Below are positions 1 through 64,000 of a stretch of 64,000 nucleotides of DNA, one piece after another. Positions within the stretch are counted from its first letter, which is position 1. Every line of letters begins with the position of its first letter. Location of the stretch: the NCBI RefSeq assembly GCF_053078305.1, contig NZ_CP166879.1. One strand, given 5' to 3'. Below the pieces are notes generated by a model that saw only the letters and a program-made list of their open reading frames with translations, ran no database searches and was not told where the DNA came from. Both the position numbers and the translations under genes were made by a program.

Positions 1-150
1 ACCCGTGGGGCCAATCAGTTTTACAGCGTCATGGAACGGCTGAAGATGCTCGATTCCCTGCAGGCAACACAGCTTCAGTCGGCCATTGTTAAAGCCATTT
101 ATGTCTATCATCTCCCCGTAGTTGTCCGCATCGTTCGCCAACTCCACTGA
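1..150 (+). CDS. B: phage portal protein (lambda gpB-like), upstream part; 5' partial at window edge and interrupted after codon at nt 96, then 18 foreign codons to a stop
   Basis: Frame 1 reads ...FYSVMERLKMLDSLQATQLQSAIVKA, continuous with MYAATIESELD at 11936; matches remembered lambda portal. Confidence 0.75.
   Translation, partial: TRGANQFYSVMERLKMLDSLQATQLQSAIVKAIYVYHLPVVVRIVRQLH
91..98. other. left junction core repeat AAAGCCAT (putative attL core; extended 12/13 match to nt 103)
   Basis: Identical 8-mer at 11930-11937 exactly where the portal reading frame is broken and resumed. Confidence 0.6.
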
Positions 151-227
151 AACCCTTGCTGCGGCTGGAATGTCGTTTTCCATACTTTTGATGACCGTTC
201 ATCACACTTCCAGGTTTTCGCGGTTTT

Positions 228-280
228 GTGTATTGCAATGTGTATTGCAAATTGGCGATCGGGATGGGTGTGTATTGCAA
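228..280 (+). repeat. three direct copies of GTGTATTGCAA upstream of int (putative arm-type recombinase binding sites)
   Basis: Copies at 228-238, 240-250, 270-280; two more copies at 11835-11857 near the right end. Confidence 0.55.
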
Positions 281-298
281 ATCTCTTGAGGGCTGTTA

Positions 299-1540
299 AT
301 GGCTATTGAAAACAAACTCAGTGACAAACTGTTAAAGAGTCTTGTCGGAAAACGGCAGGACAAACAAAAAACAATAGCGGATGGGCGCGGGTTGTCTGTG
401 CGTGTAAGCATGGTTGGGGGGATCAGCTTTGTTTTTTACTATCGTCTTGGTGGCAGGGAATCCCCTCCGGTATGGCTTACACTTGGGCGCTATCCTGATA
501 TGTCTCTTGCAACAGCCAGGCGCATGCGTGATCAGTGCCGTGAGTGGCTGGCTGAAAATCTGGACCCCCGCAGGCAAATAAAACTTGCCGCCGAAAAAAC
601 CATGCAACCAGTGACCGTAAGGGATGCGCTGTTTTACTGGTACGACAATCACGCCACAACAGCCAGAAAAGAGCATGAATATTTAATAAAACGATTTGAA
701 AAGCATATCTTCCCCTATATCGGTGATATGGCTATAGAACAGTGCAAATTACACACATGGCTTGCCGTCTTTGACAGGATCAAAAAAAATGCGCCTGTTA
801 TGTCTGGTGCAATTTTTCTTGATATCAAACAGGCGTTGCGTTTTTGTCGCGTCAGGCAATACATCGCGTGCGATCCCTTTGGCGATATTAACGTAAGTTA
901 TGTCGGGCGCTCATCCGGTATAAGGGATCGCGTTCTTAATATCAATGAAACAGCGGATGTATGGTCTTATGCTTACGGTAATAATTTGCTGACACTGTCA
1001 TCAATACATAACAGAAGAATAATGGTTATCTGCCTGGTGTTTGGTTGCCGTCAGCAGGAGGCGAGGTTATCCACATGGGACGAATGGGATTTAAAAAACT
1101 GGGTATGGACAGTCCCAAAAGAGCACAGCAAAAACAAGGAGGCCATAGTAAGGCCTGTTCCTGACGGCATAAAACAATGGCTCGTTAATCTTTACGCAGA
1201 AACAAAAAATCGCGGTTATGTTGTCGGTTGTGCTTTGCAAAGGGCGACAATAACAGGGGCTGCAAACAGAATATGCAGGCGTCTTGGTCATGATATTAAT
1301 GGCTTGTGGTGCATACATGATTTCAGGCGCACATTTTCCACTGCGCTTAATGATATGGGGGCGGATCCTTATATTGTCGAACTTCTTTTAGGTCATAAAG
1401 TGAAAGGGGTTGCCGGTGTTTACAATAAAAGCAGGCATATAAAGAAAAAACTTGAGGTGCTTAATATGTGGGTTAATTACCTTAATACGATAGCAGGATT
1501 TAACAACAACGTTATCGAGCTTAATAAAGAGGTGGTGTGA
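299..1540 (+). CDS. int: tyrosine-type site-specific integrase (P4-like family)
   Basis: 413 aa; N-terminal arm-binding-like region, C-terminal HDFRRT...LLGH...GVAGVY catalytic motifs; position at element end. Confidence 0.85.
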   Translation: MAIENKLSDKLLKSLVGKRQDKQKTIADGRGLSVRVSMVGGISFVFYYRLGGRESPPVWLTLGRYPDMSLATARRMRDQCREWLAENLDPRRQIKLAAEKTMQPVTVRDALFYWYDNHATTARKEHEYLIKRFEKHIFPYIGDMAIEQCKLHTWLAVFDRIKKNAPVMSGAIFLDIKQALRFCRVRQYIACDPFGDINVSYVGRSSGIRDRVLNINETADVWSYAYGNNLLTLSSIHNRRIMVICLVFGCRQQEARLSTWDEWDLKNWVWTVPKEHSKNKEAIVRPVPDGIKQWLVNLYAETKNRGYVVGCALQRATITGAANRICRRLGHDINGLWCIHDFRRTFSTALNDMGADPYIVELLLGHKVKGVAGVYNKSRHIKKKLEVLNMWVNYLNTIAGFNNNVIELNKEVV

Positions 1541-1541
1541 T

Positions 1542-1799
1542 ATGGCAATTTATTCTCTTGTTGATGAAAACGATTTGCGCACAATGAAGGACATTGATCG
1601 GTTCATTCGTGAAAAAGAGTGCATAGCACTTACCACGCTGGCAAACTCAACACGCTGGAAAATGGAGCAGGCAGGTAAATTCCCGCGACGTATCAAGATC
1701 GGTGAACGTGCGGCAGGGTATCGACTTTCAGAGGTTCAGGCATGGATCCGTGGTGAGTGGCATCCTGGATGGAAACCTGGAAAAACAAAACAGCAATAA
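1542..1799 (+). CDS. alpA: AlpA-family phage transcriptional regulator / excisionase-like HTH protein
   Basis: 85 aa, overlaps int stop, pattern typical of AlpA (CP4-57 regulatory protein) family. Confidence 0.7.
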   Translation: MAIYSLVDENDLRTMKDIDRFIREKECIALTTLANSTRWKMEQAGKFPRRIKIGERAAGYRLSEVQAWIRGEWHPGWKPGKTKQQ

Positions 1800-1853
1800 C
1801 CAGTAAATAACGCCCCTCATCAAGAGGGGTTTTTGTCTATAGGGTAAAACGCG

Positions 1854-2432
1854 ATGAATAAAAATATTGCCGTGACGGGCAAGGGGTACGCTCGTCCAGT
1901 GAAAAAATTCTGTGATATTCGTGATCTTGTCGTTCTGCGCTTTGATGGTGTGAGCGTTCGCGTGGTGTATGTGAACGGCGATCCGTGGTTTGTTGCCGTT
2001 GACGTGTGCGCTGCGCTGGAAATTGTTGATCACAAGGTTGCGTTACGCCGTCTCGATGATGATGAAAAGGGGGAGTGTTTAATACCCACCCCAGGTGGAA
2101 ATCAAACAATGCGAACGGTATGCGAGTCAGGGTTCTACAAACTAATCGCCAGAAGTCGGAAAGCTGTTACTCCTGGCACGTTCGCCCGTCGTTTCAGTAA
2201 CTGGGTATTCAGAAATGTGATACCAGGTATCAGAAAAACGGGGGCTTATGGTATCCCGTGGGGGGCATTACAGGATTTTTCCCGCCGTAAAGAGCAATAT
2301 CAAATAAGTGCCAGCGAGAAGGGGAGGGAGCTACAGGCATGTAAGCGCAAAAAACGTGAACTGGAGGAAGAAGAAAAAAGGCTGATACGTGAATATCAGC
2401 CTGAGTTTTACTTTGGTGAGCGTATTCAGTAA
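1854..2432 (+). CDS. Bro-N domain protein (phage antirepressor-like)
   Basis: 192 aa; N-terminal FDGVSVRVVYVNGDPWFVAVDVCAALEI resembles Bro-N/antirepressor domain. Confidence 0.55.
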   Translation: MNKNIAVTGKGYARPVKKFCDIRDLVVLRFDGVSVRVVYVNGDPWFVAVDVCAALEIVDHKVALRRLDDDEKGECLIPTPGGNQTMRTVCESGFYKLIARSRKAVTPGTFARRFSNWVFRNVIPGIRKTGAYGIPWGALQDFSRRKEQYQISASEKGRELQACKRKKRELEEEEKRLIREYQPEFYFGERIQ

Positions 2433-2770
2433 CCACACGCGGTGCTGATTATACGGTACATCGTGTTAACCGAGAAGCTACCCACCAGCAAGGCAAAATC
2501 TTCTGCTAAAAAATGACATATGGCCAGTCGTCCGGAAAGCATGAAATTTTACAAAAATGGAAAATGAAGATTTTTATTGTGCTGGTGGGTAAAAACAAAA
2601 AGCGCCCCGTTGCCGGAGCGCCCTTGTGAACAATTAACCTGCTGCGAAAAAATTGGATCAGTGCAGGGAAATTATATCAACTGTGTGAAGAAGCGCCACA
2701 ATTGCCAGTTTAGCTTTGCGGCGAACGCGTCAATAAAGAATATTCTTTCTTTAAATTCTGTTTGTGTATT

Positions 2771-2800
2771 TTTTCGTAGTTTTTCGTAGTTTTTCGTAAG
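2771..2800. repeat. tandem repeat TTTTTCGTAG x3
   Basis: Three perfect 10-bp units in the intergenic gap between convergent genes. Confidence 0.6.
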
Positions 2801-2895
2801 GAGAAAGAGCGGCGCGTATGCACCGCTAAGGAGTTTATTTTCATGACTTATGCAGCTTTCAATCTTAGCACCGCCGTAGCTGGTGGACAAGGCTA

Positions 2896-3123
2896 TCAGC
2901 CAGGCGGTCGGTTTTTAGTGGCTTTTAACCGCCGTGGGTATTTCTCGACAAAATCTTCAAGGGCAAATTTTTCTGGTGGCACTAAGCGCGGCGCTGGTGG
3001 TGGTATTTTTGTTCTGGTTAGTTCTTCCTCAAGTCTGGCGCAGGCTTCTAACTGCCTTTGCCGGATGATTTCATCATCTTGCGTTTGCGTGTCTTGTATT
3101 GGTGATAGTGTGTTGTTGGTCAT
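2896..3123 (-). CDS. hypothetical protein
   Basis: 75-aa ORF co-directional with RHH gene; preferred over overlapping low-complexity + strand ORF. Confidence 0.35.
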   Translation of the reverse strand: MTNNTLSPIQDTQTQDDEIIRQRQLEACARLEEELTRTKIPPPAPRLVPPEKFALEDFVEKYPRRLKATKNRPPG

Positions 3124-3180
3124 GATACTGCCCTGTAAAGCAATGCGCCGGAGTACCTCACGCCACGGCGCTGATAGTGA

Positions 3181-3486
3181 TTATTCTGATTCTTGGGTCT
3201 TGCGACGCTGGAGTTCTTCGCGTGCAACGGTGACAAGTTGCCCGATTTCTTCCGCTGCTTTGATGCCGATTTGTTCGACCTTAGCCAGAGCATCCAGTGA
3301 AGACACAAGGGGATTTTCTCCGCTGCCTTCTGCCTGGCGGCGGGCGATTTCACCGCGCATGGCGGTTACTATGAATCCGGCGTTGCTTTCACCGTCCAGT
3401 TTTACGGATTCCATGCCTTCAATAACATCATGCGGGATCCGAGCTGTCAGTGATTGTGATTTTGCGTTTTTTGAACCTGTAGCCAT
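3181..3486 (-). CDS. ribbon-helix-helix (CopG/Arc-like) DNA-binding protein, putative element repressor
   Basis: SLTARIPHDVIEGMESV beta-strand/helix pattern; ATG at 3486 with GAGAGGA RBS; divergent from rightward operon. Confidence 0.5.
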   Translation of the reverse strand: MATGSKNAKSQSLTARIPHDVIEGMESVKLDGESNAGFIVTAMRGEIARRQAEGSGENPLVSSLDALAKVEQIGIKAAEEIGQLVTVAREELQRRKTQESE

Positions 3487-3700
3487 CTGTAATCCTCTCA
3501 ATGAAAGTGTAAGACAATATACACATAAAAAGTCTTACATAAAAGCATTGACATGTAAGCCACCTATAAATAAAGTTACTTACACCTTGTTAATGCAAGG
3601 TGCAGAAACGACGAAACCCGGCAGTGCGCTAACACTAACCGGGCTTCTAACCACCAACGATAGAAAGCGTATCGAGGTAGCTATGAGAAATCATACCACA
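3487..3700. promoter_or_regulatory. divergent promoter/operator region with repeated TGTAAGACA / GTCTTACAT / ACATGTAAG motifs
   Basis: AT-rich intergenic region between leftward RHH gene and rightward operon, repeated half-sites. Confidence 0.45.
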
Positions 3701-4045
3701 CACCCGCAAGGGCGGGACTCGCACAACCTGAATAAATACATCTGGCGTTTTCTGGCCCGAAAAAACCAGTTGATCGCCAGTGTCGAAAATAGCTATGATT
3801 CCCGCGCACCTCATAAAACGGGTGCCGGGATTGGCGTCCTGGGCAAAACTGAAGCGCATAACACGCGCCCCGCGTGTTTTTTTGTGCCGCATAGTCACAC
3901 CTTATCAATGGTGGGCTGTACGGGGGCGGAGCAATCCGCGCCGGTTTCTTCAGTGTCCGGTTACGCCAACCCTGTACAGTCCGCCACCAGCGAAATTGGC
4001 GTTTCCGGTGGCGGTTATCTTAACCACACTGAGGAGGCTGCCAAC

Positions 4046-4237
4046 ATGGCTACTATCCCTACCCTTGTACATTCTCAAACCGCCTTTCTCTGGCGCTTTA
4101 TCATCTTTGGCGCGTCAGACCATCAAATCATCCACGTCACCGCCTGGACGGAACGCGAAGCGCGTAGCCGTTGCCCGTCCGGTTGTGTTGCTGTATTCGC
4201 CGCCCGTATTCGTCAGGAGGTGTGCCATGTGCAATAA
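4046..4237 (+). CDS. Icd-like small protein (P4 cell-division-inhibitor family), tentative
   Basis: 63 aa, GAGGAGG RBS at 4031-4037; resembles remembered Icd-like proteins of P4-type elements. Confidence 0.4.
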   Translation: MATIPTLVHSQTAFLWRFIIFGASDHQIIHVTAWTEREARSRCPSGCVAVFAARIRQEVCHVQ

Positions 4238-4484
4238 AACCACACCGGACGCAGCCGCCGCGCTCACTACACTGATGCACGCGCTGATTGATATTTCTGT
4301 TATTGCTGACAGGGCGCATAAGCACGCCACCAGTGAAACAGAATATGCCGGGGCTTTCGTTCCTCATTCGCTGGCGGTTATGCAACTTAGTGCTGATATG
4401 GCGCTGAATGAGGCCAAAGCTATCCTGATTTCTGATTGTGAAAATGGGGGGGGGTTATGCGTGATGATCGTTTTAATGCCCTGA
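4227..4484 (+). CDS. hypothetical protein
   Basis: ATG overlapping previous stop, CAGGAGG RBS; operon context. Confidence 0.45.
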   Translation: MCNKTTPDAAAALTTLMHALIDISVIADRAHKHATSETEYAGAFVPHSLAVMQLSADMALNEAKAILISDCENGGGLCVMIVLMP

Positions 4485-4678
4485 AACAGGAGTTTGATGG
4501 TGCGCCTGATGATGCAGGTGATGCGCTTTCGTCAATATCCGAACTGATAAGAGTGGCCTTTTTCTTACTTGGCACGAAAGAATATAAATCAACTGGAATA
4601 GACGTACTGAATATTACTGCTGATTATGCGGAATATATGGCAGAAGTGGATTTAAGAAAGATAACGGACAGGGGGTAA
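4457..4678 (+). CDS. hypothetical protein
   Basis: 73 aa, G-rich RBS upstream, overlaps previous gene end. Confidence 0.45.
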   Translation: MRDDRFNALKQEFDGAPDDAGDALSSISELIRVAFFLLGTKEYKSTGIDVLNITADYAEYMAEVDLRKITDRG

Positions 4679-4679
4679 T

Positions 4680-4913
4680 ATGCGTGATATTTACCACGAA
4701 ACAATAGACCGCGCATTTAGTGCCCTTGCTTACGCTGAAGGTATGTACGAAATATTGCAAATGTGTCTGGAAACATTTGGCGATAATGAGCGTGATGTAA
4801 AGAAGGCGCGGATTATTAAATCACTGATAACTCTCCTTGAACCTGTAATAACAGAGTTGCAGGAAATAGACTTATTGCACGACAGATATAACGAACAGCA
4901 CACCGGAGAATAA
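4680..4913 (+). CDS. hypothetical protein
   Basis: 77 aa, AGGGGG RBS, tightly packed operon. Confidence 0.45.
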   Translation: MRDIYHETIDRAFSALAYAEGMYEILQMCLETFGDNERDVKKARIIKSLITLLEPVITELQEIDLLHDRYNEQHTGE

Positions 4914-4918
4914 AAATA

Positions 4919-5218
4919 ATGAAACTTAAATATCCTGGCTTAACTGCCAGTGGCAACACTCACCCTAAATTTACGCGCGGTGATATTTACCGCGACCAGT
5001 ACGGCGGCACGGTAATGATTAAGGGCGTGGCGGGACGGTGCGTAACTTACCGCCGTGAAGGCTACGAATATGATTGCGTGATGCCTGTTTATCAGTTCCG
5101 GCGTGATTTTTCTCTGGTACAGACCGCGCCGCATAACGTGCCCACCAGCAACGCCAGGGCACGGGCAAACATCCAGAAGCTGAAAACCATGATTAACGGA
5201 TTCAGGGGTAAAAAATGA
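4919..5218 (+). CDS. hypothetical protein
   Basis: 99 aa, GGAG RBS, stop overlaps next start. Confidence 0.45.
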   Translation: MKLKYPGLTASGNTHPKFTRGDIYRDQYGGTVMIKGVAGRCVTYRREGYEYDCVMPVYQFRRDFSLVQTAPHNVPTSNARARANIQKLKTMINGFRGKK

Positions 5219-6624
5219 AACTGGCACCGAACGTAAAACGATTACCGAAAGATAAATACACCGAAGCGGTTATTTTTGCGGGTATTGATGCTCACTCATT
5301 CGCAGAGCATTACATCATTGCACAGGCCAAAAAAGCAGGCGATCCAGTCCCTCCCGTTTATCTGGGGCGTTATCAGTTAAGCGAACTGGATAACCTCCAG
5401 ATTGTTGATGATGGGCGATACAGGGCGACGGTGATACGCGCCGGAAATATTGAAGAGCCGCAGCTGTTAACCATCGCCACGAAACTGGCGAGCGCCGGAG
5501 TCCAGGAGGCGCGGCTACTTTCTGAAAATTTCGAATTGCTGGAGGAATGGAGCGACCAGCTTCCACGGCTTAGGGAGGCATGGGAACGCGGGGAAAGCCT
5601 GGTCATGAAAAAAATTCCCCAGCGAAAAACCACGCTACCGATGAGCGTTGGATCTACCGGATACGACACACAGCTTGATTACGTGGTAAAGGGGATTATT
5701 CCGGCATCGTCGCTTTGCAGCATATACGGGGCGAGCGGTTCCTATAAATCATTCCTTGCCGGATCGTGGGCGTGTCACGTTTCCACGGGCCGCCAGTGGG
5801 GAGGCCGCAGGGTGGCGCATGGCGCTGTTCTCTATGTGGTTGGTGAAGGCGGTATCGGCGTTCCGCGTCGTGTAAAAGCCTGGGAGGTTGTGCACGGTGA
5901 GCAGGTGAAAAATCTGTATCTGGTAAACCGTCCCATCTTTCCGGCTGTCCCGCTTGATGTTGATGAACTGGTTATTGCTGCCAGTCAGGTGGAGAGGGAA
6001 ACGGGTAAACCTGTTCGCATGATTATTCTGGACACGCTGGCGCGTTGCTTTGGCGGCAATGATGAAAATGACTCCCGCGACATGGGGGCATTTATCCGTG
6101 GTTGTGACGAGCTTAAACGGCGCACAGGGGCTACGGTGCTGGTGGTTCACCATTCCGGCAAGGATGAAACAAAGGGGGCGCGTGGTTCCAGTGCATTTCG
6201 TGCATCACTGGACGCTGAATACCGGATACGCAGGGAGGACGCAGGAAGCGAAGCGCTGGTTATCTCATGCACCAAAATGAAGGACGCGGAGGAACTCAAA
6301 GAGGCTGCCTATGATTTGCGGGTGGTGGAGCTTTTTACCGACGCTGACGGGGAGTTAATTACGTCGCTGGTGGTGGTGGATAAGCCGCGCCCTCCCGTTG
6401 AACTGGAGCGCATCGAGGAGGCAGGCAACAAGACGGAAAACCATACCGCGCTATGGGGGTGCATCCGTTCACGCACACAGAACGGCGACAAGTGCACGAT
6501 CCCGCTGTTACGTGACGATATGAAAAAGCTGGGGTATGACACAAAACACCTTAAACGATGGTTAGCCAAACTGGAAAAAGACGACGTGATCTACATTGAC
6601 GGTGATGATGTAGGACCACTGTAA
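5215..6624 (+). CDS. replication initiation protein, RecA-like ATPase (AAA_25/RepA-type) with C-terminal DNA-binding domain
   Basis: 469 aa; Walker A-like GASGSYKS, Walker B MIILD, LVVHHSGKD motif; iterons immediately downstream. Confidence 0.7.
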   Translation: MKLAPNVKRLPKDKYTEAVIFAGIDAHSFAEHYIIAQAKKAGDPVPPVYLGRYQLSELDNLQIVDDGRYRATVIRAGNIEEPQLLTIATKLASAGVQEARLLSENFELLEEWSDQLPRLREAWERGESLVMKKIPQRKTTLPMSVGSTGYDTQLDYVVKGIIPASSLCSIYGASGSYKSFLAGSWACHVSTGRQWGGRRVAHGAVLYVVGEGGIGVPRRVKAWEVVHGEQVKNLYLVNRPIFPAVPLDVDELVIAASQVERETGKPVRMIILDTLARCFGGNDENDSRDMGAFIRGCDELKRRTGATVLVVHHSGKDETKGARGSSAFRASLDAEYRIRREDAGSEALVISCTKMKDAEELKEAAYDLRVVELFTDADGELITSLVVVDKPRPPVELERIEEAGNKTENHTALWGCIRSRTQNGDKCTIPLLRDDMKKLGYDTKHLKRWLAKLEKDDVIYIDGDDVGPL

Positions 6625-6830
6625 AAAGTGGGCATTAAAAGTGGGAAAGGTGGGCGATTTAACGTAATTTTAACAAAATCACCCACTTTCCCACGTGTAT
6701 ATATCCCAAAAAGTGGGCACTAAAAAAATACCTATGAAACAAGATGATATAAATCCCAAACTTCCCACGTTGGACGAAGTGGGAAAACGTAAAAAGTGGG
6801 CGAAAAAAGTGGGTAGAGGTGGGCGAATGA
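6625..6830. repeat. iteron array, putative replication origin of the satellite
   Basis: About ten copies of AAGTGGG(C/A) / GGTGGGCGA in both orientations directly downstream of the rep gene. Confidence 0.7.
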
Positions 6831-7078
6831 CTCAAAAACACAGAGACAGAACAGAGCCAAAATATAAAGCGTTAGACATGACAGAGCACGCTTTAAAGGT
6901 GGCAATCAGGGTAATAGACCGCCACACGCGGGAAGGATACGCGAAGGAACATCCCGACCTGATAAGCGCATTCATGACCACAGCGGCGGCAAACTTTGCC
7001 ACGCTGACAGAACGGGAGATAGCCGAAGCGGAACAGGTAACAACCATCAACGTTAAAACCGGAGAGGTGGAATCATGA
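6827..7078 (+). CDS. hypothetical protein
   Basis: 83 aa from ATG at 6827 (upstream part of track ORF lies in the iterons). Confidence 0.45.
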   Translation: MTQKHRDRTEPKYKALDMTEHALKVAIRVIDRHTREGYAKEHPDLISAFMTTAAANFATLTEREIAEAEQVTTINVKTGEVES

Positions 7079-7485
7079 CAGCACAGATAGCCGCTTACGG
7101 GCGGCTGGTGGACGACCCGCAGGTAAAACAAACCAGCAAGGGCACACCGATGACGCTGGCGCGTATGGCGGTATCTCTGCCATGCAGCCAGGCACAGGAC
7201 GGGCAGGCTACGTTATGGCTATCAGTGATGGCATTTGGTAAGCAGGCCGACTTCCTGGCTAAACATCAAAAAGGCGATGTTGCCAGCGTATCCGGCACGA
7301 TGCAGGTAAGCCAGTGGACCAGACAGAACGGGGAAACGCGGCAGGGTTATCAGGTTATTGCAGACAGTGTAATCAGTGCCCGTGCTGCCCGTCCTGGCGG
7401 GAGCAGACGTACAACCACAGGCACACAGGGTAATCAGCCACCAGCGGGAGGCGATGACCCTTACGGTGACGGTATTCCGTTCTGA
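7075..7485 (+). CDS. ssb: single-stranded DNA-binding protein
   Basis: OB-fold pattern and acidic C-terminal tail DDPYGDGIPF typical of SSB. Confidence 0.75.
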   Translation: MTAQIAAYGRLVDDPQVKQTSKGTPMTLARMAVSLPCSQAQDGQATLWLSVMAFGKQADFLAKHQKGDVASVSGTMQVSQWTRQNGETRQGYQVIADSVISARAARPGGSRRTTTGTQGNQPPAGGDDPYGDGIPF

Positions 7486-7495
7486 GGGGGTGACG

Positions 7496-7768
7496 ATGGT
7501 ACATGACCGCATAGCGGAGGAACTCGAGGCAAAAGGCTTTTACCGGAGGGCGGCGGCGCGATGGGGTGAAGTTATGCAGCTGGTGGAGACAGACAAGGAA
7601 CGGCATCAGGTTACGATGCGACGGCTGGAATGTTCCAGGAAGGCACAGAGGCCACCGGAGCCGCCGGATAACTTCGGAGACCTGAAAAAAGCAGTAGATC
7701 GCACTTATGCCGAAATGGGTATGGATGGTGTAAGCGATGAAATATGGCGTAATTACCCAGACAGCTAA
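7496..7768 (+). CDS. PerC-family transcriptional regulator
   Basis: 90 aa; IAEELEAKGFYRRAAARW motif resembles PerC family. Confidence 0.5.
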   Translation: MVHDRIAEELEAKGFYRRAAARWGEVMQLVETDKERHQVTMRRLECSRKAQRPPEPPDNFGDLKKAVDRTYAEMGMDGVSDEIWRNYPDS

Positions 7769-7774
7769 TCAACA

Positions 7775-7796
7775 GCCGGAGAAATCCGGCTTTTTT
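7775..7796 (+). terminator. rho-independent terminator (GCCGGAGAAATCCGGC + T-run)
   Basis: Perfect hairpin then TTTTTT; identical hairpin recurs at 10049-10071. Confidence 0.65.
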
Positions 7797-8007
7797 GTAC
7801 CCAAAAAAAGCCCGATAAGTACAGGAGGCATCTTATCGGGCTTTTGCATATGAGGTTTTTTTGGTGCACTGACACACATGATCGGGGTAATCATTTCATA
7901 ATTTGCAACACAACTCAACATCATTGCACAAAATGCAATCCTGATTATAATCAGAGCTGGATGAACATCCAGTTCTGATTTTTTAAGTCAAAGAGGAATT
8001 TCTTACT

Positions 8008-8214
8008 ATGGCTGAAGAGAAAAAAGGCGGTGTTTCGGTGTACATAAGCCCCGAAATCGTGGAGGTGCTCAAGCAGCGCCACAAAAAAAACTATGAGGCT
8101 GGCGTAGCGGCTGGACTGGATCCGCTGATGACGCCGGAGCCGTCGATAGGTTCACTTGTGCGCTCTTATTTACTTGCGGCGCTTGGGATGCATAAAAATT
8201 ATGGTGGTGAATAA
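8008..8214 (+). CDS. hypothetical protein
   Basis: 68 aa, AAGAGG RBS, first gene of capsid operon. Confidence 0.45.
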   Translation: MAEEKKGGVSVYISPEIVEVLKQRHKKNYEAGVAAGLDPLMTPEPSIGSLVRSYLLAALGMHKNYGGE

Positions 8215-9269
8215 TGACAGTAAAAGCAATGGCACTTACAACTAACCAGCTTTTCGCGTACCTGAATCGCGGGGATATTGCAGAATTTAAATTCAGTCCG
8301 CTGTTTACCACGCTGTTTTTCCCGAACGTGGCGACCTTCAACACCCAGAACATCATGCTGGACACCCTGGACATTGAAGAGGTTACGATGTCAGCGTTCT
8401 GTTCGCCTATGGTGGGTAGTCAGGTCCAGCGCGATAAAGGGTACGAAACCAGCACGATTAAACCAGGCTACATGAAACCCAAACACGAAATCGATCCAAC
8501 AAAAACCATCATGCGCATGGCTGGAGAAGATCCGGCACAGCTTAACGACCCTACCTACCGCCGTATGCGCCTGATTACTGGCAACATGCGCCGCCAGATA
8601 AACGCCATTAAAGCGCGCGTGGAATGGCTGGCGGTGAATGCGATAACGACCGGAAAAAACATCATTGAGGGCGAAGGCATAGAACGCTATGAAATCGACT
8701 GGAAAATACCGGAAAACTGCATCATAGAGCAGGCCAAGGGTAAAAAATGGTCCGAGCATGATAAAGATATTTACGATCCAATCTATGACATCGAACTATA
8801 CGCAGATCAGGCAGGTTGCCCCGCCAACGTCATGATTATGGGCGCTGAGGTATGGCGCACGTTACGCAGCTTTAAAAAATTCCGCGAACTGTACGATCTT
8901 TCCCGTGGTTCAGAATCCGCCGCAGAACTGGCCTGTAAAAACCTGGGTGAAGTAGTGAGCTTTAAAGGCTATCTGGGCGATATTGCCCTTATCGTCTATT
9001 CCGGCAAATACACTGACAGCGACGGTACCGAAAAATATTTCCTTGAGCCTGATTTGCTGGTCCTGGGTAACACCAACAATAAAGGGCTGGTGGCCTATGG
9101 TGCGATTATGGATCAGGAAGCGGTAAGAACGGGCGCAACGCAAAACATGTTCTACCCGAAAAACTGGATTGAAGACGGCGATCCGGCGATTGAGTACGTT
9201 CAGACGCACAGCGCACCGCAGCCGGTACCGGCAGATATTCGCAAATTTGTTACCGTCAAAATTGCTTAA
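8214..9269 (+). CDS. major capsid protein, lambda gpE-like paralog encoded by the satellite
   Basis: 351 aa; clear similarity to helper E at 14646-15674 (PGYVKPKHE, EDPAQLNDP, VVSFKGY, VLGNT motifs). Confidence 0.85.
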   Translation: MTVKAMALTTNQLFAYLNRGDIAEFKFSPLFTTLFFPNVATFNTQNIMLDTLDIEEVTMSAFCSPMVGSQVQRDKGYETSTIKPGYMKPKHEIDPTKTIMRMAGEDPAQLNDPTYRRMRLITGNMRRQINAIKARVEWLAVNAITTGKNIIEGEGIERYEIDWKIPENCIIEQAKGKKWSEHDKDIYDPIYDIELYADQAGCPANVMIMGAEVWRTLRSFKKFRELYDLSRGSESAAELACKNLGEVVSFKGYLGDIALIVYSGKYTDSDGTEKYFLEPDLLVLGNTNNKGLVAYGAIMDQEAVRTGATQNMFYPKNWIEDGDPAIEYVQTHSAPQPVPADIRKFVTVKIA

Positions 9270-9280
9270 CGGGGGATTCT

Positions 9281-9616
9281 ATGGACACTCCATACATTGA
9301 GTTATTTGCAGGCAGTCAGCAGGTATCCACGACGCTGGTACATTTTGCCGCTGATGCTGGCGTTATTCAGGAATTTACCCCGCTGATGCTGGCGGACAAT
9401 GGCGAGTTTAAGCCGTGGGATGGTCAGGAATCTGGCAAGGCTGTTTATCTGACCTCGTACCCCGTGGACACGTCAAAGCAGAAATCAGCACAGTGTTACA
9501 AGACGGGGATATTTAATATCGCCGCCGTAAACTGGCCTGAGAGCGCCGACACTGACGCGAAAAAATGCGCCGCCTTTGCGGGTTCTGGCGTATCCGTTCA
9601 GCCGCTGGCGCGATAA
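9281..9616 (+). CDS. head decoration protein, lambda gpD-like paralog
   Basis: 111 aa; TPLMLA...WDGQ...YKSG/TGIF...WPES...AFAG pattern shared with helper D at 14241-14588. Confidence 0.75.
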   Translation: MDTPYIELFAGSQQVSTTLVHFAADAGVIQEFTPLMLADNGEFKPWDGQESGKAVYLTSYPVDTSKQKSAQCYKTGIFNIAAVNWPESADTDAKKCAAFAGSGVSVQPLAR

Positions 9617-9628
9617 GCAGGGGAAACG

Positions 9629-10042
9629 ATGGCAACGAATGAAAGCATCATGGCGCTACCGCTGGCGAGTAAATTTAAAGCAGAAGCGCGGGCAATGGCT
9701 GACAGAGGTTTATCAACCTACGAGGCCGTATATCAACTCAACAAACTGGAAGAGCAGGACAAGCCGCGCGCTGATGCGATTATGGCGCTTCATGAACATA
9801 ACGACTATCAGCCGCTGTTACGTGCAATGGCAAACGTGCCATGTATTAGCGTCGATAATGCTCGTGAAATCCTGAACATGACCATAGAGCAGGAGCGCCC
9901 AAAGGTTGCGCCGGAGCTTACCGCAGCCTTTGAAAACTTTATGGACATGCACAGCCCGAAAGCCGTATCACCCGGCATGGCATACGACGGCAGAAACCAG
10001 GGCGATGAAGGCGACGTCGATCGCATACTGAAAACCATCTGA
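9629..10042 (+). CDS. scaffold protein, Nu3-like (scaffold domain only, no protease domain)
   Basis: 137 aa; C-terminus AAFENFMDMHSPKAV...DEGDVD parallels helper C/Nu3 C-terminus ALFEHFMANHSPAAV...ADGDAD. Confidence 0.65.
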   Translation: MATNESIMALPLASKFKAEARAMADRGLSTYEAVYQLNKLEEQDKPRADAIMALHEHNDYQPLLRAMANVPCISVDNAREILNMTIEQERPKVAPELTAAFENFMDMHSPKAVSPGMAYDGRNQGDEGDVDRILKTI

Positions 10043-10048
10043 CATAAG

Positions 10049-10071
10049 GCCGGAGAAATCCGGCTTTTTTT
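10049..10071 (+). terminator. rho-independent terminator after capsid operon
   Basis: GCCGGAGAAATCCGGC hairpin followed by TTTTTTT. Confidence 0.65.
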
Positions 10072-10130
10072 ACGGGTCCTTTCCGGCATATGGACCCGTT
10101 ACGGGGCGGCGACCTCGCGGTTTTTCGCTA
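10072..10130 (+). other. cos site 1 (cosN GGGCGGCGACCT at 10104-10115 with cosQ-like and cosB-like flanks), rightward orientation
   Basis: Exact lambda 12-nt cohesive-end sequence and lambda-like flanks ACGGGTCCTTTCCGG...CGCGGTTTTTCGCTATTTATGA. Confidence 0.8.
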
Positions 10131-10248
10131 TTTATGAGCTTTTTTCGGGTGCTGGTGGTGGTTTTGTTGTTCGCTCTATCTCTATGAATAAAAAGGGAAA
10201 GATAAAACCAATACACCAACCTGAAACATTACTTAAGTGGGGATATTG

Positions 10249-10791
10249 ATGAAATCGCACCTGATGAACAAAAAAAACATGGCGCAAAGCTGCCGTGTAA
10301 GTGCGACAGCGTTCGACAAGTGGGGAGTGACTCCCGTTGAACGTAAAGGACGCGAGGCTTTTTACGATGTTGCCAGCGTGATAGACAATCGGGTAAGCAA
10401 TGCAATTAACCAGGTTACAAACGACAAAGGCGAGATTGATGATGATGAACTCTTACGAGTCAGGATCAGATTACTGACCGCCCAGGCTGAGGCGCAGGAA
10501 CTTAAAAACGAGCGCGATCGCGGTGACGTAATTGATACTGAGTTTTGCCTGTACGCGCTTTCAAAGCTGGCGAGTCAGATTTCTTCAATCATGGACAGTT
10601 TGCCGCTTACCATGCAAAGGCGCTTCCCGCAGATTACTCCCGCTATGCTGGATGGGCTTAAAAGGGAAGTGGTTAAAGCCTGTAATGCCAGTGCCACAGT
10701 TGCCGACAACCTCCCGAAGATACTGGCTGATTACCTGATGGAAACTACCGGAGACGTACCGGAGAAGTTGCTACAGAAGAAAGGCGAGTAA
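10249..10791 (+). CDS. terminase small subunit, lambda Nu1-like
   Basis: LTAQAEAQELKNERDRGDVIDTEFCLYALSKLASQISSIMDSLPLTMQRRFP parallels remembered lambda Nu1; start uncertain (10237/10249/10264). Confidence 0.75.
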   Translation: MKSHLMNKKNMAQSCRVSATAFDKWGVTPVERKGREAFYDVASVIDNRVSNAINQVTNDKGEIDDDELLRVRIRLLTAQAEAQELKNERDRGDVIDTEFCLYALSKLASQISSIMDSLPLTMQRRFPQITPAMLDGLKREVVKACNASATVADNLPKILADYLMETTGDVPEKLLQKKGE

Positions 10792-10962
10792 CAGACGCGC
10801 AATTATTGAACAAAAGTAAGGCCCGACATGAAATCACCCAAAAATGCCTTTTTCATGCGTTTGTATGTCTGACCTTTTACGGTTTCGATATTATAAAAAA
10901 CAAATAGTTACGCTCGAGAGGTACCGACACGCATTTTTCAGGAAAATTTTCATAAACAGATA

Positions 10963-11015
10963 AAAACCGCGAGGTCGCCGCCCCGTAACGGGCCATAATT
11001 CCAGGAAGGACCCGA
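10963..11015 (-). other. cos site 2 (cosN reverse complement at 10972-10983), inverted relative to cos site 1
   Basis: AGGTCGCCGCCC plus lambda-like flanks on the minus strand. Confidence 0.75.
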
Positions 11016-11047
11016 CGACACCAGGCTATCAGAACGATGAGGGCACA

Positions 11048-11329
11048 ATGACAGAAGCCGAACTACTGGGATTAATCCGCTACGTTACCGGAATCAGCCA
11101 GCAGCATGACGAACAGGCCACGCAGCCGGACAGCGTGACCGCTGAAAATTATGCGCGTGTTGTTGCTGAGGTGATGCGCCGTGATGGTATCCAGCTTAAT
11201 GATGCAGATATGCGCGACATACGGATCCGCGTTCTTGAAATGCTGGCCTACCGTCGCCGCGTGCAGACGTACAGGGAAAAAGCAAAAATAACGTACCAGT
11301 GGAAGAAGCCGGAGCGATTACGGCGGTAA
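11048..11329 (+). CDS. hypothetical protein
   Basis: 93-aa ORF, last gene before the right junction. Confidence 0.4.
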   Translation: MTEAELLGLIRYVTGISQQHDEQATQPDSVTAENYARVVAEVMRRDGIQLNDADMRDIRIRVLEMLAYRRRVQTYREKAKITYQWKKPERLRR

Positions 11330-11834
11330 CTTGCTGATATTCCCGATAACGCAAAATTGCGCTCTGTCCTAACCCGTTGATATTTTCGGGAACAGCCAAC
11401 GGCTGAGGCCGGAACAACGATTATCTTTCAGATAGTCAGAGCTACGAAATTTTCGTAGTTTAATTACTCGCCAGTTTATCGTTAACTCGTTGATATTTTC
11501 GGTAACCTCAATTTGAGGAGATCGGAAACATAACCCTTCACATTCTGAATGGTTATAATGACCACTCAGACCATCAAGGCAACCATAACGAACATCGTTA
11601 CGGTTGGAGCTTTTACCCCACTGGGGGGAAGGTGCACATCTGGATCATCATTACCGTGATCAAGGGTATGTAAAACCCACCAGCCTGATTAACTGTTAAC
11701 CGGAAAAAAGCCAGGTAGCCAATCTCGATATGGGGATCCCCATATCGACATTAACGCCCCCTAGAACTGCGCATATCTGCATATAAAAACATCCACCAGC
11801 TTTATGACGGATGCCGCTCATCTGATAAATAATC

Positions 11835-11857
11835 GTGTATTGCAATGTGTATTGCGA
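11835..11857 (+). repeat. two direct copies of GTGTATTGCAA/GTGTATTGCGA near right end (arm-type sites)
   Basis: Same motif as the triplet at 228-280. Confidence 0.55.
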
Positions 11858-11929
11858 CTCCTTTAAACGATAGGTTTGAGCATTCGTAATGTACTGTTTT
11901 TAAATTTTATTTTTTCCTGTCTTTTCATA

Positions 11930-11937
11930 AAAGCCAT
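11930..11937. other. right junction core repeat AAAGCCAT (putative attR core)
   Basis: Identical to 91-98; portal frame resumes here. Confidence 0.6.
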
Positions 11938-12709
11938 GTATGCAGCGACGATTGAAAGTGAACTTGATACCGAAAAGGCCTTTGAATATATCGCCGGTGC
12001 GCCGCAGGGGCAGAAGGATAATCCGCTTATTAATATTCTGGATAAGTTCTCCACCTGGTATGACACGAATATCGTGACGCTGGGCGGTGTCAAAATTCCG
12101 CACCTTTTCCCCGGTGATGATCTGAAACTTCAGACCGCGCAGGATTCAGACAATGGATTTTCGGCGCTTGAACAGGCGCTGCTGCGGTATATCGCCGCCG
12201 GTCTTGGCGTTTCCTACGAACAGTTGTCCCGTGATTACTCGAAGGTCAGTTATTCAAGTGCCCGCGCCTCCGCCAATGAGTCGTGGCGCTATTTTATGGG
12301 ACGACGAAAATTTATTGCAGCCCGGCTGGCCACGCAGATGTTTTCCTGCTGGCTGGAAGAGGCACTTCTTCGGGGGATTATCCGTCCGCCACGGGCACGT
12401 TTTGATTTTTATCAGGCGCGTTCAGCCTGGTCGCGGGCAGAGTGGATTGGCGCAGGAAGAATGGCCATTGACGGGCTCAAGGAGGTCCAGGAATCAGTGA
12501 TGCGCATTGAGGCCGGACTGAGCACGTATGAGAAAGAGCTGGCGCTGATGGGTGAGGATTATCAGGACATTTTCCGCCAGCAGGTCAGGGAATCCGCAGA
12601 GCGGGAAAAAGCCGGACTCTCACGTCCGGTGTGGATAGCGCAGGCGTATCAGCAGCAGATAGCAGAGAGCCGCAGGCCGGAAGAGGAGACAACACCACGT
12701 GAGACGTAA
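11930..12709 (+). CDS. B: phage portal protein (lambda gpB-like), downstream part resuming after the insertion
   Basis: KAMYAATIESELD...YIAAGLGVSYEQLSR...MAIDGLKEVQE resembles remembered lambda portal C-terminal half. Confidence 0.8.
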   Translation, partial: KAMYAATIESELDTEKAFEYIAGAPQGQKDNPLINILDKFSTWYDTNIVTLGGVKIPHLFPGDDLKLQTAQDSDNGFSALEQALLRYIAAGLGVSYEQLSRDYSKVSYSSARASANESWRYFMGRRKFIAARLATQMFSCWLEEALLRGIIRPPRARFDFYQARSAWSRAEWIGAGRMAIDGLKEVQESVMRIEAGLSTYEKELALMGEDYQDIFRQQVRESAEREKAGLSRPVWIAQAYQQQIAESRRPEEETTPRET

Positions 12710-14204
12710 TCTTTCACACATTATTGCCGCAGCATTCAATGAACCGCTGCTTCTGGAGCCCGCCTATGCGCGGGTTTTCTTTTGCGCGCTCGGGCGCGAG
12801 ATGGGGGCAGCAAGTCTTTCGTTACCACAACAGCAGGTACAGCTTGATGCTCCCGGGATGCTGGCTGAAACGGACGAGTACATGGCCGGAGGTAAACGAC
12901 CGGCCCGTGTTTACCGGGTGGTGAACGGTATTGCGGTACTGCCGGTGACCGGCACGCTGGTGCACCGGCTGGGTGGTATGCGGCCATTTTCCGGAATGAC
13001 AGGCTATGACGGCATTGTTGCCTGTCTTCAGCAGGCAATGGCGGACACCTCTGTCCGGGGCGTACTGCTGGATATTGACAGTCCGGGCGGGCAGGCCGCC
13101 GGTGCGTTTGACTGCGCTGACATGATTTACCGCCTCCGGCAGCAGAAGCCGGTCTGGGCACTGTGTAATGACACGGCCTGTTCTGCGGCCATGCTGCTGG
13201 CGTCGGCCTGCTCCCGACGGCTGGTTACCCAGACATCCCGTATCGGCTCCATTGGCGTGATGATGGGCCATGTCAGCTATGCCGGTCATCTGGCGCAGGC
13301 CGGAGTGGATATCACGCTGATTTATGCCGGGGCGCATAAGGTGGATGGCAATCAGTTTGAAGCGTTGCCGTCAGAGGTTCGCCAGGACATGCAGCAGCGG
13401 ATTGATGCGGCGCGCCGGATGTTTGCCGAAAAAGTGGCGATGTATACGGGGCTGTCTGTGGAAGCTGTCACGGGGACAGAGGCTGCCGTTTTTGAAGGTC
13501 AGTCCGGTATTGAAGCCGGGCTGGCGGATGAATTAATCAATGCGTCGGATGCCATCAGTGTGATGGCTGCGGCGTTGAACACACATGATACAGGAGGCAC
13601 TATGCCGCAATTAACTGCAACGGAAGCCGCCGCGCAGGAGAACCAGCGAGTGATGGGGATCCTGACGTGTCAGGAAGCGAAAGGACGTGAACAGCTTGCC
13701 ACGATGCTGGCAGGACAACAGGGCATGAGCGTTGAACAGGCCCGGGCGATTCTGGCCGCGGCGGCACCACAGCAGCCGGTGGCATCCGCGCAGAGTGAAG
13801 CCGATCGCATTATGGCGTGTGAAGAAGCTAAAGGTCGTGAACAACTGGCGGCAACGCTGGCGGCGATGCCGGATATGACGGTGGAAAAAGCCCGCCCGAT
13901 CCTGGCGGCTTCACCGCAGGTGGATGCCGGCCCCTCACTCCGTGATCAGATTATGGCTCTGGATGAGGCAAAAGGGGCTGAGGCGCAGGCTGAACAGCTG
14001 GCTGCCTGCCCGGGAATGACAGTGGAGAGCGCCCGGGCTGTGCTGGCTGCGGGATCAGGTAAGGCAGAACCGGTTTCTGCATCAACAACCGCCCTGTTTG
14101 AACATTTCATGGCGAACCATTCACCGGCAGCCGTGCAGGGTGGCGTGTCACAGACGTCGGCAGACGGTGATGCGGACGTGAAAATGCTCATGGCCATGCC
14201 ATGA
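12699..14204 (+). CDS. C: prohead protease (S49/ClpP-like, lambda gpC) with nested in-frame scaffold (Nu3) region
   Basis: 501 aa; peptidase region then three ~40-aa scaffold-like repeats and a C-terminus similar to the satellite Nu3-like protein. Confidence 0.8.
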   Translation: MRRNLSHIIAAAFNEPLLLEPAYARVFFCALGREMGAASLSLPQQQVQLDAPGMLAETDEYMAGGKRPARVYRVVNGIAVLPVTGTLVHRLGGMRPFSGMTGYDGIVACLQQAMADTSVRGVLLDIDSPGGQAAGAFDCADMIYRLRQQKPVWALCNDTACSAAMLLASACSRRLVTQTSRIGSIGVMMGHVSYAGHLAQAGVDITLIYAGAHKVDGNQFEALPSEVRQDMQQRIDAARRMFAEKVAMYTGLSVEAVTGTEAAVFEGQSGIEAGLADELINASDAISVMAAALNTHDTGGTMPQLTATEAAAQENQRVMGILTCQEAKGREQLATMLAGQQGMSVEQARAILAAAAPQQPVASAQSEADRIMACEEAKGREQLAATLAAMPDMTVEKARPILAASPQVDAGPSLRDQIMALDEAKGAEAQAEQLAACPGMTVESARAVLAAGSGKAEPVSASTTALFEHFMANHSPAAVQGGVSQTSADGDADVKMLMAMP

Positions 14205-14240
14205 AGTCAGTGCTGACCATCAATATGAGGTTTTTACAAT

Positions 14241-14588
14241 ATGGTAACGAAAACCATCACTGAACAACGTGCGGAAGTACGTATTTTTGCCGGTAATGAT
14301 CCGGCTCATACCGCCACAGGCAGCAGCGGGATTTCTCAGGCAACACCGGCACTGACGCCCCTGATGCTGGATGAAGCCAGCGGGAAACTGGTGGTCTGGG
14401 ACGGACAGAAAGCCGGTAATGCGGCTGGCATACTGGTACTGCCGCTTGAAGGCACAGAGACGGTGCTGACGTATTACAAGTCGGGGACCTTTGCGACGGA
14501 GGCAATCCGCTGGCCTGAAAGTGTGGATGAACACAAAAAGGCCAACGCCTTTGTCGGCACAGCCCTGAGTCACGCGGCGCTGCCGTAA
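14241..14588 (+). CDS. D: head decoration protein gpD
   Basis: 115 aa; close to remembered lambda D (DPAHTATG, TPLMLD, YKSGTF, WPE). Confidence 0.85.
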   Translation: MVTKTITEQRAEVRIFAGNDPAHTATGSSGISQATPALTPLMLDEASGKLVVWDGQKAGNAAGILVLPLEGTETVLTYYKSGTFATEAIRWPESVDEHKKANAFVGTALSHAALP

Positions 14589-14645
14589 CACGTTATCAGG
14601 CCACCGCGTTGGCCTGACTGATTTCTGAATGAAAGGAACTGATTT

Positions 14646-15674
14646 ATGGGATTGTTTACGACCCGCCAGTTACTCGGTTATACCGAACAAAAAGTGAAAT
14701 TTCGTGCGCTGTTTCTGGAGCTGTTTTTCCGCCGTACGGTGAATTTCCACACCGAAGAGGTGATGCTGGATAAAATTACCGGAAAAACGCCGGTGGCAGC
14801 CTATGTCTCCCCGGTTGTTGAAGGAAAAGTGCTGCGTCATCGTGGTGGTGAAACCCGCGTGTTGCGTCCGGGCTACGTCAAGCCGAAACACGAATTTAAT
14901 TACCAGCAGGCGGTGGAGCGCCTTCCCGGTGAAGATCCGGCGCAACTGAACGACCCGGCCTACCGTCGTCTGCGTATCATCACTGATAACCTCAAACAGG
15001 AAGAGCATGCCATTGTCCAGGTGGAGGAAATGCAGGCGGTGAATGCCGTGCTGTATGGCAAATACACCATGGAAGGGGAGCAGTTTGATACTGTCGAGGT
15101 GGATTTCGGGCGCTCTGAAGGAAATAACATTGAGCAGGCTGACGGTAAAAAATGGTCTGAGCAGGACCGTGATACGTTTGATCCGACGCATGATATTGAC
15201 CTCTACTGCGATCAGGCCAGCGGTCTTGTGAATATCGCCATTATGGACGGTACGGTCTGGCGTCTGCTGAATGGCTTTAAGTTGTTCCGCGAAAAACTGG
15301 ATGCCCGTCGCGGCTCAAATTCACAACTCGAAACAGCAGTGAAAGACCTGGGGTCGGTGGTGTCCTTCAAGGGGTATTACGGCGATCTGGCCATTGTGGT
15401 GGCGAAAACGTCTTATGTGGCAGAGGACGGTACCGAAAAACGTTATCTGCCGGAGGGCACGCTGGTCCTGGGAAATACGTCAGCGGAGGGCATCCGTTGC
15501 TATGGTGCCATTCAGGATGCGCAGGCGTTGTCCGAAGGTGTGGTGGCCTCTTCCCGTTATCCGAAACACTGGATGACCGTGGGCGATCCGGCCCGTGAAT
15601 TCACCATGACGCAGTCCGCGCCGCTGATGGTGCTGCCGGATCCGGATGAGTTTGTGGTGGTACAGGTGAAATAA
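14646..15674 (+). CDS. E: major capsid protein gpE
   Basis: 342 aa; high similarity to remembered lambda E. Confidence 0.9.
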   Translation: MGLFTTRQLLGYTEQKVKFRALFLELFFRRTVNFHTEEVMLDKITGKTPVAAYVSPVVEGKVLRHRGGETRVLRPGYVKPKHEFNYQQAVERLPGEDPAQLNDPAYRRLRIITDNLKQEEHAIVQVEEMQAVNAVLYGKYTMEGEQFDTVEVDFGRSEGNNIEQADGKKWSEQDRDTFDPTHDIDLYCDQASGLVNIAIMDGTVWRLLNGFKLFREKLDARRGSNSQLETAVKDLGSVVSFKGYYGDLAIVVAKTSYVAEDGTEKRYLPEGTLVLGNTSAEGIRCYGAIQDAQALSEGVVASSRYPKHWMTVGDPAREFTMTQSAPLMVLPDPDEFVVVQVK

Positions 15675-15725
15675 TCCGGGAGCGGGGGCGAAATGCCCCC
15701 GTGTCTTTTTTCACAGGGGGCTGAG

Positions 15726-16109
15726 ATGGCAACAAAAGAAGAAAATCTGAATCGTCTTCGTCAACTGGCTGGTCTGCTGGGGCGCGAGGCGGATATGTCG
15801 GGGAGTGCTGCGGATATTGCTCTGCGTGTGTCTGAGTGGGAAGAGGAGCTTGCAGCTTCCCGGGAGGGCATTATGCACTCTGATGAGAGCGGGTCTGATC
15901 AAAATGACACAGACGATGGTGAGCAGTTGAACAACACGGATTCTCCGGATGATGTTAAAGCCGTCCGGGTACGGAAGTGCCTGCAAGTGATGGGGTATTG
16001 CCCGGAGACAGGTCGTCCCGTTGAGCTGGCGTTACGGGGTATGCGTGTTCTGGTGCCATCATCACTGGCAACGGCCATGATACAGCACGGAACGGCTGAA
16101 TATGCGTGA
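15726..16109 (+). CDS. FI: DNA packaging protein FI
   Basis: Position and architecture match lambda FI; ATG at 15726 with AGGGGG RBS. Confidence 0.7.
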   Translation: MATKEENLNRLRQLAGLLGREADMSGSAADIALRVSEWEEELAASREGIMHSDESGSDQNDTDDGEQLNNTDSPDDVKAVRVRKCLQVMGYCPETGRPVELALRGMRVLVPSSLATAMIQHGTAEYA

Positions 16110-16455
16110 TTTTCAGAATGCCTTTGATGCTGCCCTCGCCGGGGTGGACAGTACGATCGTTGAAGTGATGGGGATCCGTGCGCAGTTCACCTCCGGTGCA
16201 CAGCGTGGCGGCGAAGTTCAGGGGGTTTTTGACGATCCGGAGTCGCTGGGTTTTGCCGGTGGCGGGGTCCGTATTGAAGGAAGCAGCCCGTCATTATTTG
16301 TGCGGACGGATACGGTGCGTGCTGTGCGGCGTGGTGACACGCTGACCATTAACGGCGAGATGTTCTGGGTGGATCGTGTTTCTCCGGATGACGGGGGCAG
16401 CTGTTATCTCTGGCTCAACCGTGGGCAACCACCCGCTGTTAACCGGCGACGATAA
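16102..16455 (+). CDS. FII: head-tail joining protein FII
   Basis: 117 aa; near-identical motifs to remembered lambda FII (GDTLTI...FWVDRVSPDDGGSC). Confidence 0.9.
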   Translation: MRDFQNAFDAALAGVDSTIVEVMGIRAQFTSGAQRGGEVQGVFDDPESLGFAGGGVRIEGSSPSLFVRTDTVRAVRRGDTLTINGEMFWVDRVSPDDGGSCYLWLNRGQPPAVNRRR

Positions 16456-16470
16456 ACGCAGGGTGAAATT

Positions 16471-16953
16471 ATGGCGATAAAAGGGCTTGATCAGGCGATT
16501 GATAATCTGAGCCGGGTTCGTAAAAACGCCATTCCTGCTGCTTCAGCAATGGCCATTAACCGCGTGGCCACAACGGCAATAAATCAGTCTGCGTCACAGG
16601 TTGCCCGTGAGACAAAGGTACGCCGGAAACTGGTAAAGGAAAGGGCCAGGCTGAAAAGGGCCACGGTAAAAAATCCGCAGGCCAGAATCAAAGTTAACCG
16701 GGGGGATTTGCCTGTAATCAGGCTGGGTAATGCGCGGGTTGTCCTGTCCCGACGCAGGCGACGTAAAAAGGGGCAGCGTTCATCCCTGAAAGGTGGCGGC
16801 AGTGTGCTTGTGGTGGGTAACCGTCGCATTCCCGGCGCGTTTATTCAGCAACTGAAAAATGGGCGGTGGCATGTCATGCAGCGTGTGGCCGGGAAAAACC
16901 GTTACCCCATTGATGTGGTAAAAATCCCGATGGCGGTGCCTGTAACCAGGTAA
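16471..16953 (+). pseudogene. Z: tail protein Z, upstream part truncated by Mu-like insertion (ends with 3 foreign codons)
   Basis: Matches remembered lambda Z to ...IPMAVP, then VTR-stop from inserted DNA; remainder found at 56278-56391. Confidence 0.8.
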
Positions 16954-17245
16954 ATCATTTGATACCGACAAGGGTTTTAGTGAAAGGAGGTGAAATCACC
17001 TGTAAGATACTGAAATAAAACAGGTGATCGATGATTCTGGAGGTTGTTTAGTTTTGATACTGATTAAATAAAATCCGGTATAAAATTAAGGTATCGGCAA
17101 CAAATTTGATACTGCACATACTGCTTATGGACGTTTTTAAAAGTACTTAAAATGTCTTTTATGCTAAAAAGTTTATATCAATATCGATCTGGTCACAAAT
17201 CAAGTTGAAAGTGCTCGCTAAGTGCATAGCCTGGGCTTCATGGGG

Positions 17246-17764
17246 TTACGCTTTGGCTTCTTTATGGGTTAAATTGAAATGATGCTCCTTGGTTTCATCT
17301 CCCTCGAAAATCTCTCTAACCTTTTGATCTGATAAATTATTAAGGCTCAATGCTGCCAGGCGTCGAATACCTGTTAAAGCGATCAACTCTTGATTCTCTT
17401 GATTGCAGAATTCCAGCAATTTTTCTACCCCTTTCCTTCTCAAGGTGTAAATAACTAATTCTTGCTCTTCTTGGCTCAAAGTGTCGATGAGTTCGAGCAA
17501 CTCGCTATTGCCACCGTTCTTTTGAGGGGGCTGGTGTTTTATTTCTGCACTACCTGTAATGATGGAAACAACATGTGCAGGTAAGTCGCTTAAACGGTAG
17601 GCAAATGCTCTCCCTCTGATACCAGGTGTAGTTACCGAACGTTTTTCCCATCCTTCATTTTTTGCTCGTTTATGAAGCCCAGCCAGAGATGAAGGAAGAC
17701 CTCCAACCCCCAACAAGTCACTGGCAAGGATCCATTCTTGGTCAAGGATCATATCAAACTCCAT
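17246..17764 (-). CDS. c: Mu-type repressor c
   Basis: 172 aa leftward gene at left end; N-terminal DNA-binding domain shared with transposase N-terminus (LPSSLAGLHK). Confidence 0.7.
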   Translation of the reverse strand: MEFDMILDQEWILASDLLGVGGLPSSLAGLHKRAKNEGWEKRSVTTPGIRGRAFAYRLSDLPAHVVSIITGSAEIKHQPPQKNGGNSELLELIDTLSQEEQELVIYTLRRKGVEKLLEFCNQENQELIALTGIRRLAALSLNNLSDQKVREIFEGDETKEHHFNLTHKEAKA

Positions 17765-17981
17765 TTGATATTAACTTTTGTTTATATCTTTTATGCGGTT
17801 TATTTCAAAAATAACTCAATAAAAAACAAATAGATACAGAGCAAATTTAAAAATTTGAAATTAACCAGTTGATATTTACTAAGTTAATATCTAACATATC
17901 AAACATACACTAGTGAGTAACTCAATAGAGTAGCACACATGAGTAATAAAGTTTGCCATAGAAAGTACACAGGGGGCCATT

Positions 17982-18227
17982 GTGAGTCTTATTGAAGATT
18001 GGTCTTCCGCCGATATAAAGGCAGCCTTAGAAAAACGCGATACCAATTTGTCACGTTTATCAAGGGAAAATAATTTGCAGCCTAGGACTTTGGGTAATGC
18101 TTTGCGAGTTCCCTACCCTAAAGGTGAAAAGATAATTGCTAGGGCTATAGGTGTAGAGCCACAGGTTATTTGGCCTACTAGATATGAACGACGTGCGCGG
18201 AGGAAATATGTGGGTTGCAATGACTGA
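17982..18227 (+). CDS. ner: Ner-like DNA-binding protein
   Basis: 81 aa; GTG start with AGGGGG RBS; resembles Ner/Nlp family. Confidence 0.7.
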   Translation: MSLIEDWSSADIKAALEKRDTNLSRLSRENNLQPRTLGNALRVPYPKGEKIIARAIGVEPQVIWPTRYERRARRKYVGCND

Positions 18228-20292
18228 ATTGATTTCATTCAGTGACCTACCTAGTTCTTTGGCAGGTCTGCACAAAAAAGCAAAGAGGGAAGCGTGGAAA
18301 ACGCGGCTAAAACCAGGGGTAAAAGGGAAAGTTTTAGAGTGTGAAATAGGAGCTTTGCCTTTAACTGTTCAGCAGGCAGTACGCGAACGCCATGCCCTGC
18401 AACTGATGACGCAAAAAGCCGATGAATCACCGGCTCCGGTGGTGACAAAGGCCAGACGCTCACCTGCCGTGGTTGATGCGGTGGAGGCATATCGCGGATC
18501 ACCCCAACTGATGGTCGAACGCCTCAATGCCCTGACTGAAAATCAGCGCCAGGTGGCTGATGCACGAATCGCGATCGTCAGCGAAGTTCTGAAAGTCGCG
18601 CAACAACCTGGTTTCAGCTGTGCGAAGGCTATCCGGTTTATCGTTGACAACCTGGCACGTTCGCAGTTGGACGAGCGCATTGTGGCAATGGTTGAGACGG
18701 CGAACGCCAAAAAGGGAAACAGCCGCGCGTTAAGTGAAATCACGCTGAAACGCTGGATTGCGGCCTTTAACAAGGCGCAGAACGCCGCTGAACGCCTGCT
18801 TTTACTGGCACCGGGTAAGCGCCAGGAAATAAAAGCCGAAGATATTAACTGGCTGCCCGAATTTCTGGCGCAGTATCGCCAGTCAAACGGCCGACCAATG
18901 ACCGAGGCTTACGAGGATTTTGTCGCTGAATGGCAGCACCGGCACGCCGATGAGCCTTATATGCTCGATATCATGCCGTCTTATGACACCATTCGCCGCG
19001 CAATGAAGAAACTGCCGGAAGTGGTGAAACAAAAAGGCCGGGTGACCGGCAGTGAATACCGCCAGCTTGAGGGATTCACGCGCCGCGACTGGTCAAAAAT
19101 GCCGGTGAATTATGTCTGGATTGGTGACGGTCACGGCATGAAGCTGAAATGCGCACACCCGGTTCACGGTCGGCCATTTGCACCGGAAGTGACCTTTGTT
19201 ATCGACGGTGGCACGCGCTTTGTGGTGGGCTGGAGCCTTGACCTGGCTGAAAATGTTTTCGCCGTAGCCGGTGCCATACAGCACGGCATTCGCCATCACG
19301 GCAAACCGTTTCTGTATTACTCGGATAACGGCTCCGGGGAAACCGCCGACATCCTGGATAAGGAGGTTGTGGGGATACTGCCGCGACTGGGGATTAATCA
19401 CCCGACCGGGATTGCCGGTAATCCGCAGGGACGAGGCATTATCGAACGGCTTAACCGCACATTACCGATGCGCATAGCCCGTAAATACCGCACCTATTTC
19501 GGGAAAGGTGCAGATCGCGAGACGTTACGCAAAACCAACCGCGATTTACGCTCGGCATTTACTGCCCTGCAACAGGGCAAACGGCTGAACGCCCGGCAGC
19601 AGTCAGCGATGCGTGATTTACCGTCCTGGTCTGAACTGATTGATGCCATTCGTGACGGTGTTGAGTGGTACAACAACCGGCCGCACGATGAATTACCGGT
19701 GAAGCCGAACGGCAAGCATTACAGCCCGGCGGAGTTCAGAAAAAAACGCCTGGCGGAAGAGGACACGGAAATTGAATGGCTGTCCGATGTTGAGCTGCGG
19801 GATATGTTCCGGCCGATGGTGGAACGCCCTGTAAGACGCTGTGAAATACGCTGGCTGAATAATATTTACTACGCGCCCGAGCTGCGTGACGAGCATGGTC
19901 GTAAGGTGCTTATCAGCTATGACATTCATGATGCCGAACGAATTACCGTACGTCGCCTGGATGGCAGCGTGATTTGCGAGGCGGTATGGGACGGTAATAA
20001 ACGCGAAGCCTTCCCGGTTAGCGCGGAATACTACAAACAGCAGCAACGCCTTAAAGGCATGCGTAAACGCGCAGAGGAAAAAATCCGTGATGCCGAGGAT
20101 GAGGTTGTCAACGTGCTGGAGCACAAGCCGCAGGAGCCCTGGCTGGAAAACATATACCGCCCTGTGGGTAATACGGTGACCGTTCAGCAACCGGTCGCTG
20201 ACGATGAACCTGATGAAGAATACGAGCGTAATTTCCAGCGGGGATTGCAGTTGCTGGAAGCGAAATTAAAAGAAAATGACCCGCTGGCCTGA
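18208..20292 (+). CDS. A: Mu-type DDE transposase A
   Basis: ~694 aa; position after ner, repressor-like N-terminal domain, large catalytic core. Confidence 0.8.
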   Translation: MWVAMTELISFSDLPSSLAGLHKKAKREAWKTRLKPGVKGKVLECEIGALPLTVQQAVRERHALQLMTQKADESPAPVVTKARRSPAVVDAVEAYRGSPQLMVERLNALTENQRQVADARIAIVSEVLKVAQQPGFSCAKAIRFIVDNLARSQLDERIVAMVETANAKKGNSRALSEITLKRWIAAFNKAQNAAERLLLLAPGKRQEIKAEDINWLPEFLAQYRQSNGRPMTEAYEDFVAEWQHRHADEPYMLDIMPSYDTIRRAMKKLPEVVKQKGRVTGSEYRQLEGFTRRDWSKMPVNYVWIGDGHGMKLKCAHPVHGRPFAPEVTFVIDGGTRFVVGWSLDLAENVFAVAGAIQHGIRHHGKPFLYYSDNGSGETADILDKEVVGILPRLGINHPTGIAGNPQGRGIIERLNRTLPMRIARKYRTYFGKGADRETLRKTNRDLRSAFTALQQGKRLNARQQSAMRDLPSWSELIDAIRDGVEWYNNRPHDELPVKPNGKHYSPAEFRKKRLAEEDTEIEWLSDVELRDMFRPMVERPVRRCEIRWLNNIYYAPELRDEHGRKVLISYDIHDAERITVRRLDGSVICEAVWDGNKREAFPVSAEYYKQQQRLKGMRKRAEEKIRDAEDEVVNVLEHKPQEPWLENIYRPVGNTVTVQQPVADDEPDEEYERNFQRGLQLLEAKLKENDPLA

Positions 20293-20363
20293 AATAAAAA
20301 AATAACCCGAGCGGCGACTCAGGTTATTTGATTAAACAAGGTATCAAATGAAAGGTTAATAAT

Positions 20364-21296
20364 ATGACTGATATTAACGATGTAATCAAGACCATTGATG
20401 AACTTATTGATGGCGGCGTACTGACGCAGTATGCCATCGCCAGAGAGGCGGGAATTTCCGACGGCACATTATCGGCTTTCCGTAAGGGAAAATATAAAGG
20501 CGATAACGCTGCTGTGGCTGCTTCCCTGCGTTCCTGGTATGAGAACTGGAATAAACAAAGCGCACTGCCGGAACCGCCGCAGTTTGTGGAAACGCAGACA
20601 GTCCAGGAGCTGCGCACACTGTTTCAGGCGGTTCGTCTGATGGGCTGTATTAACGTTATTGTGGGCGTACCGGGTGTGGGTAAAACGGCCACTGCCCGTA
20701 ATTACTGCCAGGAGCAACCAAACACCTGGATGATCACCCTGTCACCCGCGCACTCCAGCGTCACGGAGTGTCTGCTGGAGCTGGCCGATGCGCTGGGGAT
20801 TGATTACACCCGCGCGAACAAAGGGGCATTATCCCGCGCCATCCGCCGTCGCCTGATGGGAACGCGTGGACTGGTGATTGTGGATGAGGCGGATCATCTT
20901 GGTATTGACGGTCTGGAGCAACTCCGGGCAATTCAGGACGCCACGGGGATCGGGATGGTGCTTATTGGTAACCCGCGCGGATTGTTTAAAGGTGGACGCC
21001 GCGCCTTTGATGATTTATCGCGCCTGTTCAGCCGTCTTGCCCGTACAAAACAACTTCGCAAGGCCAAAAAGGCGGATGTGCTGGCCATTGCCAGTGCGTG
21101 GGGGATCAGTGGTGAGGCCGAGCTGGCCGTCATGCAGGCTATCGCTGAAAAGCCGGGAGCGTTACGCGTTCTGACACATACGCTTAACCAGGCGTGGCTC
21201 ACCGCCAGCGGTGAAGGCGCGGCGCTGACAGAAAAACATATTAATGCGGCCTTTAAAGAGGTTTATACCAACCCTGAATTACTCTCACAGGTGTGA
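20364..21296 (+). CDS. B: transposition ATPase B (AAA+)
   Basis: 310 aa; Walker A GVPGVGKT, Walker B VIVDEADHL. Confidence 0.8.
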   Translation: MTDINDVIKTIDELIDGGVLTQYAIAREAGISDGTLSAFRKGKYKGDNAAVAASLRSWYENWNKQSALPEPPQFVETQTVQELRTLFQAVRLMGCINVIVGVPGVGKTATARNYCQEQPNTWMITLSPAHSSVTECLLELADALGIDYTRANKGALSRAIRRRLMGTRGLVIVDEADHLGIDGLEQLRAIQDATGIGMVLIGNPRGLFKGGRRAFDDLSRLFSRLARTKQLRKAKKADVLAIASAWGISGEAELAVMQAIAEKPGALRVLTHTLNQAWLTASGEGAALTEKHINAAFKEVYTNPELLSQV

Positions 21297-21520
21297 TTAT
21301 GGCGGTATTTAATATTCCTGATATTTACGGACGCTTTTACCTGGTTAATTTCGATAACGTGAAGGTGATTTCACTGGCCGAAAATAAAGAATGTGGCGAT
21401 TTACTTTTTGAATTTAATGACCGCACACGAATGGTGATATCTGCCGGACTTGATCGCGAAGGTGCGACAGACGTTTACAGCGGAATATGCCGTTCTGTTG
21501 GTGCGAAACAAGTCAGCTAA
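21293..21520 (+). CDS. hypothetical protein (Mu-like early region)
   Basis: 75-aa ORF overlapping B stop. Confidence 0.4.
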   Translation: MIMAVFNIPDIYGRFYLVNFDNVKVISLAENKECGDLLFEFNDRTRMVISAGLDREGATDVYSGICRSVGAKQVS

Positions 21521-21787
21521 ATGAGGTGTTATATGAATATGCAATCCTGCGGTAACAAAATGAATTTATTCGACTCCCTGAACAGCGCGCGCCGTCTGAC
21601 CGAACTTGCCGGTGCGGTACTGGAACGCAGTAAGCGCTATCCGCAACGTTTTGCACTGAAAACCACGCCGCCGGTAGGCAACGTGCAGGGAACCGGTGAA
21701 ATTGAAATCACCATACAGACCAACGGCCTGCGCCGCCGTGTGAAGGCCACCCGCATCAGCGGCTGCACGGTTTACTGGGAGGTGTGA
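21521..21787 (+). CDS. hypothetical protein (Mu-like early region)
   Basis: 88-aa ORF. Confidence 0.4.
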   Translation: MRCYMNMQSCGNKMNLFDSLNSARRLTELAGAVLERSKRYPQRFALKTTPPVGNVQGTGEIEITIQTNGLRRRVKATRISGCTVYWEV

Positions 21788-21864
21788 GGTGAAAAAAAAA
21801 TCTCATTGCATGGGCGTGGTCGAGTGGTCTTATTGAGTTTGGTTACGTCCTGCCGGAAGGTGCA

Positions 21865-22071
21865 TTGCCGATAGTTGCCGGAAAGCCTGCCACGGTACGG
21901 CATGTGATTGAGGTTATGGCGCGTCATGGACGTGATGAACAGGAGCAGTTACTGGTTCCGGGGATACCGGAAGCGGTGACGGAGGAAGAAGCCTTTAATG
22001 CCATGATTCGGTTCTGCCGTGAGGTCAGACGCCGGGTCAGTTATCCAAACAGAACGAGGACCAGAGGATGA
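21865..22071 (+). CDS. hypothetical protein
   Basis: 68-aa ORF. Confidence 0.35.
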   Translation: MPIVAGKPATVRHVIEVMARHGRDEQEQLLVPGIPEAVTEEEAFNAMIRFCREVRRRVSYPNRTRTRG

Positions 22072-22340
22072 GTAAAGTCGTACGCATTATTTTCGAATAC
22101 AAGGAGCACGTTATCCATAAAAACGCGGATGGAACAGTGCGCATGGGGATAAGTCTGGACATACGTTCAACCGGGATAAAGCAGAAAGGTGATGGACCTG
22201 CCATGATTTTTGGGGTGGTTATGCTCGCGGAAAGCAGAGACTTTGCTGAACTTGTGGCAATGAAAGCCAGTGCGCTCATGAAAGATATGAGCATGCGTTC
22301 CGGGGTTATTAAAGGTAATGAATTTAATCAGCAGGGGTAA
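22068..22340 (+). CDS. hypothetical protein, paralog pair member 1
   Basis: 90 aa; MSKVVRIIFEYK similar to next gene MSKVRVIFEFK. Confidence 0.45.
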   Translation: MSKVVRIIFEYKEHVIHKNADGTVRMGISLDIRSTGIKQKGDGPAMIFGVVMLAESRDFAELVAMKASALMKDMSMRSGVIKGNEFNQQG

Positions 22341-22344
22341 TTCC

Positions 22345-22638
22345 ATGAGCAAAGTACGCGTTATTTTTGAATTTAAGCATGTTTCGCATGACGAAAAACC
22401 GGCAGGCAATGACTGTGTTGAAGTGCATGAAAAGATTGGTGTGGATGTAAAAACAGAACGTGATACGAATAACAGGCCGACGTCACTCTGTGACGTTTAT
22501 GTAAGTATTCTCCAGTATCACAGTCCTGAAATTATTCAGTTTCTCTCAGCGGAATTTCAGGCATCTGTACAGGCTTTTGGGGCGGATGCCATCATTAAAC
22601 GCCACCGCGTGCATAAAGCATCAGGCACACTGCAATAA
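22345..22638 (+). CDS. hypothetical protein, paralog pair member 2
   Basis: ATG at 22345 with GGGG RBS; similar N-terminus to previous gene. Confidence 0.45.
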   Translation: MSKVRVIFEFKHVSHDEKPAGNDCVEVHEKIGVDVKTERDTNNRPTSLCDVYVSILQYHSPEIIQFLSAEFQASVQAFGADAIIKRHRVHKASGTLQ

Positions 22639-22649
22639 GGAAAAACAAA

Positions 22650-23180
22650 ATGGCAAAACGCGTTACAAAATTAAAGGCCGCAGCAGAGGCGGCACCGCAG
22701 ACCCGTGAAGAGGTCAGCCGCGATATCCGCACCCTGGGCGATATTCAGCGAGAGGCGCTGCGCCTGGAAACAGCGATGAATGATGAAGTGGCAGAAATCA
22801 CCGCCCGTTATACGCCGCAGATTGAAAACCTTAAAAAAGAAATCAAAGTGCTTTTTAAGGGGATTCAGGACTGGTGCAAAACCAACCGTGATGAGCTGAC
22901 GAACGGCGGCAAAACCAAAACTGCCAATCTGACCACCGGAACAGTGTCATGGCGGCTGGGAAATCCATCATGCAGCGTCAGCCGTGATGTGGAAGGTGTG
23001 ATTGAAATGCTGCGCCGTATGGGGCTTGAGCGATTCATCCGCACGAAAGAGGAAGTGAACAAGGAAGCGGTCCTGGCGGAGCCGGATGCAGTGAAAGGCA
23101 TTGCCGGTATTAAGGTGAATAAAGGCGCTGAAAGTTTTTATGTCGAGCCTTTTGAACAGGACGCCGGACTGAATAAATAA
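22650..23180 (+). CDS. gam: host-nuclease inhibitor Gam (Mu-type)
   Basis: 176 aa; DIQREALRLETAMNDEVAEIT...ANLTTGTVSWR...RFIRTKEEVNKEA matches remembered Mu Gam. Confidence 0.8.
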   Translation: MAKRVTKLKAAAEAAPQTREEVSRDIRTLGDIQREALRLETAMNDEVAEITARYTPQIENLKKEIKVLFKGIQDWCKTNRDELTNGGKTKTANLTTGTVSWRLGNPSCSVSRDVEGVIEMLRRMGLERFIRTKEEVNKEAVLAEPDAVKGIAGIKVNKGAESFYVEPFEQDAGLNK

Positions 23181-23277
23181 CACCGCATTAAATCTTTAAA
23201 TATCACATCGTTTTAAGTATGGCGCTCGCGTCAGGGGACTGTCTGCGCCTGTAAACTGAAAATAAGGAACAGGATAT

Positions 23278-23820
23278 ATGGCATATTTTTATTTCAAATT
23301 AGACCGTGTGCAGACAAATAAATATTTCACCAAATATCAACAGACTGTTTTACCGCTACGCAACAGTATTCTTCGGGCATTACTGAAAAATACAGGCGCT
23401 GCCGGATTGCGCTTAAAGCCGTTTGCCATGGACGTAATCAGTGAGTTTTATTTTTCTGGTACTCTGCCTGCGGGCTGGCGTAAGCGCGATGATGTGGCTT
23501 TTATCGGGGACGGACCGTGCTTTATTGCCAGACCTGATGAGTCATGCCCTGAAGGACCGGCGATTGCCGCAATGATTGAAGCCGCTGAACGCGAGTTAAG
23601 AAAGCGTCCTGATTTCCTTGTCTGGCTCTGTGAAAAGCTGGGGGTAATGAGAATCCCCTCCATGTTTAACATGGACTCCTGGTGGACCCCGTCGCTCTCC
23701 CGTGATGCCCTGTGCGTGGTGTTTAAAGTAGGCGCTTATGGCAGGGAAATAAAAGGGGGTATTCCTGAAGAATGCCAGGAGATTAAACATTCTGAATATG
23801 TGGCGCTGACGGAGGAATAA
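23278..23820 (+). CDS. hypothetical protein
   Basis: 180-aa ORF. Confidence 0.45.
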   Translation: MAYFYFKLDRVQTNKYFTKYQQTVLPLRNSILRALLKNTGAAGLRLKPFAMDVISEFYFSGTLPAGWRKRDDVAFIGDGPCFIARPDESCPEGPAIAAMIEAAERELRKRPDFLVWLCEKLGVMRIPSMFNMDSWWTPSLSRDALCVVFKVGAYGREIKGGIPEECQEIKHSEYVALTEE

Positions 23821-23823
23821 TTC

Positions 23824-24357
23824 ATGATTGATGCAAAAGTGCTTGAAGGGGTTAAAAACTGGCTGAGTATTTACGGGCGTCTGACCTGCGGAGTTCTGGC
23901 TGAAAAAATGAATATGCCGCCATCCTCGATGGTTTATTTTCTGCGTGATGCGGTTGATGCCGGGGTGCTGACGGAATGTAACGGTTTTTATGATATTCCG
24001 CGTCCCCGCCCGGTGCAGCCGGTTCGTCGCAAATGCAGCCAGGAGTCTGCGGCTGATGATGTTCAGTGGTGCAGCTTCAGAAAATCCCTGCCGTGGATTG
24101 AGGGGCATGATATTCCGTCGATGGCGTGGGAATTTGCTCAGGGCATACTGACCTGTGAAACCGTTTATGTGGTGGCTGAAGTTGATGAGCAGGCCATGAA
24201 AGAAGGCGTGCCCCAGTTTGTGATGGCGTATATCGACATACGCCTGGGTGTCATTATCTGCGGTTTAAGCGGCTGGAATATCACCTCGCGCGTTCTGCGT
24301 TACCTGATTGTTGACCGGACGGCCGCGCCTGCCGGGATATCTGCGGAGGTGGCGTAA
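23824..24357 (+). CDS. hypothetical protein
   Basis: 177-aa ORF. Confidence 0.45.
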   Translation: MIDAKVLEGVKNWLSIYGRLTCGVLAEKMNMPPSSMVYFLRDAVDAGVLTECNGFYDIPRPRPVQPVRRKCSQESAADDVQWCSFRKSLPWIEGHDIPSMAWEFAQGILTCETVYVVAEVDEQAMKEGVPQFVMAYIDIRLGVIICGLSGWNITSRVLRYLIVDRTAAPAGISAEVA

Positions 24358-24872
24358 TGTTCTTTAAAACATCAAACCCTTCCGCGCTGGCCGCGTGGCA
24401 AAAATATCAGCAGGACTGCCAGAAAGTTAAGGATGAGGCAAAACGCCTTGAGGCCGTGCTGAATGTTGCGTGCCGGTCGGTATTTGTATCCGGTATCAGT
24501 GGCTTTTGTTTTAAAGGGCTGCGCTTTATGGATGACAAATATCCTTTTCATCGCGACTTATGGCGAAAACCGACTGCGTCGAATGGCTGGAGCTGCACAC
24601 CGCGCACATCACGTATTCCCAAAGCCCTGCGCGTTGCCTCTGACGAACTTAACAGTCTGTGGCGTGAATATTCGCCCGTCACGTATGCCAGAACCGATGC
24701 ACTGTTGTTCTGGCTGGGTATTGATTTCTCGGCAATCATGTTTGGCCCTGTGAAGTGGTTCTGCGTTGACGATGTGATTTACCTTGAGTGCGGCGTAAAA
24801 CCCGCAAATCAGAAAATGACCGAAATTCTGTCTGATGAGTTTTATGCTGCTGAAAAGCGAGTCAGGGGGTGA
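24357..24872 (+). CDS. hypothetical protein
   Basis: 171-aa ORF. Confidence 0.45.
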   Translation: MFFKTSNPSALAAWQKYQQDCQKVKDEAKRLEAVLNVACRSVFVSGISGFCFKGLRFMDDKYPFHRDLWRKPTASNGWSCTPRTSRIPKALRVASDELNSLWREYSPVTYARTDALLFWLGIDFSAIMFGPVKWFCVDDVIYLECGVKPANQKMTEILSDEFYAAEKRVRG

Positions 24873-24875
24873 TGT

Positions 24876-25427
24876 ATGATGATTTTACAACCCATGGGGC
24901 GAAAAGGTCAGGCACCTGCTCATGTCCGTGCGTGGACACCTGAAGAAGATGCGCTGCTGATTGCGCTTTATCCATCCACCCCGGTTAAGGATATTGCTGT
25001 CAGGGTAAAAAGAAGTTTCTGGGGTGTACATAACCGGATTGTTTTATTACGCGGTACTTACCCGGAGTTGCTCAAATGCAAACGTCCAAGATTTAAACAT
25101 GATGAAGATAAATTTATCCGAAAAAATGCCAGAACGATGACCGGTAAGCAAATAGGAGAATATCTGGGGCGAGACCGGGATTCTGTCCACAATCGGGCGC
25201 GATATATTGGCGTAAGCATGAAAAAATACGGAGAATTGCTGCCCTTCACCCGTATACCTGACGATGATGTTCATCTTATTCGTGAATTACGGGATGCTGA
25301 ATCACCACGACGTCTTACCTTCCGGGAAATAGGCGAGAAATTTGAATTATCCGAGAGTACGGTGAATTTTATTTATCACCATCGCCGGACTGCCGAGGAC
25401 GCTGTATTACGGGAGTTAACGCCATGA
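24876..25427 (+). CDS. hypothetical DNA-binding protein (HTH-like segments)
   Basis: 183 aa with two HTH-like stretches. Confidence 0.4.
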   Translation: MMILQPMGRKGQAPAHVRAWTPEEDALLIALYPSTPVKDIAVRVKRSFWGVHNRIVLLRGTYPELLKCKRPRFKHDEDKFIRKNARTMTGKQIGEYLGRDRDSVHNRARYIGVSMKKYGELLPFTRIPDDDVHLIRELRDAESPRRLTFREIGEKFELSESTVNFIYHHRRTAEDAVLRELTP

Positions 25428-25609
25428 TAAAGAGACTTGTATTTTTCGCAATTTTCGTTCCGGTGTTGGGGGTTGGTTTTATATTTGCGATTACAGGAAA
25501 CCTGTCCATGATGCCAGATATTTGGTTCTTTATCAGGATGTCGCTCTTCCTGTTTATTATGAATCTTCTTATCGACATATATATCCGTATTACTGGAAAA
25601 CATAAATGA
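25424..25609 (+). CDS. small hydrophobic membrane protein
   Basis: 61 aa, strongly hydrophobic. Confidence 0.35.
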   Translation: MIKRLVFFAIFVPVLGVGFIFAITGNLSMMPDIWFFIRMSLFLFIMNLLIDIYIRITGKHK

Positions 25610-25980
25610 GAAAAATCACGTCCTTGTCAGAGTTACAGGAGATGAATATGAGTATTGAATTAAGATCGTCTTATGAGTATCGCAAATTTCTTATCGCCGG
25701 AGGCATGAAACCGGAAGATGTGGAAAAAATCGTTTCTTTTATGGATAAGGAATGTGACAAGCGGGATGTGTCAGAAATTATTATGGATGACATGATTCTG
25801 GATTCAGTCGTGGCGTTAAGTCCGTTATGGATTGTGCATTCTCTTGCGGAAATTGCCAAAGGCACCGATAAACAGGCAGCTGTTGCTGCCCTTCAGACGC
25901 TTAATGAAATGCGTATATCTCCACGCCCGACATTAATACAGATGATTTTGTCCAGTATGGAGGATAAAGCAAATGAATAG
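25606..25980 (+). CDS. hypothetical protein
   Basis: 124-aa ORF. Confidence 0.4.
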   Translation: MRKITSLSELQEMNMSIELRSSYEYRKFLIAGGMKPEDVEKIVSFMDKECDKRDVSEIIMDDMILDSVVALSPLWIVHSLAEIAKGTDKQAAVAALQTLNEMRISPRPTLIQMILSSMEDKANE

Positions 25981-26170
25981 TCTACCCGCTGGATGGGCGC
26001 GCCCTCTGATGGCTAAGAAGCATCATTTTTTTAAAACTGGCGATAATATCAGTATATGTAGGCGGTGGTTATATCTGGCTCATAATCGCGAGCCGGATAC
26101 ATTTGAAAGCCCTGATGACTGTGCCGAATGTCGCAGAAGACTGAATAAGGAGAAAGATAATGGACAGTAG
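25973..26170 (+). CDS. hypothetical Cys-rich small protein
   Basis: 65 aa with CxxC-like pairs. Confidence 0.35.
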   Translation: MNSLPAGWARPLMAKKHHFFKTGDNISICRRWLYLAHNREPDTFESPDDCAECRRRLNKEKDNGQ

Positions 26171-26456
26171 TTCGCAGTTGTTCTGGTGTTTATATATCAC
26201 ATCGTTTTTCGGTGCATTCGTCATTACACGATGGCTGTGCCGGAAAGTTATCAGTATTTTTCATAAAAAATACCTGATTGGGCTGGCGGCGACTTCTCTG
26301 ATTAATGCACTTGCCAGATATCATAAGGGGGAATACTACTCAAGAATAAAAACTGATGATGGTTTTAATATTTTTGTGATTCCTCCGGAGTATCGGGTTC
26401 AGCTCGATCGGGAAAGTAATATCTATCATATCAGCAGGAGTGTTGATACAGCATGA
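26160..26456 (+). CDS. hypothetical membrane protein
   Basis: 98 aa, N-terminal hydrophobic segment. Confidence 0.4.
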   Translation: MDSSSQLFWCLYITSFFGAFVITRWLCRKVISIFHKKYLIGLAATSLINALARYHKGEYYSRIKTDDGFNIFVIPPEYRVQLDRESNIYHISRSVDTA

Positions 26457-26962
26457 GAGGGAAACTGATATCCGCTATTCATGTGGCAAAGCGCGAGCTT
26501 GCCCTGGATGATGAGACCTACACATTCGTACTACTGGCAGCCACCGGCAAAACCAGTTGCCGGGATATGTCACCGGATGAGTTATCCCGCGTGCTGGATG
26601 TTTTCAAAAAACGCGGTTTTAAAGTGCGTCAGAAACCGGTTAACCGGGCCTTAAAACCGGGTACGGTGACCGCCAAAATTCGCGCCATCTGGAAAGTGAT
26701 GCACTGGCAGGGCTTTATCTCTGATGGTGCGGAAACCGCTCTTAACCGCTGGGTGAAATCGCAGACGGCCGCGCAGAACGGCGGCGAAGGTGTGGCAAAC
26801 TGGCAGTGGCTGGAGCAACACCCCGCCCTGGCCTCAGATGTGCTGGAGCGTCTCAAGCGATGGCACCGCCGCAAAATGCTGGCCGCGATGGGAATGCCCG
26901 AACGCACGCTGATGGGGTATGACGCCGTTTGCAGGCAGTATGAAAAATCACTTCCCCGTTAA
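26453..26962 (+). CDS. gemA: GemA / gp16-family regulatory protein
   Basis: 169 aa; position before mor and pattern typical of Mu gp16. Confidence 0.6.
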   Translation: MRGKLISAIHVAKRELALDDETYTFVLLAATGKTSCRDMSPDELSRVLDVFKKRGFKVRQKPVNRALKPGTVTAKIRAIWKVMHWQGFISDGAETALNRWVKSQTAAQNGGEGVANWQWLEQHPALASDVLERLKRWHRRKMLAAMGMPERTLMGYDAVCRQYEKSLPR

Positions 26963-27031
26963 CCCCAAATCCCGCCACAACGCGGGATTTTTATTTTAAA
27001 CTTACCGGGAACGCGAGAACCGGAGGCTGAT

Positions 27032-27457
27032 ATGGCAGAAACTCAGATGAGCATGTTTGGTGGTGACAGTGAGCAACTGCACGCCCTTATCGACCGCCTT
27101 GATGACATCCCTGATGATGTTCTCAAAAAGAACTGGCCGCGTACCCTGTCTGAACTGGTTGAAGTCACCGGCGCAGAACTTCAGCGTCAGGGGATTGAGC
27201 CGGTACTGGCCGGTAAACTGGCACGCAAGGTGGCTGCGGCTCAGGCCGCCTATATGGGCGGACGGGGTTATTACCTGCCGGTCGGGGAATCTCTCTTTGC
27301 CGAGCTGCGAAACAATGAGATATTTTCGCGCTGGGACCGGGGCGAGAAAATTGAATCCCTTCGCCGCCATTACCGGATGTCAGAAACCCAGATTTATACC
27401 GTCATACGTGAACAGCGCCGTCTGCATCTGGCAAGAACACAACCGCCACTTTTCTGA
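27032..27457 (+). CDS. mor: Mor/C-family transcriptional activator
   Basis: 141 aa; C-terminal HTH and placement before lysis genes. Confidence 0.65.
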   Translation: MAETQMSMFGGDSEQLHALIDRLDDIPDDVLKKNWPRTLSELVEVTGAELQRQGIEPVLAGKLARKVAAAQAAYMGGRGYYLPVGESLFAELRNNEIFSRWDRGEKIESLRRHYRMSETQIYTVIREQRRLHLARTQPPLF

Positions 27458-27528
27458 TATTCCGCAAAGCCTGCCGCCTTTCCTTCACCGTTACGCTGAC
27501 TCAGAGAACATCATGAGACAGCGTAACA

Positions 27529-28029
27529 ATGCCAAAACTCCCCGCACCACTGCGTAAAAAGCTGATTGCCCTTGTTCTGGCCGGTGCCGGGACGTTCACG
27601 ATTGCCACGCATTACACCGGTTACTGGGAAGGGAAAGAAAACTCCACGTATATCGATCCCACCGGTACACCCACCATCTGTTACGGCCATACCGGCCCGG
27701 ATGTGAAACCGGGTATGACCCTGACGGATGAAGAATGCCTGGAACTACTGGAAAAGGACATGAAATGGGCCTTTGCGGCCATTGATCGGCGTGTTCAGGT
27801 GCCGCTTACCCGTGGTCAGACGGTGGCGCTGGCTTCGTGGATCTTCTGGGCCGGTGAAACGAACTTTCGCAACTCCACGCTTCTGCGCCTGATCAATGCC
27901 GGGCAGATGCCCGCGTCCTGTAAGCAGTATATCCGCTGGATTTATTCAAAGGGGGTGAAGCTCCCCGGCCTTGAGGCCCGCCGTTCGGCGGATGAATGGT
28001 TATGTCGCTACGATTTGCCGAAAGTCTGA
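27529..28029 (+). CDS. lys: endolysin, lysozyme family with N-terminal signal-anchor (SAR-type)
   Basis: EGKENSTYIDPTGTPTICYGHT catalytic E...D...T motif; hydrophobic N-terminus. Confidence 0.75.
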   Translation: MPKLPAPLRKKLIALVLAGAGTFTIATHYTGYWEGKENSTYIDPTGTPTICYGHTGPDVKPGMTLTDEECLELLEKDMKWAFAAIDRRVQVPLTRGQTVALASWIFWAGETNFRNSTLLRLINAGQMPASCKQYIRWIYSKGVKLPGLEARRSADEWLCRYDLPKV

Positions 28030-28102
28030 ACCGCTTCTGGCGACCGATCATGATAGCGCTGCTGTGTGCGGTACTGCTGTTACGGGGTGTCCTGTGGCTG
28101 CG

Positions 28103-28492
28103 GTGAATAATGCCTTACCGGCCCTGATTGCCGGGGCGTGCATGGCGGCGCTGGGGATTATCGCTGTACTGGTTGCCGCGATATGGGGAATGCACCAGAA
28201 GACGCAGCGCCTTGAAGACAATAATCAGGTGCTTGTGCGTGAGCGGGATGAGGCGCGTCAGGTGCTGGCAAATCAGCAGCACACCCTGCAACTCATTTCA
28301 CAAATCAGTGAGGCGGCCACGAATGAAAAACAACAGAACATTCAGCACAGCGAGGGGCAGCAGAGCGTTGTCCGCCGGTCGCTGGCAGCAGTGCCTGCGG
28401 CCTCTGCCCCTGTTCCTGATGATGTGGCTGATCGGGTGCGCCGGGCCGTCTGTGAAATACGTGCCTGTGAAGCCGGTGCCGATCCCCGCTGA
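28103..28492 (+). CDS. i-spanin (Rz-like)
   Basis: N-terminal TM helix then coiled-coil region; start uncertain (GTG 28103 chosen). Confidence 0.5.
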   Translation: MNNALPALIAGACMAALGIIAVLVAAIWGMHQKTQRLEDNNQVLVRERDEARQVLANQQHTLQLISQISEAATNEKQQNIQHSEGQQSVVRRSLAAVPAASAPVPDDVADRVRRAVCEIRACEAGADPR

Positions 28493-28694
28493 ATGGCTGG
28501 CTGACTGCCTGGTCCCTCCTGCGCCGGAGCCGTTCACGTTTGGGGCATCGGTCACTTACAACCTGCAACTGCTGGCGGTGATCAAGAACTGCAACGTGGA
28601 CAAGGCCAGTATTCGTCGTCTGGAGGCGCGGCGACAACATGAATTTACTGATATGGCCGGAACGCCTGCTGTTCCGGCAGGAAAGACGAAGTAA
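28323..28694 (+). CDS. o-spanin lipoprotein (Rz1-like), overlapping i-spanin in another frame
   Basis: Lipobox LIGCAG after signal peptide, Pro-rich, ATG at 28323. Confidence 0.55.
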   Translation: MKNNRTFSTARGSRALSAGRWQQCLRPLPLFLMMWLIGCAGPSVKYVPVKPVPIPAEWLADCLVPPAPEPFTFGASVTYNLQLLAVIKNCNVDKASIRRLEARRQHEFTDMAGTPAVPAGKTK

Positions 28695-28704
28695 GGAAAA
28701 AGGT

Positions 28705-28932
28705 ATGGATGATTCAGATCGTGCTCAGGCTGTGATGGAGCGGGGATCAGAACGCGCCCTTTGTAACCGGCTGACACGTAAGCGCCGGGCAGTGGATGCT
28801 CCGGGCAGACGTGTCTGCGCAGACTGTGGCGGAGAGATCCCCGCCGCACGTCTTGTTGCTGTGCCGGATGCCATCCGTTGTGTGAACTGCCAGAACATCA
28901 TGGAGGCCCGTCATGTGGGTCAGCATCGTTAA
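28705..28932 (+). CDS. TraR/DksA-family C4 zinc-finger protein
   Basis: CADCGGEIPAARL...CVNCQ motif. Confidence 0.6.
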   Translation: MDDSDRAQAVMERGSERALCNRLTRKRRAVDAPGRRVCADCGGEIPAARLVAVPDAIRCVNCQNIMEARHVGQHR

Positions 28933-29221
28933 AGATTATGTTGTGCCGATCCTTTCGGCGACGGCAACCGCTGGCGGGATATTCATGGCGCTGATGCGCA
29001 AAACGTTTGTCCCCCGCGAGGCCTTTGAAAAACTCTCCGACCGCGTTGAGAAGGTGGAAACCCGCCTGTCGTCACTGCCGACAGAAGCCGAGGTCAACCG
29101 TCTGAATGTGGAAATCGTGACCCTGCGGGGTGAACTGAAAACCACGAACGCCACGCTCCGCTCTGTCTCCTATCAGAACGAACTGCTGCTGGAGCAGGCT
29201 GTAAGGAAAAAAACGCAATGA
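28913..29221 (+). CDS. hypothetical protein with TM segment and coiled coil
   Basis: 102 aa; Mu gp25-like position. Confidence 0.4.
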   Translation: MWVSIVKDYVVPILSATATAGGIFMALMRKTFVPREAFEKLSDRVEKVETRLSSLPTEAEVNRLNVEIVTLRGELKTTNATLRSVSYQNELLLEQAVRKKTQ

Positions 29222-29508
29222 GTGATTTCATTACTGAAGATCAGCGTCTGGTCATTCTGCGGTCGCTGGCAGATTACAACGGTGAACTGGGTGAATCCGT
29301 GCTCCAGGACTGTCTGGATGATTACGGCCACCGCGTGTCCCGCGACACCGTTCACACCCACATAGCCTGGCTTGCCGAGCAGGGACTGGTGCGCAAACGC
29401 GTTCTGATTAACGGTTATTTCATCGCGGAACTGACCGGTCGTGGGCAGGATGTGGCGGAAGGCCGGGCCTGCGTTCCGGGTGTGAAGAAACCACGCGCAA
29501 GGGGGTAA
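29218..29508 (+). CDS. hypothetical protein
   Basis: 96-aa ORF, operon context. Confidence 0.4.
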   Translation: MSDFITEDQRLVILRSLADYNGELGESVLQDCLDDYGHRVSRDTVHTHIAWLAEQGLVRKRVLINGYFIAELTGRGQDVAEGRACVPGVKKPRARG

Positions 29509-29510
29509 CG

Positions 29511-30092
29511 ATGGACAAGCCGACGCGTGGTCGTGTACGCAAGGTGGATTTGCTCCCCGACAGCATCCGTAAGCCGCTGCTGGAAATGCTGCGTGAAAAA
29601 CGTCTGACGCAGGTCCAGATCCGCGAGGAAATCAACCGTCTGATCCGTGAGGCGGGCCTGCCGGAAGAGCAGCAGCTTTCACCGGCGGCCATCAGCCGGG
29701 AAGCCTCCCGTAATGAGCTGATTGCCCGTAACCTGCGTGATTTACGCGAGCAGACAAAAGCCATGATGGCCGAACTGGGGGACAAGCCAACCGGTGAAAC
29801 CACAGCGCTGATTCTGGAAATGTCCCGCGCCCTGATGTACCGCCGCCTGCGTGCCGCGACCGAATCTCTGAACAGCGACAGCGACGTGGATATGCGCCTC
29901 ATCAAAGACATCCTCCTGTCAGCACAGCGTGCGGAAAGTGCCGCCGAGCGCAGCATTAAGCGTGAAAAAGAAATCCGGGCCGCATTTGCTGAAGAGATGG
30001 CAAACGCGGTCACCGACGAGCTGCGCGGCGTGGATGGCATGAGCGAGCAGATAGAATTTCGTATCAGGCAGATGCTGCTGGGTAAAGCGTAG
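29511..30092 (+). CDS. Mu gp27-like protein (putative small terminase subunit)
   Basis: 193 aa immediately upstream of large terminase. Confidence 0.55.
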   Translation: MDKPTRGRVRKVDLLPDSIRKPLLEMLREKRLTQVQIREEINRLIREAGLPEEQQLSPAAISREASRNELIARNLRDLREQTKAMMAELGDKPTGETTALILEMSRALMYRRLRAATESLNSDSDVDMRLIKDILLSAQRAESAAERSIKREKEIRAAFAEEMANAVTDELRGVDGMSEQIEFRIRQMLLGKA

Positions 30093-30102
30093 GAGGTGAA
30101 TC

Positions 30103-30351
30103 ATGGCAACAGATAACCGCTCACTGATGATCTGTGCCCATCAGAAGGCATTCAGTCTTGCAACACAGTTACCTCCTGAAACCATAAAAGTGTGTCGTGA
30201 GTTGACTGAACTCTGCATTGCCGGGGAAATCTCCCTGAAACAACTGCATTCGCTGCTGGCAGAGGCTGTCACTGATGAATTGAGCAGCGTGGACGTGATG
30301 ACTGAAGAGCTTGAGTCCCGAATCAGGGGCATTCTGACAGGTAAAGCATGA
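30103..30351 (+). CDS. hypothetical protein, paralog of gp27 C-terminal region
   Basis: AVTDELSSVDVMTEELESRIRGILTGKA parallels gp27 end AVTDELRGVDGMSEQIEFRIRQMLLGKA. Confidence 0.4.
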   Translation: MATDNRSLMICAHQKAFSLATQLPPETIKVCRELTELCIAGEISLKQLHSLLAEAVTDELSSVDVMTEELESRIRGILTGKA

Positions 30352-32015
30352 TGAGCAAAGCCAAAGAAACGTCTCCTTCACTGATGCAAATGACGCCTCC
30401 CCGCAAAATTGATCTGGCCGGTGAAAAAGCCCTGCTGGGCGTGGATGTGCCGGACAGCCTTGATTTACCCGGTGATATGCCGGTGTTTCTGGATTATCAG
30501 GCCCGCTGGTTTGAGGATGAAAGTCAGGTCTGCATCGCGGAAAAATCCCGACGCACCGGGCTGACCTGGGCGGAAGCCGGGCGTAACGTCATTACCGCCG
30601 CAAAGCCTAAGCGTCGTGGTGGCCGTAATGTGTTTTATGTGGGGTCAAAGCAGGAGATGGCGCTGGAATATATTTCTGCCTGCGCCCTGTTCTCCCGTGC
30701 CTTTAACCAGCTGGCAGATGCTGATGTGTATGAGCAGACCTTCTGGGATCGGAATAAAAAAGAAGAAATTCTGACCTACATGATCCGCTTTCCGAACAGT
30801 GGATTCAAAATTCAGGCACTGTCTTCCCGTCCGTCAAACCTGCGCGGCCTTCAGGGGGATGTGGTGATTGATGAAGCCGCGTTCCACGAGTCACTGGATG
30901 AGCTTCTCAAGGCGGCAATGGCGCTCACCATGTGGGGCGCGCGCGTGCGTATTATCTCCACGCATAACGGCGTCGATAATCTGTTTAATCAGTACATTCA
31001 GGAAGCCCGCGAGGGGCGCAAGGATTACAGCGTCCACCGCATAACCCTGGATGATGCCATTGCGGACGGGCTGTACCGTCGTATCTGTTATGTCACCGGC
31101 CGCGAATGGTCACCGGAAAGCGAGCAGAAGTGGCGTGATGATCTCTACAAAAACGCCCCGACCCGTGAGGATGCCGACGAGGAATACGGCTGTATCCCGA
31201 AAAAATCCGGCGGTGCCTATATTCCTCACGCGCTTATTGAAATGGCGATGCTCCGCGACATCCCGATTCTGACGTTTGAAGCCCCGGACGACTTCATCAG
31301 CCGTGCCGCATGGCTGCGTGAATCGGAGGTTTTAACCTGGTGTGAAGAACATTTAAAACCGCTTTTAGAGGCGTTAAATCCCCGTTCCCGCTTCAGCTTC
31401 GGGGAAGACTTTGCCCGCACCGGTGACCTCTCCTGCTTTGTGCTGCTGGAAATCACTGAATCCCTGGCAAAACGCGAGGTGTTTCGCGTGGAGCTGCGCA
31501 ACCTGCCGTATGCCCAGCAGGAGCAGGTGATGATGTACATCCTGACCCGCGTTCCGGCGCTGGTCGGTGCGGCGTTCGACGCCACCGGTAACGGCGGCTA
31601 TCTGGCCGAAGCCGCGCTGCTGGCCTTTGGCCCGGACATCATCGACTGCGTGATGTTATCGCCGAAGTGGTACGGCGAGTGGATGCCAAAACTGAAGGCC
31701 GAGTTTGAGGATCAGAATATCCTCGTCGCCCGCCATCAGACCACGCTTGATGATTTGCGCCATGTGAAGGTGGTGAACGGTATCCCGCAAATCGACAAGG
31801 GGCGTACGAAGGACCAGAACGCAACGGCTGTGAACGCCCGCCGCCATGGCGATTTTGCCGTGGCGCTCTGTATGGCAAACCGGGCGTCGTACATGGAGGG
31901 CTTCATCCTGGATGAATCAGCCTGTCAGGCGCTGCCGGAGCGGTCGCGGGCCATGGAGGGCGGTTATCGTGATGACGATGAGGCATATCATGAATTTGAT
32001 CGGGGGTGCTGGTAG
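30348..32015 (+). CDS. terminase large subunit (Mu gp28-like)
   Basis: 555 aa; ATPase region then nuclease region, position before portal. Confidence 0.8.
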   Translation: MMSKAKETSPSLMQMTPPRKIDLAGEKALLGVDVPDSLDLPGDMPVFLDYQARWFEDESQVCIAEKSRRTGLTWAEAGRNVITAAKPKRRGGRNVFYVGSKQEMALEYISACALFSRAFNQLADADVYEQTFWDRNKKEEILTYMIRFPNSGFKIQALSSRPSNLRGLQGDVVIDEAAFHESLDELLKAAMALTMWGARVRIISTHNGVDNLFNQYIQEAREGRKDYSVHRITLDDAIADGLYRRICYVTGREWSPESEQKWRDDLYKNAPTREDADEEYGCIPKKSGGAYIPHALIEMAMLRDIPILTFEAPDDFISRAAWLRESEVLTWCEEHLKPLLEALNPRSRFSFGEDFARTGDLSCFVLLEITESLAKREVFRVELRNLPYAQQEQVMMYILTRVPALVGAAFDATGNGGYLAEAALLAFGPDIIDCVMLSPKWYGEWMPKLKAEFEDQNILVARHQTTLDDLRHVKVVNGIPQIDKGRTKDQNATAVNARRHGDFAVALCMANRASYMEGFILDESACQALPERSRAMEGGYRDDDEAYHEFDRGCW

Positions 32016-33604
32016 TGGGACGTATAATTGATCTTGACGGAAAACCTTTCTCCTTTGACCCGGAGATGCAGAGTGCCGCGCTGGATATTCCGCAGATTGC
32101 CAGCCGTTATATTGAACATCCGGCCTCGGGTATCACCCCGAACCGGGCGGCGCAGTGCCTTCGCGGGGCTGAACGTGGCGATCTGATTGCCCAGTCCGAT
32201 CTGGCCGCTGACATTGAAGAAAAGGATACCCACCTTTTTGCAGAGCTGGGCAAGCGACGTCTTGCCATTCAGGGGGTGCCATGGAGTATTGAGCCGCCAC
32301 CGAACGCCAGCGCGAATGAGAAAAAGGACGCGGAAATGCTCGACGAATATCTGCATTCCGCCGACTGGTTTGATGCCATGCTGTTTGATGCCACCGATGC
32401 CATCCTGAAGGGCTATTCCTGCATGGAGATTGAGCACGGGATGCTCGGTAAAATGCACATCATCCGCGCCATCCGCTGGCGTGACAGCGGGCATTTCTGC
32501 CTTAACCCGGATGATTTGAGCGAACTGCGGCTGCGTGACGGCAGCCATGCCGGGGTGGCGTTTCAGCCCTTTGGCTGGATAGTGCATCAGTCGCGTTCAC
32601 GCACTGGCTACGGTGGTGCGACGGGGCTTGTCAGAACGCTTATCTGGCCGTTCATTTTCAAAAACTATTCCGTGCGCGATCTGGCTGAATTTCTGGAGGT
32701 GTACGGCCTGCCGATGAAGGTCGGGAAATACCCGTCCGGGGCAACACCGGAGCAGAAAAGCGCCCTGATGCGGGCGGTGATGGATATCGGGCGACGTACA
32801 GGCGGGATCATCCCTGCCGGGATGTCGCTGGAGTTTCAGGCAGCCGCGAACGGTCAGGCCGATCCGTTTGAAACCATGATTTCGTGGGGGGAGCGTTCCA
32901 TCTCCAAAGCTATCCTCGGCGGCACGCTGACCACGGAAGCCGGAGACAAGGGCGCGCGTTCGCTGGGTGAAGTGCATAACGAGGTGCGCCGGGAAATCAG
33001 GGATTCTGATTTACGTCAGCTGGCCGCCACGCTGAACCGCGATCTGGTGTATCCGCTGTATGCCCTGAACACCGCCCACGCCATTGATATCCGTCGCCTG
33101 CCGCGTATCTGTTTCCAGACCAAAGAGCCGGGGGATATCACCAAAATCACCAGTGCGGTGATGCAGCTCAGTACGGGGATGGATATTCCAGATCCCTGGG
33201 TACGGGAGCAGACCGGTATTCCACAGCCAGCCCCCGGTGAAGCCATCTTCCGTGTCCGGCAGAGCAGTAATGAACCCGCGCAGATCAACAGGGAAACACC
33301 GCCGGAAAAACAGGAAAAGACAGAGCAGACGGCGCTGTCAGCCCGAGTGCCGGAAGCGAAAAGCAGCCCCCGTGATGAACTGGACGACATGGGGGATGCG
33401 GTGCCTGCCCGCCGGTTACAGGAGGCCATCGACCCGCTACTGGAGCCGGTCATTGATGCCATCAGAACGCGGGGGCTGGCGGATGCGCTGGCAGACCTGC
33501 CTGCCCTTTACCGTGAAATGGATGATTCCCGCCTGATGACGCTGCTCAGTGATGCCATGTTTGCTGCGGAAATGAAGGGGATGCTGGATGGCTCAGGGGA
33601 TTGA
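32006..33604 (+). CDS. portal protein (Mu gp29-like)
   Basis: 532 aa after TerL. Confidence 0.75.
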   Translation: MLVVGRIIDLDGKPFSFDPEMQSAALDIPQIASRYIEHPASGITPNRAAQCLRGAERGDLIAQSDLAADIEEKDTHLFAELGKRRLAIQGVPWSIEPPPNASANEKKDAEMLDEYLHSADWFDAMLFDATDAILKGYSCMEIEHGMLGKMHIIRAIRWRDSGHFCLNPDDLSELRLRDGSHAGVAFQPFGWIVHQSRSRTGYGGATGLVRTLIWPFIFKNYSVRDLAEFLEVYGLPMKVGKYPSGATPEQKSALMRAVMDIGRRTGGIIPAGMSLEFQAAANGQADPFETMISWGERSISKAILGGTLTTEAGDKGARSLGEVHNEVRREIRDSDLRQLAATLNRDLVYPLYALNTAHAIDIRRLPRICFQTKEPGDITKITSAVMQLSTGMDIPDPWVREQTGIPQPAPGEAIFRVRQSSNEPAQINRETPPEKQEKTEQTALSARVPEAKSSPRDELDDMGDAVPARRLQEAIDPLLEPVIDAIRTRGLADALADLPALYREMDDSRLMTLLSDAMFAAEMKGMLDGSGD

Positions 33605-34913
33605 TTTAGGTTATGCCGCCACGCTTCCCTCAAAAGAGGCGGTGGCATACTTCCGCGCCAAAGGGGCGCATATCAGCTGGAACTGGTTCGAAACAGACGC
33701 GGATGTTCATGCCCGTTCATTCACGGCGGCAAAAGTGGCACGCCTGGACGTACTGACCACACTACAGGCGGAAGTGCAGCGTGCTGTTGATGAGGGGATT
33801 TCACAGAAAGCATTTATCCGCACACTGACACCCCGCCTGCAAAAGCTGGGATGGTGGGGAAAGCAGATTGTGGTGGACAGTGCCGGTAACGCGGAAGAAG
33901 TGCAGCTGGGCAGCCCCCGCCGTCTGGCGCTGATTTACAACGTGAACACCCGCGTGGCTTACAATGCCGGGCGTTACACGCAGATGATGAACAACACGGA
34001 CACGCATCCGTTCTGGCAGTATGTAGCGGTGATGGACAGCCGCACCCGCCCGGCGCATTCCGCCCTTAACGGGCTGGTATTCCGCTATGACGATCCGTTC
34101 TGGAATACACACTACCCACCCAATGGCTGGAACTGCCGCTGCCGTGTCCGGCCATTGTCTCAGGCCCGTCTGGATGCAATGGGGTTATCCGTTTCATCCG
34201 GTCAGGATCATCTTTCCACCCGCAATGTTGAGGCTGGCGTGGATAAGCAGACCGGAGAAGTCAGAGAAATGCCGGTGACCACATATTCAGATGGCACCAG
34301 AACCATGACACCGGATGTGGGCTGGTCATATAACCCCGGTTCGGCGGCGTTCGGCACAGACCAGGCGCTGATCCGCAAGCTGATCGAAGTGAAAAGCCCG
34401 GCGTTACGGGAAATGGTGGTTCAGGAGATGAACAACAGCCCGGAGCGGCAGCTGGCGTTCCGCATCTGGGCAAAAAACATCATGAAAACCCGGCGAGGCG
34501 GTAACGATATCCGCACGCTGGGCTTTATGACCGAAAGTATTGCGCAGGCGGTGGAAAGCCGGACGGGAACGCCACCGGCCCGCCTGCTGGCGATGAGCGG
34601 TAAAAATGTGCTCCATGCGGACAGCGTGAAACATCAGAATGACGGTATCGCCCTGACGCCGGAGGATTTCGCGCAGCTTCCCGCCATGCTGGCTTCCCCC
34701 GATGCCGTGCTGTGGGATCATGTCCATCAGAACCTGCTTTACATCACTGAAACCCGTGACGGAACGGCAAAGATTGCCGTCAATGCGCCTTATGGTGTGA
34801 AGCGCCAGCCGGATAAGCTGGATGTGGTAATTAATGCTTACCGGGTAAATAAATTTGATATTGAAAAAGCAATAGAGGGCGGAAAGCTGGAACTACTGGA
34901 AGGTAAATTGTAA
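33588..34913 (+). CDS. head morphogenesis protein, Mu F-like
   Basis: 441 aa; NGWNCRCRV motif typical of F-like minor head proteins. Confidence 0.7.
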   Translation: MAQGIDLGYAATLPSKEAVAYFRAKGAHISWNWFETDADVHARSFTAAKVARLDVLTTLQAEVQRAVDEGISQKAFIRTLTPRLQKLGWWGKQIVVDSAGNAEEVQLGSPRRLALIYNVNTRVAYNAGRYTQMMNNTDTHPFWQYVAVMDSRTRPAHSALNGLVFRYDDPFWNTHYPPNGWNCRCRVRPLSQARLDAMGLSVSSGQDHLSTRNVEAGVDKQTGEVREMPVTTYSDGTRTMTPDVGWSYNPGSAAFGTDQALIRKLIEVKSPALREMVVQEMNNSPERQLAFRIWAKNIMKTRRGGNDIRTLGFMTESIAQAVESRTGTPPARLLAMSGKNVLHADSVKHQNDGIALTPEDFAQLPAMLASPDAVLWDHVHQNLLYITETRDGTAKIAVNAPYGVKRQPDKLDVVINAYRVNKFDIEKAIEGGKLELLEGKL

Positions 34914-35031
34914 GCCGGTGACGGGGGTCGAACCCGCATAAACATATGACCCCTGAGGGTTTATGCCGCTTTACCAGTTAAGAGTACACCGGCCTGTATT
35001 TATTTTAATCAGATAGTTTTAAGGAGGCAAC

Positions 35032-35505
35032 ATGTCATCCATCGATGCAGCCGTGGTGGTGGACGTTGCGCGTCTCCAGCGGGTCTTTGCCCGGCTTCAG
35101 TTTGTGGGTGGTGGAAAAGACCTGGCCCGCAGTGTGGCGGCGAGTCTTCTGTCATCGTCAGAAATGGCGTTTGAACAGGAAAAAGAGCCGGACGGCGAAC
35201 GCTGGCATGACTGGTCAGATCCTTACCGCAAGTGGCGTACCCGTAAGGGATACATGCCCGGCAAAATCCTGACGCTGAACGGCGATCTGGCCCGACGCCT
35301 GACCACGGATTATGGCGACACCTGGGCGCTGATTGGATCAAATGAGCCTTATGCGGCCATTCATCAGTGGGGTGGCCTGCCCGGTATGCCACCGGGACCG
35401 GCGGCCATTGGTGCACGTCCGTATATGGGCTTTGATCAGGTGGCAGAGCAGGAGATCATGGACGAAATCAGAAAACGCTTTAAAAAGGCCACAGAAACGC
35501 CTTAA
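35032..35505 (+). CDS. virion morphogenesis protein (Mu G-like)
   Basis: 157 aa, position between F and protease. Confidence 0.6.
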   Translation: MSSIDAAVVVDVARLQRVFARLQFVGGGKDLARSVAASLLSSSEMAFEQEKEPDGERWHDWSDPYRKWRTRKGYMPGKILTLNGDLARRLTTDYGDTWALIGSNEPYAAIHQWGGLPGMPPGPAAIGARPYMGFDQVAEQEIMDEIRKRFKKATETP

Positions 35506-35681
35506 TTGTTTAAGGTATGCAAATGCATTACCTTACCCCCTTCAGGCGCGTGTCGTGATTTTCTAACCTGTATTTAACGGGCTTTAAAATCTGCGTGAAG
35601 CGCCTTTGTATTTTTCCCCTGGAAGCACTTCCTGAAATCCCGCAAAACCCGCCCTGAAAATTCCCGGCTTATGCTGCCGGA

Positions 35682-36806
35682 ATGAAGACGAAAAACACGC
35701 CCAAACTTGCTTATGCCATTCTGAATGCCATCAGCCTGTCCGCAGACGGGGACGGTGACTGGTGTCAGATCATGCCAGCCGGTCGGGTAAAGGCCCGTGA
35801 CGGTCGCCCGGAAAAACCGGCTGAAGGCTGGCTGATTAACCGTGCGACCGTTGAGCGCATGGTATCCCGGGTTGTGGCGCTCAATCAGCCGGTAAAAATT
35901 GACTACAACCACCAGACCCTGATTAAGGGGCATCAGGCACCGGCTGCCGGTTTTGTGATGGCCTCACCGGAGAATTTTCGCTTCAGTGAAGAGCGTGGCT
36001 TCGAGGTGCGCCCGAAGTGGAATCCTCCGGCCCTTGAACATCTGCGTAATAACGAATTCCCCTGGTTTTCACCGGTGATTGGCTATGACGAGAGCACCGG
36101 CGAACCTGTCGAACTTCGGATGCTGGCTATTACCGGTGACCCCGGTCTGACCGGCATGAATCCTGTCGCCGCGCTGTCGGCGGATGACCTTTATAACGCC
36201 TTAAACCCTCCTTTAAAGGATACCTCCATGAATGAGCAATTACGCCAGTTGCTGACGGCGCTCGGTCTGACCGTGGCTGACGGTGACGAATTTACGCCGG
36301 AGCTGGGCACGGCAGCGCTGTCTGCCCTCACCGGGATCAAAACCCGTGCGGATGCACACGACAACCTGAAAACACAGGTTGCCAGCCTGTCGGCAGAGCT
36401 GGAAACCGCAAAAGGCACACCGGCTGGCGGCAGTATTGATCTGACGAAATACGTGCCTGTTGAAACGTATAACGCCCTGCGTACCGAATACGTTGCGCTG
36501 TCGGCGCAGCACGGCAGCACCACGCTGGAGCAGGTGCTGGACAAGGCTGAATCCGAAGGGCGCATCTTCAAAAGCGAACGCGGCTATCTGGAACAACTGG
36601 GCGGGCAGATTGGCGTGGCGGCACTTTCTGCACAGCTTGACGCCCGCCAGCCGGTTGCGGCCCTGACCGGCCTTCAGACCGACACCGTGACCGTGCCGGA
36701 TAAAAAGACTGCCACCGCTGTGCTGTCGGCTGAAGATATCGCGGCCGCCAAACTGCTGGGTAAAACCGAAGCCGAGTTCCTGAAAATGAAAGAGGAAATG
36801 CAATAA
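35682..36806 (+). CDS. head protease/scaffold (Mu I/Z-like)
   Basis: 374 aa directly upstream of major head gene. Confidence 0.7.
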   Translation: MKTKNTPKLAYAILNAISLSADGDGDWCQIMPAGRVKARDGRPEKPAEGWLINRATVERMVSRVVALNQPVKIDYNHQTLIKGHQAPAAGFVMASPENFRFSEERGFEVRPKWNPPALEHLRNNEFPWFSPVIGYDESTGEPVELRMLAITGDPGLTGMNPVAALSADDLYNALNPPLKDTSMNEQLRQLLTALGLTVADGDEFTPELGTAALSALTGIKTRADAHDNLKTQVASLSAELETAKGTPAGGSIDLTKYVPVETYNALRTEYVALSAQHGSTTLEQVLDKAESEGRIFKSERGYLEQLGGQIGVAALSAQLDARQPVAALTGLQTDTVTVPDKKTATAVLSAEDIAAAKLLGKTEAEFLKMKEEMQ

Positions 36807-37753
36807 TGCCTACCCCGATTACACCGGCGATGATCACCGCCCTGATGACGGGCTACCGTTCTGATTTTCAGGCCGGGATGTCCATGGCCCCGTCGCAGTA
36901 CAAAAAAATTGCGATGACCGTGCCCTCCACATCGAAATCCAACACCTACGGCTGGCTGGGGCATGCGCCTCATTTTCGTGAGTGGATTGGTTCTCGTGTG
37001 ATCCAGAAAATGAAAGCGCACGGTTATTCCATTGTAAACAAGACCTGGGAAGATACCGTCCCTGTTAATCGTGATGATTTTGAGGACGATAATCTCGGTA
37101 TTTACTCGCCTTTATTTCAGGAGCTTGGTCGTGCCGCTGCTGTTCAGCCGGATGAGCTTGTATTTGCTGCTCTGCGTGATGGTCTGAAAAGTGCGTGTTA
37201 CGACGGTCAGAACTTCTTTGATACCGAACACCCCGTCTACCCAAATGTGGATGGTACCGGTGATGTGGCGCTGGTCAGCAACATGTTTGTGGCAAAAACC
37301 GGCTCTGTCGGTGCACAGGCAGATTACAGCGGACCGGCCTGGTATCTGCTCGACTGCTCCCGTGCAATAAAACCCATCATCTATCAGAGCCGCCGCAAGG
37401 TTGAACTGGTTGCACAGACAAAAATTGATGAAGGTCGCGCATTCACTGATAACGAGTTTGTGTTCGGTGCATCCGTTCGTCACAACGTGGGCTACGGCTT
37501 CTGGCAGATGGCCTACATGATGCAGTCACCGCTGACGCTGGATGCGCTGTGGCATGGCTGGTCCGCCATGCGTGAGTTTACCGCTGACGGTGGCCGCAAA
37601 CTCGGCATCAAACCCACCCATATTGTTGTCCCCACCTCGCTGGAAAAACAGGCGGTGCAGCTGCTGGAGCGTGAACTGTTCGCAGACGGAAACGCAACCG
37701 TCTCTAACGAGATGAAGGGCAAGCTGGAGCTGGTTGTCGCGGATTATCTGTAA
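36806..37753 (+). CDS. major head subunit (Mu T-like)
   Basis: 315 aa; position and pattern. Confidence 0.75.
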   Translation: MPTPITPAMITALMTGYRSDFQAGMSMAPSQYKKIAMTVPSTSKSNTYGWLGHAPHFREWIGSRVIQKMKAHGYSIVNKTWEDTVPVNRDDFEDDNLGIYSPLFQELGRAAAVQPDELVFAALRDGLKSACYDGQNFFDTEHPVYPNVDGTGDVALVSNMFVAKTGSVGAQADYSGPAWYLLDCSRAIKPIIYQSRRKVELVAQTKIDEGRAFTDNEFVFGASVRHNVGYGFWQMAYMMQSPLTLDALWHGWSAMREFTADGGRKLGIKPTHIVVPTSLEKQAVQLLERELFADGNATVSNEMKGKLELVVADYL

Positions 37754-37796
37754 ATGGTGAGCCGGGCTTACGGCCCGGCCCCTGCGGAGGGCAAAT

Positions 37797-38228
37797 ATGA
37801 ATGAACATCACACTGTGGCAGCAACAGATGATTCAGGTCTTCAGATCAGTGGTGACAATTCTGTCACGGTGCTGGCAGAAGTGCGTTGCAGTCGTTCGGC
37901 GTTTCGTCGTGCGGGGTTCCTGTTCACGCGTGGACGTCAGCAGGTTGAGGTCACCCCGGAGCAGCTTGCCCGACTGGAGGCGGAGCCATGCCTCACTGTG
38001 CGAATACTACAGACGTCTGCTGATGATGCGGGGAGCGTGGCGGGTGTGGTTCATGCAGTGGCCTGTACAGATTTAGCCGAAGCCGAAGCCGAAGCCGAAG
38101 CCGAAGCCGAAGCCGAAGCCGAAGCCGAAGCCGAAGCCGAAGCCGAAGCCGAAGCCGAAGCCGGACAGGATGCTCCCCGGAAAAAGACCGGTAACAAAGC
38201 GAAACAGGCGAAAAAGGCCCGCGCATGA
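37797..38228 (+). CDS. hypothetical protein with (Ala-Glu)14 repeat and basic C-terminus
   Basis: 143 aa; in-frame hexanucleotide repeat. Confidence 0.5.
   Translation: MNEHHTVAATDDSGLQISGDNSVTVLAEVRCSRSAFRRAGFLFTRGRQQVEVTPEQLARLEAEPCLTVRILQTSADDAGSVAGVVHAVACTDLAEAEAEAEAEAEAEAEAEAEAEAEAEAEAGQDAPRKKTGNKAKQAKKARA
38076..38159. repeat. perfect tandem hexanucleotide repeat (GCCGAA)14
   Basis: 14 uninterrupted units plus one imperfect unit, in frame within ORF 37797-38228. Confidence 0.9.
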
Positions 38229-38644
38229 ATTACGCCACTGAAACCGATATGCGGGCGCGTTACCGCGAGGATTTGCTCAGGCCGTTACTGGCTGTGCCCC
38301 GTTCGGATGAGCCGGACACGCGCAAGCTGAACCGGGCGCTGACAGATGCGTCAGCCCTTATCGACAGCTATCTGTCCGCCCGTTACACGCTGCCGCTGGA
38401 GGTTATTCCGGCCGTTCTTGTTCAGCACTGTTGCGCGATTGCCTTTTATTACCTGTGCGATCAGCGAGCCTCCGATCAGGCGCGTGACCGTTACCGTGAA
38501 GCGCTGGCCTGGCTGAAAGATGTCATGAACGGCAATGTGCCGGTCGGTGTGGATACGAACGGTGCGGCCCCTGAATCCGGGGATTTACCACAGGTTCTGT
38601 CTGATGCAGCGGTATTCGGGCGCAACCAGAAGGGCTTCATATGA
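38225..38644 (+). CDS. Mu gp36-like head completion protein
   Basis: 139 aa, synteny. Confidence 0.55.
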   Translation: MNYATETDMRARYREDLLRPLLAVPRSDEPDTRKLNRALTDASALIDSYLSARYTLPLEVIPAVLVQHCCAIAFYYLCDQRASDQARDRYREALAWLKDVMNGNVPVGVDTNGAAPESGDLPQVLSDAAVFGRNQKGFI

Positions 38645-39201
38645 TTACGGAAACCGAACAGGCATACATCGCCCGTATCCGTGAGTATTTCGGGAATGAA
38701 CTGGTGTCTGTTGACACGCATCCCGGCGACTGGAGCGACAGCGTACTGCGCACCATGCTGATTAACGCCCCGGCGATCTACGTTGCCTGGCTGGGTGCCG
38801 GTGAAGGCCGTACCCGTGGTCGTCTGGTCAGTCACTGGGTGTTCTACGTCATCGGCGACATGCTCAACGGGCGTGAGGCCAGCCGTCCCGGACTGTATCA
38901 GATTGTGGCCCGGCTGATTGCCGTGCTTAACGGCTTCAGAACAGAAAAAACCTCACCGCTTTACTTTGAAAAGGCGGTCAACGGTTACACCGAAACCCAG
39001 GCGGACAGTGGTGCGGTGATGTATGCGCTTTATTTCTCCTGCGAGGAAATGATCGCGCCACTGACGGATATCAGCTCGCTGGACGACTTCCTGCGTCATT
39101 ACGAAACCTTTGTGGAGCCGCCCGGTACGCCGCCGTTTGAGGCACATATTGATTTGCCGGGGAACACGACAACGGCGGTCGAACCGCCGGAGGAACTGTA
39201 A
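38641..39201 (+). CDS. Mu gp37-like protein
   Basis: 186 aa, synteny. Confidence 0.55.
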   Translation: MITETEQAYIARIREYFGNELVSVDTHPGDWSDSVLRTMLINAPAIYVAWLGAGEGRTRGRLVSHWVFYVIGDMLNGREASRPGLYQIVARLIAVLNGFRTEKTSPLYFEKAVNGYTETQADSGAVMYALYFSCEEMIAPLTDISSLDDFLRHYETFVEPPGTPPFEAHIDLPGNTTTAVEPPEEL

Positions 39202-39447
39202 ATGAAAACCATCTTTATCAAACCCGCGCCGGGACGCCTGATTCGTGATCCCGACACAATGCGCCCGCTGGCACAGGAGGGGGAGGAAAAGCCCTTCACG
39301 CCGTTCTGGTGTCGGCGTCTTGATGACGGCGATGTCATTCAGGCTGAAAAAGCCGCTGAAGAGGCTCCGGCTGTATCTGCGGATGCAACGACTGCGACAG
39401 AAAAACCGGTCGCCCAACCGGCATCCGATAAGGAGAAACCGCAATGA
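39202..39447 (+). CDS. hypothetical protein
   Basis: 81-aa ORF upstream of sheath. Confidence 0.4.
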   Translation: MKTIFIKPAPGRLIRDPDTMRPLAQEGEEKPFTPFWCRRLDDGDVIQAEKAAEEAPAVSADATTATEKPVAQPASDKEKPQ

Positions 39448-40946
39448 TTAATTTTGACGGGATCGGTAATGACCGCCGTATACCGCTGATTGAGGTTGAG
39501 TTTAATAACTCCATGGCTGTCACCGGCACCCCGGCACAGCGTCAGTGTGTACTGCTGTTTGGTCAGGCGAGAATGAAAGAGAATGCCGTGGACGGTACCG
39601 GTGTTCTGGATGTTCCGGTCAGGATCACCCGTGCGTCTCAGGCAACAGAACTCTGGGGGCGCGGCTCCATGATTGCCCTGATGGTGGCGGAATTTATCGC
39701 CATCAATCCTGATGCTGAACTGTATGCCATTGCTCAGGGGAATGGCACCGGACAGGCAACGGCTGCGGCCATGAATCTGACCGGAACGGTCACCCGTGAC
39801 GGGATTGTTTATGCCTGCGTGGGGGGGCGGCGTTATACACTCCCGGCACCAAAAGGTAAGAAAGGCAAAGAACTGACCGACGAGCTGGCCGCGCTGATCA
39901 ATGCCGATCCTGACGCGCCCTTCACGGCCTCCTCTGGTGCAGGAAGTGGTGATAATGGCGCAGGTCTGAAAGGGTCTCTGGGGATCACCGCCCGCTTTAC
40001 CGGTGAATGCTCCGTGCATGATGTGCGCCTGAACTATCACGACGGGGAAGCAACCCCGGAAGGAATACAGGTCGCTATAGCCTATCCGAAACAAAAAGCG
40101 GCTAACCCGGATATCACCCGAAGCGTGGCGGGTATGGGCGATCGCCAGTACAACTATGTCGTCATGCCCTATAAGGATGATGCAAACCTGAAAATCATCA
40201 GTGATGAGCTTCTGAAACGCTGGGGACCGGCCAAAATGTCTGACGGCGTGCTGTGGCTGGCACATACCGGCACGTTTGGTGAGGTGCAGGCATTCGGGGC
40301 AAAACGCAATGATTTTCTGGCGACCTGCACATCCATTCCCAAAGCCCCTGAACCGGATTACCTCTGGGCCGCGGCGGTCTGCGCCACCTGTGCACCCTCT
40401 CTGGGAGCAGATCCTGCGCGTCCGCTTCAGACGCTGGCGCTTCCGTCACGCATGGCCCCGGCTCCGGCCGATCGTCTGACGCGTGAAGAGCGTAACAGTC
40501 TGCTGTGGGGAGGGATTGCCTCGGTCAGTGTGGCTGCCGGTGATGTGGTTCAGATCGAACGTCAGGTGACCATGTATCGCCAGAACGTGTACGGCGAAAG
40601 TGATCCCAGCTATCTGGATGTGGAAACCATCTACACCCTCTCCTGGCTGCGTTATTCCCTGCGTACTTTTATCACACAACGTTTTCCGCGCCATAAACTG
40701 GCTGATGACGGGACGCCCGTTCGTGCCGGTCAGAATATCGTGACGCCGGAGATCATGAAGCTTCAGTTAATTTCGCTGGGTGAAGAGTGGGTGGAACTCG
40801 GGCTGGTCGAAAATCTGGACACCTTTAAAAAGAATCTGCTTGTGGAGCGTAATGCGTCAGATCGAAACCGTCTTGACGTGTTATGCACGCCGGATCTGGT
40901 TAACCAGTTCCGCTTCCTGGCAGCACAGATCCGTTTCATTTTGTGA
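39444..40946 (+). CDS. contractile tail sheath protein (Mu L-like)
   Basis: 500 aa, followed by tube gene. Confidence 0.8.
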   Translation: MINFDGIGNDRRIPLIEVEFNNSMAVTGTPAQRQCVLLFGQARMKENAVDGTGVLDVPVRITRASQATELWGRGSMIALMVAEFIAINPDAELYAIAQGNGTGQATAAAMNLTGTVTRDGIVYACVGGRRYTLPAPKGKKGKELTDELAALINADPDAPFTASSGAGSGDNGAGLKGSLGITARFTGECSVHDVRLNYHDGEATPEGIQVAIAYPKQKAANPDITRSVAGMGDRQYNYVVMPYKDDANLKIISDELLKRWGPAKMSDGVLWLAHTGTFGEVQAFGAKRNDFLATCTSIPKAPEPDYLWAAAVCATCAPSLGADPARPLQTLALPSRMAPAPADRLTREERNSLLWGGIASVSVAAGDVVQIERQVTMYRQNVYGESDPSYLDVETIYTLSWLRYSLRTFITQRFPRHKLADDGTPVRAGQNIVTPEIMKLQLISLGEEWVELGLVENLDTFKKNLLVERNASDRNRLDVLCTPDLVNQFRFLAAQIRFIL

Positions 40947-40954
40947 GGTAACGC

Positions 40955-41320
40955 ATGAGCGGAAAACAGTATCAGGGCACGGCCACTATCCGTGTGAACG
41001 GTCAGGAATACGAGACGCTTGAGGGGGCTACATTTTCTCCGTCAGGTTTTGAACGTGAAGTGGTGAAAGGCGCGAAAGTCTATGGTTACCGCCAGAAACC
41101 ACGTGAAGCGACGCTGGACTGCAAATTTCCGGCAGGCGGAGAAGGCTCACCAGCCGCTGATGAAATCAACAACTGGACTGCGGTCACCATCGAGTTTGTG
41201 GCGGATACCGGCGAAGTCCACATGATGACGAAGGCCTGGAGCAGTGAACCGGCCTCGCTTGACGGTGGCGGGGAGATCTCCGTGAAGTTCGCCAGCGCCT
41301 CCAGTACCCGTGTTCAGTGA
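40955..41320 (+). CDS. tail tube protein (Mu M-like)
   Basis: 121 aa. Confidence 0.75.
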   Translation: MSGKQYQGTATIRVNGQEYETLEGATFSPSGFEREVVKGAKVYGYRQKPREATLDCKFPAGGEGSPAADEINNWTAVTIEFVADTGEVHMMTKAWSSEPASLDGGGEISVKFASASSTRVQ

Positions 41321-41811
41321 TCAGGAAAAATAAAATGACCACACGTAAGAAAAAAACGGCAGTTTCCGATGCCGCCGTGATGGAGGCAATCCGGGAAGCA
41401 CTTGAGGGGGCTGATCCACGCACTGCCGGGCTGACAGAGCAACTGGCAAAGGGATATGTGGATCTGCTTGATGGTCTGCCGTTTGGTGAGACCCGTGAAT
41501 ATCGTGTCACGTTCCGGGAACTGACTGCGAAAGACAGTATTGACGCAGAAGCAGAAGCCGAGCGCGTGGTGGAGACAAACAATGGCCCGATGCTGATAGC
41601 GTCTCCGTCGTTACGCGGTGTTGCACTGCTGCGCCGTCAGATTGCCGCAGTGGGAGACATTGAGGGTCCGTTGTCACCCCGTCAGATTGGGCGGTTAAGC
41701 GAGCGCGATCTCTCCCGCCTGATGGCAGCGGTCAGCCTGCTGGATACCGCGCTTGCCGGAAAGCTGGCTGCTGACCGGGGGCGATCAGGCGCAGTGTCGG
41801 GATCAGATTGA
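41317..41811 (+). CDS. tail assembly chaperone
   Basis: 164 aa before tape measure; overlapping alternative-frame ORF 41753-41935. Confidence 0.55.
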   Translation: MIRKNKMTTRKKKTAVSDAAVMEAIREALEGADPRTAGLTEQLAKGYVDLLDGLPFGETREYRVTFRELTAKDSIDAEAEAERVVETNNGPMLIASPSLRGVALLRRQIAAVGDIEGPLSPRQIGRLSERDLSRLMAAVSLLDTALAGKLAADRGRSGAVSGSD

Positions 41812-41937
41812 AGAAGCGGCAATTATCCTGGGGATGGTGACAAAAAGCGGCCCGGAATGGGCGCTTAACCTCCCCCTGTCGCAACTTTACCGGCACTGCC
41901 GACAGACAGAAAAAATCATCAGAACGAAGCAGTAAGT

Positions 41938-44013
41938 ATGGCCCGAAATCTCAGAGCATCTCTGATAGTTGATTTGCTCGGCAATATCTCAGCCAAATCC
42001 CGCCAGTGGTCTCAGGAGCTGGGGGCATTCTCACGCTCCGGCCAGGCGGGGCTGGGTGGTCTGGGAAATGCTGCCCGCCGTGCCGGGCAGGAAACAGATG
42101 TACTCGGAAGCAGGATGCAGCGCACGCTGGCCGGGGTGCGGGGCAGTATCCGCCATGTCACTTCTGATTTTGACCGTCTTCAGGGCAGTATTACCGGCAC
42201 CATCGGGCGGATCAGCAATCTTTACGGAATGCTGGCCGGTGGTGCTGCTGTATATGGCTTTAACCGGGGATTTATTCGCCCGGCAGCGGAGATGGAAACC
42301 TATATGATTCGCCTGAACTCCCTTTACAAAGGGGATCGGGCGAAAACGGATGATGTCCGCAGGTGGGCAATACAGAATGCGAAGGAAACCACCTGGGGGC
42401 TGGCTGGCGTCATGCAGGAATATACGTCCAGTCTGGGCTTTGGTATGAGTGACAGGGAGGCCCGAAATTTTGTCACCATGCTTCAGGATCAGGGTGCCGT
42501 GGGCGGCTGGTCACTGTCCGATGCACAGGGGGCATCCCTGCAACTGAAACAGATGTATGCAAGAGGCAGTATTCAGGCGGCGGATGCAAATATTCTTGCC
42601 ACCTACGGCATTAATGCCTACCGCGTGCTGGCTGATCGTCTGGGTGTGGACCAGAAAGTGGTCAGAAAACTTGGTGAAAAAGGGCTGCTTGGGCCGGACA
42701 GTATTCGCCTGTTATTTCAGACGCTGGCGGAACAGGCCAGGGGAGCACAAAAGGACGCAATGAATTCCTGGAGTGGCCTGACGGCCATGATGGGTGACGT
42801 CTGGGACCAGTTTGCCCGGGATGTGATGGACAGTGGGCCATTTGAAAAACTGAAGGGTAATCTCAGGGGATTTCTTTCATGGGTTGACAGTGCCAAATCT
42901 GATGGCAGTTACCATTCCCTGGCGGAAAGCACGGCATCAGCCATGAACCAGGGCTTTGAGTATGCCCGTGATGCAGTGACAGGGTTTTATCAGGCGATCA
43001 GAAAGGTACGCGACACGCTTCAGGCTCTGCGGGATGCGGGCTATGGTGATGCGCTGGATCGCATTGGTCAGGGGGCACAGACTGCCGCGAAATACCTGCT
43101 GTACATGTATCTCGCCACCCGTGCCCTGAAAATGGCGCGGGCTGTCGGAACGGGGATTATACGTCCGGGTGCTGCATTGCTGGGATACGGATTATCAGCG
43201 GCGGCCTTCCTGACTTCACCTTTCCGGCGCTCTCCTCCGGCCGGAACACCACCAGGCACATCTCAGGGACGAGGGCAACGTTTTATGAACTTTCTTACCG
43301 GGGTAAATCCGGCAGCCGTTCAGCCAGTGCTTGTAACAAACTGGCCCGCAGGAGGACTGTCCGGCACCGGCGCGACCGATACATCCTCAGGCGGACGTCA
43401 GGGACGGGGCCGCAGGAAACGCGGACCGGGGCGCGGAAGACCGGTCACGCCTCCCCTGCCACCGTCCCCTGTACCACCGTCGCCCTCTTCTGGTGGGTCA
43501 GGGTTCTGGGGGCGCATGATGGGGCGCGCCGGTGGGTTGCTTTCGTCTGCCGGTAACCGCATGGGACTGGGGCGTTTCTCCGGCTTTTTCCGCAGTGCCG
43601 GTGGACTGGCTGGACGGCTGGGTGGCGGTGCCCTGTGGGCTGGCGCGATGGCAGCCCCGGTTCTGCTGGATGGCAGCGCCAGTATCACAGACAAGGGAGA
43701 AGCGGTCGGCTCTCTTGCAGGCAGTATTGCCGGTGGTGCGCTGGGGGCGGCAGCCGGACCTGTGGGGATTGCCATTGGTTCTACGGTGGGCAGCTATCTC
43801 GGTAACTATCTGGGGGGGTGGCTGACTGAAGCCTGGCAGAAATTACGGGGCAGTGATAATGAAAGCAGTGGACAGGCGGTACAAAAAGCCTCTGCCCGTG
43901 TGGAGCTGGTTGCCCCGGAAGGGTGGCAGGCTCGCAGTATTGATATTGATGACACGTCCGGTCACGGACTGGATGTGAATGTCTGGAACGGAGGGAATTA
44001 TGGCCTCTGGTGA
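41938..44013 (+). CDS. tail tape measure protein
   Basis: 691 aa, Gly-rich C-terminal segments. Confidence 0.75.
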   Translation: MARNLRASLIVDLLGNISAKSRQWSQELGAFSRSGQAGLGGLGNAARRAGQETDVLGSRMQRTLAGVRGSIRHVTSDFDRLQGSITGTIGRISNLYGMLAGGAAVYGFNRGFIRPAAEMETYMIRLNSLYKGDRAKTDDVRRWAIQNAKETTWGLAGVMQEYTSSLGFGMSDREARNFVTMLQDQGAVGGWSLSDAQGASLQLKQMYARGSIQAADANILATYGINAYRVLADRLGVDQKVVRKLGEKGLLGPDSIRLLFQTLAEQARGAQKDAMNSWSGLTAMMGDVWDQFARDVMDSGPFEKLKGNLRGFLSWVDSAKSDGSYHSLAESTASAMNQGFEYARDAVTGFYQAIRKVRDTLQALRDAGYGDALDRIGQGAQTAAKYLLYMYLATRALKMARAVGTGIIRPGAALLGYGLSAAAFLTSPFRRSPPAGTPPGTSQGRGQRFMNFLTGVNPAAVQPVLVTNWPAGGLSGTGATDTSSGGRQGRGRRKRGPGRGRPVTPPLPPSPVPPSPSSGGSGFWGRMMGRAGGLLSSAGNRMGLGRFSGFFRSAGGLAGRLGGGALWAGAMAAPVLLDGSASITDKGEAVGSLAGSIAGGALGAAAGPVGIAIGSTVGSYLGNYLGGWLTEAWQKLRGSDNESSGQAVQKASARVELVAPEGWQARSIDIDDTSGHGLDVNVWNGGNYGLW

Positions 44014-45349
44014 CGGTCGTGGTGCGTTCCGTGGTGTGCCGTTCCTCGTCTGGCGTGAGCAGCGCGAACGTGGCGGGCGAAACATTGTCCGTCGGGAATA
44101 TCCGTTACGGGAAACCGGTGGAGCAGACGATCTGGGACCTAAACTGGCTGAATTTACGTTCAGTGTACTTGTGATGGGGGATGATGTTCAGACGCAGCGA
44201 AATCGTCTGCGTGATGCCCTTCGTGCTCCCGGTGCCGGGGAGCTGCTTCACCCGGATTACGGCACGTTAAATGTGCTGATAAACAGCTTTGAAAGTCGTT
44301 ATAACGCCGCTGAACAGGGCGTGGTTGAGTTCACCATTAATGTCACGCCGGTAAGTGATGATACCGCACCTGCTGTCACACAGGACACGGCCGCCATTCT
44401 GGAGCAGAAGAGTACCACCGCGCTCGGGCAGGTTTTTGAAACCCTGGAAGCGGGCTGGACGGTGATTTCTGACGGAATGCACGATGTCCAGGCAATGACC
44501 GAAACCATCAGCGATAAGGTGTCCGCCCTGGAAAATGCCGTTTCCGGCATGGGGATTGTGCAGGATATCAGTGCCTTTACTGCCACGTTCACGGCGCTGA
44601 AAGGGAATGCCACGGCATTACTGACAGCACCTTCCCGCATGGCCTCATCTTTTGCGGGGCTTTTCAGTGCCCTGATCACCCTGCCATCGCTGCCGTCACT
44701 GTCTTCAGGAGGCCTGAATACCCGGCCCGGTGGCAGTATCGGCCGGACGACATCCGCCGTCTATCAGGGAATGCCGCAACTGTACAGGACATTATCTTCC
44801 CTGCGTTACGTGCTGGATGAGCAGGATAATCCGCAGACTCTCATCGGTCTGACACCGGCAGCACAAAAGAATATTCGTCTGATACGGGCGGTAATGCAGA
44901 GTGCTGCCGTGGTGGCCCAGGCACAGACCGTGGGAAAACTGCTGGATCAGGTTCTCAGTCAGGAAACCCTGCCGGATAGTGACGCAGCCCACCGTACCTG
45001 GCCTGTCTGGCTGGAAAGTTCAGTCGATCTTCAGCGCATTAACCGTGACTTAAGCGAAGCGCTCGAACGGCAGGTGATGACACTGTCCGGGCAGGGGTAT
45101 ACCGCCACGGCGCTGACGCTTCGTGATGCCAGACTGGCACTGACAGAGGATCTGAATACACGGGGAGTTCAGCTACCCGGTGCAACAGTAGTGACTGTAC
45201 GTACCACCGAGCCTGCACTGGTGACCCTGTACCGTGCCACCGGGAACAGTACCGGCTGGCAACGTTTTGTGCGCCGTAACGGTATTGTTGATCCGCTGTT
45301 CATTCCCGGAGGCCATTCAGTGGAGGTGATTAGTGAGCAGCAGGGTTGA
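43979..45349 (+). CDS. DNA circularization protein N-like
   Basis: 456 aa, synteny after tape measure. Confidence 0.65.
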   Translation: MSGTEGIMASGDGRGAFRGVPFLVWREQRERGGRNIVRREYPLRETGGADDLGPKLAEFTFSVLVMGDDVQTQRNRLRDALRAPGAGELLHPDYGTLNVLINSFESRYNAAEQGVVEFTINVTPVSDDTAPAVTQDTAAILEQKSTTALGQVFETLEAGWTVISDGMHDVQAMTETISDKVSALENAVSGMGIVQDISAFTATFTALKGNATALLTAPSRMASSFAGLFSALITLPSLPSLSSGGLNTRPGGSIGRTTSAVYQGMPQLYRTLSSLRYVLDEQDNPQTLIGLTPAAQKNIRLIRAVMQSAAVVAQAQTVGKLLDQVLSQETLPDSDAAHRTWPVWLESSVDLQRINRDLSEALERQVMTLSGQGYTATALTLRDARLALTEDLNTRGVQLPGATVVTVRTTEPALVTLYRATGNSTGWQRFVRRNGIVDPLFIPGGHSVEVISEQQG

Positions 45350-46466
45350 ACTGTATCTGGGCGGTGAGATTTTTTCCGGCTGGCTGACGGTGAGTGTTCG
45401 TCGCTCTCTTGAACATCTGGCGGGCTCCTTTGAACTGGGGGTAATGATGCCCGGTGTACGCCTTCCGTCATCCGTCCGTGCCGGTCAGTCTCTGGAATTG
45501 CGCATTGACGGTCAGCCTGTGATCACCGGCTGGCTGGATCAGGTCCGGCAGCGCATCAGCGCCACGCGTTTTCAGATCACGCTCAGCGGACGGGATAAAA
45601 CCGGTGACCTGGTGGACTGTTCAGCCATTCATCCGGGCAGCCAGTGGAGGAACCGTACGCTGGAGCACATTGCTTCAGATTTGTGTGCTCCGTTCGGGGT
45701 CACGGTGCGCTGGCAGGTAAATGATGCAACGGCAGCCCGGCCCTTTTCCACCTTCACACTGGAAAACTCAGAAACCGTGGCAGATGCGCTGACACGGGCC
45801 GCGAGACACAGAGGCGTCCTGGTAACCAGTAATGCCGCCGGTGAACTGGTTTTCACTCAGGCCGGCAGTCAGCGTGGCGACACGCTGACGCTGGGCGAAA
45901 ATCTGCTGGATTTGGATCACAACGTGGATCACCGTCTGCGCCACAGTGAATACCGTGTACGGGGGCACGGGCGTGGTGGTGGTCATGCCGGGGATGCACT
46001 GACAGCCGGAACGCTGGCCGCACCCGTTGGTACGGTGACAGACAGTGCCATCCACCGTTACAGACCGAAAATTGTGCTGGCGGATCATGCTGTTGATGCA
46101 GACGGTGCACGCCAGAGGGCTGTCCGGGAAATGCGCCGGGCGGTTGCCCGCTCTGTGCGCCTGACAGCCACCGTGCGGCACTGGTTTCGGGAGAACGGCC
46201 AGTTGTGGGATATCAACCTGCTGACGGCTGTCACGGCTCCCCGCACCGGAGTGGAAGAGCGTGATCTTCTTGTCTGTCAGGTGGAGTTTTCGCTGGATGC
46301 AAATCACGGCGAAACCACCCGTCTGATTCTGGCACCCCGTGACGGCTTTATTGTTCCGGCAGAGCCGGACAGCCGGGGAAACAGCGGAAGCGGAAATGCG
46401 GGTGATGTGGACGCCTTCGTGCGGGCACAGATGAAAAAACAGGGGATTAAATTCAATGATGAATGA
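45333..46466 (+). CDS. baseplate protein (Mu P-like)
   Basis: 377 aa. Confidence 0.65.
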   Translation: MSSRVELYLGGEIFSGWLTVSVRRSLEHLAGSFELGVMMPGVRLPSSVRAGQSLELRIDGQPVITGWLDQVRQRISATRFQITLSGRDKTGDLVDCSAIHPGSQWRNRTLEHIASDLCAPFGVTVRWQVNDATAARPFSTFTLENSETVADALTRAARHRGVLVTSNAAGELVFTQAGSQRGDTLTLGENLLDLDHNVDHRLRHSEYRVRGHGRGGGHAGDALTAGTLAAPVGTVTDSAIHRYRPKIVLADHAVDADGARQRAVREMRRAVARSVRLTATVRHWFRENGQLWDINLLTAVTAPRTGVEERDLLVCQVEFSLDANHGETTRLILAPRDGFIVPAEPDSRGNSGSGNAGDVDAFVRAQMKKQGIKFNDE

Positions 46467-47070
46467 CGAAGTCATCAGCCGCCTTCTGGCCCCCGTGATG
46501 CGGGGTGTTCGTCTGCTGTTCGGGCGTGGTGTACTGACCGGCACAACGGACACGCTGAAAATCCAGAATGTGCAAATCACCGGTATGGATGGTGAAACCT
46601 TTGATGACGTTGAGCGCCCCCAGCAGTACGGGCAAATCAGCGTCCCCCTGCCTGGTGCGGAAGTTTTTCTGGCCTGTGCTGGTGGACAACGGGATCAGGC
46701 CGTGGTGCTTGTGGTGGAAGACCGCCGCAGTCGCCCGACCGGACTTACCGCCGGAGATACCGGCGTGTATCACCATGAGGGGCACCGTATACGTCTGACA
46801 AAGAACGGCCGGATCATTGTGACCTGTAAGACGCTGGAGATTTACGCCGATGAAGGAGTTCAGGTGGATACACCGGAGGCTCACTTTACCGGTAATGTCA
46901 CAGTGGATAAGAACCTGCATGTCAAAGGCAATGTGTCCATTGACGGCACCGGAAGATCACAGGGGACGTTCACGATGTCCGAAGCGGTTATTGCCGGGAT
47001 CACCTATTCAGGTCATGTGCATCACGATAACGGTGAAGGCAGCAAAACGGGAGGACCAGAGAATGGCTGA
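46456..47070 (+). CDS. baseplate assembly protein V / spike (Mu gp45-like)
   Basis: 204 aa. Confidence 0.65.
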   Translation: MMNDEVISRLLAPVMRGVRLLFGRGVLTGTTDTLKIQNVQITGMDGETFDDVERPQQYGQISVPLPGAEVFLACAGGQRDQAVVLVVEDRRSRPTGLTAGDTGVYHHEGHRIRLTKNGRIIVTCKTLEIYADEGVQVDTPEAHFTGNVTVDKNLHVKGNVSIDGTGRSQGTFTMSEAVIAGITYSGHVHHDNGEGSKTGGPENG

Positions 47071-47500
47071 TATTGCTGTCGTCTGGGATCAGGGTTGTGG
47101 TTCCCTGCAACTGAACGGCGCAGATCTTCTGACGGATAACAGCCTGCTGACTGCGGTCATTATTTCACTGTTTACGGACAGGCGGGCGCTGGATTCCGAT
47201 GAAATCCCTGACGGCACCCGTGACCGTCGGGGATGGTGGGGAGACAGTTTCCGGGAGCGCCCCATTGGCTCCCGTCTCTGGCTGTTAAGCCGTGAAAAGA
47301 CGCTGTCCTCCGTGGTCAGCCGTGCACAGGCCTATGCTGATGAAGCGCTGGCGTGGCTGCATAAAAGCGGTGCTGCCACATCCGTGGTATGTCATGCCAT
47401 GCGTGTGGGGCATGATCGCCTTTCGCTTTCCGTGAAAATCACCCTGCCGGACGGAAGCAGACATCCGATGATTTTTTATGCTGATATGAAGGGGGAATGA
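47063..47500 (+). CDS. Mu gp46-like baseplate protein
   Basis: ATG at 47063 overlapping previous stop. Confidence 0.55.
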   Translation: MADIAVVWDQGCGSLQLNGADLLTDNSLLTAVIISLFTDRRALDSDEIPDGTRDRRGWWGDSFRERPIGSRLWLLSREKTLSSVVSRAQAYADEALAWLHKSGAATSVVCHAMRVGHDRLSLSVKITLPDGSRHPMIFYADMKGE

Positions 47501-48582
47501 TGCCTTATCAGCCCTTACCACTGGCGCAACTGATCACACAGACACAACAGGATATCAGCCAGCGCCTGCCCGGTTCGCAGCCGGGCGTGAATGAAACCAC
47601 CCTGAATGCCATTGCGTATGCACTGGCGGGTCTGTCAGCACAGGAGCATGAACATCTGGCCTGGATCTCCCGGCAGATAATTCCGACAGAAGCTGATGAA
47701 GCCGAACTCCTGAAACACTGCGCATTCTGGGGTGTCATCCGTAAACCGGCTTCCCGCGCTGACGGACCGGTACAACTGATGCTGACCACGGATGCAGGGA
47801 TCACGGAAGGCGTACTCCTTCAGCGAAGCGATGGTGTTGTGTACCGCATCACCGGCTCTGCGACCGGAAAAGCCGGAACACTGAATGTTAATGTGGAGGC
47901 GGAAAGTGCGGGGCGCGCTGGAAATACCCCGACCGGAACCCGCCTGTCCTTTATCACGCCACAGGCGGGCATCAACCAGACAGCCACGGTCACCGGCACG
48001 GGACTCACCGGTGGTGCGGATGTGGAAACGGTGCCGGAGTTGCTGTCCAGGCTGGTATTCCGGGTACAGAACCCGCCATCAGGGGGAACACAGTATGATT
48101 TTGAACGCTGGGCACGGGAAGTACCGGGCGTGACGCGGGCATGGTGTAAGCCTGAATGGCCTGAGGCGGGTAGTGTTGGTGTGACTTTTGTTCAGGATAA
48201 TAACCCTGACATTTTCCCCGGAGAAGGTGATGTGAAGCGGGTGGCGGATTATATCCGCAGTCATGATGATCCGGCGACGGGCCAGCCCGTTGGTCAGCCA
48301 CTTGGGCCGACAATCAGCGTGTTTAAGCTGACCAATAAGTCGGTGGCGTTTGAGATCAGGATTGTACCCAAAACGCCGGAAAATCAGGCTGCCGTAAAAC
48401 AGGCATTAACGGACCTGCTTTATAACGAATCGCGGCCGGGTGGACTTGTATTGCCTTCATCATTCTGGCGGGCTGTTGCAGGGGTGAAAGGACTGGAGGA
48501 TTTTGAAGTTCGCAGTCCGCTGAAGTCCGTGATGGCCGGAGATACAGAGTTGCTGACCGTGGGGGAAATCACATGGCTGTAA
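47497..48582 (+). CDS. baseplate J-like protein (Mu gp47-like)
   Basis: 361 aa. Confidence 0.65.
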   Translation: MMPYQPLPLAQLITQTQQDISQRLPGSQPGVNETTLNAIAYALAGLSAQEHEHLAWISRQIIPTEADEAELLKHCAFWGVIRKPASRADGPVQLMLTTDAGITEGVLLQRSDGVVYRITGSATGKAGTLNVNVEAESAGRAGNTPTGTRLSFITPQAGINQTATVTGTGLTGGADVETVPELLSRLVFRVQNPPSGGTQYDFERWAREVPGVTRAWCKPEWPEAGSVGVTFVQDNNPDIFPGEGDVKRVADYIRSHDDPATGQPVGQPLGPTISVFKLTNKSVAFEIRIVPKTPENQAAVKQALTDLLYNESRPGGLVLPSSFWRAVAGVKGLEDFEVRSPLKSVMAGDTELLTVGEITWL

Positions 48583-49130
48583 CCCTGACCCCGCATCAGC
48601 GCGCCCTGTTGCAGTTGCTGCCTGACGGGCTGGCATGGGATAAGCGGCCGTCATCCGTTCTTGCAGCTTTGTGCCTGGGCCTCAGTCATTCCACGGAGCG
48701 TGTTTCCTGGACCGGTAACCAGATGCTGGCAGAACGTTTTCCTGATTCATCCCGTCTGCTGCTGGAAGACTGGGAGCGTTATCTGGGGTTGCCGGAATGT
48801 GATATGACCGGCGCAACCATTCAGGAACGTCAGCGTTATGCCGGGAATAAATACCGGATGAAACCCTCTCTTAACCGTGAATTTTATATCCGGTTTGCGG
48901 CTGAGTTTGGTTATGAAATAGATATCCAGCCATCACCGGAATCACAATGGATCAGTATTGTGACAGTGAAGACGGCGGTGGGATACCGTCACATGAATGT
49001 ACTGGACGATATTCTTACACCACTGCGAATTTATGATGCAAGTGCGCTGGAGTGCATTTTAAACCGTTATAAGCCAGCCTGGCAGACGTTTTTATATCTG
49101 TACGAAAACAGTCATGAGGAGACGGAGTAA
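48573..49130 (+). CDS. tail protein (Mu gp48-like)
   Basis: 185 aa. Confidence 0.55.
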   Translation: MAVTLTPHQRALLQLLPDGLAWDKRPSSVLAALCLGLSHSTERVSWTGNQMLAERFPDSSRLLLEDWERYLGLPECDMTGATIQERQRYAGNKYRMKPSLNREFYIRFAAEFGYEIDIQPSPESQWISIVTVKTAVGYRHMNVLDDILTPLRIYDASALECILNRYKPAWQTFLYLYENSHEETE

Positions 49131-50017
49131 TGTATTTTGTCGACAACAATTCAGGTGTGACCGATATGCCACCACTGGCCCCCTCTCAGGGTACGCAGGT
49201 TAAATGGTTTACTGAAGGTGACGGACGCAAAGGGATCAGCCATATCGGTCAGGACTGGCTGAACATCGTGCAGGCAGAGCTGCTTGCCATTCTGACAGAA
49301 GGAAAGGTTCAGCCGGATAAGGCAAAACTGAACCAGCTGGTGACAGCCATTAAGGCAATCATTGCAGCAAACGCATACAGCCGGAAAAACAACCTTAAGG
49401 AGATTGCGGATGCAGGTGCAGAAGCACAGGCTGCTGCCCGCCGTCATCTGGGGCTGGGAGGATTATCAGGAAAAGACAGTCTGGCTGCTGCTGATGTGGG
49501 AGCACTGGAGAAATCCCGGAATTTTGACGATGTACCGGATAAACCGACGGCCCGCCTGAATCTTGATGTTTACAGTAAGGGAGAAGGCGATGAGCGTTAT
49601 CTGCGCAGGGACCAGAATGGCGCGGATATCCCGGACAAAGGAACCTTTATCGATAACCTCGGTTTACGGGAAACGGTAAATAAGGCTGCTGATGCCCTGC
49701 CATCGGGTGGAACCGCCGTGGCAGCGAATAAACTCGCCACCCCAGTAAATATTAATGGCGTTCCTTTCGACGGAACGCAGGATATCAATATTACATCGGG
49801 GATGACGCAGTCTGTGGCTGACTCACGTTATGTTCAAAGCATTCGAAGAGGTTCAAGGTCAACGATTGGAATGCAATATAATATTTTTGAAGTTCCTGAC
49901 GGATGCGTACTTACAGGGCTTGATGTCGCTGGTGATGGTAATGCAACGGTAACCGCATATTATCGCCCTGTTCAGTTTCTGATAAATGGTTCGTGGAAAA
50001 CAGCTTCCAGCGCATAA
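49130..50017 (+). CDS. tail fibre protein S (constant part plus variable part Sv in current orientation)
   Basis: 295 aa; C-terminal third lies inside the invertible segment. Confidence 0.75.
   Translation: MYFVDNNSGVTDMPPLAPSQGTQVKWFTEGDGRKGISHIGQDWLNIVQAELLAILTEGKVQPDKAKLNQLVTAIKAIIAANAYSRKNNLKEIADAGAEAQAAARRHLGLGGLSGKDSLAAADVGALEKSRNFDDVPDKPTARLNLDVYSKGEGDERYLRRDQNGADIPDKGTFIDNLGLRETVNKAADALPSGGTAVAANKLATPVNINGVPFDGTQDINITSGMTQSVADSRYVQSIRRGSRSTIGMQYNIFEVPDGCVLTGLDVAGDGNATVTAYYRPVQFLINGSWKTASSA
49655..49788. repeat. left inverted repeat of invertible tail-fibre segment (134 bp)
   Basis: Reverse-complement identical to 50906-51039 by manual comparison. Confidence 0.8.
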
Positions 50018-50096
50018 AAGTGCAGTAGTTCAAAAAACAGATTATCTGAATAAATATATGATGATTTTGTCTTTTCAACAAAAACAAGGTGAAATA

Positions 50097-50618
50097 ATGG
50101 AGCTTATTAACGTAAAACGATATTACCCGGAACACAAACCCTATGGTGAGGATGTTCAGTATTTCCAGAGTGAGGACGGAAGGGATTTTTATGAATCTCT
50201 CCCGCTTTTCACAAAGAAATACAAACTCTGTATTTCGCCTGTAACGGGTATTATCTGCTCTGTTGCTGAAGATGTCTCTGCTTTATATCCGGCAGGTTTT
50301 ACTGTTGTTGAAGTGGACGAACTGCCGGAAGGTGTGGATATTGACGGTAACTGGCAGTTTTCTGATGGCCTGATATCAAAGGTGCCGGTAAACTGGAAGA
50401 CGGTTGCTGAAAAGCGCCGCTCATCGCTGCTCCAGGAAGCCAACGAAACTGTGGATGACTGGAAAACGGAATTAAAACTGGACATGATTAGCGATGAAAA
50501 TAAATTACAGCTGACGCGCTGGATGGCGTATATCCGACAGCTTAAAGAAATGCACTTTAATGATATTGCCAGTGAGGGGCATTACCAGGCGATTCCCTGG
50601 CCGGAAAAACCGGAATAA
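50097..50618 (+). CDS. tail fibre assembly protein (U-like)
   Basis: 174 aa from ATG at 50097; inside invertible segment. Confidence 0.7.
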   Translation: MELINVKRYYPEHKPYGEDVQYFQSEDGRDFYESLPLFTKKYKLCISPVTGIICSVAEDVSALYPAGFTVVEVDELPEGVDIDGNWQFSDGLISKVPVNWKTVAEKRRSSLLQEANETVDDWKTELKLDMISDENKLQLTRWMAYIRQLKEMHFNDIASEGHYQAIPWPEKPE

Positions 50619-50652
50619 TTCAGAGGGTGCATTCAGCACCCTTTTCTGTGGT

Positions 50653-50976
50653 TTACACTGAACTTACCGTTCTCCAGGCATTATTAATATAAATCTGAAC
50701 CGGGCGATAATAGACCCCACCGATATTGTCCGCAGACCGGGAGCCGGTTTCCTGCACGTTAATACCGGAAAGCATACAACCGGAAGGTGCGCTGTAATTC
50801 CATGACATTTCATTGCCTCCGGGTGAATGATAGCTCTGTGCTCCAAGCTGAACATTCTGTACATACCGGCCATCTGCGGTTGACTGCGTCATTCCTGACG
50901 TGATGTTGATATCCTGCGTTCCGTCGAAAGGAACGCCATTAATATTTACTGGGGTGGCGAGTTTATTCGCTGCCAC
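50653..50976 (-). CDS. alternative tail-fibre C-terminal cassette (Sv'), promoterless in current orientation
   Basis: Minus-strand ORF homologous to S C-terminus (ANKLATPVNINGVPFDGTQDINITSGMTQS...). Confidence 0.7.
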   Translation of the reverse strand: MAANKLATPVNINGVPFDGTQDINITSGMTQSTADGRYVQNVQLGAQSYHSPGGNEMSWNYSAPSGCMLSGINVQETGSRSADNIGGVYYRPVQIYINNAWRTVSSV

Positions 50977-51039
50977 GGCGGTTCCACCCGATGGCAGGGC
51001 ATCAGCAGCCTTATTTACCGTTTCCCGTAAACCGAGGTT
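50906..51039. repeat. right inverted repeat of invertible segment (134 bp)
   Basis: Partner of 49655-49788. Confidence 0.8.
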
Positions 51040-51101
51040 TCAGGGATGTCGTATATCTGCTTTAAAAGGCATTTTCACCTCTTTTTAAGGAAGGTAAATA
51101 C

Positions 51102-51662
51102 ATGCTGATTGGCTATATACGCGTATCAACAAATGACCAGAACACAGGTTTACAAAGAAATGCGCTGGAATGTGCAGGATGTAAGCTGATTTTTGAAGAT
51201 AAAATGAGCGGAAAAACAACGCAGCGGCCGGGACTGAAGCGGGCACTGAAGAAACTAAAACCCGGTGACACGCTGATGGTCTGGAAACTGGACAGGCTGG
51301 GGCGCAGTATGCGCCACCTTGTTGCGCTGACAGATGAATTACAGCAACAGGGGATAAATTTTCGTAGTCTTACTGACAACATTGATACGTCAACCCCCAT
51401 GGGGCGCTTCTTTTTTCACATAATGGGTGCGCTGGCAGAAATGGAGCGTGAATTGATTGTCGAACGGACACGGGCTGGTCTTGCAGCTGCCCGTGAAAGG
51501 GGACGAACCGGTGGCAGACCCCGTCGTCTCACGCAGGAACAATACGAGCAGGTCGGGCGTTTACTGGCCGGGGGTGTCAGCCGAAGACAGGTGGCACTTA
51601 TTTTTGATATCGGCCTTTCAACCCTTTATCGTTATTATCCTGCAAGCATTTCGGAAAAATAA
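51102..51662 (+). CDS. gin: serine recombinase, Gin/Hin/Pin-family DNA invertase
   Basis: MLIGYIRVSTNDQ catalytic N-terminus, C-terminal HTH; adjacent to inverted repeats. Confidence 0.9.
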   Translation: MLIGYIRVSTNDQNTGLQRNALECAGCKLIFEDKMSGKTTQRPGLKRALKKLKPGDTLMVWKLDRLGRSMRHLVALTDELQQQGINFRSLTDNIDTSTPMGRFFFHIMGALAEMERELIVERTRAGLAAARERGRTGGRPRRLTQEQYEQVGRLLAGGVSRRQVALIFDIGLSTLYRYYPASISEK

Positions 51663-51752
51663 GACGCTCCCTTTGTTGGGCCTTTACTGAATTAACGCAA
51701 AATGGCGTTTATCGGTCTGTGGATATGATAATTCTGTTTATTCAGGAACAGG

Positions 51753-53810
51753 ATGAATATTATGACGTCCAAATGGGTTCAACTATCATCAATGCCCGGA
51801 AACTTTACCGTTAAAGTTTCCGGTGGTACAGCGGCATTTCTTGAGGCTCCTTTTCCTCCGGCTGAAACGAAAGGAGGAATGACATTTGCTGACTGTCTCA
51901 TCAGTTTTAATACACAGGATTGCCTGTGGGTAAGGCCAGTATCCGGTGATCCGAACGTGGAAATTACCGGAGCGGGTATTGGTGCTGTCATTCCGTTAAG
52001 TGCTGATGTTGCCGGTACTACTGAACCGTCAGACTGGGATAATGCTGAAACACATACCCGTCCGGCAGGAAATGAAACGGCTTCCAGCTCCCCTTCCTGG
52101 TATTACGTGATTGTTATAGCCGGTCAGTCCAATGCTTCATCTTATGGTGAAGGGTTGCCCCTGCCGGATTCTTATGATCGTCCTGATCCACGTATTATGC
52201 AGCTGGCACGCAGGAATACACAAACCCCCGGAGGTATTCCCTGCAAATACAATGAAATCATTCCAGCAGATCACTGCCTTCATGATGTTCAGAATATGAG
52301 TCTGCTGAACCATCCAAAAGCAGACCTGAAAAAAGGGCAGTATGGTTGTGTGGGTCAGGGACTTCATATTGCGAAAAAAGTATTACCGGTGATTCCTGCT
52401 GATGCCGGGATTTTACTGGTTCCCTGTGCCCGTGGCGGCTCTGCTTTTACAACCGGCGCAGTTGGCTCATTCGATCCGGCAAGTGGTGCAGCCGAGGCGT
52501 CACTACGCTGGGGAGTGGATACCCCACTGTATCAGGATCTTGTCAGTCGAACGAAAGCGGCACTTGAGGCGAATCCAAAGAATGTGCTGTTATCTGTCGT
52601 ATGGATTCAGGGGGAAGGAGACCTTAAAGCGACCCCGGCCCAGCATGGTGCCCAGTTTACTGCGATGGTGAAAAAATTCCGTGCGGATCTTGGTGCTTTC
52701 TCCGGTCAGTGTATTGGTGGTTCATCAGACAGTGTGCCGTGGTTATGTGGTGACACAACCTATGACTGGAAAGAGAAGAACCCGGCGGCATATGAAACCA
52801 TTTATAGCGGATATAAAAACCGGGCTTCCGAGAACATTCACTTTGTTCCACTGATGCACGATGAGTTCGGTAATAAAACCGCGACCAACCTGCCGGAGCA
52901 CGACCCGGATATCGCTTCTGCCGGGTATTATGGTGCGGAATCACGGGGAGATGGCAACTGGACAACAGCATCCAGGGCAACCCATTTTAGCTCCTGGGCG
53001 CGCCGTTTTCTGGTCTCAGATCGTTTTGCATCAGCAATTCTTAAATATGCAGGTCTGACCTCTGCATTTATTGCCGGTGTGGCCCCTGATGGTGAAGCCC
53101 TGCCTCAGCCCGCGCCGGGTGGAAAACCGGAAGCTCCGACAGGTAGTCAGCCAGGAAGCAGTGAGTCCCCCCAGCCGACATCCCCGTCACTCCGTACGCT
53201 GCTTTCACTTAAAGCATCAGCAGGGGAAGCCCCGGCTCAGGGATGGAAAATTACAGATGGTACAATCCAGCTGACGGACGAAGGTAAAGCGCTGACCGTA
53301 TCCAAACAAAGCGGAAAAACCTGGTCACTTACCCATGCGACCAGTGCTGCCGGAGAGCTGTTGCAGCATGGTGGTCAGTTGACCTGTAAATTCCGTCTGT
53401 CAGGTGAAGTAAAAGAAGGCCAGTTTGCTCTGGGTATTTACCTCCACACCGATACGGTCCCGGAAGGTGTAACCATGAGTGGTACAGGCACACCGTTCCT
53501 GATGGCGTATTATCTCCAGACAACAGGCGGCCAGTTAAATCTGATGCACCATAAAACAGGGGGGAATACGAAACTGGGATCATTTGGAGCCTACAATAAC
53601 CAGTGGCATACACTTGTCCTGAAGTTTACGGCGGGAAGTGCCCAGGTAACGCCTGTGCTGGATGGCACTCCGGGCCAGGCATTCCAGATGGTGAAAGATG
53701 CACTTTCCCCTGCCAAAGATACGCTGACACTGACAGATGTCACCAAAGGGGCAACTTATGGCGTGTCTTTTGAGAGCGTTGTCCTTGAGGTTAATACCCC
53801 TGCGGCATAA
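51753..53810 (+). CDS. NanS-p-like sialate O-acetylesterase (SASA-type esterase with lectin-like C-terminal domain), tentative
   Basis: 685 aa; GQSNASSYGEG esterase motif; cargo position between gin and com/mom. Confidence 0.5.
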   Translation: MNIMTSKWVQLSSMPGNFTVKVSGGTAAFLEAPFPPAETKGGMTFADCLISFNTQDCLWVRPVSGDPNVEITGAGIGAVIPLSADVAGTTEPSDWDNAETHTRPAGNETASSSPSWYYVIVIAGQSNASSYGEGLPLPDSYDRPDPRIMQLARRNTQTPGGIPCKYNEIIPADHCLHDVQNMSLLNHPKADLKKGQYGCVGQGLHIAKKVLPVIPADAGILLVPCARGGSAFTTGAVGSFDPASGAAEASLRWGVDTPLYQDLVSRTKAALEANPKNVLLSVVWIQGEGDLKATPAQHGAQFTAMVKKFRADLGAFSGQCIGGSSDSVPWLCGDTTYDWKEKNPAAYETIYSGYKNRASENIHFVPLMHDEFGNKTATNLPEHDPDIASAGYYGAESRGDGNWTTASRATHFSSWARRFLVSDRFASAILKYAGLTSAFIAGVAPDGEALPQPAPGGKPEAPTGSQPGSSESPQPTSPSLRTLLSLKASAGEAPAQGWKITDGTIQLTDEGKALTVSKQSGKTWSLTHATSAAGELLQHGGQLTCKFRLSGEVKEGQFALGIYLHTDTVPEGVTMSGTGTPFLMAYYLQTTGGQLNLMHHKTGGNTKLGSFGAYNNQWHTLVLKFTAGSAQVTPVLDGTPGQAFQMVKDALSPAKDTLTLTDVTKGATYGVSFESVVLEVNTPAA

Positions 53811-54082
53811 TCGTGACGGCCGGGAATTTATCCGGCTGTAACATCAGTTAATAAGAGTGAGGCTTATATGACATATATAAACGTCTGCCTGCTGTATTTC
53901 TGCACGGTGGTTTGTTGTCTGTTGCTTGTCAGCGGTGGTTATAAAATTATTCGCAATTATTTTCGAAATAAAATTGATGCAGCTGCCGAGGAAAAGATAA
54001 AAAGCGGTGCTGTAATGCCGCAGCCGAAAGACTCCGGTCAGATTTAATTTTTTGTGAACCAGAAAAGGAAAGGAGAATATTC

Positions 54083-54328
54083 ATGCCAGAGATTAAAGGC
54101 ACGGTTACTGAAGAGCTTGTCAAACAGGCACTTTATTCTGAAGAAGTGAACCGCGTGCTGAAGGCGCAGGTTCGCAAGGATTTTGAGGCACAAATCGACG
54201 CATATGTTGATGAAGTGCTGGCCCGAATGGTTGGCCATTCTCCGGCTGAAAACAGCACGGAGAATGAGCCTCAGCCCGTAGAGCAACCAGAGCCGGTTCA
54301 GCCCGGAACTGACAGTGCCATGATGTAA
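54083..54328 (+). CDS. hypothetical protein
   Basis: 81 aa, AAGGAG RBS. Confidence 0.4.
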   Translation: MPEIKGTVTEELVKQALYSEEVNRVLKAQVRKDFEAQIDAYVDEVLARMVGHSPAENSTENEPQPVEQPEPVQPGTDSAMM

Positions 54329-54402
54329 CAATACAAACCGACAGCTTCTCCTGTCGGTTTGATTTTCATGGGCGATGTATATACCAGTCAGAGGAAATAA
54401 TC

Positions 54403-54603
54403 ATGGACAAGAACAAAAAGCAGCCCGATACCAAAGGTCTGGAAATATTAAGCGCAGAAATTATCAATGCGCTACGTTCAGGACTTGATGAAAATACATT
54501 ACAGGATCGAAACTTCACCACTGCAATGTGGATAGCGATGCAGATCCTGTGTACCCCAAGATGCGCTATTTTTGCGGTTCGTGAGGGTCAGTTGACTCGC
54601 TGA
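54403..54603 (+). CDS. hypothetical protein
   Basis: 66-aa ORF; competing antisense ORF 54566-54796. Confidence 0.3.
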   Translation: MDKNKKQPDTKGLEILSAEIINALRSGLDENTLQDRNFTTAMWIAMQILCTPRCAIFAVREGQLTR

Positions 54604-55258
54604 TTGCCCGAATTACATCAGAAAAGCACGCGTTCCATAATTGCATAGCTGATGAATCACCAGCTGTATGAAAAGAGGTAAAGACACAACTGGTGGATGT
54701 CATTGCTGCAATTGTGATATCAGCTGCAATTCGCGCAGCCTGTAACTTTTGGTCGGTGGTCAGTTTATCCATTTTCTCCTGCCTGAACAGATGCATCTCT
54801 GCTTTACAGGAGGCCGGGGAATATCATAGGATACACCACGAGCTCAGAGTGAAGCATTGATGCAGTTTTTTACAGATTGACCCAGAATAGTTCGCGCTAT
54901 CTGAGTCGCCATTTATGTAGTCCCGAAGTAAAGCATTGATGCAAACTTGTCTAAATCGGCCCAGCATAGTTCCAGCTATGCTGGGTTTCCCTTTTATGTA
55001 GTATCCTGTTGATTTGAAACATACTACATATACGCGCGATCCTACCTTCACTGGATAAAAAGTCAATAAAATGATCATTTTATGATCGTTTTCACCACCT
55101 AACTCTTCGTTTTCTTTAAGTAAATAATCACCGCCCTGAATCATTGTTGATGACTTTTCAATCTATTTGTTGTATCAATTAAACAAATCGAATCGATCGT
55201 TTTTGTCGATCGATTGCATGAGAAAGGCATCAACAACAAAGCAGGAGGTTATGCGGCC

Positions 55259-55459
55259 ATGTATCGAAACATACGGTGCCGACACTGCAATAAGCTACTG
55301 GCACGGGCCAGTTTCAGTTATCTGGAAGTAAAATGTCCGCGCTGTAAAACCCTCAATCAAATCACATCTCCGAGCGCCACAGAGCACCCCACATACACAA
55401 GGAAATCCTGTCGTGGGGAACAGAAAGCAAGTCACATCCCGTATCATCAGCACGCCTGA
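55259..55459 (+). CDS. com: Com zinc-finger translational activator of mom
   Basis: CRHCNKLL...CPRCK zinc finger; overlaps start of mom. Confidence 0.75.
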
Positions 55460-56150
55460 ACTTATTCGCTATAACGACAATATCGTTGGTTATGGTTCCC
55501 GTGAGTTGCGGGTTGAGACAATAAGTTGCTGGCTGGCCAGACTGGTTATCGTCAATAAACATTACAGCCACCGTTTCGTAAATAACTCCTACCTTCATCT
55601 GGGCATATTTTCAGAACGGGAACTTGTTGGCGTAATGCAATGGGGTTACGCCCTTAACCCAAACAGTGGTGCACGCGTCGTAACGGGTACGCAGAACCGA
55701 GAATATATGGAGCTGAACCGGCTATGGATGCATGACTGTATGCCGAGAAACTCCGAATCAAGGGCAATCAGTTACGCGCTCAAGCTAATCAGGCAGCTTT
55801 ATCCGCAGGTACAGTGGGTTCAGTCGTTTGCAGATGAGCGTTGTGGCTGTCTTGGTGTCGTGTATCAGGCAAGCAATTTTGATTATGTAGGCAGCCATGA
55901 AACAATATTCTATGAACTTGATGGCGAGTGGTATCACGAGATTTGCAGGAATGCCATTAAACGAGGCGGACAACGAGGTGAACATCTGAGGGCTAATATC
56001 GACAGAGCCAGTGTGCATAAGTTCCGACAGTTTCGTTACATCCGGTTTCTGAACAAGAGGGCCAGAAAACGCCTCAACACAAAGCTATTCAAAGTCCAGC
56101 CTTACCCAAAACCACAAACAGTTAAAACTGGTTTGAAAGAGAGTGAATGA
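55413..56150 (+). CDS. mom: DNA modification protein Mom
   Basis: 245 aa at extreme right end after com, as in Mu. Confidence 0.7.
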
Positions 56151-56277
56151 GCGCTTAAAAACTCATTCTAAAACTCAAAAGAAAAGCGCCGATTTAGTAT
56201 CAAATAAGTTGCGTATCGGCGTTTTTCAGCGGTATCAAATGAAATGCAAATCGGTATCAAAAAAATCGCCGCGCTAT

Positions 56278-56391
56278 ATGCCGCTGACCACAGCATTTAA
56301 ACAGAATATTGAACGTATCCGGCGTGAACGCCTGCCAGAAGAACTGGCATATGCGCTGAAACAACAACTGAGGATTGCGATAAAACGATGA
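56278..56391 (+). pseudogene. Z: tail protein Z, downstream part resuming after Mu-like insertion
   Basis: [36 protein letters not shown] matches remembered lambda Z C-terminus. Confidence 0.8.
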
Positions 56392-56783
56392 AACATACTG
56401 ATATCCGTGCAGCCGTACTGGATGCACTGGAGAAGCATGACACCGGGGCGACGCTGTTTGATGGTCGCCCCGCTGTTTTTGAGGAGGCGGATTTTCCGGC
56501 GGTCGCGGTTTATCTGACGGATGCAGAGTATACCGGTGAAGAGCTGGATGCTGATACCTGGCGGGCCACACTGCATATTGAGGTGTTTTTACCGGCACAG
56601 GTACCGGATTCAGAGCTTGATCAGTGGATGGAAAGCCGGATTTACCCGGCGATGGCGGCGATCCCTGCACTGGCAGGCATGATTACCACGATGGTTACGC
56701 AGGGCTATGAGTATCGTCGTGATGACGATATGGCATTGTGGAGCTCTGCAGATCTGACTTATTCCATTACATACGAGATGTGA
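56388..56783 (+). CDS. U: tail terminator protein U
   Basis: 131 aa; near-identical to remembered lambda U. Confidence 0.9.
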
Positions 56784-56790
56784 GGATGAT

Positions 56791-57540
56791 ATGGCAACAC
56801 CAAATCCCCTGGCGCCGGTAAAAGGTTCCGGCACCACGCTCTGGGTTTACACCGGTAAGGGCGATGCTTATGCAAACCCGCTGTCAGATGATGAGTGGAC
56901 GCGTCTGGCAAAAATAAAGGATCTGACCCCCGGCGAGATGACGGCGGAATCCTACGACGATAACTATCTGGATGATGAGGATGCTGACTGGGTATCCACC
57001 GGGCAGGGGCAGAAATCTGCCGGTGACACCAGTTTTACGCTGGCCTGGAAGCCCGGCGAGAAAGGGCAGCGTGATTTGATTGCCTGGTTTGACAGCAGTG
57101 AGACCCGGGCCTACAAAATCCGCTTCCCGAACGGTACGGTGGATGTGTTCCGTGGCTGGGTGAGCGCCATTGGTAAAGCGGTGACTGCCAAAGAAGTGAT
57201 TACCCGTACGGTAAAAATCACCAATATTGGTCGTCCGTCGCTGGCGGAGGATCGGGGAGAAATCACACCGGTCACCGGTATTACCGTGACGCCACTAACG
57301 GGGAATGTGGCAAAAGGTCAGAGCACCACCCTGACTGTGGCCGTTCAGCCGGAAGGCGCAACGGATAAAACATTCCGCGCAACGTCGGCAAATCAGAATT
57401 TCGCCACCATTACCGTGAAAGGGAACACGATCACCGTGAAAGGTGTTGCGGCAGGTAAAGCGCAGATCCCTGTTGTCACCGGCAACGGTGAGTTTGCGGC
57501 GGTGGCGGAGATCACCGTTACGGATGGCGCTGCGGGCTGA
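56791..57540 (+). CDS. V: major tail protein V
   Basis: 249 aa with C-terminal Ig-like domain; matches remembered lambda V. Confidence 0.9.
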
Positions 57541-57556
57541 GGGGAGGAGATCAAGC

Positions 57557-57979
57557 ATGTTCCTGAAAACAGAACAATTTGAATATAACGGTGTGTCCGT
57601 CACGCTGTCGGAACTGTCCGCGCTGCAGCGGTTTGATTATATAAAGTTTGTTTCAGACGCAGCACAACAGGAGACAACGGAGCATGATGCCGTGCACATT
57701 AACCAGCGATATCTGGAAACGGCATCCCTGCTTGTGGCGATGTCGCTATGGCATTCCCATTCCCTCAAAGGCACTCTGGCCTCTCCGGAGACAGAGATGC
57801 AGCAGATCCGCCGTGAAGTGATGCTGGGATGGCCTGCTGATGCACTGAATCAGGCAACGAACCGGGTGCTTTATCTTTCAGGTATGCTGGATAACCGGCA
57901 CGATGCCGATCCTGAACAAACCGGGAAAGCAGAAGCGACTGAGCCGGTAACATCAAAAAAGCATTCGAAGGCGAGCTGA
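57557..57979 (+). CDS. G: tail assembly chaperone G
   Basis: 140 aa; MFLKTEQFEYNGVSVTLSELSALQR matches remembered lambda G. Confidence 0.85.
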   Translation: MFLKTEQFEYNGVSVTLSELSALQRFDYIKFVSDAAQQETTEHDAVHINQRYLETASLLVAMSLWHSHSLKGTLASPETEMQQIRREVMLGWPADALNQATNRVLYLSGMLDNRHDADPEQTGKAEATEPVTSKKHSKAS

Positions 57980-58419
57980 ACTTTGTCCTGAAACTGGCGC
58001 GTGAGATGGGGAGAGCCGACTGGCGCGCCATGCTTGCCGGGATGACATCCACCGAATATGCCGACTGGCGACGTTTTTACTGCACGCATTATTTTCAGGA
58101 TACCCAACTGGACGCTCATTTTTCCGGGCTGATGTACGCCGTACTCAGCCTGTTTTTTGGCGATCCGGATATGCATCCGGCGGATTTCAGTCTGCTTGCT
58201 CCAGCGTGTGAGGAAGAGCAGACGGAGATGCCGGACGAGGAAGAAATGCTGATGCAGAAAGCGACAGGAGTTGCCGGAGGCGTCCGGTTCGGAGGGGACG
58301 GGGGACGCGATATTTCACCTTCTGCGGATGTGGTGGATGTCAGCGAGGATGATGTTGCATTAATGATGGCTTCAGCGGGGATTTCCGGAGGTGTGAGATA
58401 TGTCCCAGCCAGCGGGTGA
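57557..58419 (+). CDS. T: tail assembly protein G-T fusion made by -1 programmed frameshift (slippery A AAA AAG at 57955-57961)
   Basis: -1 frame opens at 57943 and runs to 58419; heptamer near end of G. Confidence 0.65.
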
Positions 58420-61012
58420 TCTGGTTATTGATTTGAGTCTGGATGCGGCCCGGTTTGATGAACAGATGGCCCGGGTACGCCGTCATTTTTCCAGTCTGGA
58501 GGCGGATGCCAGAAAAACCGCCAGTACTGTTGAACAGGGGCTGAGCCGACAGGCGCTGGCTGCACAAAAAGCCGGGATATCAGTCGGACAGTATAAGGCT
58601 GCCATGCGCACACTGCCCGCACAGTTCACGGATATTGTCACTCAGCTTGCCGGTGGTCAGAATCCCTTCCTTATCATGCTGCAGCAGGGGGGGCAGATCA
58701 GCGATTCATTCGGTGGACCGCTCAGCCTGCTTACCCTGCTGAAGGAGGAACTTCTCGGGATCAGGGATGCCTCTGAATCATCAGAGGATTCGCTGTCAGA
58801 TACGGCAAATGCTCTGGCTGAAAATGCCCGGAATGCCGGTGAACTGGGACGATTTATGTCGGTGGCCCGTGTGGCGGCAGGTGGCGGGGTTGCCGTACTG
58901 GCCGCGCTTGCTGCTGCCGCCTGGCAGGCAGAGCAGGCTGACCGGGCCTTATTGCGTTCACTGACCCTGACCGGAGGGGCGGCTGCCACCACAACGGCCG
59001 AATTGTGGAAAATGGCCGGGGTGATCAGCGATGAAGCCGGTGGTGGTATCAGACAGGCGGCAGAAAATCTGGCCCGTCTGGCAGAAAGCGGGAAATATAC
59101 CGCCGGGCAGCTACGGATCATGGGGGAAACCTCTCAGAGATGGCTGCAGACGGTGGGGGACGATGCCGGGAAGGTGGAAAAAGCCTTTGAAGGGATTGCA
59201 GCAGATCCGGTGAAGGCGCTGGCCTCCCTGAATCAGCAGTATAACTTCCTGAGCGTTTCCCAGTTACGCCATATTGATGAGCTTGAGCGCACGAAAGGTA
59301 AACAGGCTGCGGTGACGGAGGCGATGTCCCTGTTTGCGGATGTTATGAATGCACGTCTGGAGCAACTTGATAAAGCGGCCACGCCGGTGGAAAAAATCTG
59401 GGACGATGTTAAAACCTGGACTTCTGACGCATGGGCATGGATAGGTGATCATACACTGGGGGCACTCAGTCTGATCACTGACGTGGTGGCAGGAACCGTT
59501 GAACAGGTGAAGCTGCTGCTTGTGCAGGGGGATCTGGCGCTGGCTGAATTTATTCAGTCAGCCTGGGAAACGACAAAGAATGTGCCCGGCGTTGGTGCGT
59601 TGTTTGGTGAACTGGCAGAAGAGAACCGCGTATTTATTGAGAAAACAAAACGCGATGAACTGGCGCTGAGAAAATCCATTGCGGAACGGGATGCGCGTAT
59701 ACGCCAGGGGGAAATGGGGTACATCAACCGTTCGCGTGCAACAGGCGTCAGCAAAGGTCCGGGGCAGCAGGAAGCCGTCAGCCGTCTGGCTGAAGAGCTG
59801 ACAGGTAAAAAGCATACATCACCGAAAACGCGCTCTGCCGGGGAGAGGGAAGAGGAGCAGGCAAGAGAGGCTCTGCTTGCCCTTGAAGCTGAACTCAGGA
59901 CGCTGGAAAAACACAGCGGTGCGAATGAGAAAATCAGCCGGCAACGCCGTGATTTATGGAAGGCGGAAAGTCAGTATGCGGTCCTGAAAGAGGCTGCCAC
60001 GAAACGACAGTTATCCGGGCAGGAAAAATCCCTGCTGGCCCATGAGAAAGAGACGCTGGAGTACAAACGCCAGCTGGCTGAGCTGGGCGACAAGGTTGAA
60101 TACCAGAAACGCCTGAATGAGCTGGCACAGCAGGCGGCACGGTTTGAAGAGCAGCAGAGCGCGAAGCAGGCCGCCATCAGCGCAAAAGCCCGTGGTCTCA
60201 CTGACCGTCAGGCGCAGCGGGAGTCTGAAGCGCAGCGTCTTCGTGACGTGTATGGCGATAATCCGCAGGCGCTGGCACAGGTCACCGGGGCACTGAAACA
60301 GACATGGGCGGATGAAGACATGCTGCGCGGTGACTGGCTGGCCGGGCTGAAGTCCGGCTGGGGCGAGTGGGCAGAAAGTGCGACGGACAGTTTTTCGCAG
60401 GTTAAAAGTGCTGCCACGCAGACCTTTGACGGTATTGCGCAGAATATGGCGGCGATGCTGACCGGTGCAGAGGCAGACTGGCGGGGATTCACCCGTTCGG
60501 TGCTGTCCATGATGACAGAAATCCTGCTTAAACAGGCCATGGTGGGAATTGTCGGGCGTATCGGCAGTGCCATTGGTGGTGCTTTCGGTGGTGGTGCATC
60601 TGCTTCCTCGGGGACGGCCATTGAGGCTGCGGCGGCGAACTTCCATTTCGCGACCGGAGGATTTACGGGGACGGGCGGCAAATATGAGCCTGCGGGGATA
60701 GTTCACCGCGGGGAGTTTGTTTTCACGAAAGAGGCAACCAGCCGGATAGGTGTGGGGAATCTTTACCGTCTGATGCGCGGGTATGCGGAAGGTGGTTATG
60801 TGGGTGCTGCCGGAAGTCCGGCGCAGATGCGGCGGGCGGAAGGTATTAATTTTAATCAGAACAATCACGTGGTGATTCAGAACGACGGTATCAACGGACA
60901 GGCGGGGCCGCAGCTGATGAAGGCGGTGTATGACATGGCCCGTAAGGGGGCGCAGGATGAACTCCGGCTGCAGTTACGTGATGGCGGTATGTTATCAGGG
61001 AGCGGGCGATGA
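58400..61012 (+). CDS. H: tail tape measure protein H
   Basis: 870 aa; extensive similarity to remembered lambda H. Confidence 0.9.
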   Translation: MSQPAGDLVIDLSLDAARFDEQMARVRRHFSSLEADARKTASTVEQGLSRQALAAQKAGISVGQYKAAMRTLPAQFTDIVTQLAGGQNPFLIMLQQGGQISDSFGGPLSLLTLLKEELLGIRDASESSEDSLSDTANALAENARNAGELGRFMSVARVAAGGGVAVLAALAAAAWQAEQADRALLRSLTLTGGAAATTTAELWKMAGVISDEAGGGIRQAAENLARLAESGKYTAGQLRIMGETSQRWLQTVGDDAGKVEKAFEGIAADPVKALASLNQQYNFLSVSQLRHIDELERTKGKQAAVTEAMSLFADVMNARLEQLDKAATPVEKIWDDVKTWTSDAWAWIGDHTLGALSLITDVVAGTVEQVKLLLVQGDLALAEFIQSAWETTKNVPGVGALFGELAEENRVFIEKTKRDELALRKSIAERDARIRQGEMGYINRSRATGVSKGPGQQEAVSRLAEELTGKKHTSPKTRSAGEREEEQAREALLALEAELRTLEKHSGANEKISRQRRDLWKAESQYAVLKEAATKRQLSGQEKSLLAHEKETLEYKRQLAELGDKVEYQKRLNELAQQAARFEEQQSAKQAAISAKARGLTDRQAQRESEAQRLRDVYGDNPQALAQVTGALKQTWADEDMLRGDWLAGLKSGWGEWAESATDSFSQVKSAATQTFDGIAQNMAAMLTGAEADWRGFTRSVLSMMTEILLKQAMVGIVGRIGSAIGGAFGGGASASSGTAIEAAAANFHFATGGFTGTGGKYEPAGIVHRGEFVFTKEATSRIGVGNLYRLMRGYAEGGYVGAAGSPAQMRRAEGINFNQNNHVVIQNDGINGQAGPQLMKAVYDMARKGAQDELRLQLRDGGMLSGSGR

Positions 61013-61338
61013 AAACCTTTCGCTGGAAAGTGAAGCCGGATATGGAGGTGAACTCGCAGCCGTCGGTGCGTGAAGTGCGTTTTGGTGACGGGTACTCACA
61101 GCGTATGGCGGCAGGGCTGAATGCTGACCTGAAAACATACCGGGTGATGCTTTCCGTGACCCGGGAGGAGGCCCGGCATCTGGAAGCGTTCCTGGCAGAG
61201 CACGGGGGCTGGAAGGCATTTTTGTGGAAGCCACCCTATGCATACCGGCAGATAAAGGTGACCTGTGCCGGGTGGTCTGCGCGGGTCGGGATGCTGCGCG
61301 TTGAGTTCAGCGCGGAGTTTAAGCAGGTGGTGAACTGA
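61009..61338 (+). CDS. M: minor tail protein M
   Basis: 109 aa, lambda M-like. Confidence 0.9.
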   Translation: MKTFRWKVKPDMEVNSQPSVREVRFGDGYSQRMAAGLNADLKTYRVMLSVTREEARHLEAFLAEHGGWKAFLWKPPYAYRQIKVTCAGWSARVGMLRVEFSAEFKQVVN

Positions 61339-62036
61339 TGCAGGATATTCACGAAGAAACTCTTAACGAGTCGGTTAAGTCAGAGCAGTCACCGCGGGTG
61401 GTGCTCTGGGAAATCGACCTGACGGCGCAGGGCGGTGAGCGGTATTTTTTCTGCAATGAGCTGAATGAAAAAGGGGAGCCGGTGACCTGGCAGGGGCGTG
61501 AATATCAGGCGTACCCGATTGAGGGCAGCGGCTTTGAGATGAACGGAAAGGGCAGCAGTGCCCGCCCGTCGCTGACAGTGTCCAATCTTTTTGGGCTGGT
61601 CACCGGGATGGCGGAGGATTTGCAGAGCCTGGTGGGTGCCACGGTGGTCCGCCGCCGGGTGTATGCGCGTTTTCTGGATGCGGTGAATTTTGTGGCAGGC
61701 AATCCGGAGGCAGACCCTGAGCAGGAGCTGATGGACCGGTGGGTGGTGGAGCAGATGTCAGCGCTGACGGCCATGACGGCCTCGTTTGTGCTGGCGACAC
61801 CGACGGAGACGGACGGTGCGCTGTTTCCCGGTCGCATCATGCTGGCGAACACCTGTATGTGGGATTACCGGGGCGATGAATGCGGGTATAACGGTCCGGC
61901 AGTGGCGGATGAGTTCGACAACCCCACCACGGATATCCGGAAGGACAGATGCAGTAAATGCATGCGCGGGTGTGAGATGCGCGGCATGGTGGCTAATTTC
62001 GGCGGTTTCCTTTCCATTAATAAACTTTCGCAGTAA
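61338..62036 (+). CDS. L: minor tail protein L
   Basis: 232 aa, lambda L-like. Confidence 0.9.
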   Translation: MQDIHEETLNESVKSEQSPRVVLWEIDLTAQGGERYFFCNELNEKGEPVTWQGREYQAYPIEGSGFEMNGKGSSARPSLTVSNLFGLVTGMAEDLQSLVGATVVRRRVYARFLDAVNFVAGNPEADPEQELMDRWVVEQMSALTAMTASFVLATPTETDGALFPGRIMLANTCMWDYRGDECGYNGPAVADEFDNPTTDIRKDRCSKCMRGCEMRGMVANFGGFLSINKLSQ

Positions 62037-62044
62037 ATCCCGTT

Positions 62045-62790
62045 TTATGACACAGACTGAATCAGCGATTCTGGCGCATGCCCGGCGGTGTGCGCCAGCG
62101 GAGTCGTGCGGCTTCGTGATAAGCACCCCGGAGGGCGAACGGTACCAGCCCTGCGTGAATATCTCCGCAGAGCCGGAGGCGTATTTTCGTATTGCACCGG
62201 AAGACTGGCTGCGGGCAGATATGCAGGGGGAGATTGTGGCGCTGGTCCACAGTCATCCCGGTGGTCTGCCCTGGCTGAGCGAGGCGGACCGGCGGCTGCA
62301 GATAAAGAGTGCCCTGCCCTGGTGGCTGGTCTGCCGGGGCGACATTCACCGGTTCCGCTGTGTGCCGCACCTGACCGGACGGCGCTTTGAACACGGTGTG
62401 ACGGACTGTTACAGCCTGTTCCGGGATGCATACCATCTGGCGGGGATAACGCTGCCGGATTTTGTGCGTGAGGATGACTGGTGGCGCAACGGCCAGAACC
62501 TGTACCTGGACAACCTGGCGGACAACGGCTTTTACCGGGTGTCTCCGTCCTGTGCACAGGCGGGCGATATCCTGCTGTGCTGCTTTGGTTCATCGGTGCC
62601 GAATCATGCCGCCATTTACTGTGGCAACGGTGAACTGCTTCACCATATACCTGAACAACTGAGTAAACGGGAGAGGTATTCTGAAAAATGGCAACGACGA
62701 ACGCATTCTGTCTGGCGTCACCGCCACTGGTCCGTATCTGCCTTCACGGGGATTTACAACGATTTGGTCGCCGCATCAGCCTGTATGTGA
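62045..62790 (+). CDS. K: tail assembly protein K
   Basis: 248 aa; ATG at 62045; synteny between L and I. Confidence 0.8.
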
Positions 62791-63368
62791 ACACGGCAGC
62801 GGAGGCCATACGTGCCCTGTCACTGCAGGTGCCGGGATTCCGCGGTCAGATGAACGAAGGCTGGTACCGGATACGTATTGCCGGTGAGGATACCGCGCCG
62901 GAGGCGGTGTATGCCCGTCTTCACGAACAACTGGGTGAGGGAGCGGTCATCCACATTGTACCGCGACTGGCCGGAGCCGGGGGAAATGGTGTTTTTCAGG
63001 TGGTGCTGGGGGCAGCAGCCATCGTGGGCTCTTTCTTCACAGCCGGTGCAACGATGGCGTTGTGGGGCGCAGCCCTGAGTGCCGGAGGGCTGACTGCCAC
63101 CACGATGCTGTTCTCACTGGGTGCCAGCATGATACTGGGTGGTGTGGCTCAGATGCTGGCCCCGAAGGCAAAGACGCCGGAGTACAAAAGTACGGATAAC
63201 GGTAAACAGAACACGTATTTTTCGTCACTGGACAACATGATTGCCCAGGGTAACCCGATGCCGGTACCTTACGGTGAAATGCTGGTTGGTTCACGACGGA
63301 TATCCCAGGACATTAGCACCCGTGATGAGGGCGGAGACGGGAAAGTGGTGGTTATCGGACGGGGATAA
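62688..63368 (+). CDS. I: tail assembly protein I
   Basis: 226 aa; ICLHGDLQRFGRRI...GNGVFQVVLGAAAI matches remembered lambda I; overlaps K. Confidence 0.85.
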   Translation: MATTNAFCLASPPLVRICLHGDLQRFGRRISLYVNTAAEAIRALSLQVPGFRGQMNEGWYRIRIAGEDTAPEAVYARLHEQLGEGAVIHIVPRLAGAGGNGVFQVVLGAAAIVGSFFTAGATMALWGAALSAGGLTATTMLFSLGASMILGGVAQMLAPKAKTPEYKSTDNGKQNTYFSSLDNMIAQGNPMPVPYGEMLVGSRRISQDISTRDEGGDGKVVVIGRG

Positions 63369-63608
63369 AAATAAAAAAATCCCGCAGAGTTAGTGGAGCT
63401 GCGGGAAATAACGATGAAGATTAATGTTATGGAGTTATTTTTTTGGGCAGAAAAACAGTAACGCAGCGTCATTATAGCGGCTACAGGCAATTGCCGGAAA
63501 TGTGAAGAATTTCAGAAATTTTATTCCGTCATGACACAGGCACCCTCCGGGGTGCCTGTTGTTTTTGGGCATAAACAGATTCAGACATCAGACAGGAGAG
63601 GGGGACAG

Positions 63609-64000
63609 AGTGGGTAAAGGGGGCGGCAAGGGGCACACACCGCGTGAGGCGAAGGACAATCTCAAATCCACGCAGATGATGAGCGTGATTGATGCCATTG
63701 GTGAGGGACCGGTGGAAGGTCCGGTGAAGGGACTGCAGAGTATTCTGGTGAACAAAACCCCGCTGACGGACACGGACGGTAATCCCGTGATACACGGTGT
63801 GACCGCCGTCTGGCGCGCCGGGGAGCAGGAGCAGACACCGCCGGAAGGCTTTGAGTCCTCCGGGGCAGAAACCGCACTGGGCGTGGAGGTGACGAAGGCA
63901 AAGCCGGTGACGCGCACCATCACGTCAGCGAACATTGACCGTCTGCGGGTCACCTTCGGGGTGCAGTCACTGGTGGAGACCACCTCAAAGGGTGACCGTA
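63609..64000 (+). CDS. J: tail tip/host specificity protein J, 5' part (runs off window)
   Basis: GTG start; KGHTPREAKDNLKSTQ...GEQEQTPPEGFESSG matches remembered lambda J N-terminus. Confidence 0.85.

What the first reader, a model, noticed from the sequence alone, without database searches (positions are those of the whole stretch)
91..11937. Integrase-bearing satellite-like element inserted inside the portal gene of its likely helper prophage
The lambda-type portal ORF is split exactly in two: nt 1-96 encode ...QSAIVKA and the frame resumes with MYAATIESELD at 11936. Both junctions carry AAAGCCAT (91-98, 11930-11937; 12/13 over the extended site), the integrase lies just inside the left end and GTGTATTGCAA arm-like repeats sit near both ends. 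Recombination within the core would restore an intact portal ORF, so helper capsid assembly would be conditional on satellite excision. An att site inside a helper structural gene, rather than a tRNA or host gene, is not a standard arrangement for P4-like or PICI elements.
Basis: partly seen in the sequence, partly recalled or inferred. Interest (0 to 1): 0.92.

Follow-up and report, generated by a model that had tools for sequence, protein, structure and literature searches.

The report
Satellite embedded in helper phage's portal gene
An 11.8-kb phage satellite sits exactly inside the portal gene of a lambda-like prophage and would restore that gene when it cuts itself out, but this arrangement (a "helper-embedded PICI") was already described in 2023, at this same site.

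Summary
Window 1-98 and 11938-12709 are the two halves of a lambda-family portal gene. Joined in silico, they give one open frame. The joined junction is 100% identical to intact portal genes in three complete E. coli genomes. Between the halves lies an 11,839-bp satellite with int, alpA, a Bro-N protein, P4-type immunity RNAs, a RepA-type helicase, SSB, capsid, decoration and scaffold-like proteins, and cos plus terS. An 8-bp core, AAAGCCAT, sits at both ends.

Tommasini, Mageeney and Williams (2023, PMC10111431) described 491 helper-embedded PICIs at 14 sites in prophage late genes. One of those sites is this one, B:Phage_portal_2:241. They also reported the doubled TGTATTGC arm motif, and their catalogue includes a close relative of this element with the same core.

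New details here are minor:
- A second copy, differing at 2 of 11,831 nt, lies in a different portal allele of what is probably the same genome.
- The cargo matches chromosomal PICIs that carry other integrases.
- Two inverted cos sites flank terS.
- A 39-kb Mu-like prophage interrupts the helper's tail gene Z, so this helper is probably defective.

Verdict: already known, low interest.

The parts
1..98 (+). 5' part of the helper prophage portal gene (lambda B cognate), cut by the window start. The last intact codons are ...QSAIVKA.
   Evidence: 99% identical to the intact portal in L003. Pfam Phage_portal_2 on the intact homologue.
91..98 (+). attL core (identity block) AAAGCCAT
   Evidence: Same block as Eco14761.12.B_Phage_portal_2_241 in PMC10111431 Supp. 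Files 1, 3 and 4.
99..11937 (+). Helper-embedded PICI, 11,839 bp counting the core once. All identified genes are co-oriented with the portal gene. GC is 48.7% against 56.4% for the helper late genes.
227..278 (+). Arm-type repeats on the P' side. The doubled motif TGTGTATTGCAATGTGTATTGCA starts 132 nt after the core centre. A third TGTATTGC copy is at 271-278.
   Evidence: Same positions in L001 and L002. The published spacing is 132 +/- 2 nt.
299..1540 (+). Tyrosine integrase, 413 aa
   Evidence: phrog_1 at 1.6e-58. 53% identical to the 11capE integrase, against 41% to the integrase of a chromosomal PICI with the same cargo.
1542..1799 (+). AlpA-family excisionase and regulator, 85 aa
   Evidence: phrog_2790. 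67% identical to 11capE AlpA.
1854..2432 (+). Bro-N / anti-repressor-like protein (Bro zone)
   Evidence: phrog_2593 at 1.5e-78. RefSeq annotation of homologues.
3181..3501 (-). YlcI/YnfO-family small protein, one of two identified minus-strand ORFs (the other is the unassigned 75-aa ORF at 2896-3123)
   Evidence: phrog_6522. Annotation of homologues in L001, L002 and L004.
3806..3882 (+). isrK-type RNA (P4 seqA-like target/leader) with its terminator
   Evidence: Rfam RF01394, 66 bits against a gathering score of 50. Terminator at 3860-3878.
3904..3991 (+). C4 antisense RNA (P4 CI-type immunity RNA)
   Evidence: Rfam RF01695, 77.6 bits against a gathering score of 45.
4919..5218 (+). DUF4222-family small protein that precedes the replication gene
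   Evidence: phrog_285. Annotation of homologues.
5215..6624 (+). RepA-family helicase, 469 aa (replication zone)
   Evidence: phrog_2850 at 1e-222 and helicase/primase phrogs. Annotated 'helicase RepA family protein' in L004 and L005.
7075..7485 (+). Single-stranded DNA-binding protein
   Evidence: phrog_44 at 1e-38
7496..7768 (+). Small protein related to phage transcriptional activators. It corresponds to residues 41-130 of ORF 7376-7768, and the start codon was not determined.
   Evidence: phrog_994 and phrog_10396
8214..9269 (+). Satellite major capsid protein (lambda E family), 47% identical to the helper's E
   Evidence: phrog_29 at 1.4e-107
9281..9616 (+). Head decoration protein (lambda D family), 34% identical to the helper's D
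   Evidence: phrog_49
9629..10042 (+). Scaffold-like protein, related to the C-terminal (Nu3-like) part of the helper's protease/scaffold
   Evidence: phrog_1999 and phrog_53 at profile positions 494-567. 35% identical to residues 416-493 of the helper's 501-aa protein.
10073..10144 (+). Forward cos site. It contains the exact lambda cosN 12-mer GGGCGGCGACCT at 10104-10115, 121 nt upstream of terS.
10237..10791 (+). Satellite small terminase. Its C-terminal half is 48% identical to a helper-type TerS. Its N-terminal DNA-binding part gave no alignment.
   Evidence: phrog_57 at 8.8e-52
10943..11014 (-). Second cos site in inverted orientation (cosN at 10972-10983). The sequence next to it resembles the cosB region of a phage-21-type helper.
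11048..11329 (+). Conserved 93-aa protein of unknown function, the last gene of the element
   Evidence: phrog_1561 at 1.5e-55
11834..11856 (+). Arm-type repeats on the P side. The doubled motif CGTGTATTGCAATGTGTATTGCG ends about 78 nt before the core centre.
   Evidence: The published spacing is 81 +/- 2 nt.
11930..11937 (+). attR core AAAGCCAT
11938..12709 (+). 3' part of the helper portal gene, read from MYAATIESELD at 11936 (overlapping the core) to the stop
   Evidence: 96% identical to L003 from 11930 onward.

Best explanation
This is a helper-embedded phage-inducible chromosomal island (HE-PICI) of the published site group B:Phage_portal_2:241. It is an 11.8-kb satellite whose tyrosine integrase recombines its attP with a site in about codon 273 of the portal gene of lambda-like prophages. 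The attP has the core AAAGCCAT and is flanked by doubled TGTATTGC arm sites.

Shown:
- The portal gene is split while the satellite is integrated, and attP carries no replacement portal sequence. An intact portal can be made only after precise excision.
- The crossover lies in or next to the 8-bp core.
- The element moved recently. A second copy sits in a different portal allele.

Inferred:
- On induction of the composite, helper late transcription is made terminator-resistant by the Q antiterminator. It runs from Nu1-A-W-B' into the co-oriented int and alpA genes.
- Integrase and AlpA excise the satellite, which restores the portal gene.
- The satellite circle replicates with its RepA-type helicase and SSB.
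- It builds heads from its own capsid, decoration and scaffold-like proteins together with the helper's portal and protease.
- Its own TerS recruits the helper's large terminase to the satellite cos site.
- In the lysogen, a P4-type C4/isrK RNA system keeps the satellite quiet.

In this particular genome the helper also carries a Mu-like prophage in tail gene Z. Productive transfer would therefore probably need tails from another lambdoid phage.
For: Anatomy and empty site:
- Split ORF, in-silico join, and a 100%-identical empty site.

Recurrence:
- The same left junction plus int-alpA-bro is found at 94-97% identity in 59 of 5426 complete E. coli genomes. Every one of the 30 listed hits lies next to a phage portal gene, and the two loci examined in detail carry truncated portal halves.
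- All 25 public viral or metagenome contigs that hold the element's left end have portal sequence upstream at the same codon, across three portal alleles.

Match to the published family:
- PMC10111431 describes 491 HE-PICIs, names this site and this motif, and lists a close relative, Eco14761.12, with an 'aaagccat' block.
- Motif spacing agrees with the paper.
- The integrase is 53% and AlpA 67% identical to those of the founding element 11capE.
- The four-zone gene order is present.

Transcription:
- The scan found no +-strand terminator-like site between the portal fragment and int, or between the last satellite gene and the 3' portal half.

Packaging:
- cos lies next to terS. The TerS C-terminal half is conserved with a helper-type TerS.

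Recent mobility:
- L019 carries a copy that differs at 2 of 11,831 nt, inside a different portal allele. It comes from the same IMG genome as L020, which is 100% identical to window 1-1679.

Experiment in the literature:
- For 11capE at the capsid-gene site, the composite excised and replicated after mitomycin C, and then the satellite excised precisely.
Against: - No experiment exists for the portal-site group. Read-through transcription, the timing of excision and packaging are all inferred.
- The paper's authors could not recover infectious particles even for 11capE.
- No excised attP junction was found in public viral or metagenome contigs.
- None of 50,697 phage genome records holds the satellite's int module. 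Free satellite DNA has therefore not been seen for this group.
- Here the helper's gene Z is interrupted by a 39-kb Mu-like prophage, and the helper's left arm lies outside the window. This copy may be stranded.
- Many helpers of this family appear truncated (L001 and L002; also noted in the paper).
Confidence: 0.88

Rival explanations
1. Stranded fossil. The insertion was once made by site-specific integration, but in this genome the helper-satellite pair no longer functions. The helper is dead, so the split portal is a scar inherited vertically and not a working switch.
For: - A Mu-like prophage (16941-56278) truncates helper gene Z.
- Helpers in L001 and L002 lack recognisable early regions.
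- The paper notes that many HE-PICI helpers are truncated.
- No free attP junction was found in public contigs.
Against: - All satellite genes compared have the same length as their homologues (int, alpA, bro, repA, capsid, terS).
- A copy differing at 2 of 11,831 nt sits in a second, different portal allele of what appears to be the same genome. This argues for very recent integrase activity.
- The satellite could still be mobilised by another lambdoid phage.
Confidence: 0.25
2. Accidental (off-target) integration of an ordinary chromosomal PICI into a sequence that happens to lie in a portal gene.
For: - The cargo (about 2896-11762) is 85-94% identical to PICIs integrated next to roxA/phoQ and in tqsA.
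- The 8-bp core by itself is not statistically unusual.
Against: - The int-alpA-bro module and both att arms differ from those of the chromosomal relatives. The integrase is only 41% identical, and the TGTATTGC motif is absent from their ends.
- The same codon is used in 59 complete genomes and in 25 of 25 public contigs, across three portal alleles.
- The integrase is closer to that of the founding HE-PICI than to that of a chromosomal PICI, and the element matches the published portal-site group by its att sequences.
Confidence: 0.02
3. The segment is a native part of this portal region, or an assembly chimera, and not an insertion.
For: None beyond the fact that the window starts inside the portal gene.
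Against: - Thousands of intact portals have no insert. Three of them have a junction 100% identical to the in-silico join.
- The same nested structure appears in finished genomes.
- GC content steps from 48.7% in the element to 56.4% in the helper late genes.
Confidence: 0.01

Closest known systems
HE-PICIs of site group B:Phage_portal_2:241 (Tommasini, Mageeney & Williams 2023, NAR Genom Bioinform 5:lqad036; for example Eco14761.12.B_Phage_portal_2_241)
   Same: - Same target codon in the lambda-B-type portal.
- Same 8-bp identity block, 'aaagccat'.
- Very similar attL and attR (4 and 3 mismatches in the stretches compared by eye).
- Same doubled TGTATTGC motif and spacing.
- Same int-alpA-Bro module, and co-orientation with the late operon.
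- Same size class, about 12 kb.
   Different: - This is a different instance, because the att flanks differ by a few nucleotides.
- The other portal-site members I examined, L001 and L002, carry a primase-type replication gene and one cos site. This one has a RepA-type helicase and two inverted cos sites.
Eco567.11capE, the founding HE-PICI in the capsid gene E of prophage 50icd in E. coli NRG857c
   Same: - Nested in a lambdoid late gene, with the same zone order.
- Integrase 53% and AlpA 67% identical.
- The doubled motif is present near attL, with one exact core copy found near attR.
- Carries its own capsid and decoration genes.
   Different: - Different target gene (E:Phage_cap_E:80) and a different core.
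- 11capE lacks terS and carries HEPN and DUF262 genes.
- Only 11capE has experimental evidence of excision.
Chromosomal Gram-negative PICIs such as EcCICFT073 and the elements in E. coli RM14516 (roxA/phoQ site) and RM9245 (tqsA site)
   Same: - The cargo from about nt 2896 to 11762 is 85-94% identical to the RM14516 and RM9245 elements. It includes repA, ssb, capsid, decoration, scaffold-like, terS and the two inverted cos sites.
- int plus alpA lie at the left end.
   Different: - They integrate in chromosomal genes away from the helper, with a different integrase (41% identical).
- They have no TGTATTGC arm motif at their ends.
- The interaction with the helper is in trans only.
- EcCICFT073-type islands use Rpp instead of a full TerS.
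Satellite phage P4
   Same: - C4/isrK (CI/seqA-type) immunity RNAs.
- AlpA-type regulator.
- An integrase from the wider P4/PICI clade, according to the paper's tree.
   Different: - No Sid, Psu or Delta homologue was identified among the ORFs scanned against PHROGs. No targeted search was run.
- A RepA-type helicase stands in place of the P4 alpha primase-helicase.
- The helpers are lambdoid, not P2.
- Carries its own capsid gene.
Regulated gene integrity by excisable elements (the skin element in sigK, the SpyCI element in mutL, phage-mediated 'active lysogeny')
   Same: A gene is split by an integrated element and restored by precise excision.
   Different: Here the split gene belongs to another mobile element, the helper phage. 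The switch serves the satellite and not the cell.

Membership tests
HE-PICI (helper-embedded PICI) | Integrated inside a late gene of a prophage, interrupting it, and co-oriented with it | tested here: met
   The portal is split at about codon 273, and every satellite gene assigned a function is on the + strand.
HE-PICI (helper-embedded PICI) | attP carries no replacement copy of the target gene, so the gene is disrupted until excision | tested here: met
   The left fragment runs 18 codons into the satellite and stops. The satellite encodes no portal.
HE-PICI (helper-embedded PICI) | Doubled motif tgTGTATTGCantgTGTATTGCa, about 81 nt upstream and about 132 nt downstream of the attP centre | tested here: met
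   The motif ends 78 nt upstream of the centre and starts 132 nt downstream. It is absent from the ends of chromosomal PICIs with the same cargo.
HE-PICI (helper-embedded PICI) | Integrase belongs to the HE-PICI clade, in the subclade for the same site | tested here: inconclusive
   No phylogenetic tree was built. Pairwise, the integrase is 53% identical to the 11capE integrase and 41% to that of a chromosomal PICI. The int gene is 94-97% identical to those of other portal-embedded elements. attL and attR closely match a catalogued member of the site group.
HE-PICI (helper-embedded PICI) | Site type B:Phage_portal_2:241 (central att codon at position 241 of Pfam Phage_portal_2) | tested here: met
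   By sequence match to the catalogued attL and attR of that group. Pfam maps residues 29-397 of the intact portal to model positions 2-354, so residue ~273 falls near model position 241-246.
HE-PICI (helper-embedded PICI) | Precise excision after induction of the composite | not testable with these tools
   Shown only for 11capE in the literature. Indirect support here is a copy differing at 2 of 11,831 nt in a second portal allele.
Gram-negative PICI | About 10-15 kb; int plus alpA at one end, followed by Bro, replication and late zones; no tail or lysis genes | tested here: met
   The element is 11,839 bp.
Capsid-forming PICI (cf-PICI) | Encodes a full head and packaging set: capsid, protease, portal, head-tail connectors, TerS and TerL | tested here: not met
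   Only capsid, decoration, scaffold-like and TerS proteins were found. There is no portal, protease or TerL.
P4-like satellite | Sid/Psu/Delta capsid-size and transactivation genes, P4 alpha primase, P2-type helper | tested here: not met
   The C4/isrK RNAs and AlpA are shared. No ORF scanned against PHROGs was assigned to Sid, Psu, Delta or a P4 alpha primase, and no targeted search was run. The helper is lambdoid.

The most novel reading that the evidence does not exclude
The one feature I could not find described is the packaging region. terS is flanked by two exact lambda cosN sites in inverted orientation, within a 72-nt inverted repeat.
- The forward site abuts the satellite's own terS and has a satellite-type cosB.
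- The inverted site is followed by a cosB-like stretch. That stretch aligns with the cos region of a phage-21-type helper up to its terS start.
- The pair is conserved in chromosomal PICI relatives (L004, L005), but absent from other portal-embedded elements (L001, L002).

The novel reading is that the satellite keeps two alternative packaging entry points. One is served by its own TerS together with the helper's TerL. The other is served directly by a helper terminase of a different specificity. This would widen the range of lambdoid helpers that can package it.
Probability: 0.25. Interest if true: 0.45.

Novelty: already known. Interest (0 to 1): 0.2.

Why it matters
The arrangement is biologically interesting. 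A satellite holds an essential structural gene of its helper phage hostage and releases it only by excising. This couples helper assembly to the satellite's own life cycle and gives the satellite passive replication and late transcription in cis.

That idea, the integrase clade behind it, this exact portal site and the arm motif were all published in 2023, so the window adds no new principle. Its value is as a clean, apparently recently active example, with two copies differing at 2 of 11,831 nt in two different portal alleles. It could serve as an experimental model for the portal-site group, which has no functional data. It also shows that the integration module moves between PICI backbones.

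Tried and rejected
1. Excised circle. I searched for the attP junction with exact degenerate patterns in IMG/VR viral contigs and JGI metagenome contigs and found 0 hits. As a control, a pattern from the element's left end found 25 contigs, all in the integrated (attL) state. The negative is therefore real for assembled contigs, but it says nothing about induced cultures.

2. Phage genome records. None of 50,697 carries the int-alpA-bro module. Only nt 1-103 match, to intact portals. There is no evidence that the composite is packaged.

3. P4-like and cf-PICI membership. Both were considered and rejected.

4. Off-target integration and native segment or assembly artefact. Both were considered and rejected.

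5. Source genome. No record in the complete E. coli set covers >=80% of window 1-12000. The best match to the left module is 97.4%. The likely source is IMG genome 2617271340 (L020), whose organism I could not determine.

6. Target-site duplication of the Mu-like insertion. I could not define it cleanly. TGCC is duplicated exactly, and a 5-bp duplication would need one mismatch.

7. Literature on paired inverted cos sites in PICIs. A review of enteric-island cos sites, searched for 'inverted', 'two cos', 'second cos' and 'opposite orientation', has no such term. This is one search and one paper, not a full survey.

Full report
**1. The observation**

Frame 1 of window 1-96 encodes ...MERLKMLDSLQATQLQSAIVKA. 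It then continues 18 codons into unrelated sequence and stops at nt 148-150. At 11936 the frame resumes as MYAATIESELD and runs to a stop at 12709.

AAAGCCAT lies at 91-98 and 11930-11937, and the extended site matches at 12 of 13 positions. The 8-mer is not significant on its own, because a third copy lies at 29757. Its placement is what matters.

Joining 1-98 to 11938-12709 gives one uninterrupted ORF. A 219-nt joined junction is 100% identical to intact 'phage portal protein' genes in three complete E. coli genomes. It is covered at >=80% in 1853 of 5426 genomes. Against one such intact prophage (L003), the left flank aligns up to window 103 and the right flank from window 11930. The insertion and its breakpoints are confirmed.

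**2. What lies between the portal halves**

The insert is 11,839 bp with the core counted once. Its GC content is 48.7%, against 56.4% for the adjacent helper late genes. Every gene assigned a function below is on the + strand. The two minus-strand ORFs are marked.

| Coordinates | Feature | Evidence |
|---|---|---|
| 299-1540 | Tyrosine integrase | |
| 1542-1799 | AlpA-type excisionase/regulator | |
| 1854-2432 | Bro-N/anti-repressor-like protein | |
| 2896-3123 (minus strand) | 75-aa ORF, no family match | |
| 3181-3501 (minus strand) | YlcI/YnfO-family gene | |
| 3806-3882 | isrK RNA, 66 bits (above Rfam gathering score) | |
| 3904-3991 | C4 RNA, 77.6 bits (above Rfam gathering score) | |
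| 4457-5218 | Small ORFs, including a DUF4222 protein | |
| 5215-6624 | RepA-family helicase | |
| 7075-7485 | SSB | |
| ~7496-7768 | Small activator-like protein | |
| 8214-9269 | Major capsid protein, 47% identical to the helper's E | |
| 9281-9616 | Decoration protein, 34% identical to the helper's D | |
| 9629-10042 | Scaffold-like protein, related to the C-terminus of the helper's protease/scaffold | |
| 10237-10791 | Small terminase | |
| 11048-11329 | Conserved 93-aa protein, function unknown | |

The isrK and C4 RNAs are the P4 seqA/CI-type immunity pair. The small terminase is preceded by an exact lambda cosN 12-mer at 10104-10115. There is no portal, protease, large terminase, tail or lysis gene. 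This is a Gram-negative PICI-type satellite.

**3. It is a recurrent, site-specific arrangement**

- The left junction plus int-alpA-bro (1-2433) occurs at 94-97% identity in 59 of 5426 complete E. coli genomes. Every one of the 30 listed hits overlaps a 'phage portal protein' feature.
- Two examples (L001, L002) show the full nested structure between two portal pseudogene halves of lambdoid prophages.
- A pattern from the element's left end retrieved 25 contigs from IMG/VR and JGI metagenomes. In all 25 the upstream sequence is a portal gene at the same codon. Three portal alleles are represented. None is an attP junction or a non-phage site.

**4. It is already published**

A full-text search found Tommasini, Mageeney and Williams 2023 (PMC10111431). 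The paper defines helper-embedded PICIs (HE-PICIs).

- It reports 491 elements at 14 sites in cognates of lambda late genes.
- The integrases form one clade, with subclades that follow the site used.
- It describes the attP motif tgTGTATTGCantgTGTATTGCa, present twice, 81 +/- 2 nt upstream and 132 +/- 2 nt downstream of the attP centre.

In the reconstructed attP of this window, the upstream doubled motif ends 78 nt before the core centre. The downstream one starts 132 nt after it.

The supplement lists site group B:Phage_portal_2:241. One member, Eco14761.12, has the identity block 'aaagccat'. Its attL and attR differ from the window's by a few nucleotides. Pfam places residue ~273 of the intact portal near model position 241-246.

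The integrase is 53% identical to that of the founding element 11capE, and AlpA is 67% identical. The integrase of a chromosomal PICI with nearly the same cargo is only 41% identical. The TGTATTGC motif is present in L001, L002 and 11capE, but absent from the ends of the chromosomal relatives. I did not build an integrase tree, so formal clade placement remains inferred.

**5. Mechanism**

Shown by sequence:
- The portal is split and no replacement sequence is provided.
- Recombination in or beside the core restores the portal.

Shown in the literature, for 11capE only: after mitomycin C the whole composite excises and replicates, and then the satellite excises precisely. No infectious particles were obtained.

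Inferred here:
- The scan found no terminator-like site on the + strand between the portal fragment and int, nor between the last satellite gene and the 3' portal half. Q-modified late transcription from the helper should therefore read into int and alpA and trigger excision.
- The satellite then replicates with its RepA helicase and SSB.
- It assembles heads from its own capsid, decoration and scaffold-like proteins on the helper's restored portal.
- It uses its own TerS to bring the helper's TerL to the satellite cos. The C-terminal half of this TerS is 48% identical to a helper-type TerS, while the N-terminal DNA-binding part did not align.
- Because the satellite has no portal gene, its own packaging also depends on its excision.

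**6. What this instance adds**

(a) A second copy. L020 (IMGVR_UViG_2617271340_000015) is 100% identical to window 1-1679, so it probably comes from the source genome. L019 is from the same IMG genome. It carries a second copy whose body differs at 2 of 11,831 positions. That copy lies in a different, lambda-B-like portal allele. Its attL core is AAGGCGAT (target type) and its attR core is AAAGCCAT (element type). This places the exchange between core position 6 and the ninth position of the extended site. It is good evidence for recent integrase-mediated movement. The paper already reports genomes with several portal-site HE-PICIs and identity blocks as short as 'AT'.

(b) A mosaic element. 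Nt ~2896-11762 are 85-94% identical to PICIs at roxA/phoQ and in tqsA that carry other integrases. Nt 11670-11937 plus 1-2433 are shared with other portal-embedded elements. The integration module (att arms, int, alpA, bro) therefore moves as a unit between PICI backbones.

(c) Two inverted cos sites flank terS (see section 7).

**7. Things noticed in the surroundings**

- The helper's tail-completion gene Z is interrupted at 16940/16941 by a 39.3-kb Mu-like prophage that runs to 56278. It encodes a repressor, MuA, MuB, terminase, portal, capsid, sheath, a Gin-like invertase and a Mom-like protein. It is 96.8% identical to a region annotated as an inserted Mu-like phage in an Stx2c prophage record. 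U, V, T, H, M, L and I follow from 56388. The lambdoid prophage therefore carries two nested mobile elements and is probably not a competent helper on its own.
- A second exact cosN 12-mer lies inverted at 10972-10983, inside a 72-nt inverted repeat with the forward cos. Its flank aligns with the cos region of the 21-type helper in L002 up to the terS start. The pair is conserved in L004 and L005, but L001 and L002 have only the forward site.

**8. Verdict**

Novelty is 'already known' and interest is low (0.2). The most novel reading left open is that the paired inverted cos sites give the satellite two packaging specificities (probability about 0.25).

Noticed in passing
window 16941-56278: A 39.3-kb Mu-like transposable prophage is inserted in the helper's tail-completion gene Z (truncated ORF 16471-16953). 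It encodes a c repressor, MuA, MuB, terminase, portal, capsid, tail sheath, a Gin-like invertase and a Mom-like protein. The empty site in L001 and L002 reads GATGGCGGTGCCGCTGACCA. TGCC is duplicated at the ends. The region is 96.8% identical to an 'inserted Mu-like phage' region of Stx2c prophage record LC727881. The lambdoid prophage is therefore interrupted twice.
   Followed up: yes
window 10073-10144 and 10943-11014: Two exact lambda cosN 12-mers (GGGCGGCGACCT) in inverted orientation flank the satellite terS, within a 72-nt inverted repeat that is 82% complementary. The inverted copy is followed by sequence that aligns with the cos region of a phage-21-type helper up to its terS start. 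The pair is conserved in chromosomal PICI relatives L004 and L005 but absent from portal-embedded L001 and L002. This may provide dual packaging specificity.
   Followed up: partly
L019 1174-13143 (IMGVR_UViG_2617271340_000010) and L020 (IMGVR_UViG_2617271340_000015): L020 is 100% identical to window 1-1679. L019 is from the same IMG genome and holds a second copy of the satellite, differing at 2 of 11,831 nt, inside a different, lambda-B-like portal allele. Its attL core is AAGGCGAT and its attR core is AAAGCCAT. The crossover therefore lies to the right of core position 6. The integrase tolerates two mismatches in the 8-bp block.
   Followed up: yes
window 3806-3991: isrK (66 bits) and C4 antisense RNA (77.6 bits) lie side by side, both above Rfam gathering scores. 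They form a P4 CI/seqA-type RNA immunity module, in an approximately 950-nt stretch (3500-4450) for which no protein-coding gene was assigned.
   Followed up: partly
window ~2896-11762 compared with L004 and L005: The satellite's replication and late cargo is 85-94% identical to PICIs integrated at roxA/phoQ (RM14516) and in tqsA (RM9245), which carry unrelated int and alpA modules. Only the att arms plus int-alpA-bro are specific to the portal-embedded group. The integration module is therefore exchanged as a unit.
   Followed up: partly
window 271-278: A fifth TGTATTGC copy lies 30 nt beyond the downstream doubled motif. It is conserved at the same place in L001 and L002. The published description mentions only the two doubled motifs.
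   Followed up: no
L001 and L002 (E. coli GZEC065 and EC28): The helpers of these portal-embedded satellites lie at the same chromosomal locus, next to a BCCT transporter and MFS genes. They appear to lack an early region (no integrase or immunity genes are annotated), so these composites may be inherited vertically as remnants.
   Followed up: no

Follow-up and report, generated by a model that had tools for sequence, protein, structure and literature searches.

Results

The window analysed here is a stretch of 64,000 nucleotides from contig NZ_CP166879.1 (RefSeq assembly GCF_053078305.1), and it carries late genes of a lambdoid prophage that are interrupted at two places. The portal gene B is split by a satellite of 11.8 kb (104..11929, + strand; delimited by att flanks and PHROGs gene content), and the tail completion gene Z by an Sp18-like, Mu-type transposable prophage of 39,338 bp (16941..56278, + strand; identified by the Balcarce gene set and DNA identity). 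An initial annotation had proposed both breaks, which we confirmed to the base, with the four junctions also found in an independent assembly.

The 3' end of the 5' portal (gpB-like) fragment lies at 1..103 (+ strand; tblastn to lambda B residues 245-279) and includes the attL core AAAGCCATTTATG at 91-103. This fragment begins before position 1, its upstream part being carried by sister contig L013, and its translation exits the portal sequence as ...KAIYVYHLPV. The 3' fragment (11930..12709, + strand; phrog_537 portal, E = 9e-108; tblastn to lambda B residues 273-522) opens with the attR core AAAGCCATGTATG at 11930-11942. The satellite interrupts the gene at about codon 273, and its removal in silico (L013 upstream sequence, then window 1-103 and 11943-12709) yields a single portal ORF of 530 aa. 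Residues 29-397 of the rebuilt protein match the complete Pfam domain Phage_portal_2 (E = 4e-100, model positions 2-354), residue 273 or thereabouts corresponding to about model position 235-241.

All mapped features of the satellite lie on the + strand, and its int, alpA and replication genes are co-oriented with the late operon. The four ordered zones known from helper-embedded PICIs (HE-PICIs) are all present. The first encodes a tyrosine integrase of 413 aa (299..1540; phrog_1 integrase, E = 1.6e-58), equal in length to its homologue in E. coli EC28, and an AlpA-type excisionase and transcriptional regulator (1542..1799; phrog_2790, E = 1.9e-15). The Bro zone contains a Bro-N/anti-repressor protein (1854..2432; phrog_2593, E = 1.5e-78) and two immunity-type RNAs scoring above the Rfam gathering score, isrK (3806-3882; RF01394, 66 bits) and C4 antisense RNA (3904-3991; RF01695, 77.6 bits). 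The replication zone encodes a RepA-like helicase/primase (5215..6624; phrog_2850, E = 1e-222; phrog_906); a single-stranded DNA-binding protein is encoded at 7075..7485 (phrog_44, E = 1e-38).

The captured late genes specify a gpE-like major capsid protein (8214..9269; phrog_29, E = 1.4e-107; 43% identity to lambda E by tblastn), a gpD-like head decoration protein (9281..9616; phrog_49, E = 4e-27), a Nu3/scaffold-like protein (9629..10042; phrog_1999, E = 6.7e-62) that matches the C-terminal part of head-maturation-protease profiles (phrog_53 positions 494-567), and a Nu1-like terminase small subunit (10237..10791; phrog_57, E = 8.8e-52; 36% identity by tblastn). Between the last two lies a lambda-type cosN, GGGCGGCGACCT (10104..10115, by sequence comparison), the same as that of lambda and of a second lambdoid prophage described below, and the flank to its left matches the cos region of the latter exactly. 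Genes for a portal, a protease, a large terminase, head completion and tails were not found across 104-11929, and the satellite must therefore borrow these functions.

From its att sites and doubled motif, we infer that the satellite falls in HE-PICI group B:Phage_portal_2:241, as described by Tommasini, Mageeney & Williams (2023, PMC10111431). Its flanks ...ttatgtctatcatctc.ccgtagttg.ccgcatcgttcgccaactccactgaaaccc... and ...agcattcgtaatgtactgtttttaaattttattttttcctgtcttttcata... agree with the attL/attR alignments published for B_Phage_portal_2_241. The presumed integrase arm site, the doubled motif tgTGTATTGCaatgTGTATTGCa, lies at 227..250, 130 nt from the centre of the 13-nt attL core, with a third, single copy of the motif beginning at about 271; the second copy of the doubled TGTATTGC motif lies at 11834..11857, 80 nt from the centre of the attR core. 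A hallmark given in the HE-PICI description is a doubled tgTGTATTGCantgTGTATTGCa in two co-oriented copies, 81 +/- 2 upstream and 132 +/- 2 downstream of the attP centre, although the reference points used there may differ from ours. The satellite further resembles the published group in its target position in the portal gene, its four-zone order, its size (about 11 kb), its co-orientation inside a lambdoid late gene, and the breaking of the target gene by an attP that brings no replacement sequence. An 8-bp identity block differs, reading AAAGCCAT here and AAGGCGAT in published E. coli HE-PICIs, and it tracks the host portal allele.

Among 5426 complete E. coli genomes, at least 62 contain the portal::int attL junction. 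E. coli EC28 carries the same element at the same site, but its relative has a primase where the present satellite has a RepA-type helicase, and the present satellite has its own terS. Unlike the published HE-PICIs, this one resides in a helper that also hosts a Mu-like prophage.

The 5' part of Z (codons 1-157; 16471..16940, + strand; phrog_27 tail completion protein and tblastn) and its 3' part (codons 158-192 and stop; 56283..56391, + strand; tblastn) are separated by the Mu-like insert. As found, the reading frame stops at 16953 inside the Mu end, giving a product of 157 native residues followed by VTR. Joining 16471-16940 to 56283-56391 in silico produces 579 nt encoding a Z of 192 aa, a full-length homologue located between FII and U, with 90% identity to lambda gpZ. 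Lambda, E. coli EC28 and the second prophage of the same strain all have the empty target sequence GATGGCGGTGCCGCTGACC. This insertion in Z was not found in any complete E. coli genome of the collection searched.

The ends of the insert, which starts TGTAACC... and finishes ...GCGCTATA, were set by comparing it with five others inserted at unrelated sites. It is bounded by a 4-bp target duplication, TGCC (16937..16940 and 56279..56282; empty site at 973-976 of contig L055), and a 4-bp duplication accompanies all six Sp18-type insertions compared. Gene order runs c (minus strand), ner, A, B, gam, mor, lysis, terminase, portal, head, sheath/tube tail and baseplate, then an invertible fibre segment, gin, com and mom. 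When compared with the O157:H7 Balcarce copy, 55 of 59 CDSs are full length in the insert at 50-100% identity, mostly above 90%, and they comprise all of its structural, transposition and regulatory genes; the protein with the Mu transposase C-terminal domain and the AAA ATPase are each full length at 99.4%. The other four comprise two accessory ORFs that are missing, a third CDS that is truncated or degenerate, and DUF1378, for which 56 of 60 residues are matched. The Mu-like prophage is apparently complete.

Its closest counterparts are Sp18 of E. coli O157:H7 Sakai and relatives in Shiga-toxin E. coli, which share its gene order at 94-99% DNA identity, among them the regions annotated 'inserted Mu-like phage' in LC727881 and LC727895 (94-95%). 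The insert behaves in the manner of Mu yet is a different phage. It has in common with canonical Mu the gene order (c-ner-A-B, mor, lysis, head, contractile tail, gin, com-mom), the invertible fibre segment and insertion by transposition at near-random sites, whereas nucleotide similarity to Mu is confined to short stretches of about 72%. Furthermore, canonical Mu makes a 5-bp duplication and has (as Muvirus) 5'-TG...CA-3' termini, whereas the right terminus here is ...TATA, thus TA rather than CA.

The 21 different left flanks of Sp18-type insertions indicate a weak site preference, and among the E. coli genomes examined further insertions lie in a prophage small-terminase gene and in the tail-tip gene J. 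Sp18-type phages inside prophages of Shiga-toxin E. coli have been published already, with scattered sites, and six of ten insertions of Mu-like phages in clonal complex 119 fall inside mobile elements (PMC10132054, PMC2669165). The present case differs from known Sp18-type insertions in that Z is the site and the target prophage also bears a satellite.

Elsewhere in the window, the head genes C/Nu3, D, E, FI and FII (12699..16455, + strand) and the tail genes U, V, G, T, H, M, L, K, I and the start of J (56388..64000, + strand) are intact; no in-frame stops were found in any of them by tblastn with lambda proteins. U to J are pushed 39.3 kb further from the late promoter, and a polar effect on them may be expected. 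The immunity, replication and lysis regions of the lambdoid prophages lie beyond the window.

All four junctions are reproduced in IMG/VR draft contigs of genome 2617271340: L013 contains attL (100% over 1679 nt), L006 contains attR together with the left Z::Mu junction, and L099 contains the right Mu::Z junction. These sister contigs show zero substitutions relative to the window and differ by small indels only, consistent with their being from the same strain.

The same genome contains a second lambdoid prophage (contig IMGVR_UViG_2617271340_000013), which shares 96.6-98.6% DNA identity with the first over the late region compared (more than 8 kb). Its Nu1, A, W and B are intact, with the portal unoccupied (L012), as are C, D, E and FI (L032) and FII, Z and U to J (L055). 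The portal has about 96% nucleotide identity to the disrupted one (3' part compared), and its Z of 192 aa matches the rebuilt Z at 190 of 192 residues, leaving two differences. Its placement in the same cell is based on the shared IMG genome identifier rather than on one contiguous sequence.

Discussion

We consider the locus to be a three-layer nest, in which an HE-PICI occupies the portal gene and an Sp18-type phage occupies Z, the lambdoid prophage is dead as a phage, and the satellite is probably not stranded; we give this reading a probability of roughly 80%. A PICI-type satellite would have integrated at about codon 273 of the portal gene by site-specific recombination of the tyrosine-recombinase type, oriented with the late operon, and an Sp18-type phage would have transposed into Z at codon 157/158 in the same orientation, leaving the 4-bp duplication.

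The two breaks should differ in their fate, as had been proposed at the outset. The portal break is a site-specific integration; with an intact integrase, an AlpA-type excisionase and matching att cores it is reversible in principle, and excision by Int and AlpA would rebuild the portal gene. The Z break is instead of the transposition type and shows a short target duplication; since excision is not part of the life cycle of Mu-type prophages, Z should remain truncated in this prophage copy. The description of Z as permanently inactivated is nevertheless too strong, since the late regions of the two lambdoid prophages are similar enough, over sufficient length, that they could recombine. Precise excision has been demonstrated in a related HE-PICI at another site, 11capE in capsid gene E, from which infectious particles were not recovered (PMC10111431). 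Sp18 for its part is reported to be neither circularised nor excised, to be spontaneously active and to be packaged efficiently (PMC2669165).

Loss of Z should render the particles of this prophage non-infectious; the predicted tail defect agrees with reports that lambda particles lacking gpZ are mostly non-infectious (PMC11784142, PMC11099176). A larger handicap for the prophage itself, overlooked in the initial annotation, should be the length of its genome, which ought to surpass the lambda packaging limit because 39.3 kb of extra DNA lies between the cos sites. We infer that the Mu-bearing prophage is dead as a phage, though it could still excise, replicate and supply head and packaging proteins.

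Does the loss of Z also strand the satellite? The initial annotation had expected this unless another helper supplied tails, and had proposed a search for a second helper with intact Z; that search was positive in the same strain. Stranding for want of usable tails would fit the truncation of Z after residue 157 of 192, the poor infectivity of gpZ-less lambda, and the published statement that many HE-PICI helpers are truncated, their satellites having been called 'potentially abandoned'. We nevertheless regard it as unlikely, since in the second prophage the portal, Z and the whole tail module are intact, and its cos is matched by that of the satellite. Trans-complementation is moreover documented among the defective lambdoid prophages of E. 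coli O157 Sakai (PMC2669165). By analogy, gpZ and complete tails could plausibly be supplied in trans by the second prophage, which would permit transfer of the satellite, although the second prophage may fail to be co-induced with the first, and neither its gpZ nor its portal is wholly identical to the disrupted counterpart.

Much less probable is that the truncated Z (157 native residues plus VTR) still works and that the prophage is not tail-defective at all. It keeps 82% of the protein, and residues 1-159 still give a match to the PHROG tail-completion profile; however, the missing 35 residues are conserved with respect to lambda Z, which suggests selective constraint, and even a functional Z would leave U to J displaced by 39 kb in a genome that should exceed packaging length. 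Finally, the presence of at least two closely similar lambdoid prophages and two Mu-like prophages in one strain could yield chimeric joins, but an assembly artefact is hardly credible given the signature expected at each insert (att cores for the satellite, the 4-bp duplication for the Mu-like phage), the perfect ORF restored on removal of either one, and the independent draft assembly whose contigs span all four junctions.

Under the three-layer reading, a further consequence is doubtful, but may be considered. Because the Mu-like prophage lies in sense orientation within the late operon, Q-antiterminated lambdoid late transcription would run antisense to c and in sense through ner, A and B, so that DNA damage could trigger a three-level cascade. 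No terminator-like site was found by consensus scan on the late-transcript strand in the first 1.4 kb or so of the Mu left end (16941-18400). If the cascade were true, induction of the lambdoid prophage would lead to satellite excision and Mu-like transposition, DNA damage could activate a transposable phage that it does not induce directly, and Mu late transcription could run out into U to J.

The nest had been presented as a natural example of layered parasitism. It is real, but it is not new in kind: HE-PICIs and insertions of Mu-like phages in prophages have both been published, and neither layer is more than a new instance of known phenomena. In the Arsenophonus nasoniae helper Ana29.79.guaB (PMC10111431), two late genes of one helper are likewise each interrupted by a mobile element, both being site-specific, reversible HE-PICIs, whereas the present helper has a transposable phage as its second insert. 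The prophage pool of O157 Sakai (Asadulghani et al. 2009, PMC2669165) similarly has several related lambdoid prophages per cell, with some morphogenesis genes inactivated and the defects complemented by other prophages; those defects are mainly IS insertions, frameshifts and deletions, in place of a whole transposable phage and a satellite. The components and the idea of an abandoned or complemented helper being already in print, the locus opens no new question. The most useful by-product of the analysis is the finding that Sp18-type phages consistently show a 4-bp duplication and a TA terminus, which would represent a mechanistic difference from Mu, if not already documented.

What the locus provides is a base-resolved natural case of three mobile elements nested at one site, in which a helper prophage is grounded while the satellite embedded in it can probably still draw on a sister prophage. 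It may be useful for illustration, and the strain could be employed to test trans-complementation of HE-PICIs.

A lambda-like late operon interrupted at two genes

When the late (morphogenesis) genes were mapped by tblastn with lambda proteins, the late operon of a lambda-like prophage was recovered on the + strand of the window, and none of the matches contained in-frame stops. The portal gene B lay in two pieces (residues 245-279 at 1-105 and residues 273-522 at 11924-12670), followed by C/Nu3, D, E, FI and FII at 12705-16452. The tail gene Z was likewise split (residues 1-159 at 16471-16947; residues 151-192 at 56263-56388), and U, V, G, T, H, M, L, K, I and the start of J occupied 56388-63999. 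B and Z were the sole broken late genes, in agreement with the initial annotation, which had assigned the two breaks to a satellite and a Mu-like phage, respectively.

All four junctions were also present in IMG/VR contigs of a single genome, IMG 2617271340. One contig (L013) covers window positions 1-1679 at 100% identity together with upstream portal sequence, and carries attL; a second (L006; window 17412-4643) carries both attR and the left Z::Mu junction; a third (L099; window 53344-64000) carries the right Mu::Z junction. These contigs differ from the window by indels only, with 0 substitutions, which identifies IMG 2617271340 as the same strain, separately assembled. The recurrence of the four junctions in an independent assembly bears out the doubly disrupted structure and excludes misassembly.

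The satellite in the portal gene

The reading frame departs from portal sequence at 91-103 (AAAGCCATTTATG) and picks it up again at 11930-11942 (AAAGCCATGTATG). Joining the upstream sequence of the sister assembly to both window fragments gave an ORF of 530 aa that contains the complete Phage_portal_2 domain and the junction GTTAAAGCCATGTATGCAGCG; satellite excision would therefore rebuild the gene.

The satellite encodes a tyrosine integrase (299-1540), an AlpA-type excisionase (1542-1799), a Bro-N/anti-repressor protein (1854-2432), a RepA-like helicase/primase (5215-6624) and an SSB (7075-7485), as well as isrK (3806-3882) and C4 (3904-3991) RNAs, which each exceed the Rfam gathering score. 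A YlcI/YnfO family gene on the minus strand (3181-3501) was called a real gene; two + strand ORFs of 464 and 234 aa (2843-4484) are low-complexity and look non-coding. Its late zone holds gpE-like capsid (8214-9269), gpD-like decoration (9281-9616), Nu3-like (9629-10042) and Nu1-like small terminase (10237-10791) genes, with a lambda-type cosN (GGGCGGCGACCT, 10104-10115) directly upstream of the small terminase gene. The satellite lacks genes for portal, protease, large terminase, connector and tail, and therefore needs a lambdoid helper for those parts. Identity as a capsid-forming PICI (cf-PICI) was considered and dropped, as portal, protease, large terminase and connector genes are absent.

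Tommasini, Mageeney and Williams (2023) named such elements 'helper-embedded PICIs' (HE-PICIs) and placed 491 of them at 14 sites in lambda-type late genes, portal sites among them (PMC10111431). The window junction flanks match, nearly base for base, the supplementary attL/attR alignments of their group B:Phage_portal_2:241. The doubled motif tgTGTATTGCantgTGTATTGCa, specific to HE-PICIs, occurs twice, at distances of 80 and 130 nt from the centre of the core (reported spacing, 81 +/- 2 and 132 +/- 2; PMC10111431), and the HE-PICI four-zone gene order is shared, the C4/isrK RNAs again falling within the Bro zone. The same satellite occupies the same portal site in E. coli EC28, which lacks the Mu-like phage, and out of 5426 complete E. 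coli genomes at least 62 contain the portal::int junction. With 11capE, a related HE-PICI located elsewhere (capsid gene E), qPCR and sequencing showed that the composite is excised precisely and then replicates before the satellite is excised; infectious particles were not recovered (PMC10111431).

An Sp18-type phage in the tail completion gene

To set the ends of the Mu-like phage, it was compared with other copies of itself that interrupt an alcohol dehydrogenase gene (L002), a prophage tail-tip J gene (L003) and a prophage small-terminase gene (L004). The phage spans 16941 (left end, TGTAACC...) to 56278 (right end, ...GCGCTATA) and is flanked by a TGCC target duplication at 16937-16940 and 56279-56282. 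In silico removal of 16941-56282 restored a Z of 192 aa with 90% identity to lambda gpZ, and the empty target GATGGCGGTGCCGCTGACC is seen in lambda and EC28. As found, Z consists of 157 native residues followed by VTR. Particles without gpZ, the prototype tail completion protein, look normal but are mostly non-infectious (PMC11784142, PMC11099176). None of the 5426 complete E. coli genomes carries this Z insertion, and a scan of GTDB species-representative contigs for the left Z::Mu junction gave no match. The Mu-like prophage itself carries a gpG-type 'virion morphogenesis protein' gene (35032-35505), the Mu counterpart of the Z function; Mu gpG is counted among tail completion proteins (PMC11099176), and cross-complementation between it and lambda Z is not expected.

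Used as tblastn queries against the window, the 59 proteins annotated in the O157:H7 Balcarce copy recovered all of that copy's structural, transposition and regulatory genes at full length (55/59), including c, ner, A (99.4%), B (99.4%), gam, mor, lysis, both terminase subunits, portal, head, sheath, tube, tape measure, baseplate, fibres, gin, com and mom; of the other four, two accessory ORFs were absent, one was degenerate and one protein matched over 56/60 residues. The invertible (G-like) fibre segment beside gin (49130-51100) is flipped relative to the Balcarce copy (L002), consistent with active Gin inversion. The inserted phage is of the Sp18 type, and Sp18 is reported to be apparently intact, spontaneously active and efficiently packaged, not induced by mitomycin C, and neither circularised nor excised (PMC2669165). 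That such phages insert into other prophages has been published: in clonal complex 119, 6 of 10 lay within mobile elements, and GenBank Stx-phage records carry the annotation 'region of the inserted Bacteriophage Mu-like phage'.

Another Sp18-like prophage, distinct from the first, is present in the same strain (L103, IMGVR_UViG_2617271340_000022, from 449), in a gene whose translated flank appears ferritin-like by eye. Its A/B region is 97% identical to that of the window phage and its repressor region is unrelated, so that the strain has two Mu-like phages that are probably heteroimmune.

The target duplication was 4 bp in all six Sp18-type insertions for which both junctions were read (TGCC, TCTG, TGCC, TGCC, GGCG and TGCT; window, L002, L003, L004 and loci L095-L098). 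In contrast to canonical Mu, with its 5-bp duplication and CA right end, Sp18-type phages have 4 bp and a TA right end; the left terminus is TATAACC in some copies and TGTAACC in others. Neither a 3-bp duplication nor a mismatched 5-bp duplication fits the data: an A follows ...GCGCTAT in 6/6 insertions, and in CP053731 the base after that A is not T. A TGCC target hotspot, as three of the first four insertions might imply, was also ruled out, only a weak preference being seen over 21 independent left flanks. Our literature search found nothing useful on Sp18 target duplication, and no paper found describes the 4-bp duplication or the TA end.

Consequences for the prophage and its satellite

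Lambda packaging tolerates roughly 10% excess DNA (PMC10111431). The 39.3 kb added between the cos sites far exceeds this tolerance. Irrespective of Z, this probably makes the Mu-bearing prophage nonviable as a phage, a packaging-length handicap missed by the initial annotation. The insert also moves U to J 39 kb away from the late promoter, which likely delays or lowers their expression. Late transcripts running into the Mu-like prophage would be antisense to c and in sense with ner, A and B. Over the first ~1.4 kb from the Mu left end (16941-18400), the + strand showed no terminator-like sites, and terminator and promoter scans of the left junction gave nothing above shuffled expectation. 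At the right junction terminator-like sites were in modest excess (5 versus 2.0 expected), with none on the + strand between mom and U. Because of the readthrough orientation and the lack of a terminator-like site at the Mu left end, a cascade may be imagined, speculatively, in which late-operon readthrough reaches ner/A/B of the Mu-like phage.

The initial annotation had further proposed that Z is probably permanently lost and the satellite likely stranded for want of tails, and many HE-PICI helpers do appear truncated, their satellites possibly 'abandoned' until a new helper comes (PMC10111431). However, its own check for a second helper with intact Z was positive in the same strain: contig _000013 of IMG 2617271340 (50.8 kb), covered here as three pieces, is another lambdoid prophage. 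Nu1, A, W and B are intact in L012, C/Nu3, D, E and the start of FI in L032 (98.4% identity to the window), and FII, Z, U, V, G, T, H, M, L, K, I and J in L055. The 192-aa Z of L055 shares 190 of 192 residues with the rebuilt window Z; L055 aligns to the window on either side of the Mu-like prophage with an overlap of exactly TGCC, and is therefore the empty-site allele. The satellite cos (10066-10222) is identical to that of the second prophage (L012 7160-7315) in cosN and left flank and differs in the right (cosB-side) flank, consistent with a small terminase specific to the satellite that directs a large terminase held in common. In O157 Sakai, head functions of defective lambdoid prophages are complemented by co-resident prophages (PMC2669165); gpZ-bearing tails and a portal should thus be available in trans from the second prophage. 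Stranding is thus unlikely, provided that the second prophage is inducible.

The portal gene of the second prophage (L012 10741-10860) is unoccupied and carries the attB variant GTGAAGGCGATGTATG. Satellites of the B:Phage_portal_2:241 group are integrated in exactly this variant (L009 and the published set), so the strain has a free and apparently usable satellite integration site. Permanent loss of Z was too strong a claim: the late regions of the two prophages are 96.6-98.6% identical, and recombination between them could restore the gene.

The double disruption first described was therefore confirmed, and its interpretation was supported in part. The locus brings together a satellite type, a behaviour of Sp18-like phages and a concept of prophages complementing one another as a pool, all of them already published, and is a new instance of a kind already known; the main side observation is the 4-bp, rather than 5-bp, duplication and TA right end of Sp18-type phages.

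What the first reader, a model, noticed from the sequence alone, without database searches (positions are those of the whole stretch)
228..280. GTGTATTGCAA direct repeats at both ends of the satellite and ATTGCA-type motifs at the capsid operon promoter
Three copies lie just upstream of int (228-280) and two just inside the right junction (11835-11857), as expected for arm-type integrase or excisionase sites in attL and attR. Related ATTGCA/TTGCAA motifs and a 26-bp imperfect palindrome (CAGAGCTGGATGAACATCCAGTTCTG) occur at 7900-7980 upstream of the capsid operon, which could couple recombination proteins or a shared regulator to late expression.
Basis: seen in the sequence. Interest (0 to 1): 0.5.

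Follow-up and report, generated by a model that had tools for sequence, protein, structure and literature searches.

The report
Integrase arm sites of an embedded satellite
The repeated GTGTATTGCAA words are real and conserved. They are most likely docking sites for the integrase of a phage satellite that sits inside its helper prophage's portal gene, but this motif and this reading were already published in 2023, and the proposed link to the capsid promoter does not hold.

Summary
GTGTATTGCAA occurs five times within one mismatch, at 228, 240, 270, 11835 and 11847, all on the + strand. About 1.1 such matches are expected by chance.

The element is an 11.8-kb satellite, a helper-embedded PICI (HE-PICI), inserted in a lambda-type portal gene. 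The true crossover block is AAAGCCAT, at 91-98 in attL and 11930-11937 in attR. The repeats therefore lie in the two arms of the attachment site, not at the junctions.

The core TGTATTGC is invariant in 129 doublets from more than 80 related elements, while its flanks vary. It keeps its position in relatives that use other crossover sites. The integrase has an arm DNA-binding domain. Integrase domain identities track the doublet word and the core site separately. Other PICI integrase lineages have the same geometry with different words.

The best reading is integrase arm-type sites (confidence 0.7). AlpA binding is not excluded. Tommasini et al. 2023 (PMC10111431) already described this doubled motif, its spacing and both candidate binders, so it is already known.

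The ATTGCA/TTGCAA hexamers at 7900-7940 lack the TGTAT half of the motif. They look like promoter elements plus a separate small inverted repeat. The palindrome is a lineage-specific, terminator-like hairpin.

The parts
1..103 (+). 5' fragment of a lambda-type portal gene of the helper prophage, cut off by the start of the window. It ends in the attL core.
   Evidence: Matches to intact portal genes in about 1,900 E. coli genomes stop at base 103. The portal belongs to Pfam Phage_portal_2, and the site falls at K272-Y275.
91..103 (+). attL core. The identity block AAAGCCAT is at 91-98, followed by T99 and then TATG at 100-103.
   Evidence: Three-way alignment of attB, attL and attR. The same block is seen in relatives.
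228..250 (+). P' arm doublet: two GTGTATTGCAA copies 12 bp apart, at 228-238 and 240-250. The first TGTATTGC core (229) lies about 134 bp from the centre of the identity block.
   Evidence: This is the published doubled motif.
270..280 (+). Third P' copy, 30 bp after the second and 19 bp before the int start codon. It is specific to the portal-site group.
   Evidence: It is invariant in all portal-group loci, including those with Int 76% identical to the window's, although the spacer between it and the doublet diverges. Other site groups lack it at this position.
299..1540 (+). int, a tyrosine integrase with an N-terminal arm DNA-binding domain at residues 7-94.
   Evidence: Pfam Arm-DNA-bind_3 with E = 1.7e-16, plus Phage_int_M and Phage_integrase. 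PHROG integrase.
1542..1799 (+). alpA-like excisionase or transcriptional regulator, the rival candidate binder.
   Evidence: PHROG 2790 and PHROG 66.
11835..11857 (+). P arm doublet: GTGTATTGCAA at 11835-11845 and GTGTATTGCGA at 11847-11857, 12 bp apart, in the same orientation as the P' copies. It ends 72 bp before the identity block.
11930..11942 (+). attR core: AAAGCCAT at 11930-11937, G11938, then TATG at 11939-11942. The 3' part of the portal gene resumes here and runs to 12709.
7903..7951 (+). Promoter-like region upstream of the capsid operon. It holds TTGCAA (7903-7908), the inverted repeat ATTGCA-N5-TGCAAT (7923-7939), whose left arm overlaps a -35-like TTGCAC (7924-7929), and, after a 16-nt spacer, TATAAT (7946-7951). 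It is not an arm-type site.
   Evidence: Sequence read. The blocks are conserved in L022, where the promoter reads TTGCAA-16-TAAAAT. The tool's promoter scan did not call this site, because the -35 matches the consensus at only 3 of 6 positions.
7949..7980 (+). Hairpin with a 14-bp stem and 4-nt loop, followed by a T-run. It is terminator-like and overlaps the -10 hexamer.
   Evidence: Terminator scan. RNA fold of -19.8 kcal/mol with z = -5.9. The stem's one imperfect position is a G-U pair on the + strand. The hairpin is not conserved in L022.

Best explanation
The five copies are most likely arm-type binding sites for the satellite's own integrase.

What is shown:
- The element is a helper-embedded PICI inserted in the portal gene of a lambda-like prophage, in the same orientation as the late operon.
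- Strand exchange lies within or beside the short block AAAGCCAT.
- In the excised circle, the attachment site would carry a doublet of TGTATTGC words about 90 bp to the left of that block, plus a doublet and one further copy about 135-180 bp to the right. All copies point the same way.

What is inferred:
- The N-terminal arm domains of the integrase tetramer hold these words while the catalytic domains hold the core. This folds the arms into the complex that integrates or excises the element.
- AlpA probably acts as the directionality factor.
- The P' copies sit between the core and the int start codon. Bound integrase should therefore also dampen transcription entering int, including read-through from the helper's late operon, as was shown for KplE1 IntS.
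- Precise excision would restore the portal reading frame.
For: 1. The motif is far above chance and confined to the two arms.

2. The crossover was mapped with an empty site, so the repeats are arm elements, not core elements.

3. Int has Pfam Arm-DNA-bind_3 at residues 7-94.

4. GTGTATTGC is the only word of 8 nt or more shared by the two arms of the reconstructed 438-bp attP.

5. The doublet is present upstream of int in all 80+ related loci. It is present at the far end wherever the locus reaches that far. TGTATTGC is essentially invariant in 129 doublets (38 distinct sequences), while the flanks vary.

6. The doublet keeps its distance to the core in relatives that use the capsid, ClpP-protease and other sites with unrelated cores.

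7. Other PICI integrase lineages have the same two-arm doublet geometry with other words:
- TGTATAAAC in fis cfPICIs;
- GTGCAGTCA in another fis PICI;
- GGTATCCT in a tRNA-Ile PICI.
A common host protein is therefore an unlikely binder.

8. Int shows a double dissociation:
- pairs with the same doublet but different cores are 61-72% identical in the arm domain and 48-54% in the rest;
- pairs at the same fis core but with different doublets are 53% identical in the arm domain and 64-66% in the rest.
Arm-domain identity separates same-doublet pairs (61% or more) from different-doublet pairs (55% or less). AlpA identity does not: same-doublet pairs span 58-71%, and different-doublet pairs reach 60%.

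9. Published work reports the same motif, the same spacing and the same proposal (PMC10111431). KplE1 IntS gives an experimental precedent for arm sites in attL that repress the integrase gene (PMC2951348).
Against: - No binding or mutational data exist for this family. The published paper lists AlpA or an unknown protein as equally open.
- AlpA also co-varies broadly with the doublet. The separation in favour of the Int arm domain rests on nine lineages and on short local alignments.
- Recombination directionality factors also bind direct repeats about one helical turn apart (abstract of PMC7498355).
- The autoregulation step is inferred. No sigma-70-like int promoter was found between the core and int.
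Confidence: 0.7

Rival explanations
1. The doublets are binding sites for AlpA, the excisionase and regulator encoded next to int. AlpA would bend both arms for excision, or control int-alpA transcription, rather than the sites serving the integrase arm domain.
For: - The discoverers of the motif leave this option open.
- AlpA is conserved at 58-71% identity across site groups that share the doublet.
- Directionality factors typically bind direct repeats about one turn apart.
- The P' doublet lies just upstream of the int-alpA pair.
Against: - The sites sit in both arms at fixed, asymmetric distances. Known directionality-factor sites lie in one arm (established lambda, P2/186 and KplE1 knowledge, from memory).
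- An integrase with an arm-binding domain would then be left with no repeated word to bind in attP.
- AlpA identity overlaps between same-doublet and different-doublet pairs, whereas Int arm-domain identity does not.
- In most site groups the doublet ends about 15 nt before the int ATG, which is a poor position for an activator.
Confidence: 0.2
2. The copies upstream of int are only promoter or operator elements for int (TTGCAA acting as a -35 hexamer), and the copies at the far end are a by-product.
For: TTGCAA resembles TTGACA. The copies lie just upstream of int.
Against: - No hexamer pair with acceptable spacing exists in 104-298.
- The far-end doublet is conserved in sequence and in distance to the core across site groups, yet has no gene downstream.
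- The invariant part is TGTATTGC, not TTGCAA.
Confidence: 0.04
3. The 21-bp direct repeat (228-248 = 11835-11855) is itself the duplicated att core at which crossover occurs.
For: It is an exact 21-bp direct repeat flanking most of the element (D18).
Against: The empty-site alignment places the junctions at 91-103 and 11930-11942. The sequences between these junctions and the repeats are absent from intact portal genes.
Confidence: 0.01

Closest known systems
Doubled attP motif of helper-embedded PICIs (Tommasini, Mageeney and Williams 2023, NAR Genom Bioinform, PMC10111431)
   Same: - The word is the same: tgTGTATTGCantgTGTATTGCa.
- There are two co-oriented doublets.
- The spacing matches the published values of 81 +/- 2 bp upstream and 132 +/- 2 bp downstream of the attP centre to within a few bp.
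- The element is of the same kind: int-alpA-Bro-primase-capsid, inserted in a prophage late gene in the late-operon orientation.
- The portal site is consistent with the published site B:Phage_portal_2:241.
   Different: - The paper speaks of four half-sites. This portal-group element has a fifth, strictly conserved copy at 270-280.
- The paper calls the motif unique to HE-PICIs. Here, fis and tRNA-Ile PICIs show the same doublet geometry with different words.
Arm-type sites of phage lambda integrase (P1, P2, P'1-P'3)
   Same: - The integrase is heterobivalent, with an N-terminal arm-binding domain.
- The repeated word differs from the core.
- There are two copies in the P arm and three in the P' arm next to int.
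   Different: - The Pfam family of the arm domain differs (Arm-DNA-bind_3, the P4-like type).
- The word differs, and all copies are co-oriented.
- The distances from the core are larger.
- No IHF consensus lies between the arm sites and the core.
- The comparison of site layout rests on memory of the lambda literature.
KplE1 (CPS-53) IntS/TorI module (Panis et al. 2010, PMC2951348)
   Same: attL lies directly upstream of the integrase gene, so the arm-type sites overlap the integrase control region. In KplE1, IntS and the directionality factor both repress intS.
   Different: - In KplE1 a promoter and a transcription start were mapped. Here none is predicted.
- Here int may instead be reached by read-through from the helper's late operon.

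Membership tests
HE-PICI doubled attP motif | The sequence tgTGTATTGCantgTGTATTGCa occurs as a tandem doublet with a 12-bp period. | tested here: met
   The doublets lie at 227-250 and 11834-11857. The consensus from 129 doublets is.
HE-PICI doubled attP motif | There are two co-oriented doublets, about 81 bp upstream and about 132 bp downstream of the crossover centre. | tested here: met
   The upstream doublet ends 72-80 bp before the identity block (11930-11937). The downstream doublet starts 129-136 bp after the identity block (91-98). The exact figures depend on where in the block the crossover lies.
HE-PICI doubled attP motif | The element is a PICI inserted in a prophage late gene, in the same orientation as that gene, without a replacement gene end. 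| tested here: met
   The portal gene is split at K272-Y275.
Arm-type sites of a heterobivalent tyrosine integrase | The integrase has an N-terminal arm DNA-binding domain. | tested here: met
   Pfam Arm-DNA-bind_3, residues 7-94, E = 1.7e-16.
Arm-type sites of a heterobivalent tyrosine integrase | A repeated word, different from the core, lies in both arms outside the crossover region. | tested here: met
Arm-type sites of a heterobivalent tyrosine integrase | The word co-varies with the arm domain and not with the core specificity. | tested here: met
   The double dissociation of Int domain identities, and four lineage-specific words. The sample is small.
Arm-type sites of a heterobivalent tyrosine integrase | The sites are bound by the Int N-domain and are required for recombination. 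| not testable with these tools
   This needs a gel shift or footprint and site mutagenesis. None is reported in PMC10111431.
Recombination directionality factor (Xis/AlpA) sites | Direct repeats about one helical turn apart. | tested here: inconclusive
   The period is 12 bp. That is compatible with a directionality factor but not specific to one.
Recombination directionality factor (Xis/AlpA) sites | The sites are confined to one arm, between the core and the arm-type sites. | tested here: not met
   The same doublet lies in both arms, and no other shared repeat is present.
   - There is only one inverted 1-mismatch copy of the core (TGTGTTGC, 7905-7912, - strand). As an 11-mer it has 2 mismatches, which is background.
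- The TGT part is lost in L022.
- The region is absent from EC28-type relatives.

The most novel reading that the evidence does not exclude
The 'doublet in both arms' layout may not be a peculiarity of helper-embedded satellites. It may be a general arm-site code of Gram-negative PICI integrases. Each Int N-domain lineage would read its own 8-9-nt word: TGTATTGC, TGTATAAAC, GTGCAGTCA or GGTATCCT. The geometry would stay fixed while the core specificity evolves independently. Target switching among prophage late genes would then need changes only in the core-binding and catalytic part of the protein. In the portal group, a fifth selected copy next to the int start would additionally gate int expression from helper late read-through.
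Probability: 0.5. Interest if true: 0.4.

Novelty: already known. Interest (0 to 1): 0.22.

Why it matters
The motif marks the recombination machinery of satellites that live inside their helper prophage and keep an essential helper gene split until they excise. Knowing which protein reads the motif would explain how one integrase clade keeps a fixed arm architecture while repeatedly changing target gene. It would also allow these elements to be found and delimited by sequence alone.

The finding itself repeats a published description. Three small additions come from this work, and all three need experiments:
- the conserved fifth copy in the portal-site group;
- the same geometry with other words in fis and tRNA-Ile PICIs;
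- the domain-wise co-variation of the integrase, which favours the integrase over AlpA as the binder.

Tried and rejected
- The 21-bp flanking direct repeat as the att core. Rejected by the empty-site alignment.
- Loose (2-mismatch) motif matches as evidence of further sites. Their count is at background.
- An IHF consensus in the arms. None lies between the doublets and the core. The matches lie at 11327-11495, outside the arms.
- A sigma-70 int promoter between the core and int. None was called.
- E. coli relatives of int for co-variation. All 62 full-length copies are about 98% identical to the window's, so they are uninformative. More distant lineages came from IMG/VR and from weak blastn hits.
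- AlpA as a discriminator through the fis cfPICI L029. That element is IS1-deleted and has no alpA, so L088, L089 and L090 were used instead. The result only leans towards Int.
- Similarity between the late-promoter region and other loci. Only L003, which is identical there, and L022 match.
- A similarity search of the right-hand 25 kb of the window (39001-64000) to place the host. The best E. coli match was about 95% identical and consisted of other phage tail genes. This was not pursued.

Full report
**Observation.** GTGTATTGCAA is exact at 228, 240, 270 and 11835. It has one mismatch (GTGTATTGCGA) at 11847. All five copies are on the + strand.
- Within one mismatch there are 5 matches in the 64-kb window against 1.09 expected. 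None of 100 shuffles reached 5.
- At two mismatches the count is at background, 19 against 19.8.
- The 21-mer at 228-248 equals 11835-11855.
- The hexamers and the palindrome near 7900-7980 are also present.

**What the element is.** Bases 104-11929 carry the gene set of a phage-inducible chromosomal island:
- int (299-1540);
- an alpA-like gene (1542-1799);
- a Bro/Ant-type gene;
- a primase-helicase gene;
- a major capsid gene (8214-9269);
- a decoration gene;
- a small terminase gene.

The flanks are the two halves of a lambda-family portal gene. The annotated relative in E. coli EC28 shows the same layout, embedded in a lambdoid late operon and pointing the same way.

An uninterrupted portal gene (L001) aligned with both junctions puts the crossover in TAAAGCCAT(G/T)TATG. 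This is window 91-103 in attL and 11930-11942 in attR. The site corresponds to portal residues K272-Y275 within Pfam Phage_portal_2.

The repeats are therefore not the junctions. In the reconstructed attP, one doublet ends 72 bp left of the identity block. A doublet plus a third copy lie about 130-185 bp to its right, between the core and the int start.

**Comparative evidence.**
- 62 E. coli genomes carry this int and its upstream arm at about 98% identity to the window.
- IMG/VR and weaker hits gave Int relatives at 89%, 76% and 50-56% identity.
- E. coli N1420 carries a satellite with 53%-identical Int, inserted in the major capsid gene.
- Another element sits in a ClpP-protease/capsid fusion gene inside a second PICI.

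In every one of more than 80 loci a TGTATTGC doublet with a 12-bp period lies just upstream of int. A second co-oriented doublet lies at the far end whenever the locus reaches that far.

Across 129 doublets (38 distinct sequences) TGTATTGC is essentially invariant, while neighbouring bases vary freely. In anchored views the arms of different site groups share little else, the cores are unrelated, and the distance from doublet to core is kept.

The extra copy is specific to each group:
- In the portal group it lies 30 bp after the doublet. It is invariant even where the spacer has diverged.
- The capsid group has a degenerate TGTGTTGC 17 bp before the doublet.
- One lineage has three tandem copies.

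**Who binds.** Int carries Pfam Arm-DNA-bind_3 at residues 7-94. GTGTATTGC is the only word of 8 nt or more shared by the two arms of the 438-bp reconstructed attP. No IHF consensus lies between the doublets and the core.

Other PICI integrase lineages have the same geometry with other words:
- fis-integrated cfPICIs have TGTATAAAC doublets at both ends;
- another fis PICI has GTGCAGTCA doublets;
- the tRNA-Ile PICI in L030 has GGTATCCT doublets with an 11-bp period.

Because the word changes with the element within one host species, a common host factor is an unlikely binder.

Integrase domains behave as the arm-site model predicts:
- Pairs with the same doublet but different cores are 61-72% identical in the arm domain and 48-54% in the rest.
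- The two fis lineages share a core but not a doublet. They are 53% identical in the arm domain and 64-66% in the rest.

Arm-domain identity separates same-doublet pairs (61% or more) from different-doublet pairs (55% or less). AlpA identity overlaps: same-doublet pairs span 58-71%, and different-doublet pairs reach 60%. This leans towards Int, but the sample is small.

AlpA remains a live alternative. Directionality factors also bind direct repeats about one turn apart.

**Mechanism proposed.**
- Shown: the position, number, orientation and conservation of the sites, the crossover block, and the domain content of Int.
- Inferred: the Int N-domains bind the four universal half-sites and, in this group, a fifth, while the catalytic domains bind the core. 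AlpA directs excision. Bound Int over the P' copies limits transcription into int. This last point has an experimental precedent in KplE1 IntS, whose arm sites in attL overlap the intS promoter and mediate negative autoregulation (PMC2951348).

No sigma-70-like promoter is predicted between the core and int. This fits the published idea that helper late transcription reads into the satellite.

**The capsid-operon part.** The region 7903-7951 holds several elements:
- TTGCAA (7903-7908);
- the inverted repeat ATTGCA-N5-TGCAAT (7923-7939), whose left arm overlaps a -35-like TTGCAC;
- a perfect TATAAT 16 nt downstream of that TTGCAC.

These blocks are conserved in L022, where the promoter reads TTGCAA-16-TAAAAT. 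They share only TTGCA with the arm word. The invariant TGTAT half is missing, and the one inverted near-match loses its TGT in L022.

Relatives with identical arm sites but a different late module (EC28 type) do not have this sequence.

The palindrome is a hairpin with a 14-bp stem, followed by a T-run. Its fold energy is -19.8 kcal/mol, with z = -5.9. Its one imperfect position is a G-U pair on the + strand. It overlaps the -10 hexamer and is not conserved in L022. It is therefore a lineage-specific terminator, attenuator or operator, and not part of a shared recombination-linked control.

**Comparison with what is known.** Tommasini, Mageeney and Williams (2023; PMC10111431) described this family as helper-embedded PICIs (HE-PICIs): 491 elements at 14 sites in cognates of lambda late genes, including B:Phage_portal_2:241. 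They showed excision for one capsid-site member.

They reported the doubled motif tgTGTATTGCantgTGTATTGCa, present twice per attP, 81 +/- 2 bp upstream and 132 +/- 2 bp downstream of the centre. [quoted passage not shown]

The points not found in the passages of that paper read here are:
- the fifth conserved copy in the portal group;
- analogous doublets with other words in fis and tRNA-Ile PICIs, whereas the paper says the motif is absent there, which is true of the word but not of the architecture;
- the domain-wise co-variation of Int.

**Verdict.** The feature is real and functional-looking. It is correctly read as recombination-protein sites, most probably for the integrase, and it is already in the literature. 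The proposed link to late expression is not supported.

Noticed in passing
window 10073-10144 (+) and 10943-11014 (-): There are two lambda-type cos-like sites in inverted orientation flanking the satellite's small terminase gene (10237-10791). Each contains CGGGGCGGCGACCTCG, which I recognise from memory as the lambda cohesive-end sequence; this identification was not tested here. The repeat found is 72 nt at 82% complementarity. In a pairwise alignment the two copies stay similar over about 85 bp.
   Followed up: partly
L029 12237-12258 and 21669-21690; L088 13217-13238 and 23199-23220; L030 3176-3194 and 25515-25533: PICIs outside the helper-embedded group have 11-12-bp-period doublets at both ends of the element. 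They sit at HE-PICI-like positions but use other words: TGTATAAAC, GTGCAGTCA and GGTATCCT. This includes two integrase lineages that share the same fis core. The published statement that the doubled motif is unique to HE-PICIs therefore holds for the word, not for the architecture.
   Followed up: partly
window 11725-11748: A perfect 24-bp palindrome, TCGATATGGGGATCCCCATATCGA, lies about 190 bp left of the att core and outside the P doublet. A similar GATATGGGGAT sequence is seen near the ends of L019 and L030. Its role is unknown.
   Followed up: no
window 11327-11527: Three IHF-consensus matches on the - strand (11327, 11370 and 11483). Two of them lie within a 45-nt direct repeat (11370-11414 and 11483-11527). 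They sit between the last ORF and the P arm. This may be a packaging (cosB-like) or bending region.
   Followed up: no
window 6621-6813: Iteron-like AAAAAGTGGGCA repeats spaced about 84 bp apart, starting at the 3' end of the primase-helicase gene. This is the likely satellite replication origin.
   Followed up: no
window 197-212: The inverted repeat TGATGA-N4-TCATCA lies between the core and the P' doublet. It is conserved in L024 (portal group, Int 76% identical), where the surrounding sequence has diverged; L021 and L022 have TCATTA in the right arm. It is absent from the capsid-site group. It is a candidate one-arm site for a directionality factor or another regulator.
   Followed up: no
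window 1812-1830, 3860-3878, 7774-7791, 7949-7980 and 10102-10117 (+ strand): Several terminator-like hairpins lie on the coding strand between satellite modules. This would fit expression that depends on terminator-resistant (Q-modified) helper late transcription. The last one coincides with the cos-like sequence.
   Followed up: no
L030 10310-12400: An HE-PICI sits in a ClpP-protease/capsid fusion gene of another PICI at tRNA-Ile. Its integrase gene is split by IS100, yet both of its arm doublets are intact.
   Followed up: no
window attL 91-98 and attR 11930-11937, compared with the same blocks in L002 (EC28): The identity block reads AAAGCCAT at both junctions in the window but AAGGCGAT at both junctions in EC28. 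It follows the local portal allele on both sides. Position 99/11938 is always T in attL and G in attR. This suggests that exchange occurs left of that position and that either the overlap sequence is taken from the target or attP co-varies with it.
   Followed up: no
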